A stretch of DNA of 46,665 nucleotides from Actinomycetota bacterium. GTDB lineage: Bacteria > Actinomycetota > Actinomycetes > JAKEEW01. Position 1 is the first letter of the stretch. Every line of letters starts with the position of its first letter. The stretch is from positions 1 to 46,665 of the forward strand of contig JBKOZJ010000042.1 in the NCBI GenBank assembly GCA_046725875.1. Reading direction: 5' to 3'. The position numbers and the translations under genes are program-made. This document shows, piece after piece, positions 1-46,665 of this stretch. The notes beneath the pieces were generated by a model. It was not told where the DNA came from. It made no database searches and saw only the letters and a program-made list of their open reading frames with translations.

Positions 1-234
1 GCCTGGCATCACGTCGAGCGGTACGCGAACAACCGGGTCGAGGCCGACCACGCGCAGCTGAAACGGTGGCTTCGCCCGATGCGCGGAGTCAAGACCATGA
101 CCGGCCTTCGAGTACTCGCCGCCGGTCACGCGTTTGTTCAGAACCTGCGCCAAGGCCACTACGAGATCGGCGCCGACGAACCCCGAAACCGCCGACTCCC
201 GGTGGCATTCCGCGAACTGACCACGGCACTCTGA
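1..234 (+). CDS. IS6-family (IS240-like DDE) transposase, C-terminal part, cut by the window edge
   Basis: Not in the ORF track. Frame +1 reads AWHHVERYANNRVEADHAQLKRWLRPMRGVK...AGHAFVQNLRQGHYE..., stop TGA at 232-234. NNxxExDH..K...RPMRG is the IS6-family signature. Confidence 0.9.
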   Translation, partial: AWHHVERYANNRVEADHAQLKRWLRPMRGVKTMTGLRVLAAGHAFVQNLRQGHYEIGADEPRNRRLPVAFRELTTAL

Positions 235-295
235 GTGCTTCACCGGACGACCGGCCACCCCAGCTTGCGCCACGACCGGCTAATGCAACAGACCC
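1..295 (+). mobile_element. Right end of an IS6-family insertion sequence, terminal IR at 282-295
   Basis: Reverse complement of 282-295 is GGGTCTGTTGCATT, 11/12 identical to the IS6100 end GGCTCTGTTGCA, about 50 bp after the transposase stop. Confidence 0.85.
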
Positions 296-533
296 GGCTG
301 GACCGCCTCATCGTCCACGGAGGAAGTCGGTAGTCACGCTTAGTGGTGATGGGGGTCACGGTTCCATTCCCCCGAGTCGAACCCCTTCATCAGGCAGCTC
401 CCCTCAGCCGCGAGGATCCCTCCGTGAATCTGCACGCCCGGCCGCGGGCAGGAGCCTGTGAGACGGCGCCAACTGACGGCTTCCTAGATCGTCTGCCCGT
501 CCGTCATGCGTCCGTGGACAGTTATAGACGCAT

Positions 534-560
534 GGACTTAGTGGGACTCAGGTGGACTCA
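534..560. repeat. Three GGACT(T/C)A direct repeats with exact 10-bp period; candidate integrase arm-type sites
   Basis: GGACTTA 534-540, GGACTCA 544-550, GGACTCA 554-560, about 70 bp beyond the tRNA 3' end. Confidence 0.6.
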
Positions 561-626
561 TCCGGACCGGCCCAAGACCGCTCGCACACCGCATAGTCGC
601 AGGTTGTCCGGCGTTTCCGCAGGTAG

Positions 627-708
627 TGGCAGGTGTTGGATTCGAACCAACGTAGGCTGAGCCGACGGTTTTACAGACCGCTCCCTTTGGCCGCTCGGGC
701 AACCTGCC
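627..708 (-). tRNA. tRNA-Tyr(GTA), CCA not encoded
   Basis: Minus strand GGCAGGTTGCCCGAGCGGCCAAAGGGAGCGGTCTGTAAAACCGTCGGCTCAGCCTACGTTGGTTCGAATCCAACACCTGCCA: acceptor stem, anticodon GTA (674-672), long variable arm, GTTCGAATC T-loop. Confidence 0.97.
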
Positions 709-736
709 GGGCGCGTGGAGAACCACGACGCCTGGA

Positions 737-765
737 AGGATAGCCCAGCGGTCTGGAGTACCAAA
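737..765 (-). promoter_or_regulatory. Putative housekeeping-sigma promoter of tRNA-Tyr
   Basis: Minus strand TTGGTA-N16-TATCCT, with the -10 at 742-737, about 28 nt upstream of the mature tRNA. Confidence 0.55.
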
Positions 766-926
766 ACCGGTTCGTCTCGCGTAAGGCCGTGCTAAGTGAG
801 GCCGTCCGAGACGTTGTGGCCTCTTGATCAATTGTTCGGATGTGATCGCGGCCTCGAAGCTGCCAGGATTGGCGCCGTACTAACCGAAGACCTGAGCCGT
901 CCACGGGCGAGCAGAAGGAGGTTGTG

Positions 927-1415
927 GTGGCCGAGTCGTCGTTCGACATCGTCAGCAAGGTCGATCGGCAGGAGGTCGACAACGCGCTTAACCAGGCGTC
1001 CCGCGAGATTGGTCAGCGGTTCGACTTCAAGAACGTCGGCGCGTCGATCGCGTGGTCCGGTGATGCCATTGAAATGAAGGCCAACTCCGAGGACCGGGTG
1101 CGTGCGGTGCTCGACGTGTTCAAGGAAAAGCTGGTGAAGCGCGGGGTTAGCCTGAAGGCGCTGGACGCCGGTGAGCCGCGCGCCTCCGGTCGCGAGTACA
1201 GGCTCACGGCCAGCCTGCGGCAGGGGATCTCCCAGGAAAACGCCAAGAAGCTTGGAAACATCATCCGAGATGACGGGCCGAAGGGTGTGCGCACCCAGGT
1301 GCAGGGCGACGAGCTCCGGGTCTTCTCCAAGAAGAGAGACGACCTGCAGGCCGTGATCTCCTTGGTGAAGTCACGCGACCTGGACTTCGCCGTCCAGTTC
1401 GTCAACTACCGCTAG
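927..1415 (+). CDS. yajQ: YajQ-family nucleotide/c-di-GMP-binding protein
   Basis: [20 protein letters not shown]...RFDFK...[16 protein letters not shown]...QFVNYR. RBS AAGGAG precedes GTG 927 (GTG 924 is an alternative). Confidence 0.95.
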
Positions 1416-1489
1416 CGTGCCGAGGGAGGCCGTGAGCCGACTGCGCCAGGAGGGAAGCGGATTAGCTCTCCGCTGGTCAGCAGTGGGTC

Positions 1490-2884
1490 TTATCCCACGC
1501 CGGCCGCGCGCAGGATGGCAGCCACGGACCGGTCCACGTCAGCCTCGGTCGTGCTCCAGTTGGACACCGAGATGCGCATGGCCGCCTTGCCTTGCCATGT
1601 CGTACCACCAAGCCAGCACGTGCCGTCCGACTGGACCCGGGCAACAACGTCGCGGGTGAAGGCATCGTCGTCACCGCCGTCCGGAGCGCGGAAGCGGACC
1701 AGCACCTGGTCCAGCACGACGTCGTTCAGGATCGCCACGCCGGGTGCAGCTGCGAGTGAGTCGGCGAACCGGCGAGCGCAGGCGCAGCCACGCTCGATCA
1801 TCTCGGCGACGCCGGTCCGGCCGAGCTCCCGGATCGCCGCCCATACCGGGAAGCCGCGGGCTCGCCGGGACATCTCGGGCACCCAATCGGCGTTGTCCCG
1901 CTCGCCGGCCTCGCCGAGGATTAGGTAGCTCGCCGCGAGCAGGCTCATCGCCTGGCTATGCGCGACCGGATCGGCGATCAGAGCGAGACCGCAGTCATAG
2001 GGGACGTTGAGCCACTTGTGCGCATCGGTGGCCCACGAGTCGGCGTTCTCCAGCCCGGCCACCAGGTGGCGAAGCTGCGGCGACGTGGCCGCCCACAGCC
2101 CGAACGCCCCGTCGACGTGAACCCACGCACCGTGCTCGTGCGCGACATCGCAGACCACCGCGATCGGGTCGAAGGCTCCGGAGTTCACGTCACCCGCCTG
2201 CGCGCACACGATGATCGGGCCGCTGCACCGCCGCAACTGCTCGGCCAGCCGATCAGCGCGCATCCGGCCCTGATCGTCGGCCGGCACGACATGGACCCGC
2301 TCGCTCCCCAGGCCGAGGTACCGCAACGCCAGCTCGATACTGACGTGCCGGTCGGCACCGACCACCACATCGACCGGCGGCGCCCCGAATAGGCCGTTCC
2401 GCTCGACGTCCCAGCCCACGTTCTCCAGCACCCGAGAGCGCGCCGCGGCCAGGCAGATGAAGTTGGCGAGTGTGCCGCCCGTGGTGAAGCCGACCGACGT
2501 GGACTCGGGTAGGCCGAGAAGCTCAACCAGCCATCCCGCCGCGACCTCCTCGACTACGGCGGCCGCTGGGGAGAGCACATAACCGCCGGCGTTCTGGTCC
2601 CAGGCCGAGGTGAGCCAGTCGGCGCTCACCGCCGACGGCAGCGCACCGCCGACCACGAAACCGAAGTATCGTGGCCCGGCGGAGGCGACCAGACCTCGGT
2701 CCGCGGCCCCGACAAGCTCGTCGATGATCACGTCTGGGTCCGTCGGCTTCTCCGGAAGCGGCCCGCCGAACCGCTCCAGCAACTCCGCCCGGCTCCCCCG
2801 CGCCCCCACCGCGCGCTCGCCCACACTCGAGAGATACGACGCCGCATGCGCCGCCGTCTTGCCCAACAACCCATCGAGTTCCAT
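1490..2884 (-). CDS. Group II PLP-dependent (aromatic amino acid/glutamate-type) decarboxylase
   Basis: PRYFGFV, GGTLAN, WVHVDGAFG, DAHKWLNVPYDCG (PLP lysine), SRRARGF. Substrate not determinable. Confidence 0.88.
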   Translation of the reverse strand: MELDGLLGKTAAHAASYLSSVGERAVGARGSRAELLERFGGPLPEKPTDPDVIIDELVGAADRGLVASAGPRYFGFVVGGALPSAVSADWLTSAWDQNAGGYVLSPAAAVVEEVAAGWLVELLGLPESTSVGFTTGGTLANFICLAAARSRVLENVGWDVERNGLFGAPPVDVVVGADRHVSIELALRYLGLGSERVHVVPADDQGRMRADRLAEQLRRCSGPIIVCAQAGDVNSGAFDPIAVVCDVAHEHGAWVHVDGAFGLWAATSPQLRHLVAGLENADSWATDAHKWLNVPYDCGLALIADPVAHSQAMSLLAASYLILGEAGERDNADWVPEMSRRARGFPVWAAIRELGRTGVAEMIERGCACARRFADSLAAAPGVAILNDVVLDQVLVRFRAPDGGDDDAFTRDVVARVQSDGTCWLGGTTWQGKAAMRISVSNWSTTEADVDRSVAAILRAAGVG

Positions 2885-2896
2885 CCCCCGAGGGTA
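2885..2896 (-). promoter_or_regulatory. Putative leaderless promoter of the decarboxylase
   Basis: Minus strand TACCCT (2896-2891), 6 nt, then ATG at 2884: the TANNNT-N6-ATG arrangement of leaderless actinobacterial genes. Confidence 0.55.
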
Positions 2897-3020
2897 ATTG
2901 CACGTACAGCCTCAGCGGCACCGCGTGCTAACTAGCTCTGGGCGATGAACTACTCAGACCCGCCGGTCATACCGAGACGGACCCACCGGGACGGAGTCGC
3001 GCGAGAGGTCGGACGAGTGT

Positions 3021-3875
3021 CTACCGGCGGTAGCCAGCCATCGACTCCAGGCGGGCGATCCGCTCGGGCATTGGCGGGTGGGTTGAGAACAGCCTGGCCA
3101 GGCCGCCACCACGGAACGGGTTGACGATCATGAGCGAGCTGGTTGTCTCGATGGCCGGCTCCGGTGGCAGCGGCAGCTGCTTCGTGCCAGCATCCAGCTT
3201 GCGCAGTGCGCTTGCAAGCGCAAGCGGGTCACTGGTCACCTGCGCGCCCGACGCGTCGGCCTGAAACTCACGCGACCGGGAGATGGCCACTTGGATCAGC
3301 GATGCCGCGATCGGACCCAGGATCAGCAGGAGCAGGGCGCCGAACGCGTTGCCGTCGCGCTCGTCCCTGCCACCGATGGGGATCAGCCACGCGAACTGGG
3401 CGAGGAACATGATGACCGTGGCCAGCCCAGCCGCAACCGACGAGATCAGGATGTCGCGGTTGTAGACATGCGAGAGCTCGTGGCCGAGCACGCCGCGCAG
3501 CTCCCGCTCGTTGAGGATCTGCAAGATCCCTTGGGTGCAGCAGACTGCGGCGTTGCGAGGATTGCGCCCGGTCGCAAAGGCGTTCGGTGCGTTCGTCGGA
3601 GAGACGTACAGGCGTGGCATCGGCTGCCGGGCTGCCGTGGACAGCTCGCGCACGATCCGATACATCACCGGCTGCTCGGCCTCGCTCACCGGGTAGGCCC
3701 GCATCGACCGCAGCGCCAGCTTGTCACTGTAGAAGTACGAGATGCCGTTCGTGACGAGGGCAATGATGAAAGCGATCACCAATCCGCCACGGCCGAAGAA
3801 GCTGCCGATCACTAGGATGATCGCCGAGAGCAGCCCGAGCAGGGCGGCGGTCTTGAGGCCGTTGAACTGACGCAC
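3021..3875 (-). CDS. htpX: Membrane zinc metalloprotease HtpX (M48)
   Basis: PNAFATGRNP, HELSH zinc motif, SRSREFQAD, FSTHPP. RBS AAGGAG before GTG. Confidence 0.96.
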   Translation of the reverse strand: MRQFNGLKTAALLGLLSAIILVIGSFFGRGGLVIAFIIALVTNGISYFYSDKLALRSMRAYPVSEAEQPVMYRIVRELSTAARQPMPRLYVSPTNAPNAFATGRNPRNAAVCCTQGILQILNERELRGVLGHELSHVYNRDILISSVAAGLATVIMFLAQFAWLIPIGGRDERDGNAFGALLLLILGPIAASLIQVAISRSREFQADASGAQVTSDPLALASALRKLDAGTKQLPLPPEPAIETTSSLMIVNPFRGGGLARLFSTHPPMPERIARLESMAGYRR

Positions 3876-3971
3876 TGTTGACTCCTTGTCGGTCCAGGGA
3901 CTACTACCCCTGGAACCTCACATCACGAGCGCGGAGCCGCCCATCGACTTCGCTGCGGGAGGCACCCTGCG

Positions 3972-4007
3972 ATCGTACAAACGTCCGTAGCCAGCTGAGG
4001 TGTTCCC
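3972..4007 (-). promoter_or_regulatory. Putative ECF (SigE/SigH/SigR-like) promoter for htpX, with an adjacent TACGAT -10
   Basis: Minus strand GGGAAC (4007-4002)-N18-CGTT (3983-3980), followed by TACGAT (3977-3972). Confidence 0.55.
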
Positions 4008-4039
4008 GCGCCAGGCGCCAAGCGATCAACGCTCGCCGG

Positions 4040-5620
4040 CTACCCGATCAGCTGGGCCTGGTTGGTCAGCACATTAAGCACGACCTCCGGCAAGAGCGAC
4101 AAAACCACCGCCAAACCGAGTGTCAAGCCGATCGCCGCGCCCAGCTCCGGTGGGATCTTGTACGACGGCGGAGGCGCGGCCGGATCCGGCGCGACGAAGA
4201 GCAGGCCGGCCCAGACTACGTAGTAGTAGAGAGCGATGACGGTGTTTACGGCCATCACGACCGCGAGCCAGCCGACGCCGCCGGCGACGGCCGCCTTGAA
4301 GACCACCACTTTGGCAAACAGCCCAACCAGTCCCGGCGGAATCCCGGCCAGGCAGGCCAGGAAGAAGGCAAGGATGAGCGCGCTCACCGGCTCGGTGCGG
4401 ACCAGCCCGCGGTAGTCCTCGAGTCTGTTCGCCGGCCGGTATCGGCCGACCGCGACCACGACGGCGAAGGCGCCGAGGTTCATCACGGCGTAGACGAGCA
4501 GGTAGGCGACGGACGCGGAGAGCGCGTCGCCGATCGATGAGCCGGTCCCGCCCGGTTTCGTAGAGACCGCGACTCCGAGCGGCACCAGCACATAGCCCGA
4601 TTGCGCGATCGACGACCACGCGAGCAGCCGGACGGCATTCCGCTCGCGCAGGGCGACGAGGTTGCCGACCGTCATCGTGAGTGCGGCGAGGACCGCCACC
4701 ACCGGTCCCCAGATGTTGGAGTACGGAGCAAAGCCGAGGCTGACCACGAGGATGAAGCCGATGAACCCGGCCGCCTTTGACACGACCGACAGATAGGCCG
4801 CGACCGGGACGGGCGCACCCACGTAGGTGTCGGGCAGCCATCCGTGGAACGGCACCGCCGCAACCTTGAAGGCCAGCCCAACGAGCACGAGCACCATACC
4901 GACGGCGAGGACTCTGGTGTCGACCGGGACAGCCTCCCCCGCCGCTCCGGCCAACGCACTACTAACACCGTGGCCGGAGGCGTCGCCCGTGACCTTCGTC
5001 TCGTCTAGTGCCGCCGCGATCCGGGACAGATGGACCGAGCCGGTCATGCCGTAGATCAGCGAGATCCCGAAGAGCATCACCGCGATCGAGACGACCGAGA
5101 CCAGGAAGAACTTGACGGCCGCCTCGCCGCCGCGCCCGTGGTAACGGCGCATGCCGACCAGCGCGAACGCCGGCAGCGAGACCAGCTCGAGCGCTATCAC
5201 GAGGGTCATCAGGTCGCGGGCGGCCGCGATCGACACCGCGCCCGCCGCCGAGACGAGCAGCAGGAACCAGAACTCCCCGGCGGGCAGCCGCTGGTCGGCA
5301 ACCGTGTTGGCCGACATCAAAACCGCCACGAGGGCACCCGCCAGGGCGAGCAGCTGGAAGACGAGGGTCAGGTCGTTGACGACGTAAGAGCACTGGCGTA
5401 CCGCCTCGCCGCTGGGCAGGCAGAACGTCGCCCGCGGCGAGCCCTGCAGTGGCAGCAGCGATCCGAGCGCCCCGAGCAGGCCGGCGACCGGGAGCCAGGC
5501 GAGCATGTCCTTCCGCGCGGGCGGCACGAACAGGTCGAGTACGAGCACCGCGAGGGCGGCCAGGACCACGATGAGCGGCGGTGCGATGGCCGCGTAATCG
5601 ATGGACTGGACGAGCGACAT
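4040..5620 (-). CDS. nuoN: Complex I subunit N, second cluster
   Basis: Start MSLVQSID (ATG 5620 overlaps the nuoM stop). ALELVSLP, FKVAAVPFHGWLPDTY, RLLAWSSIAQSGY, LAGIPP. Confidence 0.93.
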   Translation of the reverse strand: MSLVQSIDYAAIAPPLIVVLAALAVLVLDLFVPPARKDMLAWLPVAGLLGALGSLLPLQGSPRATFCLPSGEAVRQCSYVVNDLTLVFQLLALAGALVAVLMSANTVADQRLPAGEFWFLLLVSAAGAVSIAAARDLMTLVIALELVSLPAFALVGMRRYHGRGGEAAVKFFLVSVVSIAVMLFGISLIYGMTGSVHLSRIAAALDETKVTGDASGHGVSSALAGAAGEAVPVDTRVLAVGMVLVLVGLAFKVAAVPFHGWLPDTYVGAPVPVAAYLSVVSKAAGFIGFILVVSLGFAPYSNIWGPVVAVLAALTMTVGNLVALRERNAVRLLAWSSIAQSGYVLVPLGVAVSTKPGGTGSSIGDALSASVAYLLVYAVMNLGAFAVVVAVGRYRPANRLEDYRGLVRTEPVSALILAFFLACLAGIPPGLVGLFAKVVVFKAAVAGGVGWLAVVMAVNTVIALYYYVVWAGLLFVAPDPAAPPPSYKIPPELGAAIGLTLGLAVVLSLLPEVVLNVLTNQAQLIG

Positions 5621-7251
5621 CAGCCGGGCACCCCCAACAGTGCCCGGACGGCCGGGTCGCTGACGCCGAGCAGGACCTTCGGCCACAGCCCGGCGAGCAA
5701 GATGAGGACGATCAGCGGCGCCCAGGCCGCCCACTCGATGCTGCGCACGTCCACGTGCGGCGTGAACGAGGGGGCCGTCGAACCGCCGGACGCGCCGCCG
5801 GCCCCGGCCGGCCCGACGCCGGCAGCCCACTGGGGGCCGCTCACCCCCATCGCCACCCGGCGCAGCATCACGAGCAGGTACACGGCGGTCAGCAGCGTGC
5901 CCAGGCCAGCGACCGACATGAGCACCACAAAATAGGGCCGCTGCAGGGCCTCGGCCGGGTCGAACGCGCCGAGCAAGGCAAGGACCTCACCCCAGAACCC
6001 GGCGAGCCCGGGCAGGCCGAGCGACGCGACCGCCGCGAAGGCGAGCACTCCGCCCAGCCGGGGCAGTCGCTCGTACAAACCCCCGCCAAGCTCGGCGAAT
6101 GCGGAGGTGTGGTGCCGGTCCTTGATGGCACCAGCGAGAAAGAACAGCAGTCCAGTGATGAGTCCGTGCCCCACATTGGCGAAGAGCGCGCCGTTGATGC
6201 CGACGGCGGTAAGAGTGGCGATGCCGAGAAGGACGAACCCCATGTGCCCGACCGACGAGTACGCGATAAGCCGCTTCAGGTCACGTTGAGCGAGACAGGC
6301 CAGCGCACCGTACACAATGCCGACCACGGCAAGCGCCCCGATGTAGGGGGCGAACTCCCGGGCTCCTTCGGGCAGGATCGGCAGCGCGATGCGCACCAGG
6401 CCGTAGGTTCCGATCTTCAGCAAGACACCGGCTAGCAGCACCGAGCCGACGGTCGGTGCAGCCGTGTGGGCATCCGGCAGCCAGGTATGCAGCGGCCACA
6501 TCGGTGCCTTGACGCCGAAGCCAAGCAAGAGCGCCAGAAACGCGATGACCTGCACTCCGTGCGACATGCCCGCGCCGTCGGCGGCGGCCAGCTCGACCAT
6601 GTCGAGCGTGCCGGCCTTGGTGTAGATGAGCAGGAGCCCGAGCAGCATGAGTGCCGACCCGAGCAAGGTGTAGAGGATGAACTTGAACGCCGCCAGTGCC
6701 CGCCCGTCCGAGCCCCAGTAGGCGATGAGGAAGTACATCGGGACCAAGACGGTTTCGAAGAAAACGAAGAAGAGGATGAGGTCGAGCGCGGCAAAGGTGC
6801 CAAGCATCCCGGTCTCGAGCAGTAGCAACAGGCCCACGAAGCCGCGGTCGCTGCGGCTGATCGGCTCGGAACCGCTGCCACTTGGGTCCGCCGGTCGCGG
6901 GTTGAGGGGAACAGCCACGGGGGGATCCGGGGCGGCGGAGGGCATGACCCGGGTGGCGTAGAGCGCACAGAGGAAGGTCAGCAGCGCGGTCAGCACGAAC
7001 AGGGGCAGCGAGATGCCGTCGACTCCGAAGTGGAAGCGCAGGTCTAGCGCGCTTGCCCAGCCGACGTTTGTCTCCGCCTGGATATCGCTTGTCTTGTCGT
7101 AGTCGAAGTCGGCGGTTACGGCCAGCGTGGCGAGTAGTGCCAGACCGGTCGTGACGACGCCGATCGTTCGCGCCCAATCGACCGGTGCGAGCAGGACGGC
7201 GGCGAGCCCAGCCAACGGGACGAGGACGGCCAAGACCAGCAGTGCGCTCAT
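5620..7251 (-). CDS. nuoM: Complex I subunit M, second cluster
   Basis: Start MSALLV (ATGA overlap with nuoL). [51 protein letters not shown]. Confidence 0.94.
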   Translation of the reverse strand: MSALLVLAVLVPLAGLAAVLLAPVDWARTIGVVTTGLALLATLAVTADFDYDKTSDIQAETNVGWASALDLRFHFGVDGISLPLFVLTALLTFLCALYATRVMPSAAPDPPVAVPLNPRPADPSGSGSEPISRSDRGFVGLLLLLETGMLGTFAALDLILFFVFFETVLVPMYFLIAYWGSDGRALAAFKFILYTLLGSALMLLGLLLIYTKAGTLDMVELAAADGAGMSHGVQVIAFLALLLGFGVKAPMWPLHTWLPDAHTAAPTVGSVLLAGVLLKIGTYGLVRIALPILPEGAREFAPYIGALAVVGIVYGALACLAQRDLKRLIAYSSVGHMGFVLLGIATLTAVGINGALFANVGHGLITGLLFFLAGAIKDRHHTSAFAELGGGLYERLPRLGGVLAFAAVASLGLPGLAGFWGEVLALLGAFDPAEALQRPYFVVLMSVAGLGTLLTAVYLLVMLRRVAMGVSGPQWAAGVGPAGAGGASGGSTAPSFTPHVDVRSIEWAAWAPLIVLILLAGLWPKVLLGVSDPAVRALLGVPG

Positions 7252-9371
7252 CCGATCGCCACCGCCACCGAGAATGCGATCGCGACCGCGCCGATCAGCA
7301 CCCCCGCCAGGTAGGTCTGCACGTTTCCGTTCTGGAGAGCACGAAGCACGCCACCGAGCCACCGGGCGCCGATGCCCGATCCGTACACGTATCCATCCAC
7401 GACGTTGTCGTCGTTGAAGATGACCGCCCGGGCGACTGCATAGGTTGGCCGCACCAGCGCCCGGTCGTACGCCTCGTCGAGCCCGAACCCACGCTCGGCC
7501 CAGGGCCTGGCCTGGGCGAGCAGCGCGTCCGCCGGATCCGCGGCCGGGTCGCGCCGCCAGACCGTGTAGGTCAGGGCGAGGCCGAGCGCGGCCGCGGCAA
7601 GGGCAAGCACGGTCGTAACCAGGACCGGGGTAAATACCGCTTCTGCCTCGGGGAAGACGACGAGGTTGGCCAGTCCCGCCGTTGCGGTGTCGCCGAGCCA
7701 GCGCGGGATGCCGTTGTTGTACAGCCCGAAGAAGCCAAGCACCGCCGATGGCACCGCCAACGCGATCAGCACCCACGTCATGGCCGGCGGCGCATCGTGG
7801 GCTGCCTCGGCTCCAGCTTCTGCCGCTATGCCCGCCTCGGCATCCGGGCGATCCTCAGCCGGGACTATGGCCTCTGGGCGTTCCTCGTGCGGAACCGGTT
7901 GTACGGCCTCCCGCGGGCCAACCCACTCGAGCTCACCGACCGGCACGGTAGCCGGCGCGAGGAAGGCCATCAACCACAGCCGCATGCAGTAGGCGGCCGT
8001 CACGGCCACCGTCAGCACGGCGACGACGAGCAATATCCAGGTAGCCCAACGAGATGGTAGAGCGAGCATCACGGTTGGGGATGGGCCAACCGCGAACGAT
8101 GCCTCGTCGCTGGACGTCGCCGCGTGCTCGGTGGCGCTGAGGATCGACTCCTTACTGAAGAATCCTGACATCGGCGGCAGGCCAGCGAGCGCCGCCAGCC
8201 CGATTGTCATCGTCCAGAACGTAACCGGCATCGGCCGGCGCAGTCCGCCCATCTCCCGCAGCGAGTTGGTGCCGACGGCGTGGATGACCGCGCCGGCGCA
8301 GAGGAAAAGTAGTGCCTTGAAGGCGCCGTGCGTGAGGAGGTGGAACATGCTCGCCTCGGGCGCGCCGGCGGCGAGTCCGCCGCCCATATAGGCGAGCTGC
8401 GAGATGGTCGAGTAGGCGAGGACCCGCTTGATGTCATCCTGGGCGAGCGCGGCGACGGCCGAGCCGAGCATGGTGATAGCCGCGATAAGCGCGAGGACGG
8501 TCAGCGTCGTCTGTGCGGCGGCGAAGGCTGGATAGAGGCGCGCAATGAAATACATACCGGCCGCGACCATCGTCGCTGCGTGGATGAGCGCACTGATCGG
8601 CGTCGGGCCGGCCATCGCGTCCGGAAGCCAGGTATGCAGCGGGAATTGGGCGGACTTTCCAACGACCCCGCAAAGCAGCAGCAGCGTGGCGAGCGTAACG
8701 TGCTCGACCTTGCCGTCGGCGACCGCGGTGAGGACATCGCCGATTTGGAACGACCCGGCCCCGACCCCGAGCACGAAGATGCCGAACAGGAACGGCACGT
8801 CGCCGAGCTTGGTCATGACGAACGCCTTGACCGCGGCGGACTGCGCCCAGTCGCGCTCCCAGTAGTGGCCGATCAGAAAGTAGGAACAGATGCCCATGAC
8901 CTCCCAGCCGACCAGCAGCACGATCAGGTCGGCGGAGTAAACGACAAGCAGCATCGCCGCGCTGAACAACGACACGAACGCCGTGTACGACGAGTACCTC
9001 GACGCGCGGGGGGACACCCCAGGCGCTTCCCCCGCAATGTGCTCGGCGTCGTGCTTCATGTACTCGGTCGAGTAGATCTGCACGGCCAGCGCGACCAGGC
9101 AGACCATGATGGCGACAGTGGTCGACAGCCCGTCCAGCCGGACGCCGATGACCACCGGTATCGCCCCCGTGGGAGTGAGCTGCGTGCTGTGCTCAACTGG
9201 CGGACCGCCGTGCGGAGTGCCGGCCGCAACTACGATGGCGGCGACGGTGGCCACGGCGATGCCGCCGATACCGATCGGTCCGACCAACCGGGGCGCGCGG
9301 CGCCCGTACAACAAACCAACGACGGCCGCCAAGAACGGCGCCGCCGGTACCACCCAGGCCAGCTCGGTCAC
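7248..9371 (-). CDS. nuoL: Complex I subunit L, second cluster
   Basis: [75 protein letters not shown]-terminal LQNGNVQTY. Confidence 0.95.
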
Positions 9372-9802
9372 GGCGACCGCCCCGCGACCCGCGGCTCCAC
9401 CGGTGGGGCACCGGCGGCCGGATCGACCGCTTCCGCGGCCCCGCCGGCGTGCTCAGCCTCGGCCGCCGCGTCGGCGTCGACCAGAGCGTCGTACTGTCGC
9501 TCGCCGAGATCCCGCAGTGTGTCGATGTCGGCCGTTTGCCGCTCGCGAAAGACCAGCAGGACGATCGCGAGCCCAAGGCCGATCTCCGCCGCGGCGATCG
9601 TGATTACGTAGAGCGTGAAGACCTGACCGGCGTGCAGCTCGTCCCGCAACCACACGTCGAACGCGACCAGGTTCAGGTTGACCGCGTTGAGCATGAGCTC
9701 GACCGAGAGCAGCACGAGGATCGCGTTGCGCCGGGCGAGCACCCCGTAGACACCGATGCTGAACAGCAGCGCCGACACGATCAGCGGATACAGCAGGTGC
9801 AT
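9368..9802 (-). CDS. nuoK: Complex I subunit K, second cluster, with about 40-aa C-terminal tail
   Basis: Start MHLLYP at 9802. [33 protein letters not shown]. Confidence 0.93.
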
Positions 9803-9804
9803 CC

Positions 9805-10323
9805 TCAGCTCGTCCCCCTGTCCGGTCGGGTACGGCGGGACAGCACAATCGCGCCGACCAGCGCGGCCAGCAGCAGAACGGAGAGGATCTCGAACGGCAG
9901 CACCCAGTAGCGAAAGATGGTCTCGCCGATTCCGCGCGAGGCCCCCGCAACGCCGCCGTGCACATCGATGTAGGCCCGGCGGAACGCCTCCACGATGACC
10001 GTGACGAGGGTGCCGGCGGTCGCGCCGGCCACCGCGGCCGCGGCCCAGCGGTTGCCGCCGGTCAGCTCCGGCGAGAAACCGATCGGTGCTCGGGTCAGCA
10101 TGAAACCGAACAGCGCCAGCACGACGACCGCACCGACATAGATGAACACCTGCACCCAGGCCACGAATTCGGCGGTCAGCAGGAGATAGCAGCCCGCCAG
10201 CGCGCCGAGCGTGACGACCAGCCAGAGCGCGGAGTGGACGAGATTCGACGAGCCCACCACCAGCAGCGCCGCGGCCACGGCCGCGGCACCAAGGAGCGCG
10301 AACAGTACTTCGACCCCGGTCAA
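9805..10323 (-). CDS. nuoJ: Complex I subunit J, second cluster
   Basis: [48 protein letters not shown] start overlaps the nuoI stop. Confidence 0.93.
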
Positions 10324-11012
10324 CCGGTCCCCCCGGCACCGGTCTCGGGGTCCGACTGCTGGTCGTCCGGTCCGCCGTGCGCCGGTCGACCGCCGGCGGG
10401 ACCCTCGCCCGCCGGTCGACGGCGGTCCGGACCTTCGGCCGCCGGTCGACGGCGGGCAGGACCCTCAGCCGCTTTGCCGCCGGCCGCGCCGGCCCGCTCG
10501 ATCGCGGCCCTGGCCAGGGCGACCTCCTTCGGCTCCTCGGCGGCCGGATCGGGTGCTGGGGGCGGCGGGACGGTCCACATCCAATCCCGCAGGCGATCCT
10601 TCTCGTGGGTGAGGTCGCGGATGTCGAGCTCGGAGTACTCGAACTCGGGCGACCAGAACAGCGCGTCGAACGGGCACACCTCGATGCAGATCCCGCAGTA
10701 CATGCAGAGCGAGAAGTCGATGGCGAAGCGGTCGAGCACGTTCCGGGTTCGGTCCCGGGCGCCAGGCTCGGTCGCCGGAATGACCTCCTTGTGCGAATCG
10801 ATGTAGATACACCAGTCAGGGCACTCCCGGGCGCAGAGCATGCAGACCGTGCAGTTCTCCTCGAACAGCGCGATGACGCCGCGACTGCGCGGTGGGAGTT
10901 GCGGCAGGACATCGGGATACTGCTGGGTCACCGACCGGCGGGTCAGATGCTGCCAGGTGACCGCGAGGCCCTGCGCGAGTCCCTTCCCAGGAACATCCAC
11001 GGGAGCAATCAT
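10320..11012 (-). CDS. nuoI: Complex I subunit I (2x[4Fe-4S]), second cluster
   Basis: [12 protein letters not shown] and [18 protein letters not shown]. Start MIAPVDV chosen after GGAG. Confidence 0.92.
10381..10472. repeat. Three imperfect 30-bp tandem repeats in the nuoI2 3' end
   Basis: GCCGGTCGAC...GGACC(C/T)TC..CC units start at 10381, 10411 and 10441. They encode [10 protein letters not shown] / [10 protein letters not shown] / [10 protein letters not shown]. Confidence 0.9.
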
Positions 11013-11121
11013 GGCACTCCACGAAATCCTCCGTCGCGCCGCTCGCCCAAACGTTCCACCGGACCCCGCCCGGTGGCTGATCTTCGTCGCCGCTCCGGAC
11101 TTCAACGGCCGGCGGGCCGGC

Positions 11122-12075
11122 TCAGAGGACCTTGACGATGCCCGTGAGCGCGAGCTGGGCGAGCGCGACCGGGATGAGGACGACCCATGCGAGCTTCTGG
11201 TACTGGTCCTCGCGCAGCCGTGGATAGCTGACCCGGAGCCAGATGACCAGGAAGGACAGTGCCATCGTCTTGGCCAGCGTCCATAGCCAGCCGAGCTGGT
11301 CCTCGAACGGCCCCTTCCAGCCGCCGAGGAAGAGCACGGTGGTGAGGGCCGACAGCACGACGATTCCGGCATACTCAGCGAGCAGGAAGAGAGCGAACCT
11401 GAGGCCCGTGTACTCGGTGTACGGGCCGAAGATGATCTCGGAGTCGGCGACGGGCATGTCGAACGGCGGCCGCTGCAGTTCGGCGAGCCCGGACACGAAG
11501 AAGACGAGACCGGCGGCGAGCTGCCAGCCGAGCCACCAGGGCTTCCACTCCTCGACGATGCCGGTCAGCGACAGCGTTCCGGCCGCCATCGCAACCGACG
11601 CCGCGGCTAGCAGCATCGGCAGCTCGTAGGCCATTAGTTGTGCCGCGCTGCGCAAGGCGCCGAGCAGCGAGAACTTGTTCGCGCTCGCCCAGCCGGCCAT
11701 GAGCGTGCCGAGCACCCCGACCGCCATGACGGCGAGGACAAAGAAGATGCCGGCATCCAGCGCCTGCCCTACCGCGTCCCCTGGACCGATCGGGATGGCA
11801 ATGAGGACGACCACGTACGGAACGAGCGCAACAGCGGGCGCCAACGCGAAGATCAGCCGGTCCGCACCGGCCGGGGTTACCGCCTCCTTCTGTGCGAACT
11901 TCACGCCATCGGCCACGAGCTGCGCCCAGCCGTGGAAGCCGCCCGCATACATGGGCCCGAGCCGGGACTGCATGTGCGCCATTACCTTGTGTTCCAGCTG
12001 ACCGACGATGAGCGGCAGCAGCAGAAATGCGGCGACGACGAGCGCCAGCCGCAGGATGATCTCCGGCCAGCTCAT
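11122..12075 (-). CDS. nuoH: Complex I subunit H, second cluster
   Basis: Start MSWPEI (ATGA overlap with nuoC). [52 protein letters not shown]. Confidence 0.95.
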
Positions 12076-12725
12076 CCGTCCGGTCCCGGACGATCCTGCT
12101 TGGTGGCTGCTTCCTCGGCGCCGTCGGCGCCCGTCCGCTGCGGGAGATCGGGGGGCGCCGGCGGGCGCGGTCCCCACGTCTGTGGGTCCGGCACACCGGG
12201 CGGCAGCATGCGCCGCCGCGACGGCGCCGCCGTGTCGCGGTCCGACTCGCCCGGCTCCTTCGCGCCGGGCCAGGTCTTGGCGGCCCGAGCGGCGAGTACG
12301 AACTCCTTGCGCAGCGGATGGCCCTCGAAGCCGTCGGGCAGGAGAAGTGGTACGAGATTCGGATGGCCGGCGAACTCGATGCCGAACATCTCGTAGGTCT
12401 CCCGCTCGTGCCAGTTGGCACCGCGAAAGACCGCGGTCGCAGAGGCCAGAACGGGGTTGTCGCGGGGAAGCCGGGTGCGCAGGAGAACGTGGTGTTTCTC
12501 GGCCGGCGACCAGATGTGTGCGACTATCGAGAAGCCCTCGTCCAGCTGATCGACGCCGGTCAACCAGTCGAAGAACGTGCAGCCCAGCTCGTCCCTGGCG
12601 AAGGTCAGCGCGTCGAGCCAGGCGCCGGGGGGGACGTCCACGGTCAGCTGCCCGTACGAGGGATCAGAGGTGGCGGCCGCGCCGAACCGCTCCGCAAACC
12701 TGGCGGTTAGCTCGTCAGGGTTCAC
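12072..12725 (-). CDS. nuoC: Complex I subunit C, second cluster (not fused to D)
   Basis: GTG start VNPDELT overlaps the nuoB stop. [40 protein letters not shown]. 217 aa with a Pro-rich tail. Confidence 0.92.
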
Positions 12726-13315
12726 CGGCGGTCCTCGCCCGCGTACCGATCGGCGAGTGACTCGGCGGCGATCTTCTCCTGGAGCTTGAGAATCCCCTGC
12801 AGCAGCGCCTCCGGCCGCGGTGGGCACCCGGGGACGTAGACGTCGACCGGCACGACGTGGTCGACGCCTTTGGTCACGCAGTACGAATCCCAGTAGGGAC
12901 CGCCGGAGTTCGAGCACGCGCCGAACGAGATCACGTATTTCGGCTCCGGCATCTGCTCGTAGAGCCGCTTCACCGCCGGCGCCATCTTGTCGGTCACGGT
13001 GCCCGACACGATCATGAGATCCGCCTGGCGCGGCCCGGGCGCGAAGGGAATCACGCCGAGCCGGATGAAGTCGTGCCGCGACATCGAGGACGCGATGAAC
13101 TCGATCGCGCAGCAGGCGAGGCCGAAGTTGAAGACCCACAGCGAGTAGCGGCGGCCCCAGTTCAGCACGAGCCGGATCGGCTCGGGTGAGAGCCGCTGCA
13201 ATGGACCGAGCGGCCGCAACCGGCTGCGGGCCGGCACCTCTGGCCGTCCGCCCGATGCCGGCTGCTGCGGATCGGCGATTCGAGCGGGTGGTCCCGACGG
13301 GCCGGTCACGTCCAT
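12722..13315 (-). CDS. nuoB: Complex I subunit B (N2 cluster), second cluster
   Basis: [47 protein letters not shown]. Confidence 0.95.
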
Positions 13316-13677
13316 GTCAGCACGCCCTTCTTCCACGCGTACAACAATCCGACCGCGAGGAAGCCGAGGAAGACGAACATCTCAACGAGGGTCGCCACAC
13401 CGAAGCCGGGCAGCGAGAACACCGTCGCCCAGGGGAAGAGGAAAACTGCGTCGATGGCGAAGACAACATACAGATAGGCGTAAACGTAGTAGCGGATGTG
13501 TGTATGAGCCCAGCCCTCACCGACCGGGTCGACGCCGCACTCGTACGTGATCAGCTTCTCCCGGGTGGGTCGGTCCGGGCGCAACAGCCGGTTGGCCGTC
13601 ATCGCGACCACGAAGAACGCGGCACCAATCAGCACGATCAGGCCGACGACCGCATAGCCACCGAAGTACCCGGTCAC
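13306..13677 (-). CDS. nuoA: Complex I subunit A, second cluster
   Basis: [45 protein letters not shown] start uncertain (13677 or 13683). TAGACT lies just upstream. Confidence 0.92.
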
Positions 13678-13901
13678 AATCACAGAGTCTAAGACCGCGG
13701 CACCGCGCTCTCCTGCCCGATACCGGGGTTCCGGCGCCCGAAGGCCCGCCGCCTTCGCACCGTGAAGACTGATCGTCAAGACATCGGGTTATCCCCACGG
13801 CCGAGACGCCGGTAAACAGCCTTGTCGATCATCTGCTGGCGCTGGAATCGTTGAGCCAGACCAGCGCGACGATGGTTGGCGAAACATAGCGATTGGTACG
13901 C

Positions 13902-15194
13902 ATGACGATCACTACCGAGGCGACGAAGGCACCGGCTGACCGGAGCCGGCGCCGGCACACATTTTTCTCGGCTCCATTCCACCCCCGGACCCGGCGGGAA
14001 CTGCTGCATCTACTGCTCGACCTCCCGATCGGGATCGCGGGCTGCTGCTTCGTGGCGGTCTTCCTGTGCGGCGGTCTGCTGCTTGCCGTCCTCGGGTTGC
14101 CGGTCGTAGCGGCGATGCTCGTCAGCAGCCGTGCGGTCGGGACGATGGAGCGGGCGCGGGCCCGGGCCCTCCTCGGCGAGCACGTCGCCGCACCCCGACC
14201 CCTAACCTCCTCCGGAGGCGGCTTCTGGTCCTGGCTGAAGGCGGCACTCCTGGACGCGCCCGGCTGGCGGGCTGCGCTCTATTTGGTGCTCCTCGGCGGC
14301 TGGTCGCTTGTCGTCGGCGCCGTGCTCGCGCCGACGTTGACGGCGGCCGGCATGCTCGTCGGCTATCCGATCTGGCACAACTTCGGGCAGCCGGGCGGGG
14401 GAATCAACCTCGGTGACCACGTGGTGGAGGCTGCGTGGGAGATCGCGCTGTCGGTCGGCGTTGGCCTGACGATCCTCCTGCTCGTGCCATGGCTCGTGCG
14501 CGGCCTGACCCAGGTCGACCGACTACTTGTCCGCGGGCTGCTCGGACCGACCACCCTGTCCAGTCGCGTGCGCAGCCTCGAGGTTGCCCGCGGCGGCGCG
14601 ATCGACCAGGCCGCAGCGGACCTGCGCCGCATCGAGCGAGACCTGCACGACGGCACCCAGGCGCGGCTCGTCGCGCTTGCCATGGAACTTGGTATGGCCC
14701 GGGAGAAGCTCGCGGAGAACCCCGAGCACGCCCAGGAGCTCATCGCGAAGGCGCACACCGATGCCAAGGAGGCGGTGGCCGAGCTGCGGGACATCGCACG
14801 CGGGATCCATCCGGTCGAGCTGACCGGGCGCGGGCTCGATGCGGCGCTGTCCCCACTAGCGGCGCGGTGCACGGTCCCGATGACGGTGCGGGTCGACCTA
14901 CCAGGACGGCCAGCCCCCATCGTCGAGGCGGCCGCCTATTTCTGCGTCAGCGAGCTTCTGACGAACATCTCCAAGCACAGCCGAGCGAGCCAGGCGGGGG
15001 TGTACGTACACAAGATCGGAGACCGGCTGCGCATCGAAGTTCGGGACGACGGTATCGGCGGCGCGGACCCAAGCGGGGGAACCGGCCTGCGCGGGCTCGC
15101 CGATCGAGTGCGAAGTCTTGACGGAACCGTGCAGGTGGTGAGCCCCATATCGGGGACCACGACGGTCGTGGTGGAGCTGCCGTGGACTCCGTAG
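13902..15194 (+). CDS. Membrane sensor histidine kinase 1 (HisKA_3 type, AbrC-like system)
   Basis: N-terminal TM segments, H-box IERDLHDGTQARL, N-box ELLTNISKHS, G-box DDGIGGA..GTGLRGL. Confidence 0.93.
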   Translation: MTITTEATKAPADRSRRRHTFFSAPFHPRTRRELLHLLLDLPIGIAGCCFVAVFLCGGLLLAVLGLPVVAAMLVSSRAVGTMERARARALLGEHVAAPRPLTSSGGGFWSWLKAALLDAPGWRAALYLVLLGGWSLVVGAVLAPTLTAAGMLVGYPIWHNFGQPGGGINLGDHVVEAAWEIALSVGVGLTILLLVPWLVRGLTQVDRLLVRGLLGPTTLSSRVRSLEVARGGAIDQAAADLRRIERDLHDGTQARLVALAMELGMAREKLAENPEHAQELIAKAHTDAKEAVAELRDIARGIHPVELTGRGLDAALSPLAARCTVPMTVRVDLPGRPAPIVEAAAYFCVSELLTNISKHSRASQAGVYVHKIGDRLRIEVRDDGIGGADPSGGTGLRGLADRVRSLDGTVQVVSPISGTTTVVVELPWTP

Positions 15195-16516
15195 CCGGCA
15201 GCCAGGAGAACTCAGCAGCCGCCGCGGAGAAGGCGAGCGGCCGCGACGAAACCCGCGAACCGGAGAGGGGGCTGGAACCGCCGCCGTCCCAGCTCCCCGG
15301 CGAAAAGACCTCGTCGGAGCGTGGCTCTCGGTCTGGGCCGGACAGCTTCCCGGCGGAGTCGTCCGCTCGTTCTGCCCTCGGCGCCTTCGCGGATGCCGTA
15401 CGTGATCCCGCCGTCTACCGCGCCGCGCTCTGCCTCTTGCTGCTCCTCCCGCTCGGGATCGCCGGCGCGGTCGTGATCGTGACCATGCTGGTGGTCGGTG
15501 CCGTGCTGAGCATCACGCTCGTCGGCATCCCGGTGATCGCGGTGACACTAATCTTGGCTCGGTGGTTCGCGAGGGGCTACCGCTGGCTCGCGCGCTGGGG
15601 CTTCGGCGCGAAGATCGCGGACCCGGCGCCCACGGTTCATGGTCCTGGCTTCCTCGGCTGGGTCCAGGGCACCCTGCTGGACGCCGTGGGCTGGCGGGGC
15701 GCGCTCTATGCGGTCCTGATGCTTCCCTTGGGCATCGCCTTCGGCATCATAACGATCACGCTGGTGGTCACGTCCGTGCTTACACCGGTCTTCTTCGTGG
15801 CACCGTGGGTGATCCGCGGGCTCGCCGCCGCACACCGCTGGCTCGCCGAGCGGCTGCTCGCGCCGGTCACACTGTCCGAGCGGGTACGGCGCCTACAGCA
15901 GCGCCGCGACCAGGTCGTTGAATCGGCCGCCGCCGAGCGCCGCAGGATCGAGCGCGATCTGCACGACGGCGCGCAGGCACGGCTGGTCGCGCTTGCCATG
16001 GACCTCGGCATGGCCCGGGAGAAACTCAGCGGCGCCGGGGACCCGGAACGCGCCGCAGCGCTCGTAGCCAGCGCGCACGACGAGGTCAAGCGCGCGTTGT
16101 CCGAGCTGCGCGACCTGACCAGAGGGATCCACCCGGCGATCCTCACCGACCGCGGTCTGGATGCCGCACTTTCCGCGGTGGCCGCGCGATGCACCGTTCC
16201 GGTGGCGCTAAGCGTCGAGATCGCCGATCGGCCGCCGCCGGCAGCGGAGCAGATCGCCTATTTCTGTGTCTCGGAGCTTCTGGTCAACGTATCCCGGCAC
16301 AGCCGGGCGACCGCTGCTGCGGTCAGCATTCGACAGACCCGCGACCGCCTCCTGATCGATGTGCGAGACGACGGCGTCGGCGGCGCGGACCCGACCAGTG
16401 GGACCGGCCTGCGCGGCCTCGCCGAACGGCTGTCGTCGGCCGGCGGTACCTTCACCGTGGATAGCCCGCCCGGCGGGCCGACCGTGGTCACCGTGGAGCT
16501 GCCATGCGCATCGTGA
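15182..16516 (+). CDS. Membrane sensor histidine kinase 2 (paralogue of kinase 1)
   Basis: IERDLHDGAQARL, ELLVNVSRHS, DDGVGGA..GTGLRGL. GTG start after GGAG overlaps kinase 1. Confidence 0.93.
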   Translation: MDSVAGSQENSAAAAEKASGRDETREPERGLEPPPSQLPGEKTSSERGSRSGPDSFPAESSARSALGAFADAVRDPAVYRAALCLLLLLPLGIAGAVVIVTMLVVGAVLSITLVGIPVIAVTLILARWFARGYRWLARWGFGAKIADPAPTVHGPGFLGWVQGTLLDAVGWRGALYAVLMLPLGIAFGIITITLVVTSVLTPVFFVAPWVIRGLAAAHRWLAERLLAPVTLSERVRRLQQRRDQVVESAAAERRRIERDLHDGAQARLVALAMDLGMAREKLSGAGDPERAAALVASAHDEVKRALSELRDLTRGIHPAILTDRGLDAALSAVAARCTVPVALSVEIADRPPPAAEQIAYFCVSELLVNVSRHSRATAAAVSIRQTRDRLLIDVRDDGVGGADPTSGTGLRGLAERLSSAGGTFTVDSPPGGPTVVTVELPCAS

Positions 16517-17151
16517 TCGCCGAGGATTCGGTGGTGCTCAGAGATGGGCTGGGCCGGCTATTGACCGACGCCGGCCACAATGTCGTAGCGGCCGTCCCGG
16601 ACGCCGGCGCGCTGCTCGACGCCGTCGTCGAGCACCAGCCGGACATCGCCGTGGTCGACGTACGGATGCCGCCCACGCACACCGATGAGGGCCTGCGGGC
16701 TGCCGTACAGGTAAGGCGCGGGCACCCCGAGGTTGCGGTCCTGGTCTTCTCGCAATATGTCGAGGAGCGGTACGCGGCCGAGCTCCTCGCCGGGTCGACC
16801 AAGAAGGTCGGCTACCTGCTCAAGGACCGGGTCGCGGATGTGCGCGACTTCGTCGAGGCGGTGGAGCGGGTAGCGAGCGGCGGCACGGCGCTCGACCCTG
16901 AGGTCGTGTCGCAGATCTTCAGCCGGTCCAGGCGGCGGGAGACGCTCGACGCCCTCACCCCGAGGGAGCGGGAGGTCCTGGCCGCCATGGCGGAGGGGGC
17001 CTCCAACGCCGCGATCGCAGGCAAGCTCGTCGTCTCCGAGGGCGCGGTGGAGAAGCACGTGTCCAACATCTTCGCCAAGCTCGGCCTGGCCCCGAGCGAG
17101 GGCGAACATCGCCGGGTCCTCGCCGTACTCACCTACCTTGGTGTGACGTGA
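16504..17151 (+). CDS. NarL/LuxR-family response regulator
   Basis: RIVIAED, VVDVRMPP (phospho-Asp), GYLLK, LTPREREVL..MAEG.SN..IA..L.VSEGAVEKHVSNIFAKL. Confidence 0.96.
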   Translation: MRIVIAEDSVVLRDGLGRLLTDAGHNVVAAVPDAGALLDAVVEHQPDIAVVDVRMPPTHTDEGLRAAVQVRRGHPEVAVLVFSQYVEERYAAELLAGSTKKVGYLLKDRVADVRDFVEAVERVASGGTALDPEVVSQIFSRSRRRETLDALTPREREVLAAMAEGASNAAIAGKLVVSEGAVEKHVSNIFAKLGLAPSEGEHRRVLAVLTYLGVT

Positions 17152-17226
17152 CGGTCTCCGCGATGAACCGGTTCGCCTAGGATTCCTTGCCCGACTGAAC
17201 GGAAGATCGCGCCATCATCCGGTAGA

Positions 17227-17257
17227 ACCGACCGTTTGGTCGGTCCCGACGTAGGAT
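17227..17257 (+). promoter_or_regulatory. Putative korAB promoter with an overlapping palindromic operator
   Basis: ACCGACC-GTTT-GGTCGGT (17227-17244), 7 nt upstream of TAGGAT (17252-17257). Confidence 0.55.
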
Positions 17258-17328
17258 TGATGCCACGGCCGCGACGGTGGCCACTGGGCGCTAGGGCCTA
17301 TGGTGGGGCACCGAGGAGGCGCATCCAG

Positions 17329-19206
17329 GTGGGGAAGACAGCGGGTCAGAAGTCAGTCAAGCAGCTCGATCGAGTGATCATCCGCTTTGCCGGAGACTCC
17401 GGCGACGGGATGCAGCTGACCGGAGACCGGTTCACGTCCGAGACGGCCACGTTCGGCAACGACCTCGCCACGCTGCCCAACTTCCCGGCCGAGATCCGGG
17501 CGCCGGCGGGCACGTTGCCCGGAGTGTCGAGCTTCCAGCTGCATTTCGCCGATCACGACATCATGACGCCCGGCGATGCCCCCAACGTCCTCGTGGCGAT
17601 GAACCCGGCGGCCCTCAAGGCGAATATCGGCGATCTTCCCCGCGGCGCCGACGTCATCGTCAACACCGACGAGTTCACCGCGCGGGCCTTGTCCAAGGTG
17701 GGCTACCCGACGAACCCGCTCGAGGACGGCTCGCTCGACGGCTACGCCGTGCACCCCGTCGGGCTGACCTCCATGACGGTCGAGGCGCTCAAGAGCTTCG
17801 ACATTTCGAAGAAGGACGCCGAGCGGGCGAAGAACATGTTCGCGCTGGGGCTTCTGTCCTGGCTCTACCACCGCCCGACCGACGGCACGATCGCGTTCCT
17901 GGAGCGGAAGTTCGCGAGCAAGCCGGAAATCATGAAGGCGAACGTCGCCGCCTTCCGGGCCGGCTACAACTTCGGCGAGACCACCGAGGACTTCGCGGTC
18001 TCGTACGAAGTCAAGCCCGCTCCGATGCCGGCCGGGCTTTACCGCAACATTTCCGGCAACCTCGCGCTCGCGTACGGGCTCATCGCTGCGTCAAGGCGGT
18101 CCGGGCTGCCGCTGTTTCTCGGGTCGTACCCCATCACCCCGGCCAGCGACGTGCTGCACGAGCTTGCCAAGCACAAGAGGTTCGGCGTACGCACCTTCCA
18201 GGCCGAGGACGAGATCGCCGGCGTTGGAGCGGCGCTGGGCGCGTCGTTCGGGGGCGGCATCGGAGTGACGACGACCAGTGGCCCCGGTCTTGCGCTCAAG
18301 GCCGAGACGATCGGTCTAGCAGTGTCCCTGGAGCTGCCGCTGGTTGTGTGCGACATCCAACGCTCCGGCCCGTCGACCGGCATGCCGACCAAGACCGAGC
18401 AGGCCGACCTGCTCCAGGCGATGTACGGACGGAACGGTGAGGCCCCGGTTCCGATCATCGCGCCGCGATCACCGGCCGACTGCTTCGACAGTGCGATCGA
18501 GGCGGTGCGGATCGCCACGAAATACCGGACGCCGGTCCTGCTTCTCTCGGACGGCTATCTGGCCAACGGCTCCGAGCCTTGGCTCATCCCGTCCGTCGAG
18601 AACCTGCCCGACCTGCGGGTCGAGTTCGCCACTGAGCCGAACCACGAACGGGCGGATGGCACCGCGGACTTCTGGCCGTATCGCCGCGACCCGAAGACCC
18701 TGGCCCGGCCGTGGGCGCTGCCCGGCACTCCCGGTCTCGAACACCGGATCGGCGGCCTGGAAAAGGCCGACGGCCACGGCAACATCTCCTACGACCCGGC
18801 CAACCACGACCTTATGGTCCGGACCCGGCAGGCGAAGGTCGACGGCATTGCCAACGACATCCCGCCGCTAGAGGTGGACGACCCCTCCGCTGACGCGCGC
18901 GTGCTTGTGCTCGGCTGGGGCTCCACTTATGGGCCGATCGGGGCTGCCTGCCGGCGGGTGCGGACCGGCGGCCTCCGGGTCGCGCATGCCCACCTGCGCC
19001 ACCTCAACCCGTTCCCGGCCAATACCGGTGAGGTCGTACGGAAGTACGACAAGGTCGTGATTCCGGAGATGAATCTCGGGCAGCTGGCCTTGCTAGTTCG
19101 CGCGCGGTATCTCGTCGATGCGATCGGCTACAACCGGGTGACCGGGCTGCCGTTCAAGGCCGAAGAGCTGGCCGGAGTGATCGAGGACGTGATCCACAGT
19201 GCCTGA
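17329..19206 (+). CDS. korA: 2-oxoacid:ferredoxin oxidoreductase, fused gamma-alpha subunit
   Basis: IRFAGDSGDGMQLTG, PAEIRAPAG, YPITPAS, QAEDEIA, TTTSGPG, QRSGPSTGMPT. RBS AGGAGG 9 nt before GTG 17329. Confidence 0.94.
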   Translation: MGKTAGQKSVKQLDRVIIRFAGDSGDGMQLTGDRFTSETATFGNDLATLPNFPAEIRAPAGTLPGVSSFQLHFADHDIMTPGDAPNVLVAMNPAALKANIGDLPRGADVIVNTDEFTARALSKVGYPTNPLEDGSLDGYAVHPVGLTSMTVEALKSFDISKKDAERAKNMFALGLLSWLYHRPTDGTIAFLERKFASKPEIMKANVAAFRAGYNFGETTEDFAVSYEVKPAPMPAGLYRNISGNLALAYGLIAASRRSGLPLFLGSYPITPASDVLHELAKHKRFGVRTFQAEDEIAGVGAALGASFGGGIGVTTTSGPGLALKAETIGLAVSLELPLVVCDIQRSGPSTGMPTKTEQADLLQAMYGRNGEAPVPIIAPRSPADCFDSAIEAVRIATKYRTPVLLLSDGYLANGSEPWLIPSVENLPDLRVEFATEPNHERADGTADFWPYRRDPKTLARPWALPGTPGLEHRIGGLEKADGHGNISYDPANHDLMVRTRQAKVDGIANDIPPLEVDDPSADARVLVLGWGSTYGPIGAACRRVRTGGLRVAHAHLRHLNPFPANTGEVVRKYDKVVIPEMNLGQLALLVRARYLVDAIGYNRVTGLPFKAEELAGVIEDVIHSA

Positions 19207-20311
19207 GAGTATGTCTGGCAATGCCTCGGCGATTCCCGCGCCCCGCGAGATGACCGGGATGGAGTCGCTCACCAAGGGCCTCGAGCTGGTACCGAAGACC
19301 GACGATAAGCAGTCGGCTAAGGACTTCAAGAGCGACCAGGAAGTTCGCTGGTGCCCCGGCTGCGGCGACTATGCGATCCTCGCGACAATGCAGGGCTTCC
19401 TGCCCGAGCTTGGCTTGCGCCGCGAGAACATCGTGTTCGTATCCGGAATCGGCTGCTCATCCCGGTTCCCGTACTACATGAACACCTACGGTCTGCACTC
19501 CATCCACGGGCGGGCTCCGGCGATCGCGACCGGTCTTGCCGCCTCCCGGCCGGACCTGTCGGTTTGGGTGATCACCGGGGACGGCGACGGCCTTTCCATC
19601 GGCGGGAACCACCTCATCCACGCGCTGCGCCGCAACGTCAACCTCAAGATCCTGCTCTTCAACAACCGGATCTATGGGTTGACGAAGGGCCAGTACTCAC
19701 CGACGTCCGAACTCGGCAAGATCACAAAGTCCACGCCGATGGGGTCGCTCGACCACCCGTTCAACCCCATCTCGCTGGCGCTCGGCGCCGAGGCGACCTT
19801 CGTCGCCCGCAGCATCGATTCCGACCGCAAACACCTCTCGTCGGTCCTGCGGGCCGCCGCGGCACACCGCGGATCGGCGTTCGTCGAGATCTACCAAAAC
19901 TGCAACATCTACAACGACAACGCCTTCGAGGTCCTCAAGGACAGCTCGATCAGAGACGCCCATCTCATCCGATTGGAGCACGGAGAACCGATTCGGTACG
20001 GCGCCTCCGGCGAGCTGGGCATCCGCCGCAACCCGCAGACCGGCGAGCTCGAGACCGTTGCCGTGGCGAACGCGGCCGAGGACAGCATCCTTGTACACGA
20101 CGCACACTCGCCGGACCCGTCGACGGCGTTTGGCCTCTCGCGTCTTGCCGACGACACCCTGGCGCGGACCGCGATCGGGGTCTTCCGGTCGGTAATCCGG
20201 CGCACCTACGACGATCTGATGAGTTCGCAGGTCGAACGGGCCGTCGAGAAGCAGGGTGCGGGCGACCTTGGAGCGCTCCTGACCTCGGGCGACACCTGGA
20301 CCGTCAACTAA
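19199..20311 (+). CDS. korB: 2-oxoacid:ferredoxin oxidoreductase beta subunit
   Basis: WCPGCGD, SGIGCSS, HSIHGRA, TPP motif GDGD...NNRIYGLTKGQ. Start could be a downstream ATG. Confidence 0.94.
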   Translation: MPESMSGNASAIPAPREMTGMESLTKGLELVPKTDDKQSAKDFKSDQEVRWCPGCGDYAILATMQGFLPELGLRRENIVFVSGIGCSSRFPYYMNTYGLHSIHGRAPAIATGLAASRPDLSVWVITGDGDGLSIGGNHLIHALRRNVNLKILLFNNRIYGLTKGQYSPTSELGKITKSTPMGSLDHPFNPISLALGAEATFVARSIDSDRKHLSSVLRAAAAHRGSAFVEIYQNCNIYNDNAFEVLKDSSIRDAHLIRLEHGEPIRYGASGELGIRRNPQTGELETVAVANAAEDSILVHDAHSPDPSTAFGLSRLADDTLARTAIGVFRSVIRRTYDDLMSSQVERAVEKQGAGDLGALLTSGDTWTVN

Positions 20312-20349
20312 CGGAACCGTCCGTCGTACTTTCGGCCCGGGCCGATCTC

Positions 20350-20397
20350 GGCGAAAGGGCCCTCCACCCGGGCCAGGTTGGGTGCAGGCCCTTCGCC
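20350..20397. terminator. Long hairpin between convergent korB and MFS genes
   Basis: GGCGAAAGGGCC..CACCC pairs with GGGTG..GGCCCTTCGCC. Confidence 0.65.
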
Positions 20398-20409
20398 TGG
20401 ACTTGTGGT

Positions 20410-21885
20410 TTAGCAGTTTGCCGGCTCGAGCTCTGGTTCGGCCAAGCCGTGGGCATCCGCCACAACAGCTTCGCCGGCGCCGGCGCGCGGAAGGCTCCGC
20501 AGGAGCGTCGCGCCGATCACGGCCGCCGCCGCGGCAAAGACAGCGCCGACGACGAAGGCGATGTGGTAGCCGCCGGTGAGGGCGGTGAGAGCGTCGGCGC
20601 CAGACCCAGTCAAGCCGTCGCTTCCAGCCGCGGCGAGGCTCGCCAGAACTGCCAGCCCGAGCGCGCCGCCCATCATGAACGAGGTGTTGACCGCGCCCGA
20701 GGCGAGCCCCGCTTCGGCCGGCTCCACGTCGCTCATTGCCGCGAGCAGCACCGGGTTGAACGCCAGGCCGGCGCCGAACCCGAGCAGAATCATGCTCGGG
20801 AGTACGTCGGCCGCGAAGCTGCCACCAACCGGCGCCTGCGCCAGCAGTATCAGTCCCAGCGCAGACACCAGCAGCCCAACCGCGAGCGGCGGCTTGATGC
20901 CGTACTTCATCACGAGCTTCGCAGAGAGCCCGATCGAGAAGGTGGCCATGATCAGGTTCGCCGGCAGGAAGGCGAGGCCTACTTCCAGCGGGCTGTAGCC
21001 GAGGACGAGCTGAAGGTAGAGGGCCGAGATGAAGAACCAGGCGAACATCGCCGCGGCCCAAAGGACGCCGATCACATTTGACACCGCGACGTTGCGCCTG
21101 CGGAACAGACCGAGCGGGATCAGCGGCGAGCTGACCCGAGACTCGATCCGCAGGAACAGCGCGAAGAGGGCGACGGCGGCGCCAAGGAGACCCAGCGTCC
21201 GGGTCGAGGTCCAACCCGCGTCGTTCCCGTTCACGATCCCGTAGACGGCGAGCATCAGCGACCCGGTGACCGTGACGGCGCCCGCAACATCGAGCCGGCC
21301 GGTCGCGGTTCGTTCCCTATCCGCGGGCAGCAGGAGCAGGCAGAGCGCGAAGACGGCGACGCCGATCGGCAGGTTGACCAGGAAGACCCAGTGCCAGTTG
21401 AGCAGGTCCGTGAGCACCCCACCCATGAGCACGCCGATGCTGCCGCCACCCGCGGCCACGAAGCCGATGACGCCCATCGCCTTCGCACGCTCGGCGGGCT
21501 CGGTGAACAGCACCATGATGAGCGAAAGGGCAACGGCGGAGACCACCGCGCCGCCGAGGCCCTGGATGGCCCGCGCGGCGATCAGGAAACCCTGCGACGT
21601 TGCCAGCCCGCAGACCAACGAGGCCCCGGTGAACAGCCCGATCCCGATCAAGAACAAGCGGCGCTGGCCGAACAGATCGCCGAGCCGGCCGCCGAGCAGG
21701 AGGAAACCGCCGAACGTGAGCAGGTAGGCGTTGACCACCCAGGCCAGCGACGTCTCGGTGAACCCGAGATCGTCCCTAATCGAGGGCAATGCGACGTTCA
21801 CGATCGTCGTGTCAAGGACAATCATCAGGTCCCCCAGGCACAGGACCAACAAGGCGTACCACCTGGTACGGCCGTCCATAGTCAT
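20410..21885 (-). CDS. 14-TMS MFS efflux pump (DHA2, EmrB/QacA-like)
   Basis: LDTTIVNVALPSI, GGRLGDLFGQRR (motif A), RAIQGLG, WHWVFLVNLPIG. RBS AAAGGAG. Confidence 0.93.
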   Translation of the reverse strand: MTMDGRTRWYALLVLCLGDLMIVLDTTIVNVALPSIRDDLGFTETSLAWVVNAYLLTFGGFLLLGGRLGDLFGQRRLFLIGIGLFTGASLVCGLATSQGFLIAARAIQGLGGAVVSAVALSLIMVLFTEPAERAKAMGVIGFVAAGGGSIGVLMGGVLTDLLNWHWVFLVNLPIGVAVFALCLLLLPADRERTATGRLDVAGAVTVTGSLMLAVYGIVNGNDAGWTSTRTLGLLGAAVALFALFLRIESRVSSPLIPLGLFRRRNVAVSNVIGVLWAAAMFAWFFISALYLQLVLGYSPLEVGLAFLPANLIMATFSIGLSAKLVMKYGIKPPLAVGLLVSALGLILLAQAPVGGSFAADVLPSMILLGFGAGLAFNPVLLAAMSDVEPAEAGLASGAVNTSFMMGGALGLAVLASLAAAGSDGLTGSGADALTALTGGYHIAFVVGAVFAAAAAVIGATLLRSLPRAGAGEAVVADAHGLAEPELEPANC

Positions 21886-21923
21886 GTCTAGTGCTCCTTT
21901 AAAGCGCTTCGCTTCAACTGCTG

Positions 21924-21955
21924 GGTAGACCGACCTGCTGGCCAGAACTCATCGC
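21924..21955 (-). promoter_or_regulatory. Putative ECF promoter for the DHA2 pump
   Basis: Minus strand GCGATGAGTTC-N14-GTCTACC. Both boxes and the spacing are identical to the copy at 23999-24030. Confidence 0.75.
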
Positions 21956-21979
21956 CCAACGGGTGTCATCTGGGGGTCC

Positions 21980-22014
21980 TTGACTTCAAGATTTTGAGAG
22001 AATACTCTCGAGAT
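21980..22014 (+). promoter_or_regulatory. Housekeeping-type leaderless promoter with an overlapping operator palindrome
   Basis: TTGACT (21980-85)-N17-TACTCT (22003-08)-N6-ATG (22015). GAGAG-AATA-CTCTC at 21996-22009. Confidence 0.8.
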
Positions 22015-22653
22015 ATGTCTCTCACGAATCCGTACGACGACTTCGAGCTGACTGACCCGCAGGCGATGCGCGCCCTCGCCCACCCGGTACGCCTGGGGAT
22101 CTTGGAGAGGCTGCAGCGCCACGGGCCCGCCACCGCGACTCAGCTCGCGCCGCACGTCGGGGCCAGCCCATCGGTGACGAGTTGGCACCTGCGCCACCTC
22201 GCGGAGTTCGGGCTGGTCCAAGACGTGGAGGTGGGCGACGACAAGCGGCTGCGCTGGTGGAGGGCGGCCAAGCGCGGCTTCCGGCTCTCCCCCGCCCCGG
22301 ACGACGCGGCCGGCCAGGCCGCTGCGCGCATTCTCGGCCAGCAACTGTTCACCCGTTATCGCGACGTGCCGCTGGCGTGGCTCGACCGCGACGAGCCTCA
22401 CCTCGAGCCGGAGTGGCACGAGCTGGCCGGCCTCGCAAATACGGGCATCTCGGTGACCCTCGACGAGCTGCGGGCGATCGAAACACAGGTCGAGGAGATC
22501 TTGGCGCCGTATGTACAGCGCGGCGACGCGGCACCGCCCGGTGCCAGAGGTGTCCGCATCATGCGCTATGTCATGCCCGAAGCAGCGGGTCGGGCGCGCG
22601 AGCGCCGAACACAGGAACAGCCAATCGACCAAGAAGAAGGCGCATCGTCATGA
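22015..22653 (+). CDS. ArsR-like winged-helix transcriptional regulator
   Basis: MRALAHPVRLGILERL...GPATATQLA..VG.SPS..SWHLRHLAEFGLV. Confidence 0.9.
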   Translation: MSLTNPYDDFELTDPQAMRALAHPVRLGILERLQRHGPATATQLAPHVGASPSVTSWHLRHLAEFGLVQDVEVGDDKRLRWWRAAKRGFRLSPAPDDAAGQAAARILGQQLFTRYRDVPLAWLDRDEPHLEPEWHELAGLANTGISVTLDELRAIETQVEEILAPYVQRGDAAPPGARGVRIMRYVMPEAAGRARERRTQEQPIDQEEGASS

Positions 22654-24005
22654 CCGCGATCTTGGATGCCCCACCCGCCGCGGTACCAACCATCTCGTTG
22701 TGGCGGGATCGGCGGTTCACGACGTTCTGGGCCGGCCACACCGTCTCCCAGTTCGGCGACCGCGTCACCGAGCTCGCCCTCCCGCTGATCGCGGTCCTGC
22801 TGCTCGACGCCGGTCCGGCGCAGGTCGGCCTGCTGACGGCCGCCGTCTGGCTGCCCAACCTCGCCGCGATGTTCGTGGGTGCCTGGATCGATCGGCGCAC
22901 CAAGAAGCGCCAGGTCCTGGTCGGCGCCGACTTGGTGCGGGCGGTCGCCCTGGTCAGCATCCCCGTCGCATTCTCCCTCGATGCCTTGACGTTCCAGCTG
23001 CTCCTCACGGTCGCGATCGTTACCGGGCTCGGCGAGGTCTTCTTCCACATGGCGTATCCGGCGTTCTATGTCAGCCTGGTCCGTCCCGAGTCGTATGTTG
23101 ACGCGAACAGCAAGCTCAGCACCTCCCGCGCCGCTTCCTTCGTGGCCGGTCCGGCGGTCGGGGGCGCGCTGATCCATGTGCTGACTGCCCCGGTCGCCGT
23201 CGTGGTCGACGCGATCTCGTTCCTGTTCTCCGCGGTCGTCATCGGCCGGCTCCGGCTCCACGGCGACGCCCCCCAGGACCACGCTCTCCGGCCAGCGGAG
23301 GCGGAGACCGGCGCCGGCTCGGCCGCCCCCGTCGACGGGACGCGAGCCGGCACGGCAACGCTTGTTCGCCAGGCGCTGGACGGGCTGCGCTTCATCACTC
23401 GCCACCCGGTCCTCCGGGCGAGTCTTGGGTGTACGACGACAATCAACTTCTTCACGTTCATCGCCCAGGCCCTCGTGATCCTCTACGCGAGCCGTTCGCT
23501 CGGGCTTTCCGATGCGATGATCGGCCTTGCTCTGGGGATCGGCGCCTGCGGTGGACTGGCCGGCGCAGTTCTCGCGCCGCTGGTCGCCAAGATTCTCGGC
23601 GTCGGTCGAACGATCATGTTCGGCGCCATCCTCTTCCCCGCGCCGATCGCCCTGCTCACCACGGCCGACGGTTCCCCGCTCACGAATGCCGTGATCCTCA
23701 GTGTCGCCGAGCTGCTCTCCGGCATCGGCGTCATGCTCTTCGACGTGAACCAGAACGCCGTCCTCACCACCGTTACCCCGGACGACATGCGGGGTCGAAC
23801 GACCGGGGCGTTCAGCACGATCAACTACGGCAGCCGGCCGATCGGGGCAGTAGCCGGAGGATTGCTCGGAACGGTTCTGGGATTGCGGCCGACGCTTCTA
23901 CTCGCCGCTGTCGGCGGTGCGCTCGCCGTGCTCTGGCTGATTCGCTCACCGATACCGCGGATGGAGCGTGTTGAGCAGGACGTGGACGCTGTGGGTCAGC
24001 GATGA
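22650..24005 (+). CDS. 12-TMS MFS transporter (DHA3/MFS_3-like)
   Basis: ATGA overlap with the regulator. FWAGHTVSQFGD, GAWIDRRTKK, GPAVGG, TPDDMRGR. Confidence 0.9.
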   Translation: MTAILDAPPAAVPTISLWRDRRFTTFWAGHTVSQFGDRVTELALPLIAVLLLDAGPAQVGLLTAAVWLPNLAAMFVGAWIDRRTKKRQVLVGADLVRAVALVSIPVAFSLDALTFQLLLTVAIVTGLGEVFFHMAYPAFYVSLVRPESYVDANSKLSTSRAASFVAGPAVGGALIHVLTAPVAVVVDAISFLFSAVVIGRLRLHGDAPQDHALRPAEAETGAGSAAPVDGTRAGTATLVRQALDGLRFITRHPVLRASLGCTTTINFFTFIAQALVILYASRSLGLSDAMIGLALGIGACGGLAGAVLAPLVAKILGVGRTIMFGAILFPAPIALLTTADGSPLTNAVILSVAELLSGIGVMLFDVNQNAVLTTVTPDDMRGRTTGAFSTINYGSRPIGAVAGGLLGTVLGLRPTLLLAAVGGALAVLWLIRSPIPRMERVEQDVDAVGQR

Positions 24006-24030
24006 GTTCGGCCTGGTTTCGACGTCTACC
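23999..24030 (+). promoter_or_regulatory. Putative ECF promoter for the STAS/sigma genes
   Basis: GCGATGAGTTC-N14-GTCTACC. The -35 box contains the MFS stop codon. Confidence 0.75.
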
Positions 24031-24155
24031 TAGACGGGTGCCGGAAAAGGGGAGCCCATGGGCCTGCCGCGGGCTCCCGACGTCCGCCCGGACGCCCATA
24101 CGAGTAGACCCATTAGTACGGGTTTCGGTGACGGGGTCGGGGAGGAGGTGGAACG

Positions 24156-24485
24156 GTGGCGGCCGTGGAGCGAGCGAGCAGCGCGTCCCAAGACGGGGAG
24201 CCCTTCTCGTCTTCCGCCGCGGTCGTGGTCACCTTCCCGGCACGAGTCGCCCGTGCGAGCATTCCCGAGATCTGCGAGCAGGTGCAAGCGCTCCTGGGAT
24301 CCACTGGGGCGATCATGCTTATCGCCGATACCAAGCCGGTCACCGAGCCGGACTTGGCCGCGGTCGAGGCGATCTTCCGCCTGAAGCTGATCGCTGGCCG
24401 GCGCGGCTGCACGATGCGGCTGGTGGGCGCGTCACCTCGGCTACTCGAGCTACTCGCCTTCGCCGGCCTCCCGGACATTGTCTAG
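24156..24485 (+). CDS. Small STAS-domain protein (RsfG-like partner of the ECF sigma factor)
   Basis: 109 aa, EPDLAAVEAIFRLKLIAGRRGCTMRLVGASPRLLELLAFAGL. RBS GGAGGAGG. Directly upstream of the sigma gene. Confidence 0.8.
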   Translation: MAAVERASSASQDGEPFSSSAAVVVTFPARVARASIPEICEQVQALLGSTGAIMLIADTKPVTEPDLAAVEAIFRLKLIAGRRGCTMRLVGASPRLLELLAFAGLPDIV

Positions 24486-24665
24486 CGCCTCTCCGTGGCG
24501 TGGGCGGGAGTGAGCTCTGCCGACCCCGATCAGGCACGAGCCGGTCCAGCCCGACGGGCCCTCGCCGACTCGCCGACTTGTCGGAGTGGCGGCCTACGAT
24601 AGTCGTTCTAACGGTTGCGCAATGCCGTCCCGTCTCGACCGTGACCGCCGGGAGGAACGATCTCG

Positions 24666-25682
24666 ATGACGGATCTCGAAGGCAGCTTCGACACAACGAG
24701 CAGGAGCGCGGCCGCACGTGCGTCCGGCGACCTGGAGACCCAGCTCGAGCAGCATCGGGTCGAGCTGACCGGCTACTGCTATCGGATGCTCGGCTCGGCC
24801 TTCGAGTCGGACGACGCCGTTCAGGAGACGATGATCCGTGCCTGGCGGAGCTACGACAGCTTCGAGGGTCGGTCGTCGCTGCGCTCATGGCTCTATCGGA
24901 TCGCGACCAACGTCTGCCTCGACATGCTCGACGGCCGACAGCGGCGCGCCAGGCCGATGGATCTGTCCTCGCCGCAGCCTGCCGACGTGTCGCTCCTGGG
25001 CGCACCGCTTCCAGAGACAACGTGGGTGCTGCCGATCCCGGACGGCCAGGTGATCGCGAGCGACACCGATCCAGCCGAGGTGGCGGTCTCCCGCGAGACG
25101 ATCCGGCTGGCGTTCGTGGCGGCGCTGCAGCACCTTCCGCCCCGGCAGCGCGCAGTGCTGATTCTTCGGGAGGTGCTGCGCTGGAGGGCGAACGAAGTTG
25201 CCGAGCTTCTGGACACCTCGGTGGCATCGGTCAACAGCGCCCTGCAGAGAGCGCGGGCCACGCTCGCGGAGAGCGACATTACCGAGGCCGACCCCATCAA
25301 GCCAATGGACGAAGAGCAGCAGAAGCTGCTCACGCGCTACGTCGAGGCGTTCGAGCAGTATGACCTGGATACGCTCGTCTCCCTTCTGCACGAGGAGGCG
25401 ACCTGGTCGATGCCGCCGTTCGCGTTGTGGATGCGTGGCCACGCCGAGATCCGCAACTGGTTGATCGGGCCGGGAATCGGGTGCCGCGGATCGCGGCTCA
25501 TCTCGACGGTGGCCAATGGGATGCCAGCCTTCGGGCAATATCGGCAAAGCCCCACCGGCGGCCACGAGCCATGGGCGCTTCAGGTGCTCGAGATAGCGGA
25601 CGGCCGCATCGTCGGCGGCAACTTCTTCCTCGACACCCCGAGCCTTTTCCCGATCTTCGGTCTCCCGCCGCGCCTCGGGTGA
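24666..25682 (+). CDS. ECF sigma factor with C-terminal SnoaL-like domain (SigG/ECF56-like)
   Basis: YCYRMLGS..DDAVQET..RAW, SWLYRIATNVCLD, LPPRQRAVLILREVL, SVNSALQRAR, then WSMPP...ANGMPAFGQY extension. Confidence 0.93.
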   Translation: MTDLEGSFDTTSRSAAARASGDLETQLEQHRVELTGYCYRMLGSAFESDDAVQETMIRAWRSYDSFEGRSSLRSWLYRIATNVCLDMLDGRQRRARPMDLSSPQPADVSLLGAPLPETTWVLPIPDGQVIASDTDPAEVAVSRETIRLAFVAALQHLPPRQRAVLILREVLRWRANEVAELLDTSVASVNSALQRARATLAESDITEADPIKPMDEEQQKLLTRYVEAFEQYDLDTLVSLLHEEATWSMPPFALWMRGHAEIRNWLIGPGIGCRGSRLISTVANGMPAFGQYRQSPTGGHEPWALQVLEIADGRIVGGNFFLDTPSLFPIFGLPPRLG

Positions 25683-25771
25683 CCTCTGATCTGTCGTACA
25701 GCCGCAGCGGCGACCGGGGTCCCGGGAACCTCGCAGATCGGCGGCCGCGCGATACTTCACGGGGGCCAGAG

Positions 25772-26236
25772 CTAGGACGCGAGCAGGCCGAGCGCGCGGA
25801 AGGTGGTACGCGCGAACGGCCCCAGACCGATTCTCGGAAGCTCGTGCGTCGTGAACCACCGCACGTCGGTTGTCTCATCGCCATCGGGTTTTGGCTCTCC
25901 GCTTATCACGGTGGCCTCGAAAATGATCGAGACGCATGCCGTCTCGTCGCCGTTGGGGTAGGTCATCCGGAATTCCGGTCCACCCAAGGCGTCGATGATC
26001 CGACCGAGCTCGACGATTACCCCCGCTTCTTCCCGGGCCTCCCGGCGAGCCGCCGCGCGAGGGCTCTCGTCAAGCTCGATGTAGCCGCCGATCGTTCCCC
26101 ACAGACCCGTCTGCGCTTGCTTGACGAGCAGGATCCGGCCGGCCCCGTCCCTGGGAAGCACCGCAACCGTCGGCAGCAGCAGCACATCGTTCCCGACATG
26201 CTCGCGAAGCCGGGCAATATGCTCCGAGATTGCCAT
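25772..26236 (-). CDS. NUDIX hydrolase
   Basis: Nudix box GGYIELDESPRAAARREAREEAG, plus YPNGD motif. Confidence 0.9.
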   Translation of the reverse strand: MAISEHIARLREHVGNDVLLLPTVAVLPRDGAGRILLVKQAQTGLWGTIGGYIELDESPRAAARREAREEAGVIVELGRIIDALGGPEFRMTYPNGDETACVSIIFEATVISGEPKPDGDETTDVRWFTTHELPRIGLGPFARTTFRALGLLAS

Positions 26237-26259
26237 GTGTCAACGACCTGGCGAGATGA

Positions 26260-27579
26260 TCAGGGCTGATCGACGAACGCGCCGAGGCCCTGCAGCTTGT
26301 TCAGGAAGTTCTCGTAGCCGCGGTAGATCAGGTCGATGCCATGGATGGTGGACCTGCCCTCGGCGGCTAGGGCGGCGATGAGATACGAGAAGCCGCCGCG
26401 CAGGTCGGGGATGACAAGCTGGGCGGCGCGGAGCTTCGACGGTCCGGAGATGACGGCCGAGTGCAGGAAGTTCTGCTGGCCGAACCGGCATGGCGTGCCG
26501 CCTAGGCACTCACGGTAGAGCTGGATCGTCGCCCCCATCGCAACGAGCGCCTCGGTGAAACCAAGCCTGCTCTCGTAGACGGTCTCGTGGATGATCGACA
26601 GGCCGTTGGCCTGGGTCAGCGCGACCGCCAGCGGTTGCTGCCAATCGGTCATAAAGCCTGGGTGGACGTCGGTCTCCAGCGGCAGGGCGTGCAGCTCGCC
26701 GCCCGGGTGGAAGAACCTGATCCCGTTGTCGTCGACCTCGAACTCCCCGCCGACCTGGCGGAAGACGTTGAGGAAGGTCATCATGTCGATCTGGGTGGCG
26801 CCGCGAACGTAAATGTCGCCCTTCGTTGCGAGCGCCGTAGACGCCCAGGACGCCGCCTCGATCCGGTCCGGCAGCGCCCGATGAGTGTAGCCGCCGAGCT
26901 GCTCAACTCCGATGATCCTGATCACTCGATCGGTGTGCACAGAGATGATCGCGCCCATCTTCTGCAGAACTGCGATGAGGTCGATGATCTCCGGCTCGAT
27001 AGCTGCATTGCGTAGCTCGGTGACGCCGTCCGCGCAGACCGCAGTCAGCAATACCTGCTCGGTTGTGCCGACGCTTGGATAAGGCAACTTGATCTGGGTT
27101 CCCCGCAACCGATCCGGGGCCTCCAGGTAGAGGCCATCTGGTCGCTTATCCACAACGGCGCCGAAGCGGCGCAGCGCTTCGAGGTGGAAGTCGATGGGCC
27201 GGTCCCCGATCCGGCAGCCGCCGAGATCGGGGATGAAGGCATGGCCGAGCCGGTGGAGCAGCGGCCCGCAGAAAAGTATCGGGATGCGGCTCGAGCCGGC
27301 GTGAGCCTCGACCTCGCCCGCCGCAGCCTGCTCGACCTTCGACGGGTCGAGGAGCAGCTCGCCCGGTTCGTTGCCCAGCTCTACGGACACACCGTGCGCC
27401 TCGAGCAGCCCGGTAACTATACGTACATCCAGAATGTCCGGAACGTTGCGGAGCCGACTCCGCTGGTGTCCGAGCAAGGCGGCGACCATCGCCTTGGACA
27501 CGAGGTTCTTCGCGCCCCGGACGGTGACCTCCCCGTGGAGTGGGTTGCCGCCGTGCACATGGAGGATGTCTTCGGTCAT
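26260..27579 (-). CDS. murA: UDP-N-acetylglucosamine 1-carboxyvinyltransferase
   Basis: GAKN, LGGCRIGDRPIDFH, SVGTTEQ, NAAIEPEI, PDRIE, PGFMTD, DLRGG, RGYE. Confidence 0.96.
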   Translation of the reverse strand: MTEDILHVHGGNPLHGEVTVRGAKNLVSKAMVAALLGHQRSRLRNVPDILDVRIVTGLLEAHGVSVELGNEPGELLLDPSKVEQAAAGEVEAHAGSSRIPILFCGPLLHRLGHAFIPDLGGCRIGDRPIDFHLEALRRFGAVVDKRPDGLYLEAPDRLRGTQIKLPYPSVGTTEQVLLTAVCADGVTELRNAAIEPEIIDLIAVLQKMGAIISVHTDRVIRIIGVEQLGGYTHRALPDRIEAASWASTALATKGDIYVRGATQIDMMTFLNVFRQVGGEFEVDDNGIRFFHPGGELHALPLETDVHPGFMTDWQQPLAVALTQANGLSIIHETVYESRLGFTEALVAMGATIQLYRECLGGTPCRFGQQNFLHSAVISGPSKLRAAQLVIPDLRGGFSYLIAALAAEGRSTIHGIDLIYRGYENFLNKLQGLGAFVDQP

Positions 27580-27787
27580 CTACCTCGGTCCCGGATCGAG
27601 TTGGCGGACAGAGCAGCGCATCCGCGCACGCTATCCATTTCCCCGGTGACGCACGCAACGGGCACGCCCGTCGCTTCATACGCCGCCGGTGATTAACACC
27701 CACATGGCCGTCCGCCACAAACTGCGGCCGCGGAACTGGCGGATAGTCGAGCATCCCCACAGCCATTGCGGCGAAACGGCCGACCAC

Positions 27788-27819
27788 ACCTTACTGGATT
27801 CGATCGCCATAGACGTCAA
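27788..27819 (-). promoter_or_regulatory. Putative murA promoter
   Basis: Minus strand TTGACG (27819-14)-N20-TAAGGT (27793-88). The predicted +1 near 27781 coincides with the start of a long hairpin. Confidence 0.5.
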
Positions 27820-27964
27820 AACACCACTCTCGGCGGGCATCCCCTCGTCACCGCCAATCGGCGTCGTTTTGACCGGGTCACTTTCCACGTAACAGAGGCA
27901 TATGCGCTGCCCAGGAGCCCTTTCAACACCGCGACACGGTATTTGCTCCGCCACCAGAGCGCCG

Positions 27965-28957
27965 TTAGCCCGTGCGGGAGGCGACGGCGTCACAGAGTGA
28001 AACGAGGGCTCGCTTCACGGCCAAGTCGGGCAGCGGGTCCAGCAACGACCGGGCCTCCGCGGCCCACCGCAGCGCGTCCGCTCGAGCTCGTGCCATTGCG
28101 GAATGAGTACGCAGAAGGGTAAGCGCCTCGGCGTGCTCGGCGTCGTCGGTTAGCGCCCGAGACAGCAAGGATCGCAGGCGCGCGTCTCCCGGCTCGCCGC
28201 TTGCCAGGGCGTGGAGTACGGGAAGGGTCGGCACGCCTTCCCGCAGGTCGGTACCGGGGGTCTTACCTGAGTCGGCGGAATCGCTGTCGATGTCCAGAAC
28301 GTCGTCGGCCAGCTGGAAGGCGACGCCGATCCGCTCGCCGAACTGGGTCAGCAGGTCGGCCACGCTCTCGGGCGCGCCGCTCAGCATGGCGCCGAACCGC
28401 GCGGAGGTAGCGATCAGGGAGCCCGTCTTCTCGGCCACCACGGTCATGTAGTGGGCGAGCGGGTCCTCGTCCTCGCCCGGACCGAGCGTCTCCTTGATCT
28501 GACCCGTCACCAACCGCTCGAACGTGCGCGCTTGGATCCGTACAATCTCGGGCCCGAGGTCGGCGACCAGGTCCGAGGCGCGGGCGAAGAGGAAGTCGCC
28601 GGTCAAGATAGCGACCGTGTTGTCCCACCGTGAGTTGGCCGAAGGCGCCCCACGGCGAAGCGCGGCCTCGTCCATGACGTCGTCGTGGTAGAGCGTGCCG
28701 AGGTGGGTCAGCTCGACCACCAAAGCCGCGGGCACGACGCCGGGCGAGTCCGGGTCGCCGAACTGCGCGCCGAGCAGCACGAGCAGCGGGCGGAACCGCT
28801 TGCCACCAGCCTCGACCAGATGCCTCGAGGCCTCGTGCAGCAGTGGGTTGTTGCTTTTCACCGCATCGCGCAGGGCGGTCTCGACCGCCGCGGCCCGCTC
28901 GGCGATCTCTGCCTCGAACGCCGGATCGGCGAAGTCCATTGCGATGGCCCGGGTCAC
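27965..28957 (-). CDS. Polyprenyl diphosphate synthase (HepT/GrcC-like, menaquinone side chain)
   Basis: GGKRFRP, HDDVMD..LRRG (FARM), KTGSL, FQLADDVLD (SARM), GKTPGTDLREG. Confidence 0.94.
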   Translation of the reverse strand: MTRAIAMDFADPAFEAEIAERAAAVETALRDAVKSNNPLLHEASRHLVEAGGKRFRPLLVLLGAQFGDPDSPGVVPAALVVELTHLGTLYHDDVMDEAALRRGAPSANSRWDNTVAILTGDFLFARASDLVADLGPEIVRIQARTFERLVTGQIKETLGPGEDEDPLAHYMTVVAEKTGSLIATSARFGAMLSGAPESVADLLTQFGERIGVAFQLADDVLDIDSDSADSGKTPGTDLREGVPTLPVLHALASGEPGDARLRSLLSRALTDDAEHAEALTLLRTHSAMARARADALRWAAEARSLLDPLPDLAVKRALVSLCDAVASRTG

Positions 28958-28990
28958 GTCCGCCTCCTGTCTGTCTGCTGCGCAACGAGG

Positions 28991-30589
28991 TCAGGCGACG
29001 AAAAGGGCGGCCTTGTCGGCCAGGTCGAGCGCAAATTGGGGCACGATGCCGAGTACGAGCGTGACCACGACGCCGGCTCCAACGGCGATTCCGGGGAGAA
29101 CGCTCGGCACGGCCACCGCCGGGCCGTCGATTGGTGGTTCCGAGAAGAACATCAGCACGATTACTCGGACGTAGAAGAACGCGGCGACAACGCTCGCGAT
29201 GACCGCCACGACCACCAGGGGGGCGGCGCCGCCGTCGATGGCGGCGAGGAAGACGGCGTACTTCCCGGTGAATCCGGAGGTCATCGGAATGCCAGCCATG
29301 GCAAGCAAGAAGAGCGCGAAAATACCGGCGACCAGCGGCGACTGCCGGCCGAGCCCGGCCCACCGGGACAGGTGGGTCGCCTCGCCGCTCGCGTCGCGAA
29401 CCAGCATGACAACGGCGAACGCGCCGATCGTCATGAAGCCGTAGGCCGCGAGGTAGAACAGCGACCCGGACAGCCCGGCCTTGTTCGCGGCGATCACGCC
29501 GGTAAGGACGAACCCCGCATGAGCGATCGAGGAGTAGGCGAGCATCCGTTTGATATCGGTTTGCGTGATGGCGACAATCGCACCGACGGCCATGGTGAGG
29601 ATGGCGACGCCCCAGAGGACCGGCCGCCAGTCCCACTTCATGCCGGGCAAGGCGACGTAGAGAACGCGCAGCAGTGCCCCAAACGCGGACACCATGGTGG
29701 CCGTGGCCATGAACCCAGTTATCGGAGTCGGCGCCCCCTGATAGACGTCGGGCTTCCACGAGTGGAAGGGCACGAAGCCGAGCTTGAAGGACAGGCCGAC
29801 ACCGAGCAGCCCGGCGCCGAGCAGGAGGAGTGCATCGTTGCTGGCGCCGGCCGAGATCGCGTCGGCGATCTCGGAGAGCCGCACGCTGCCGGCGTAGCCG
29901 TACAGCAGTGCCACGCCATAGAGGAAGAACGCCGAGGAGAACGCCCCCAACAGGAAGTACTTCAGGGCTGCCTCCTGGGAGAGCAGCCGGCGGCGGCGGG
30001 CCATGCCGCACAACAGGTAGAGCGGCAGCGAGAGCACCTCGAGGGCGACAAACATCGTCAGCAGGTCGTTGGACACCGCGAAGGTCATCATCCCGGCCAG
30101 CGCGAAGAGGGTGAGCGGAAAGACCTCCGTTTGCGCCCTCCCGGTGGCGATGGCCACCCGCTCGGCTTGCGAGCCGGGAACGGCCGACGCCTCGGGTGCG
30201 AACGCATCCCCGCCGCGCTCGAGCCGACGGTCGGCCACCAGCAGGATCGAGGCCAGCCCCAGCAGCAGCAGGATGCCCTGGATGAACAGTCCAACCCGGT
30301 CGATGCCCAGGGCGCCCTCCGCGGCGATCGCCTGGGTCGCCTCCTTGACGTAGAACCCGTCCGTGAGGTTGAAGCGGACACCCGCCAGGTAGAGGACCGC
30401 GACGAAGGCCGCGACGATCCCCACGACGGCGATGAACAGCTGCATCGGATAGCGGGCGGGACGACCGGCGAAGGCCTCGACTAGGACGCCGAGCACCGCC
30501 GCGCCGAAGATAAGCAGCATCGGCAGGACCTGCACATAGTCGATGTGCGGGCCGCTGATCTGTGCCTGGGCGACGAGCGAGGCGGTCAC
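28991..30589 (-). CDS. nuoN: NADH-quinone oxidoreductase subunit N
   Basis: FVALEVLSLPLY, EAALKYFLLG, FKLGFVPFHSWKPDVYQGAP, KRMLAYSSIAHAG. Confidence 0.96.
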   Translation of the reverse strand: MTASLVAQAQISGPHIDYVQVLPMLLIFGAAVLGVLVEAFAGRPARYPMQLFIAVVGIVAAFVAVLYLAGVRFNLTDGFYVKEATQAIAAEGALGIDRVGLFIQGILLLLGLASILLVADRRLERGGDAFAPEASAVPGSQAERVAIATGRAQTEVFPLTLFALAGMMTFAVSNDLLTMFVALEVLSLPLYLLCGMARRRRLLSQEAALKYFLLGAFSSAFFLYGVALLYGYAGSVRLSEIADAISAGASNDALLLLGAGLLGVGLSFKLGFVPFHSWKPDVYQGAPTPITGFMATATMVSAFGALLRVLYVALPGMKWDWRPVLWGVAILTMAVGAIVAITQTDIKRMLAYSSIAHAGFVLTGVIAANKAGLSGSLFYLAAYGFMTIGAFAVVMLVRDASGEATHLSRWAGLGRQSPLVAGIFALFLLAMAGIPMTSGFTGKYAVFLAAIDGGAAPLVVVAVIASVVAAFFYVRVIVLMFFSEPPIDGPAVAVPSVLPGIAVGAGVVVTLVLGIVPQFALDLADKAALFVA

Positions 30590-32325
30590 CGGCTGCTCCC
30601 CTCCGTCGCAACGTCAGGAACCGCCGGGGACGACCCCCTTGAACCCTCGACCAGAGCCGTTGGCGGCGGGTCGGTGCGTCCCACATGCTCCAAGGTCCGC
30701 TCCACCGGCGGATTGATGACGTCGAGCACGGGCTTCGGGTAGACACCGAGGCCGATGATTGCCGCGAGCAGCGGCACGACCGCGACGACCTCGCGCAGCC
30801 GCAGGTCCGGCATTCCGCGCACGCTCTCGGCGACCCTGCCGTTCATCGTTCGCTGGTAGAGCCAGAGGATGTAGACCGCCGCGAGGATGCCCCCGGTGGC
30901 TCCGATGACGGCGGCTGCCTTGTATCTCGTAAACGTCCCGACCAGCACCAGGAACTCCGACACGAAGGTGGACAGCCCGGGCAGCGCCAGCGCGGAGAGT
31001 CCGGCCACCAGGAACGTCCCGGCCAGGACCGGTGCCACCGATTGCACTCCTCCGTAGTCGGCAATCAGCCGCGATCCCCGCCGTGATATCAGGAAGCCGG
31101 CGATGAGGAAAAGCGCGGCCGTCGAGACGCCGTGGTTAAGCATGTAGAGCGTCGATCCCGACTGACCCTGGGTGGTCATCGCGAAGATGCCCAGGATGAT
31201 GAAGCCGAAGTGGGACACCGAGGTGTACGCGATGAGGCGCTTGATGTCGGTTTGACCGATCGCGAGCAGCGCCCCGTACACGATACCAACAACGGCGAGC
31301 ACGATGATCGCCGGCGTAAAGTACCTCGACGCGGCCGGGAAGAGGAGCAGGCAGTAGCGGAGCATCCCGAAGGTGCCAACCTTGTCGAGCACGCCAACCA
31401 AGAGGACGGCGCTGCCGGGCGTGGCCTCGGCGGCGGCGTCCGGCAGCCATGTGTGGAATGGCCACATCGGCGCCTTTATGGCGAAGGCAATAAAGAACCC
31501 ACCGAACAGCAGCTTCTCGATGTCCGGATCGATGGCGAGCGAGCCGTCGCGGATGGCGCCAACCAGCTCCTGCAGGTCGAAGGTGCCGGCTTGAAGCTGG
31601 TCGGAGGAGACGACGAAGAGACCGATCAGGGCGGCGAGCATCAGCAGGCCGCCGACGAGGCTGTAGAGCAGGAACTTGACCGCGGCGTAGGACCGCTGCG
31701 GACCCCCGAAGCTTCCGATGAGGAAATACATCGGGACGAGCATCGCCTCGAAGAAGACATAAAAGAGGAAGACGTCGGTGGCCGCAAAGACCCCGACCAT
31801 CATGGTCTCGATGACCAAAATCAGGGCGAAGAACGTCTTCACTCGGGGGGCTCCGCCCCCCGAGGGCCTCCCGGTTACCACATCCCTGCCAGCCCGGGCT
31901 GGCCCGCCGTCCCTGGGTTGGTATGTATTGGCGGCCGCGCCGGTGGATGGGTCTGGCGCGGCTACGTCCGGGGCGTCGGCACGAACCGCCCCCCTATCGG
32001 GGTCCGGTTCGTGCCACGCGGCGAGGATGACGACCGGGACGAGAAAGGCCGCGAGCGCGATGAGAATGAGGGCGATGCCGTCCACACCGAGCGCGTAGTG
32101 GACCCCGAAGGCCCGAATCCACTCGTGCCTTTCCTCGAACTGGTAGCCCGCGGCGTTCGCGTCGTACTGCGTCGCCATCGCGATCACAAGGCCGGCCACC
32201 GCGAGCGAGGCGAGCAGGGCAATCTGCTTGGCGACGACCGGCCGGTTGCGCGGCACCACGGCGATGAGGGCGGCGCCGACGAGCGGCACCACGCCGATTG
32301 CGGTGAGCCAGGGGAAGTCGGTCAT
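30586..32325 (-). CDS. nuoM: NADH-quinone oxidoreductase subunit M
   Basis: FYVFFEAMLVPMY, KAPMWPFHTWLPDA, DIKRLIAYTSVSHFG, FVSEFLVL. Confidence 0.96.
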   Translation of the reverse strand: MTDFPWLTAIGVVPLVGAALIAVVPRNRPVVAKQIALLASLAVAGLVIAMATQYDANAAGYQFEERHEWIRAFGVHYALGVDGIALILIALAAFLVPVVILAAWHEPDPDRGAVRADAPDVAAPDPSTGAAANTYQPRDGGPARAGRDVVTGRPSGGGAPRVKTFFALILVIETMMVGVFAATDVFLFYVFFEAMLVPMYFLIGSFGGPQRSYAAVKFLLYSLVGGLLMLAALIGLFVVSSDQLQAGTFDLQELVGAIRDGSLAIDPDIEKLLFGGFFIAFAIKAPMWPFHTWLPDAAAEATPGSAVLLVGVLDKVGTFGMLRYCLLLFPAASRYFTPAIIVLAVVGIVYGALLAIGQTDIKRLIAYTSVSHFGFIILGIFAMTTQGQSGSTLYMLNHGVSTAALFLIAGFLISRRGSRLIADYGGVQSVAPVLAGTFLVAGLSALALPGLSTFVSEFLVLVGTFTRYKAAAVIGATGGILAAVYILWLYQRTMNGRVAESVRGMPDLRLREVVAVVPLLAAIIGLGVYPKPVLDVINPPVERTLEHVGRTDPPPTALVEGSRGSSPAVPDVATEGSSR

Positions 32326-32326
32326 C

Positions 32327-34303
32327 TCACAGCCTCACCAGCAGCAGAGCGGCGACGACCAGGGCCGCGCCGCCGAACATGGACAGGGCGTACGAGCGGA
32401 CGAAGCCGGTCTGCAACCGCCGAATCCGCCCCGACGACCCGCCGATCAAGGCTGCTAGCCCGTTGACGATCCCGTCCAGGCCCTTGTTGTCGAGGAAGAC
32501 CAGCGACCGGGTGAGGTACTGACCCGGCCGCATGAGGAGCGCCTCGTTTACGCCGTCTTCGTAGAGGTCCTTGCGCGCGGCTACGGTGGCGAACGACACC
32601 GCAGCGGGCGCGGTACGCGGAATGGCCCGGCGGGCGTACTGCATGACGGCGAGAAGTATGCCGAGAGCGACGATGCCGAGCGTTATCCCGGTGACCGCGG
32701 CCGGTGCGAGCAGGTGTTCCTCCTCGGCATGGGGGCCGATGACGGGCTCGAGCCAGTTCTCGAACCTGCTGCGGAACGCAAGCAGGAAGCCGGCCGCGAC
32801 CGACCCGACCGCGAGCAGGATCATCGGCCAGGTCATGACCCGCGGCGACTCGTGCGGGTGGGCGTCCCTTTCCCAGCGCTGCTCGCCGAAGAATGTCATG
32901 ATCACCACACGGGTCATGTAGAAGGCAGTGATGCCGGCACCCAGGAGCGCTGCGCCGCCGAGGATCCAGCCGCGGGTTCCGCCCTGGTCGAACGCCACTT
33001 CGATGATCTTGTCCTTGGAGTAGAAGCCGGACAGCGGCGGCACCCCGATGATGGCGAGGTAGGCGAGGCCGAAGGTGGCAAAGGTGATCGGCATGACCCG
33101 GGCAAGGCCGCCATACTTCCGCATGTCGACCTCGTCGTTCATGCCATGCATGACCGAGCCCGCGCCAAGGAAGAGGCCGGCCTTGAAGAAGCCGTGGGTG
33201 AGTAGGTGCATGATCGCGAACGCGTAGCCGAGCGCTCCGGCGCCGGCGGCGAGGACCATGTAGCCGATCTGGCTAATGGTCGACGCGGCGAGCGCCCGTT
33301 TGATGTCGTCCTTCGCGCAGCCGATGATCGCGCCGAAGAGCAGCGTCGCCGCGCCGACAATCATCACCGCAAGCTGTGCATCCGGCGCTAGATCGAAGAT
33401 CGGGTTGGCTCTCACGATCAGGTAGACACCGGCCGTCACCATGGTCGCGGCATGGATGAGCGCCGACACGGGCGTCGGGCCCTCCATCGCGTCCATCAAC
33501 CAGGACTGCAGTGGGAGCTGAGCCGACTTGCCGCACGCCCCCAGCAGGAGCAGCAGCCCCATCACCGTGAGCGTCGTCCGGCTCACCGAGCCCGACTGTG
33601 CGCCGTCGAACACGCCGGCGAAATCGACCCGCCCGAACGTCGCGAACATCAGGATGATCGCGACGGTGAGCCCGAAGTCGCCGACCCGGTTCACCACGAA
33701 TGCCTTCTTAGCGGCGACGGCGGCGCTCGGCCTGTGCTGCCAGAACCCGATCAGCAGATAGGACGCGAGGCCGACACCTTCCCAGCCGACATACAGCGAC
33801 AAGAAGCTGTCGCCGAGCACGAGCAGGAGCATCGCCGCGAGGAAGAGGTTGAGGTACGAGAAGTAGCGGCGCCGCTCCGGGTCGCGGGCCATGTAACCGA
33901 CGGAATAGATGTGGATCAGCGAGCCCACCCCGGTGATGAGCAGCGCGAAGCTGATCGAGAGCGGGTCCATCAGCAAGCCGACATCGACGTTGAAGCTGCC
34001 GGCCGAGATCCAGCTGAAGAGGTGCACGTCGCGCGCTCGCTGTTCGGCCGGGTGGTCGAGCAGCGCAACGAGAACGGCGACCGCGTATGCGAAGCTGCCC
34101 ACGCTCATGAGTACGGCGAACCAGTGCCCCCAACGGTTCGCTGCCCGCCCGGCCAGCAGGAGGACCGCGGCGCCGAGCAGCGGCAGCGCGATCACTACCC
34201 AGGCGCCCTTCTCGACACCGGTGGCGGTGACCGCATTCTGCGGCTGGGCGGCCACGACGGAGCCGAGCGGACTCGCCGCGGCCAGCACTGACATACCGGT
34301 CAC
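32327..34303 (-). CDS. nuoL: NADH-quinone oxidoreductase subunit L
   Basis: [57 protein letters not shown]. Confidence 0.96.
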
Positions 34304-34311
34304 CTGGTCTC

Positions 34312-34611
34312 CTAGTACTTGAGCAGGCTCGCGTCATCGACCGATGCCGACCTGCGGGTACGGAAGATCATCACGATGATGGACAGCCCGACCACGACCT
34401 CGGCGGCGGCGACGACCATGACGAAGAACGCCGCCACCTGCCCGTCCAAGTTGCCGTTGATTCTCGCGAAAGCGACGAAGCTCAGGTTCACGGCGTTGAG
34501 CATCAGCTCGACCGACATAAAGACGACGATCGCGTTCCGCCGGATCAGCACGCCCGCGGCGCCGATAGTGAACAGCAGTGCGGACAGGTAGAGATAGTTG
34601 GCGGGGTTCAT
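34312..34611 (-). CDS. nuoK: NADH-quinone oxidoreductase subunit K
   Basis: Start MNPANYL at 34611, 99 aa. [27 protein letters not shown]. Confidence 0.96.
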
Positions 34612-34672
34612 GAGGCACCCCTCGAACTTTTCGCCCGCTTCGGCACGCCGCCCGCCCTGGTGGTTGCTGTGA

Positions 34673-35515
34673 TCACGGCGTTGGCCCCTTTCCGAGTTGG
34701 CTGCCCTCGGTGGCTTCGCGTTCGTCCTCAATGGCAGTGGCTTCGGTCAGACCGCGGGCAGCTGCGATGGCCCGGACGTCGCCGCGCACCTGGAGCACCT
34801 TGGACACGGAGAGCTCCGCAGGCGTGCCGTCGGGGAGCAGCGCCGGGGTGTCGACCGCGTTGTGCCTGGCGTAGACGCCCGACGGTGGCAGCGGCGTAAC
34901 CTGCTTCGCCTCCTTGAACCGCGCCTCGGCGAGCTCGCGCTGAGGGCGCCGCCGCTCGGCCCGCTCCCTATGCGTGAGGACCATCGCGCCGAGCGCGGCC
35001 GTGATCAGCAGCGCGCTGGTGATCTCGAACGCCCAGACATACCTCGTGAACATCAGCGCCGCAAGGCCTTGGACGTTGCCGTTCGCGTTCGCGGTCGCGA
35101 GCCCCGCCATCCCGCTCACCGAAGCGTTGCCGATCACGGCGACGAGCAGGATCCCGAATCCAAGACCGGCGACCGCGGCCGCGATCCGCTGTCCGCGAAT
35201 GGTTTCGATCAACGAGTCGGACGAGTCCACCCCGACGATCATGAGTACGAAGAGGAACAGCATCATGATCGCGCCCGTGTAGACGATGATCTGTACGACG
35301 CCGAGGAAGAGCGCGCCTTGGACGAGATAGAACACCGCGAGGGTCAGCATTACGAAGGCGAGGAACAGCGCGCTGTGCACCGCCTTTCGGACAAGGAGCA
35401 TGCCAAGCGCGGCGAGCACCGCCAGCGGCCCGAGGATCCAGAAGGCCACGCTCTCCCCGGTGGACGTCTTCGTCTCCGCGGCGAGGATGCTGACGGTATG
35501 CAGGGTCACGCTCAT
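34673..35515 (-). CDS. nuoJ: NADH-quinone oxidoreductase subunit J
   Basis: [35 protein letters not shown], actinobacterial tail ARHNAVD. Confidence 0.95.
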
Positions 35516-36150
35516 GGCCTTTCCGCCTCAGCCGGCTGCGTTGTCGCGTGGTCGACGGCCGAGTCGTCCGGCTCGACTTGGCCACGGGTGCGAACCGCGG
35601 GAGCCGTCTCGCCCGGCACCGGCGTGACCTCCTGGTACGGATGCGAGCCGGTTACCTTGCCGTCGTAGTAGTCCTTCTCGGTCGTTCCGGGATACATCGG
35701 ATGCGGCGGCGCGATCATGCCCGGCTCGAGCGGGGTGAGCAGGTCCTGCCGCTCATAAATGAGGTCGGCGCGGTTGTCGTCGGCGAGCTCATACACGTTC
35801 GTCATCGTCAGCGCCCGCGTCGGGCATGCCTCGATGCACAGCCCACAGAAGATGCACCGCAGGTAGTTGATCTGATACACCCGGCCGTAGCGCTCACCGG
35901 GCGAGTAGCGCTCCGTCTCGGTGTTGTCAGCACCTTCGACGTAGATCGCATCGGCCGGGCACGCCCACGCGCACAGCTCGCAACCGATGCACTTCTCGAG
36001 ACCGTCCGGGTGCCGGTTGAGCTGGTGACGGCCGTGGAATCGGGGCGCTACCGGCTTCTTTTCCTCTGGGTAGAACTCCGTGTTCGGCTTCCGAAACATC
36101 GTCCGGAAGGTGACACCAAAGCCCGCGATCGAGTCCAGGAACTTAGGCAC
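35512..36150 (-). CDS. nuoI: NADH-quinone oxidoreductase subunit I
   Basis: [12 protein letters not shown] and [12 protein letters not shown]. Confidence 0.97.
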
Positions 36151-37576
36151 GGGGTTCCTCCTTGCGCTCCTCTTGCTCGGGTGGCGCCGCCGGACCGTCG
36201 CTTTCCACCGCAGCGGGTACGGCCGGGCGCTCGACGCGGCTGCGAATCGCCGGCATCGTCTGACCCGGTAGCGGCGGCACCGGGTAGCCCCCCGCGAATG
36301 GATCGAACTCGGCGGCCTTGGGCTCGGCCGCCTTTCGCCGCTCCCGAACCACGCCGACGAGGTCGGCGATGTAGGTCAGCACGACGATCGCGCCGATCAC
36401 GATCCCGCCGATCAGGAGCACGTCGCGTGGCTCGACCGTTAGATCCTCCTCGCGCAGCGTCTGGATGGTGGCCACCAGCAGAACCCAGGCGAGCCCGGCT
36501 GGGATCAGCACCTTCCAGCCCAACCTCATGAACTGGTCGTAGCGCAGGCGCGGCAGCGTCCAACGCAACCACAGAAAGCCGAAGAGCACGAGGGCGAGCT
36601 TGGCGAGGAACCACAGGACTGGCCACCAGCCGCTATTCGCCCCGTCCCAGATCGATATCGGCCAGGGTGCTCGCCAGCCGCCGAGGAAGAGGGTTGTCGC
36701 GAGGGCCGAGACGGTCACCATGCTCACGTACTCGGCGAGAAAGAACAGCGCGAACTTCAGCGACGAGTACTCGGTGTGGAAGCCGCCCACCAGCTCGGTC
36801 TCGCCCTCCGGCAGGTCGAATGGCGCCCGGTTGGTCTCCCCCACCATCGCGACCAGGTAGATGAGGAACGACGGCAGCAGCACGATTGCATACCACGACG
36901 GGAGGTGGATGGTCGTACCGAGGAACTCCCGGGCGCTGCTGTGCGCCTGGGCCTCGACGATCTGGGAGGTGGACATCGTCCCGGCGTAGAGGAAGACCGC
37001 GACCCAGGACAGGCCCATCGCAACCTCATAGGAGATCAGCTGCGCGGCGGACCGCAGCCCGCCGAGCAGCGGATACGTCGAGCCGGACGCCCAGCCGCCG
37101 AGCACGATGCCGTAAATGCCGATTGACGTCATGGCGAGGACGAACAGCACACCCACCGGCAGGTCGGTGAGTTGCAACCGGGTCTGCTGACCGAAGATCG
37201 AGACCTCCGGCCCGAACGGGATGACCGCGAAGGTCAGTAGGGCGGTGGTGGCGGCGATCGCCGGTGCCAAGATGAAGACCGCGCGATCCGCGGCCGCGGG
37301 GATTATGTCTTCCTTGAGGGCGAGCTTGATCCCGTCCGCCAGCGACTGCAGGAGGCCGAAGGGGCCGACCCGGTTCGGGCCGATCCGCTGCTGCATGCGG
37401 GCCGCTACCCGCCGCTCGGCCCAGATCAGCAGCAGCACGGTGACCACAAGGAAGACAAAGATCACCACGGCCTTGAGGAGCACGAGCCACCATGGATCGG
37501 CGCCGAAGGTCGCAAGCTCGGACGGAGCCGGCGTCTCGTCCTGCAGGCGCAGGTTGGCGCTCGGGTACGTACTCAT
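36143..37576 (-). CDS. nuoH: NADH-quinone oxidoreductase subunit H
   Basis: [50 protein letters not shown]. Confidence 0.97.
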
Positions 37577-40005
37577 AAGGCACCTCCGGAGCCGCCCGCC
37601 GGGGCGGCTACCCGGACGAGGGCGCCTGCGTCGGCGGCGAGCTGTCGCCGCACCTCGGAGCCGGGCGAGTTGGCCGGCAGCCAGATCACGCCGTCAGGCA
37701 TCTCGGTGATCTCGAGCGGCAAAGTGATCTCACCACGGTCGTTAGCGACCGTGACCTCGTCGCCCTCGGCCGAGCCGATCGCGGCGGCCGTCGCCTTTGA
37801 CAGCCGGATGGTCGGGCGCCGCGCGGTAGCCGCGAGGTAGGGCTCGCCGTCCTGCATCCGGCCGCGGTCGAGCAGCAGCCGCCAGGTGGCGAGGACCGCC
37901 TCGCCCTCGGCCGGCTGTGCCGGGAGCTCGGGCGAGACCAATGGCTCGGTGGCCCGCGCCCCCTGCCATGATCCGAGCGCCGCGAGCTCGCGGCGCGCGG
38001 CGAGGGGGTCCGGCAGCCGCAGCTCGACGTCCATCTCGTCGGCGATTCCATGCAGCACCCGCAGGTCGGGCTGCGCACCGGTGTCGCGCAGAGCGGCGTG
38101 GAACTCGCGCATGCGGCCCTCCCAGTTGACGAAGGTGCCGTCCTTCTCGGCGACGGGCGCCACCGGGAAGACGACGTCGGCAAGCTCCGTCTCGGCGCTG
38201 GTCCGCAGCTCCAGGCTGACCACGAATGGCACGGCTTCGATGGCCGCGCGGGCGGCTTGCGGGTCGGGCAGGTCGTCCATCTCGAGGCCGCCAACTACCA
38301 GCGCGCCGAGGTCACCCCGTCGAGCGGCGGCAACGATCCCGTCAGTGCCGCGTCCGGGGACCGCAGGCAGGTCAGCCACCCGCCAGACCGTGGCGACCTC
38401 GGACCGCGCGGTCGGGTCGACGACCGGTCTGCCACCTGGCAGCAGGACGGGCAGCGCTCCCGCGTCAAGCGCTCCTCGCTCACCGGCCCGTCGCGGAACC
38501 CAGCCGAAAATCGCCCCGGTCGCCCGGGCAACCTTGACAGCCTGGGAGAAAAGCCCGGTAGAGGTCGCCGCCCGCTCTCCGAGAAGGATGATGGCGCCAG
38601 GCTCGTGCAAGACGTCGGACAACTCGCCGCCGTCGGCGAGCGTATCAGCGAGCAGGGCAGCCTCACCGCCTGGAACGCATTTGACGAGCGTGCCCTCCAA
38701 CTTCGTCAACCCAGCCGACGCGAACGGCGCGACCGAGAAGACCCGCGTGCCGCGCTTGGCCGCGGCCTTGCGCAGCCGCAGGAAGACGATCGGCGACTCC
38801 TCCTCCGGCTCGAACGAGACGAGTAGGACCGCCGGCGCGTTCTCGAGCGCGGCGTAGGTTGGGGTGGGCCCCAACGCGGCCACTCTGGAGGCGAGGAAAT
38901 CGGCCTCCTCCGCCGAGTGCGGGCGGGCCCGGAAGTCGATGTCGTTGGTGCCAAGCGCCAGCCGGGCGAATTTGGAGTACGCGTACGCATCCTCGAGCGT
39001 CACCCGTCCGCCGGTCAGGACCGCAGCCCGGCCACGTGCCCGCTCTAGTCCCCGAGCCGCCACTGCGAACGCTTCCGCCCACGACGCAGCGACCAGCACG
39101 CCGTCCTCGTCTCGTACAAGCGGATGAGTAAGCCGATCTGATTGCACCGCGTACCAGAAGGCGAAGCGGCCCTTGTCGCAGTTCCACTCCTCGTTCACCG
39201 CCGGGTCGTCGCCGGCGAGCCTCCGCATCACCTTGCCGCGCCGGTGGTCGACCCGCAGCGCGCAGCCGGAGGCACAGTGCTCGCAGGTCGACGGCGAGGA
39301 GATCAGGTCGTACGGGCGGGCCCGGAAGCGGTACATCGCGGAGGTAAGCGCGCCGACCGGACAGATCTGAATGGTGTTGCCGGAGAAGTAAGACTCGAAC
39401 GGCTTCTCCTGGTAGATGCCGACCTGCTGCAGCGCGCCACGCTCGAGCATCTCGATGAACGGGTCGCCGGCAATCTGGTCCGAGAAGCGGGTGCACCGCG
39501 CACACAACACGCACCGCTCCCGGTCGAGCAAGACCTGCGAGGAGATCGGGATCGGCTTCTCGAAGGTCCGCTTCCGGTCCAGAAAGCGGGAGTCAGAGCG
39601 CCCGTTGGTCATCGCCTGGTTCTGCAGCGGGCACTCCCCGCCCTTGTCGCAGATCGGGCAGTCCAGCGGGTGGTTGATGAGCAGCAGCTCCATGATGCCC
39701 TGCTGCGCCTTGTCCGCGACCCGCGATGCGTGCTGGGTCTGCACCACCATGCCGTCGGTGACCGTAGTCGTGCATGACGTGAGCGGCTTGCGCTGGCCCT
39801 CGACCTCGACCAGGCACTGCCGACAGGCACCAACCGGATCGAGCAGCGGATGGTCGCAGAAGCGCGGTATCTCGATGCCGAGCGCCTCCGCGGCCCGGAT
39901 GACGAGCATGCCCTTCGGCACCGTGATGTCGATGCCGTCGATCGTGCACGACACCAGCTCGGGTGCCGGGGTCGGAAGGCTCCTGGCGGTCTTCTCGTCG
40001 GTCAT
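37573..40005 (-). CDS. nuoG: NADH-quinone oxidoreductase subunit G
   Basis: IPRFCDH...[29 protein letters not shown]7 motif CEHCASGC...C. Confidence 0.97.
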
Positions 40006-41327
40006 CGGGTCGCACTTCCCGCCGGGGACTGGCCGAAGAGGGCGGCGGCGGCCGGATCGAACGGGCAGCCACCCTCCTTGAGGTGGGTGATGTATTCGTC
40101 CCTGAAGTACTGGATGGTCGAGGTGATGGGGGCCACGGCGCCGTCGGCGAGCGCGCAGAACGATCTGCCCAGGATGTTGTCGCAGATGTCAAGGAGCTCG
40201 TCGAGCTCGTCGGGCTGGCCTTCGCCGTGTTCCAGCCGGTCGAGAATCTGCACCATCCAGTAGGTCCCCTCGCGGCAGGGGGTGCACTTGCCGCAAGACT
40301 CGTGAGCGTAGAACTCGGTCCAGCGCAGCGCCGCACGCACGGCGCAAGTGGTCTCGTCGAAAATCTGCAGCGCTCGGGTGCCGAGCATGGAACCCGCCGC
40401 AGCCACCGACTCGAAGTCCAGCGGCACGTCGAGGTGCGCGGCCGTGAGGAGGGGGGTGGAGGAACCGCCGGGGGTCCAGAACTTCAGCTCGTGGCCCGCC
40501 CGGACGCCGCCGGCGAGGTCGAGGAGCTGGCGCAGCGTCACGCCGAGCGGCGCCTCATACTGTCCCGGCCTGGTCACGTGGCCGGACAGCGAGAAGAAGC
40601 CGTAGCCGGTTGATTTGTCCGTGCCCAGCCCGGCGAACCAACCGGCACCGTTGGCGATGATCGACGGCACGCTGGCGATCGACTCGACGTTGTTCACCAC
40701 GGTCGGGGCGGCATAGAGCCCGGCGACGGCCGGGAACGGGGGCCGCAACCGCGGCTGGCCGCGTCGACCCTCGAGCGAGTCGAGCATCGCCGTCTCCTCG
40801 CCGCAGATGTACGCCCCGGCGCCGGAGTGTACGACAAGCTCGAGGTCGTAGCCGCTGCCGAGAATGTTGCGACCCAGGTAACCCGCCTCGTAGGCCTCTT
40901 GTACCGCATGCCGCAGCCGCCGGACGACGTGCAGGACTTCGCCACGTACATAGATAAATGCGTGGCTCGCGCGGATCGCGTAGGAGGCGATGATGGCGCC
41001 CTCGATGAGCACGTGCGGGTCGGCCAGCATCAGCGGAACGTCCTTGCAGGTCCCCGGCTCAGACTCGTCGGCGTTGACGACGAGGTAGTGCGGTTTGCCG
41101 TCGCCCTTTGGGATAAACCCCCACTTCATGCCGGTCGCGAAGCCCGCGCCGCCACGGCCGCGCAGAATCGAGTCTTTGACGGCCTGGATCACGGCGTCCG
41201 GGTGCATGCCGAACGCTGCGGGGAGTGCCTCGTAGCCGCCGTGACGTTTGTACGCGGCAAGGGTAAAGCTGTCCGCTTCGTCCCAGTGCGCTGACAGTAC
41301 GGGAGTCAGCAGGGCGGTTTCACTCAC
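40002..41327 (-). CDS. nuoF: NADH-quinone oxidoreductase subunit F
   Basis: [41 protein letters not shown]. Confidence 0.97.
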
Positions 41328-42036
41328 TGGTTCCCCCTTGCTCGCCGGTGCCCTCGGAAGCGTGCTCCTGCCCTCTCTTTCCGGGCTCCGGAGCGGTCCA
41401 GCCGCGCTCCTTGGCGATCTGCAGCCCGACGAGAGTAGCGGGCCCGGCGGTTACCCCCTCGGTCGCCCGGCCGTCCGAGAATCCGGCGAGGACGCGGCTC
41501 GCCTCGCGCCACGTACAAAGGCTGTTCGCACCGCGGGTGGGGGCCGGCGGGTCCCCGGCCCGCAACCGGTCCACGAGTTCCCTTGCCGACTCCGGCGTCT
41601 GGTTGTCAAAGAACTCCCAGTTGACCATCACCACGGGCGCGAAGTCGCAGGCCGCGTTGCACTCGATGTGCTCGAGGGTGACCTTGCCGTCCTCGGTGGT
41701 CTCGTCGTTGCCGACGTCGAGGTGCTCCTTGAGAGCGGCGAAGATGGCGTCACCGCCCATGACCGCACAGAGGGTGTTCGTACACACGCCGACGTGGTAG
41801 TCGCCCACCGGGCGGCGCTTGTACATGGTGTAGAAGGTCACCACGCCGGCGACTTCGGCCGTGGTCAGGCCGAGTATGCGTGCGGCCCACTCGATGCCGT
41901 CCGGGCTGACGTACCCCTCCTCTGACTGCAGGAGGTGCAGCAGCGGCAGCAGGGCCGAGCCGGGCTGCGGGTAGCGCCCGATGATCTCCGCGGCATCCTG
42001 GTTCAGCCGATCCAGCATGTCCTCAGCTAGTGCCAT
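41320..42036 (-). CDS. nuoE: NADH-quinone oxidoreductase subunit E
   Basis: SALLPLLH, TFYTMY, CTNTLC...CNAAC [2Fe-2S]. Start uncertain (42018-42042). Confidence 0.95.
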   Translation of the reverse strand: MALAEDMLDRLNQDAAEIIGRYPQPGSALLPLLHLLQSEEGYVSPDGIEWAARILGLTTAEVAGVVTFYTMYKRRPVGDYHVGVCTNTLCAVMGGDAIFAALKEHLDVGNDETTEDGKVTLEHIECNAACDFAPVVMVNWEFFDNQTPESARELVDRLRAGDPPAPTRGANSLCTWREASRVLAGFSDGRATEGVTAGPATLVGLQIAKERGWTAPEPGKRGQEHASEGTGEQGGTSE

Positions 42037-42111
42037 CAACACCCACCTGTCATCGACTCATGAGAATCGGAACCACGCCCGCCACGCGTACCGAGGGGTG
42101 TCGGGATTGAC

Positions 42112-43452
42112 TCATCGGTCCACCCCACCCATGACCGGGTCGAGCGAGGCGATCGCGGTGATCACATCTGCGACCAGACCGCCCTCGCACATCGCGGCGA
42201 CGGCCTGCAGGTTGGCGAACGACGGGTCGCGGAAGTGTACGCGGTATGGGCGCGTGCCGCCGTCGCTGACCATATGGCAGGCGAGCTCGCCGCGGGGCGA
42301 CTCGACGGCTGTGTAAACCTGCCCGGCCGGCACCCGGAAGCCCTCAGTTACCAGTTTGAAGTGATGGATGAGCGCCTCCATCGACGTGCTCATGATCTTC
42401 CGGATATGGTCCAGCGAGTTCCCCAGGCCATCGCCGCCGAGGGACAGCTGGGCCGGCCAGGCGATCTTCTTGTCCGCGACCATCACGGGACCCGGCTGGA
42501 GCCGGTCGAGGCACTGCTCGACGATCTTGAGTGACTCCTTCATCTCGAGCACTCGGATCAGATACCGGTCGTAGGCATCCGCGCCCGTAAGCGTGATCGT
42601 CTCGAACTCGTACTTCTCGTAGCGGCAGTACGGCTGAGACTTGCGCAGGTCGGATGGCAGGCCGGTGGCCCGCAGGACCGGCCCGGTGACGCCGAGCGCG
42701 ATGCAGCCTGTCAGATCGAGGTAGGCGATGCCCTTGGTCCGGCGCAGCCAGATCGGGTTGGCGTTGAGCAGCTGCTCGTAGTCGCGGAACCGCTTGGCGA
42801 GCAGCTTGATCAGGTCACGGGTCTTGTCGACGGCACCCGGCGGCAGATCCTGGGCGAGCCCGCCGGGGCGGATGTATCCGTGGTTCATCCGCAGGCCGGT
42901 GATCATCTCGAAGACGTCGAGTACGAGCTCCCGCTCCCGGAAGCAGGCCGTCGCGACAGTGGTAGCGCCGATCTCCAGGCCGCCGGTCCCAAGTGCCACC
43001 AGATGCGAGGAGATCCGGTTCAGCTCCATCAGCAGGATCCTGATGACGTTGGCCCGCTCGGGCACCTGGTTCTCGATGCCCAGCAGCCGCTCCACCGCCA
43101 GGCAGTAGGCAACCTCGTTGAAGAACGGCATGAGATAGTCCGCGCGGGTCACGAACGTCACACCCTGGGTGTACGTCCGGTATTCGCAGTTCTTCTCGAT
43201 CCCGGTGTGGAGGTATCCAATCCCACACCTCGCCTCGGTGACGGTCTCTCCATCGAGCTCGAGGATCAGCCGCAGCACGCCATGCGTGGACGGGTGCTGC
43301 GGACCCATATTGACGACGACCCGTTCCTCGCGAGCCTCGCCGAGGTCGCCGACAACCTCGTCCCAATCACGGCCGCTGACTGTGTAGACCCGGCCCTCGG
43401 TCACATCACCGTCGCCGAGCCGAGTCGAGGTTGTCGTGAACGCGTCGGTCAC
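42112..43452 (-). CDS. nuoD: NADH-quinone oxidoreductase subunit D
   Basis: [43 protein letters not shown]. Confidence 0.97.
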
Positions 43453-44132
43453 GAGTAGGCACGCCTCTCGTCGGGGGGCGGGATTTGGGCGCCCTTGTAT
43501 TCCACGGGGATGCCGCCGAGCGGGTAGTCCTTCCGCTGTGGATAGCCCACCCAGTCGTCCGGCATCTCGATTCGGGTCAGTGCCGGGTGACCGTCGAAGA
43601 CGATGCCGAAGAAGTCGTAAGTCTCTCGTTCGTGCCAGTCGAGCGTGGGATAAACGGACACGAGCGAGGGGATGTGCGGGTCGCCATCCGGTGCGGTGAC
43701 CTCGAGCCGGAGCATCCGGTTGTGGGTGATCGAGCGGAGGTGGTAGACCGCGTGCAGTTCGCGGCTCGACTCGTCGGGGTAGTGCACCCCGGACACACCG
43801 GAGCAGAACTCGAAACGCAATGGAGGCTCGTCGCGGAGGCGCCGGGCAACCTCGCGGAGGCGACCCCTCCGTACGAAAAAAGTCATCTCGCCACGATCGA
43901 CGACCACCTTCTCGATCGCGTCGTCCCAGCCGACCTCGCCATCGCCCAAGACCGCGTGGAGCTCGTCCGCCACCTCGTCGAAGTAGCCTCCGTACGGCCT
44001 GGGAGACGCGCCGGGTGTATCGACGCGGCGGACCAGCCGCCCGTAGCCCGAGGTGTCGCCCGTGCCGTCGACGCCGAACATGCCGCGCCGTGCGGGCACG
44101 TCACCTGGCAGGAAGCTCTCGTCGACAGTCAC
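43449..44132 (-). CDS. nuoC: NADH-quinone oxidoreductase subunit C
   Basis: GTG start VTVDES (GTGA overlap). [41 protein letters not shown]. Confidence 0.95.
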
Positions 44133-44683
44133 CGCAGCAGGCCTTTCATCTGCGAGGTTGGCGTCGCGGCGAGTGCGGCCGCCTCGGCCTCCTTGGCAGC
44201 CCGCGCCCGGTCCACACCGAGGGGCATGTGCTCGATCTTGTCGTGCAGCTTGAGGATCGCGTACATCAGCATCTCGGGGCGCGGCGGGCAGCCGGGGAGG
44301 TAGATGTCCACCGGCACCACATGGTCGACGCCCTGCAGGATCGCGTAGTTGTTGAACATCCCGCCGGACGACGCACACACGCCCATCGAGAGCACCCACT
44401 TGGGCTCGGGCATCTGGTCGTAGATCTGCCGGAGCACCGGGGCCATCTTCTGACTGACCCGGCCGGCCACGATCATCAGGTCGGCCTGCCGCGGCGACGC
44501 ACGGAACGCCTCCATACCGAACCGAGCCAAGTCGTACCGGCCGGCACCGGTGGCGATCATCTCGATGGCGCAGCACGCCAGGCCGAACGTCGCCGGCCAG
44601 AGGGAGTTCTTCCGTATCAGGCCGGCGAGCTTCTCGACCGTGGAGAGCAGGATGCCGCTCGGGACCTTTTCCTCGATGCCCAT
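44129..44683 (-). CDS. nuoB: NADH-quinone oxidoreductase subunit B
   Basis: Start [41 protein letters not shown]. Confidence 0.97.
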
Positions 44684-44687
44684 GCGC

Positions 44688-45056
44688 TCAGTCCCACTCG
44701 AGCCCGCCCCGCCGCCAGACGTACACATAGGCGACGAAGACGGTGACGATGAACAGGGCCATCTCGATCAACCCGAAGATGGGCGGATCGAGCTGCTTGA
44801 ACGTGACGGCCCACGGATACAGGAAGACGATCTCCACGTCGAAGACGATGAAGAGCATGGCGGTCAGGTAGTACTTGACCGGAAAGCGGCCACCCCCCGC
44901 CGGTTGCGGCGTGGGTTCGATGCCGCACTCGTAGGCGTCGAGCTTCGCCCGGTTGTAGCGCTTGGGTCCACCGGCTAGGGCGCCGGCGAAGAGGGAGAAA
45001 ACAGCGAACCCGGCGGCGATGGCGCCGAGCACGATTATCGGCAGGTACGGATTCAC
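44688..45056 (-). CDS. nuoA: NADH-quinone oxidoreductase subunit A
   Basis: [43 protein letters not shown]. Confidence 0.96.
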
Positions 45057-45172
45057 GCCGGACTCCTCACTCGGTTCATGCGGCGCCGGTAGGAGGAGGC
45101 CTGCTGCCAGGAAGCAACTGCCTGCATCGGCGCAACGGGCTGCCTGGGCATCTTAGTGTTTCCCTTCACGGG

Positions 45173-46537
45173 TCAGGCCGCGGGAGCGAGCCTGGACATC
45201 GCGTTGATGAGGCGGTCCATCGCGTCGCCGTCGCGCGGGTCGGTGAGGTTCGCAAGCAGCTTCAGCGTGAGCCGCATGAGTACGGGATGCGGCAGCGCGT
45301 GCTTCGTGGCGAACTTCATCAGCTGGGGGTTGCCGATTGCCTTCACGAAGAGACGGCCGAGCGTGTAGTAGCCGCCGTACCGCTCCTTCAGCACTCCCGG
45401 GTAGCTCTCGAGGACACGCTCGCGGTCGGTCGCCGACTGCCGCACCAGGCTCTGCAGGATCATGTCTGCGGCCAGTTCGGCGGACTCCATCGCGTACGCG
45501 ATGCCCTCGCCATTGAACGGGTTCACCATCCCGCCGGCATCGCCCACCAACAGCAGCCCGCGGGTGTAGTGCGGCTGTCGGTTGAAGCCCATCGGCAATG
45601 CGGCGCCGCGGATCGGCTGGGCTCGGTTCTCCTCGGTGAAGCCCCACTCTGGGGGGAGACCGCCGAGCCAGGTTCTCAACAGCTCCTTGTAATCGATGTT
45701 CTGGAATGCCTTGCTCGTGTTGAGCAGGCCGAGGCCGACGTTCGAAGTGCCGTCGCCCATGCCGAAGACCCAGCCATAGCCGGGCAGCAGCCGATGCTCG
45801 CCGGTGCGCCGGTCCCATAGCTCGAGCCAGGACTCCAGCCAGTCGTCGTCGTGGCGGGGCGTCCGGTAGTAGGTCCGGACCGCCACCCCCATCGGCCGGT
45901 CATCCCGCTTGCGCAGACCCATCGCAAGGGACAGCCGGGTGGAGTTGCCGTCCGCAGCGACGACGAGCGGGGCGCGGAACTCCAGAGGCTCACCGGGTGC
46001 CTCGCCGCCCGCCTTACGCCGACCGTTCTCGCCCGCGGCCTCCCCGGCGGTGGGATCGGTGGCTTGCCGGGCTCGGACACCCACGATTCGTCTGGTCCGC
46101 TCGTCCACAATGGGCCCGGTCACGTTGATGGATTCGCGAAGCTGGGCGCCGGCTTTCACCGCCTGCTTGGCCAGAATGTCGTCGAAGTCGGTTCGCTGCC
46201 TGACCAGCCCGTAGTCCGGGTACGCGGCGAGCTCCGGCCAACGCAGCTCGAGGCGCATGCCACCGCCGATGATCCGCAATCCTTGGTTGCGCAGCCAGCC
46301 GGCTTCCGGGCTGACGTCGATGCCCATCTTGACCAGCGTCTTGACCGCCCGCGGCGTCAGACCGTCGCCGCACACCTTTTCCCTTGGGAACGCGGACTTC
46401 TCGAGAAGCAACACGCTGAGGCCCGCCTGGGCCAGGTAATACGCCGTGGTCGAGCCAGCCGGACCAGCCCCGACGACGATCACATCGGCGTCGTCTTGCC
46501 GGTCGGCTGTCCTTGTCTCGGTCACGCGCAGTCGCAT
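45173..46537 (-). CDS. Geranylgeranyl reductase family FAD oxidoreductase, probably menaquinone side-chain reductase (MenJ-like)
   Basis: VVGAGPAG, FPREKVCGDGLTPRA, GYGWVF, GDAGGMVNPFNGEGIAYAMESA. Context with the polyprenyl synthase. Start may be GTG 46525. Confidence 0.88.
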   Translation of the reverse strand: MRLRVTETRTADRQDDADVIVVGAGPAGSTTAYYLAQAGLSVLLLEKSAFPREKVCGDGLTPRAVKTLVKMGIDVSPEAGWLRNQGLRIIGGGMRLELRWPELAAYPDYGLVRQRTDFDDILAKQAVKAGAQLRESINVTGPIVDERTRRIVGVRARQATDPTAGEAAGENGRRKAGGEAPGEPLEFRAPLVVAADGNSTRLSLAMGLRKRDDRPMGVAVRTYYRTPRHDDDWLESWLELWDRRTGEHRLLPGYGWVFGMGDGTSNVGLGLLNTSKAFQNIDYKELLRTWLGGLPPEWGFTEENRAQPIRGAALPMGFNRQPHYTRGLLLVGDAGGMVNPFNGEGIAYAMESAELAADMILQSLVRQSATDRERVLESYPGVLKERYGGYYTLGRLFVKAIGNPQLMKFATKHALPHPVLMRLTLKLLANLTDPRDGDAMDRLINAMSRLAPAA

Positions 46538-46582
46538 CCCAACATCTGCAGGGTGGTGCCGCTGTTTCTTAGGAAGGCGCGC

Positions 46583-46620
46583 TTGTGAAAGCCTTCACGA
46601 GCGCACCAGCGGTCAGTTTA
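46583..46620 (-). promoter_or_regulatory. Rex operator downstream of a TAAACT -10 element
   Basis: TTGTGAA-AGCC-TTCACGA (46583-46600), 13/14 match to TTGTGAA-N4-TTCACAA. Minus-strand TAAACT at 46620-46615. Confidence 0.85.
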
Positions 46621-46665
46621 CGCACTACCGAACAGATCGCCCGCACAGCCCCCAGTGATGTCCCG

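What the first reader, a model, noticed from the sequence alone, without database searches (positions are those of the whole stretch)
4040..20311. Second complex I lacking the NADH module, next to korAB: candidate 2-oxoacid/ferredoxin:menaquinone proton-pumping chain
Seen: a 10-gene nuo operon (A,B,C,H,I,J,K,L,M,N) with intact Fe-S cysteines in B and I, no nuoE/F/G, divergent from a two-component system followed by korAB, with a complete NADH-type operon about 15 kb away. Known: complex I-like enzymes without NuoEF take electrons from ferredoxin or flavodoxin (cyanobacterial NDH-1, headless Fpo, Campylobacter complex I fed by 2-oxoglutarate:acceptor oxidoreductase). As I recall, S. coelicolor has the same gene order, so the arrangement is not new, but I know of no established electron donor for the actinobacterial enzyme. 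Inference: KorAB-derived low-potential electrons enter the menaquinone pool through this complex, bypassing NADH. No ferredoxin gene is in the window.
Basis: partly seen in the sequence, partly recalled or inferred. Interest (0 to 1): 0.75.

Follow-up and report, generated by a model that had tools for sequence, protein, structure and literature searches.

The report
Actinomycete second complex I beside korAB
This is the conserved second complex-I gene set of actinomycetes, which lacks the NADH-binding module and sits back to back with the 2-oxoglutarate:ferredoxin oxidoreductase genes; what feeds it electrons is still untested.

Summary
A translationally coupled 10-gene operon, nuoA2-B2-C2-H2-I2-J2-K2-L2-M2-N2 (4040-13683, minus strand), lacks nuoD/E/F/G. 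It diverges from two histidine kinases, a LuxR regulator and korAB. A full nuoA-N operon lies 15 kb away.

An orphan nuoD2 on another contig completes an 11-subunit enzyme. It co-occurs with nuo2: 54 of 55 NuoH2-positive genomes.

This is the known Streptomyces nuo2 arrangement, and its function is unknown.

New points:
- Every NuoD2 examined carries Trp where canonical complex I has the quinone-binding Tyr.
- korAB adjacency is conserved across most families of the class (63 of 67 named loci).
- About 30 of 85 NuoD2-bearing genomes keep only B2-C2-I2 beside korAB, under purifying selection, with no membrane arm.
- In other classes of the phylum, nuo2 is an 11-gene operon just downstream of nuo1, with no korAB nearby.
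- KorAB occurs in 48 of 66 genomes without NuoD2.
- nuo2 was never found without NuoF.

A KorAB/ferredoxin-fed menaquinone reductase remains the best reading (about 0.4). It is not shown. The scan reached the same conclusions on four other genomes.

The parts
4040..5620 (-). nuoN2 (526 aa), antiporter-like subunit
   Evidence: Pfam Proton_antipo_M 9e-58; TIGR01770 1e-94. TM5 Glu, TM7 Lys and TM12 Lys are kept; TM8 Lys is Val.
5620..7251 (-). nuoM2 (543 aa), antiporter-like subunit
   Evidence: TIGR01972 1e-158. TM5 Glu, TM7 Lys, TM8 Lys and TM12 Glu are kept.
7248..9371 (-). nuoL2 (707 aa), antiporter-like subunit
   Evidence: NF005141 2e-155; Proton_antipo_N and Proton_antipo_M. TM5 Glu and the TM7, TM8 and TM12 Lys are kept.
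9368..9808 (-). nuoK2 (146 aa, with a non-conserved C-terminal tail of about 45 aa)
   Evidence: Oxidored_q2 3e-27; NF004322 2e-34.
9805..10323 (-). nuoJ2 (172 aa)
   Evidence: NF005168 2e-32.
10320..11012 (-). nuoI2 (230 aa): 2x[4Fe-4S] subunit (N6a/N6b) with a low-complexity C-terminal tail
   Evidence: TIGR01971 3e-27. Both CxxCxxCxxxCP motifs are invariant in 35 of 35 aligned sequences. The tail beyond about residue 170 is not conserved.
11122..12075 (-). nuoH2 (317 aa), membrane subunit at the quinone channel
   Evidence: NADHdh 9e-100. It is 41% identical to NuoH1. Orthologues of 61-100% identity occur in 55 of 151 class genomes.
12072..12725 (-). nuoC2 (217 aa), NuoC only and not fused to NuoD. 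It has a conserved C-terminal tail motif: WPGAKEPGE...RRRxxPPGVPDPxxWGPR.
   Evidence: Complex1_30kDa 7e-37. The tail motif is conserved in full-type and most reduced-type orthologues and is absent from NuoC1.
12722..13315 (-). nuoB2 (197 aa), carrier of cluster N2
   Evidence: TIGR01957 1e-65. Four Cys ligands are kept, as is the [21 protein letters not shown] loop.
13306..13683 (-). nuoA2. The start is uncertain: 13677, 13683 or 13779.
   Evidence: Oxidored_q4 1e-33; candidate starts listed.
13686..13691 (-). -10-like hexamer TAGACT just upstream of nuoA2
   Evidence: The motif [CT]TAGACTC lies upstream of nuoA2 in 56 of 77 named loci and in the window. It is a consensus match only.
13893..15194 (+). 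Sensor histidine kinase 1, at the AbrC1/AbrC2 position
   Evidence: Sensor, HisKA_3 and HATPase_c domains. Same position as S. coelicolor SCO4598/4597 (PMC9739823 passages).
15182..16516 (+). Sensor histidine kinase 2
   Evidence: Sensor, HisKA_3 and HATPase_c domains.
16504..17151 (+). LuxR/NarL-type response regulator, at the AbrC3 position
   Evidence: Response_reg and GerE domains.
17236..19206 (+). korA, the fused gamma/alpha subunit of a two-subunit 2-oxoacid:ferredoxin oxidoreductase
   Evidence: TIGR03710 2e-197; POR, POR_N and PFOR_II domains.
19199..20311 (+). korB, the TPP and [4Fe-4S] beta subunit
   Evidence: TPP_enzyme_C 6e-30. Matches PDB chains 6n2n_B and 5b46_B at 3e-58 and 5e-57, with the WCPGCG motif.
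3021..3875 (-). M48 (HtpX-like) peptidase, the conserved downstream neighbour of nuoN2
   Evidence: Peptidase_M48 2e-34. It follows nuoN2 in 62 of 67 named loci. It lies next to korA where nuo2 is deleted.
28991..45056 (-). Complete nuo1 operon (nuoA-N, including D, E, F and G)
   Evidence: Pfam domains for all subunits except NuoK1, whose listed frame gave no hit. Paralogues are 30-59% identical to nuo2.

Best explanation
The window carries the actinomycete nuo2 system. Its ten genes encode the full membrane arm (A2, H2, J2-N2) plus three Q-module subunits (B2, C2, I2). Together with the unlinked NuoD2 they build an 11-subunit complex-I-type enzyme that has no NADH module of its own.

The most likely mechanism runs as follows. 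Low-potential electrons from KorAB enter at the NuoI2 face. They arrive either through the genome's 7Fe FdxA-type ferredoxin or by direct docking, possibly helped by the conserved NuoC2 tail. They pass N6a/N6b to N2 in NuoB2 and reduce menaquinone at an altered site in NuoD2, which has Trp instead of the canonical Tyr. L2, M2 and N2 pump protons.

Shown:
- the gene content
- intact Fe-S ligands
- mostly intact antiporter residues
- co-occurrence of NuoD2 with nuo2
- conserved korAB synteny within the class

Inferred:
- assembly of NuoD2 with nuo2
- independence from NuoEFG
- the donor
- the acceptor
- proton pumping
For: 1. Eleven core subunits are present: ten in the operon and an orphan NuoD2.

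2. NuoD2 tracks nuo2. In 151 class genomes, 54 of 55 NuoH2-positive genomes have NuoD2. NuoI2 and NuoD2 overlap in 82, with 4 NuoI2-only and 3 NuoD2-only.

3. In other classes D2 sits inside an 11-gene A2B2C2D2H2-N2 operon in 13 of 15 fetched loci. The set is therefore an old, self-contained NUO11-type unit.

4. The N2, N6a and N6b ligands are kept, as are H38 of NuoD and the TM5 Glu, TM7 Lys and TM12 Lys/Glu of L2, M2 and N2.

5. korAB is divergent from nuo2 in 63 of 67 named loci and in most anonymised families.

6. After loss of the membrane arm, B2-C2-I2 stay within 1.5 kb of korA in 19 genomes and within 3.5 kb in 4 more; 2 are not adjacent. Their dN/dS is 0.04-0.32.

7. NuoC2 carries a lineage-specific conserved C-terminal tail. 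In Thermus the NuoC C-terminal loop contacts NuoG (passage of PMC3144371).

8. A Rex-like operator is found only on the nuo1 side.

9. No FpoF/FrhB or flavodoxin was found in this genome. A 7Fe ferredoxin is present.

10. The physiological acceptor of actinobacterial KOR is reported as unidentified (PMC2773412 passages). Eleven-subunit enzymes fed by PFOR/ferredoxin are proposed elsewhere (PMC11238625 passages).
Against: 1. NuoD2 has Trp at the position of Thermus Nqo4 Tyr87 in 52 of 52 class orthologues and in 14 of 15 from other classes. A passage of PMC4758237 states that this same change, made by mutagenesis, severely lowers decylubiquinone activity.

2. KorA is present in 48 of 66 genomes without NuoD2. 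Six of 85 NuoD2 genomes lack KorA: G011, G018, G075, G041, G092 and G145.

3. In other classes nuo2 follows nuo1 directly in 10 of 13 operons, and 0 of 15 loci have korAB within 8 kb. The korAB adjacency is therefore class-specific.

4. Adjacency was lost in three families of the class: f20, f6 and f46.

5. No genome has nuo2 without NuoF: 55 of 55 NuoH2-positive genomes carry it.

6. Forms that keep only B2-C2-I2, with degenerate membrane-contact segments, show that whatever links the Q-module to korAB does not need proton pumping.

7. KorB shows no extension specific to genomes with the Q-module.

8. NuoN2 has Val at the TM8 Lys position.
Confidence: 0.4

Rival explanations
1. nuo2 plus NuoD2 is an alternative core (P- and Q-modules) that borrows NuoE, F and G from nuo1. 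The cell then makes two NADH:menaquinone oxidoreductase isoforms. The second has a Trp-type quinone site with different kinetics or inhibitor sensitivity.
For: - All 55 NuoH2-positive and all 85 NuoD2-positive genomes of 151 also have NuoF.
- In other classes nuo2 lies directly downstream of nuo1 on the same strand in 10 of 13 operons. G025 of this class has the same layout.
- The Tyr-to-Trp change is described as giving inhibitor resistance (PMC4758237 passage).
Against: - NuoF is in 147 of 151 genomes, so its co-presence carries little information.
- The NuoC2 C-terminus, at the NuoG-contacting position in Thermus, is replaced by a different conserved motif.
- Reduced B2-C2-I2 sets stay beside korAB rather than beside nuoEFG.
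- No Rex-like operator lies near nuo2.
Confidence: 0.25
2. The conserved working unit is the Q-module paralogue set (B2, C2, D2, I2), acting as KorAB's electron outlet. Its acceptor at the Trp-type NuoD2 pocket need not be membrane menaquinone. The membrane arm in this window is an add-on that couples the reaction to the proton gradient in some lineages and is dispensable in others.
For: - 31 of 85 NuoD2-positive genomes have no NuoH2. One of them (G008) is probably an assembly gap.
- In 23 genomes that lack NuoH2 (21 of them among these 31; G015 and G042 have no NuoD2 hit), NuoI2 lies within 3.5 kb of korA.
- Reduced-type NuoB2 and NuoI2 have lost the N-terminal and loop segments that face the membrane arm, but keep all Fe-S cysteines.
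- dN/dS is 0.04-0.32.
- G049 is an intermediate with NuoH2 fragments.
- G015, G017 and G030 have a single NuoH, that of nuo1.
Against: - The window itself has a full membrane arm with mostly intact pumping residues.
- No soluble acceptor is suggested by any result.
- Reduced forms could be slowly decaying remnants, despite the low dN/dS.
- The NuoD2 tree cannot tell one origin of the reduced form from several.
Confidence: 0.2
3. The korAB adjacency is inherited gene order without functional coupling. nuo2 takes electrons from another donor, such as a different ferredoxin-reducing enzyme.
For: - The whole nuo1...korBA-nuo2-M48 block is syntenic across the class.
- korAB stays in place, next to M48, when nuo2 is deleted.
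- nuo2 exists without KorA in G011, G018 and G075.
- There is no korAB near nuo2 in other classes.
Against: - Three separate deletions (A2, H2, J2-N2) removed the membrane genes but left B2, C2 and I2 beside korA in many families.
- No FpoF or flavodoxin was found in this 89%-complete genome.
Confidence: 0.15

Closest known systems
Streptomyces nuo2 set (S. coelicolor SCO4599-SCO4608, with a separately encoded nuoD2)
   Same: - Same gene order, A2-B2-C2-H2...N2, and no N-module genes.
- nuoD2 is unlinked.
- The AbrC-type two-kinase system and the 2-oxoglutarate ferredoxin oxidoreductase genes lie divergently.
Sources: passages of PMC3765725, PMC8388888, PMC9739823 and PMC8981147; 51 of 63 named loci share the layout that includes the two-component system.
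   Different: The window comes from a 3.8-Mb draft genome whose nearest named relatives are Spirillospora and Actinomadura, at 60-70% NuoC2 identity. Those relatives lack the two-component system between korA and nuoA2. Some papers list the middle gene as absent or unnamed; here it is clearly NuoC.
Eleven-subunit complex-I-like enzymes without an N-module (cyanobacterial NDH-1; Desulfitobacterium hafniense nuoABCDHIJKLMN)
   Same: - The same 11 core subunits, with no NuoEFG in the operon.
- Ferredoxin is shown or proposed as the donor.
- PFOR is proposed as the source in D. hafniense (PMC11238625 passages).
- The best PDB match of NuoD2 is cyanobacterial NdhH (6hum_H, 2e-83).
   Different: - Those organisms lack a second, NADH-type complex I. 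Here nuo1 is always present.
- NuoD2 has Trp at the Tyr87 position, whereas NdhH has Tyr (alignment).
- No NdhS/V/O-type ferredoxin-docking subunits were looked for or seen.
- D2 is unlinked in this class.
Campylobacter jejuni complex I, fed by flavodoxin from 2-oxoglutarate:acceptor oxidoreductase
   Same: The concept is the same: a 2-oxoacid oxidoreductase delivers low-potential electrons to a complex I without NuoE/F. It is named as flavodoxin-dependent in a PMC4453560 passage.
   Different: - C. jejuni keeps a NuoG-like 12th subunit (PMC3144371 passage).
- It has replacement genes in the E/F position (recalled, not checked here).
- The window has neither of these, and no Flavodoxin_1 was found in the genome.
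Archaeal Fpo (F420H2 dehydrogenase, and its FpoF-less ferredoxin-using form)
   Same: The 11 homologous core subunits. The NCBIfam Fpo models match weakly.
   Different: - No FrhB/FpoF homologue is in the genome.
- Scores against the Fpo models are far below their cut-offs.
- The acceptor there is methanophenazine.
Mycobacterial KorAB (Rv2454c-Rv2455c)
   Same: A two-subunit, aerotolerant 2-oxoglutarate:ferredoxin oxidoreductase family that is widespread in actinobacteria. Its physiological acceptor is unidentified (PMC2773412 passages).
   Different: Orthology to the M. tuberculosis genes was not tested here. From recall, mycobacteria have korAB but no nuo2. In the anonymised sample, 48 genomes have KorA but no NuoD2.

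Membership tests
Actinomycete nuo2 system | Operon nuoA2-B2-C2-H2-I2-J2-K2-L2-M2-N2 without D, E, F or G | tested here: met
   The same order is seen in the fetched loci whose contigs span the cluster.
Actinomycete nuo2 system | An unlinked nuoD2 paralogue in the same genome | tested here: met
   G000:C25:8075-9226 is 37% identical to NuoD1. It lies in the conserved folP / bPH_2 / P450 neighbourhood seen in 20 relatives.
Actinomycete nuo2 system | Divergent from korAB, with or without the AbrC-type two-component system, and with a separate full nuo1 operon | tested here: met
   passages of PMC9739823 and PMC8981147.
N-module-less 11-subunit complex-I-like enzymes (NUO11) | All 11 core subunits, with the Fe-S ligands of N2, N6a and N6b | tested here: met
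N-module-less 11-subunit complex-I-like enzymes (NUO11) | The organism has no NuoEFG available to the enzyme, following the definition in the PMC4758237 Methods passage | tested here: not met
   nuoE, F and G are present in nuo1 in the same window, and NuoF is in all 55 NuoH2-positive genomes.
N-module-less 11-subunit complex-I-like enzymes (NUO11) | Canonical quinone-site pair in NuoD (Thermus Nqo4 His38 and Tyr87) | tested here: not met
   His38 is kept but Tyr87 is Trp. The window's NuoD1 has Tyr.
N-module-less 11-subunit complex-I-like enzymes (NUO11) | Ferredoxin- or flavodoxin-dependent quinone reduction with proton translocation | not testable with these tools
   This needs membrane biochemistry.
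Campylobacter-type complex I | A NuoG-like subunit plus replacement genes at the E/F position, with flavodoxin as donor | tested here: not met
   No such genes lie in the cluster. No Flavodoxin_1 was found in the genome, which is 89% complete.
Fpo F420H2 dehydrogenase | An FpoF (FrhB-family) input subunit | tested here: not met
   No PF04432 match in the genome.
Two-subunit 2-oxoacid:ferredoxin oxidoreductase (KorAB/OFOR) | A fused gamma/alpha subunit, and a beta subunit with TPP and one [4Fe-4S] site | tested here: met
   TIGR03710 scores 657 bits against a cut-off of 483. KorB aligns to 6n2n_B and 5b46_B with the Cys motif.
Two-subunit 2-oxoacid:ferredoxin oxidoreductase (KorAB/OFOR) | Specificity for 2-oxoglutarate | not tested
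   It is inferred from the family name and from the S. coelicolor annotation in PMC8981147. No substrate-site analysis was done.

The most novel reading that the evidence does not exclude
KorAB docks directly on the alternative Q-module (NuoB2, C2, D2, I2), using the conserved NuoC2 tail and the NuoI2 face where NuoG would sit. The result would be a complex I whose head is a 2-oxoglutarate dehydrogenase instead of the NADH module: a 2-oxoglutarate:menaquinone oxidoreductase that pumps protons. In lineages that lost the membrane arm, the same KorAB/Q-module assembly would persist as a non-pumping enzyme with a Trp-type acceptor pocket.
Probability: 0.12. Interest if true: 0.85.

Novelty: new member of a known kind. 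Interest (0 to 1): 0.5.

Why it matters
Two open questions meet here. One is what donates electrons to the widespread complex-I-like enzymes without an NADH module. The other is what re-oxidises the aerotolerant 2-oxoglutarate:ferredoxin oxidoreductase of actinobacteria. Its acceptor was reported as unidentified in 2009 (PMC2773412 passage).

- the class-wide back-to-back arrangement of korAB with nuo2
- the persistence of B2-C2-I2 beside korAB after the membrane arm is lost
- the invariant Trp in NuoD2

If a KorAB-to-nuo2 route exists, the TCA cycle of many actinomycetes would feed the quinone pool at 2-oxoglutarate without passing through NADH, and would conserve more energy. That bears on energy budgets in antibiotic producers and in abundant freshwater lineages.

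The gene arrangement itself is already described for Streptomyces, so the window adds a member, not a new kind.

Tried and rejected
1. Complex prediction with NuoD2, NuoI2(1-170) and KorB as partner, each given as an alignment. The score was 0.00 and the tool gave no verdict. It counts neither for nor against binding.

2. NuoD2 tree, to count the origins of the reduced B2-C2-I2 form. All 25 reduced-type rows fall in one clade (SH-aLRT 96), but on long branches. An AU test does not reject holding family f19's full and reduced types together: p = 0.62, and the constrained tree scored 12 log units better than the quick free search. The tests for f25 and f30 did not finish. The number of origins is unresolved. 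G049, whose NuoD2 sits among full types and which keeps NuoH2 fragments, argues for at least one independent reduction.

3. F420 or flavodoxin as donors. No FrhB/FpoF and no Flavodoxin_1 were found in G000. The genome is 89% complete, so absence is not proven.

4. A KorB or KorA feature specific to genomes with the Q-module. None was seen. KorB aligns over its full length in 20 genomes that had no NuoD2 match at E<=1e-90; one of them, G042, still carries B2-C2-I2 beside korA.

5. A Rex operator near nuo2 or korAB. None within 3 mismatches. The single match lies at 46583-46600, and 23 of 100 shuffles give at least one match.

6. Sigma-70 consensus scan of 13500-17400: 0 promoter-like sites.

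7. Literature. Searches found no paper in the held library that assigns a donor to actinomycete nuo2 or links it to korAB. Subscription journals are largely not held, and no supplements were read.

8. The search for homologous proteins with NuoD2 listed only close Actinomadura/Spirillospora-type relatives. It gave no outgroup information.

Full report
**What is in the window**

Six-frame ORFs with Pfam and NCBIfam scans show ten genes on the minus strand between 4040 and 13683. They are nuoN2, M2, L2, K2, J2, I2, H2, C2, B2 and A2.
- Their starts and stops overlap by 1-4 nt at 8 of the 9 junctions. The exception is a 110-nt gap between nuoH2 and nuoI2.
- None of the products carries a NuoD, E, F or G domain.
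- The gene between B2 and H2 is a plain NuoC of 217 aa (Complex1_30kDa, 7e-37).
- NuoB2 keeps the four cysteines of cluster N2, and NuoI2 keeps both CxxCxxCxxxCP motifs.

On the plus strand lie two HisKA_3 kinases, a LuxR-type regulator, korA (TIGR03710, 657 bits) and korB. KorB matches the beta chains of solved two-subunit 2-oxoacid:ferredoxin oxidoreductases.

A complete nuoA-N operon lies at 28991-45056. It is flanked by a polyprenyl synthase gene and a gene for an FAD-binding (FAD_binding_3) protein. The nuo1 and nuo2 paralogues are only 30-59% identical, so this is an old divergence, not a recent duplication. The only Fer4 domains in the window are NuoI1 and NuoI2.

**The missing NuoD**

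NuoD forms the quinone pocket together with NuoB and NuoH, so a set truly lacking D could not reduce quinone.

A family search of the whole draft genome (3.76 Mb, 197 contigs, 89% complete) finds a second NuoD of 383 aa on contig C25. It stands alone among a P450, a bPH_2 protein, folP and ftsH. This neighbourhood is conserved around NuoD2 in 20 relatives.

NuoD2 tracks nuo2 in a sample of 151 genomes of the same class (148 of them of high quality):
- NuoD2 occurs in 85, NuoI2 in 86 and NuoH2 in 55.
- 54 of the 55 NuoH2-positive genomes have NuoD2.
- NuoI2 and NuoD2 overlap in 82 genomes, with 4 NuoI2-only and 3 NuoD2-only.

In other classes of the phylum, 13 of 15 fetched loci carry an 11-gene operon, A2-B2-C2-D2-H2-I2-J2-K2-L2-M2-N2, with D2 in its normal place. 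NuoD2 is thus very probably the eleventh subunit, and its separation is a class-specific rearrangement.

**This is the known Streptomyces arrangement**
- Passages of PMC3765725 and PMC8388888 describe nuoA2, B2, D2 and H2-N2 in streptomycetes. nuoD2 is apart, there is no N-module, and a conserved antisense RNA lies over nuoM2-nuoL2.
- Passages of PMC9739823 place the AbrC1/AbrC2/AbrC3 system (SCO4598-4596) divergent from SCO4599-4608.
- Passages of PMC8981147 name SCO4594/4595 as the 2-oxoglutarate ferredoxin oxidoreductase.
- Among 80 named loci fetched with a NuoC2 alignment, 63 of the 67 with at least 8 kb upstream carry korA. In 51 of those, two-component genes lie in between.
- The nearest named relatives (Spirillospora, Actinomadura, Nonomuraea) have korBA directly against nuoA2. 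The window shares the Streptomyces-type insertion.

The scan had reached the same reading on four other genomes. I saw those notes only after finding NuoD2 and the reduced clusters myself.

**A modified quinone site**

Aligned to Thermus Nqo4, NuoD2 keeps His38 but has Trp at Tyr87 (RHDWLSAF). The window's NuoD1 has Tyr there (RADYLMPF).
- The Trp is present in all 52 class orthologues examined, and 51 of them keep His38.
- It is also present in 14 of 15 NuoD2-like proteins of other classes.
- A passage of PMC4758237 says the same change, made by mutagenesis, severely lowers decylubiquinone activity and gives inhibitor resistance. It reports the change in NuoD of piericidin-producing Streptomyces. 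Given the present result, that report may concern the NuoD2 paralogue. I could not check which protein they used.

The Trp is a lineage hallmark. It means that ordinary quinone chemistry cannot be assumed.

The pumping side looks largely intact. L2, M2 and N2 keep the TM5 Glu, the TM7 Lys and the TM12 Lys/Glu/Lys. NuoN2 alone has Val at the TM8 Lys position.

**The korAB link within the class**

Within the class the back-to-back arrangement is widely conserved. It is lost in three anonymised families:
- f20, where nuo2 follows nuo1 directly
- f6, where KorA is often missing
- f46

More telling, many genomes keep NuoD2 but have no NuoH2: 31 of 85, one of which is probably an assembly gap.
- Fetched loci show only nuoB2-nuoC2-nuoI2 beside korA, usually followed by the same M48 peptidase gene that follows nuoN2 in full clusters.
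- NuoI2 lies within 1.5 kb of korA in 19 such genomes and within 3.5 kb in 4 more. It is not adjacent in 2. Three cannot be assessed, and 2 have no KorA.
- In these reduced forms, NuoB2 has lost its N-terminal segment and the SRHDFIRLG...PRQAD loop. NuoI2 has lost its N-terminal helix. All Fe-S cysteines remain.
- dN/dS between five pairs of related genomes is 0.04-0.32.
- G015, G017 and G030 have only one NuoH, that of nuo1.
- G049 is caught in between, with a partial A2, two NuoH2 fragments and no J2-N2.

The Q-module paralogues are therefore kept under selection next to korAB without their own membrane arm.

- KorA is nearly ubiquitous. It occurs in 128 of 151 genomes, including 48 of the 66 without NuoD2. 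Six NuoD2 genomes lack it. G041, one of the six, is an unpublished genome.
- When nuo2 is absent, korA sits directly against M48. KorAB therefore works without nuo2.
- Outside the class, 10 of 13 nuo2 operons lie immediately downstream of nuo1 on the same strand, and none of 15 loci has korAB within 8 kb.
- Every NuoH2- or NuoD2-positive genome also has NuoF. Sharing of NuoEFG cannot be excluded, although NuoF is in 147 of 151 genomes and so says little.

**Small points in favour of independence from NuoEFG**
- NuoC2 has a conserved, lineage-specific C-terminal tail (WPGAKEPGE...RRRxxPPGVPDPxxWGPR). It is present in full types and most reduced types and absent from NuoC1. In Thermus, the NuoC C-terminal loop touches NuoG (passage of PMC3144371).
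- The only Rex-like operator in the window lies on the nuo1 side. This is weak: 23 of 100 shuffles match.

**Donor candidates in this genome**
- A 7Fe FdxA-type ferredoxin lies on contig C118, and a small Fer4_15 (single-cluster-type) ferredoxin on C49.
- No FrhB/FpoF and no flavodoxin were found.
- A co-folding job for NuoD2, NuoI2 and KorB gave no verdict and is not used as evidence.

**Verdict**

The window holds an orthologue of the known actinomycete nuo2 system, completed by an unlinked NuoD2.

Three alternatives are live:
- an NADH isoform that shares NuoEFG (0.25)
- a Q-module-centred KorAB outlet, for which the membrane arm is optional (0.20)
- mere inherited adjacency (0.15)

Counts that include unpublished genomes (G012, G020, G029, G034 and G041; also G159, G175, G203, G222, G240, G270 and G294) do not change any conclusion if those genomes are removed.

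Noticed in passing
window 3021-3875 (-): An M48 (HtpX-like) peptidase gene follows nuoN2 in 62 of 67 named loci. It follows nuoI2 in reduced clusters, and it lies directly against korA where nuo2 is deleted. It is a stable flank of the locus.
   Followed up: partly
window 46583-46600 (+): A Rex-operator-like site (1 mismatch to the recalled consensus) lies upstream of the FAD-binding reductase gene on the nuo1 side. There is none within 3 mismatches near nuo2 or korAB. The chance expectation is 0.27 matches per window.
   Followed up: partly
window 13686-13692 (-): The motif [CT]TAGACTC, with a -10-like TAGACT, lies a few bases before the GTG codons at 13683 and 13677. It recurs upstream of nuoA2 in 56 of 77 named loci, which suggests a conserved promoter and perhaps a leaderless nuoA2 transcript.
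   Followed up: partly
window 4040-5620 (-), NuoN2: NuoN2 has Val where NuoN1, L1, L2, M1 and M2 have the TM8 Lys (DIKR motif). I did not check whether this holds in NuoN2 orthologues.
   Followed up: no
window 10320-10500, 9368-9500 and 12072-12150 (-): NuoI2, NuoK2 and NuoC2 end in Pro/Ala/Gly/Arg-rich low-complexity tails. Only the proximal part of the NuoC2 tail is conserved among relatives.
   Followed up: partly
L162 (G049:C1:444432-464431), about 8100-11700: An intermediate state of cluster decay: partial nuoA2, nuoB2 at 86% identity, nuoC2, two short NuoH2 fragments, nuoI2, then M48. korAB is 36 kb away.
   Followed up: partly
PMC4758237, passage at character 44537: The Tyr87-to-Trp change reported for NuoD of piericidin-producing Streptomyces, and read there as self-resistance, equals the invariant Trp of NuoD2 found here. 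The paper may have sampled the paralogue. I saw neither its tables nor its accessions.
   Followed up: no
protein P0095: A NuoD2-type protein 84% identical to the window's is labelled Mycobacterium tuberculosis in a public source. It sits among Actinomadura and Spirillospora hits, so it looks like a mislabelled or contaminated record.
   Followed up: no
window 27965-28957 (-) and 45173-46537 (-): A polyprenyl synthase gene and a gene for an FAD-binding (FAD_binding_3) protein flank nuo1; read as geranylgeranyl-reductase-like (not tested), they would put quinone side-chain genes beside the NADH-type operon.
   Followed up: no
L209 (G160:C1:464488-481582): A differently ordered nuo cluster (B, C, D, I, A, H, J, K, M, L, N) in another class. 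Its NuoD keeps Tyr at the Tyr87 position and is only 41% identical to NuoD2. It may be an outgroup to the Trp-type lineage.
   Followed up: no
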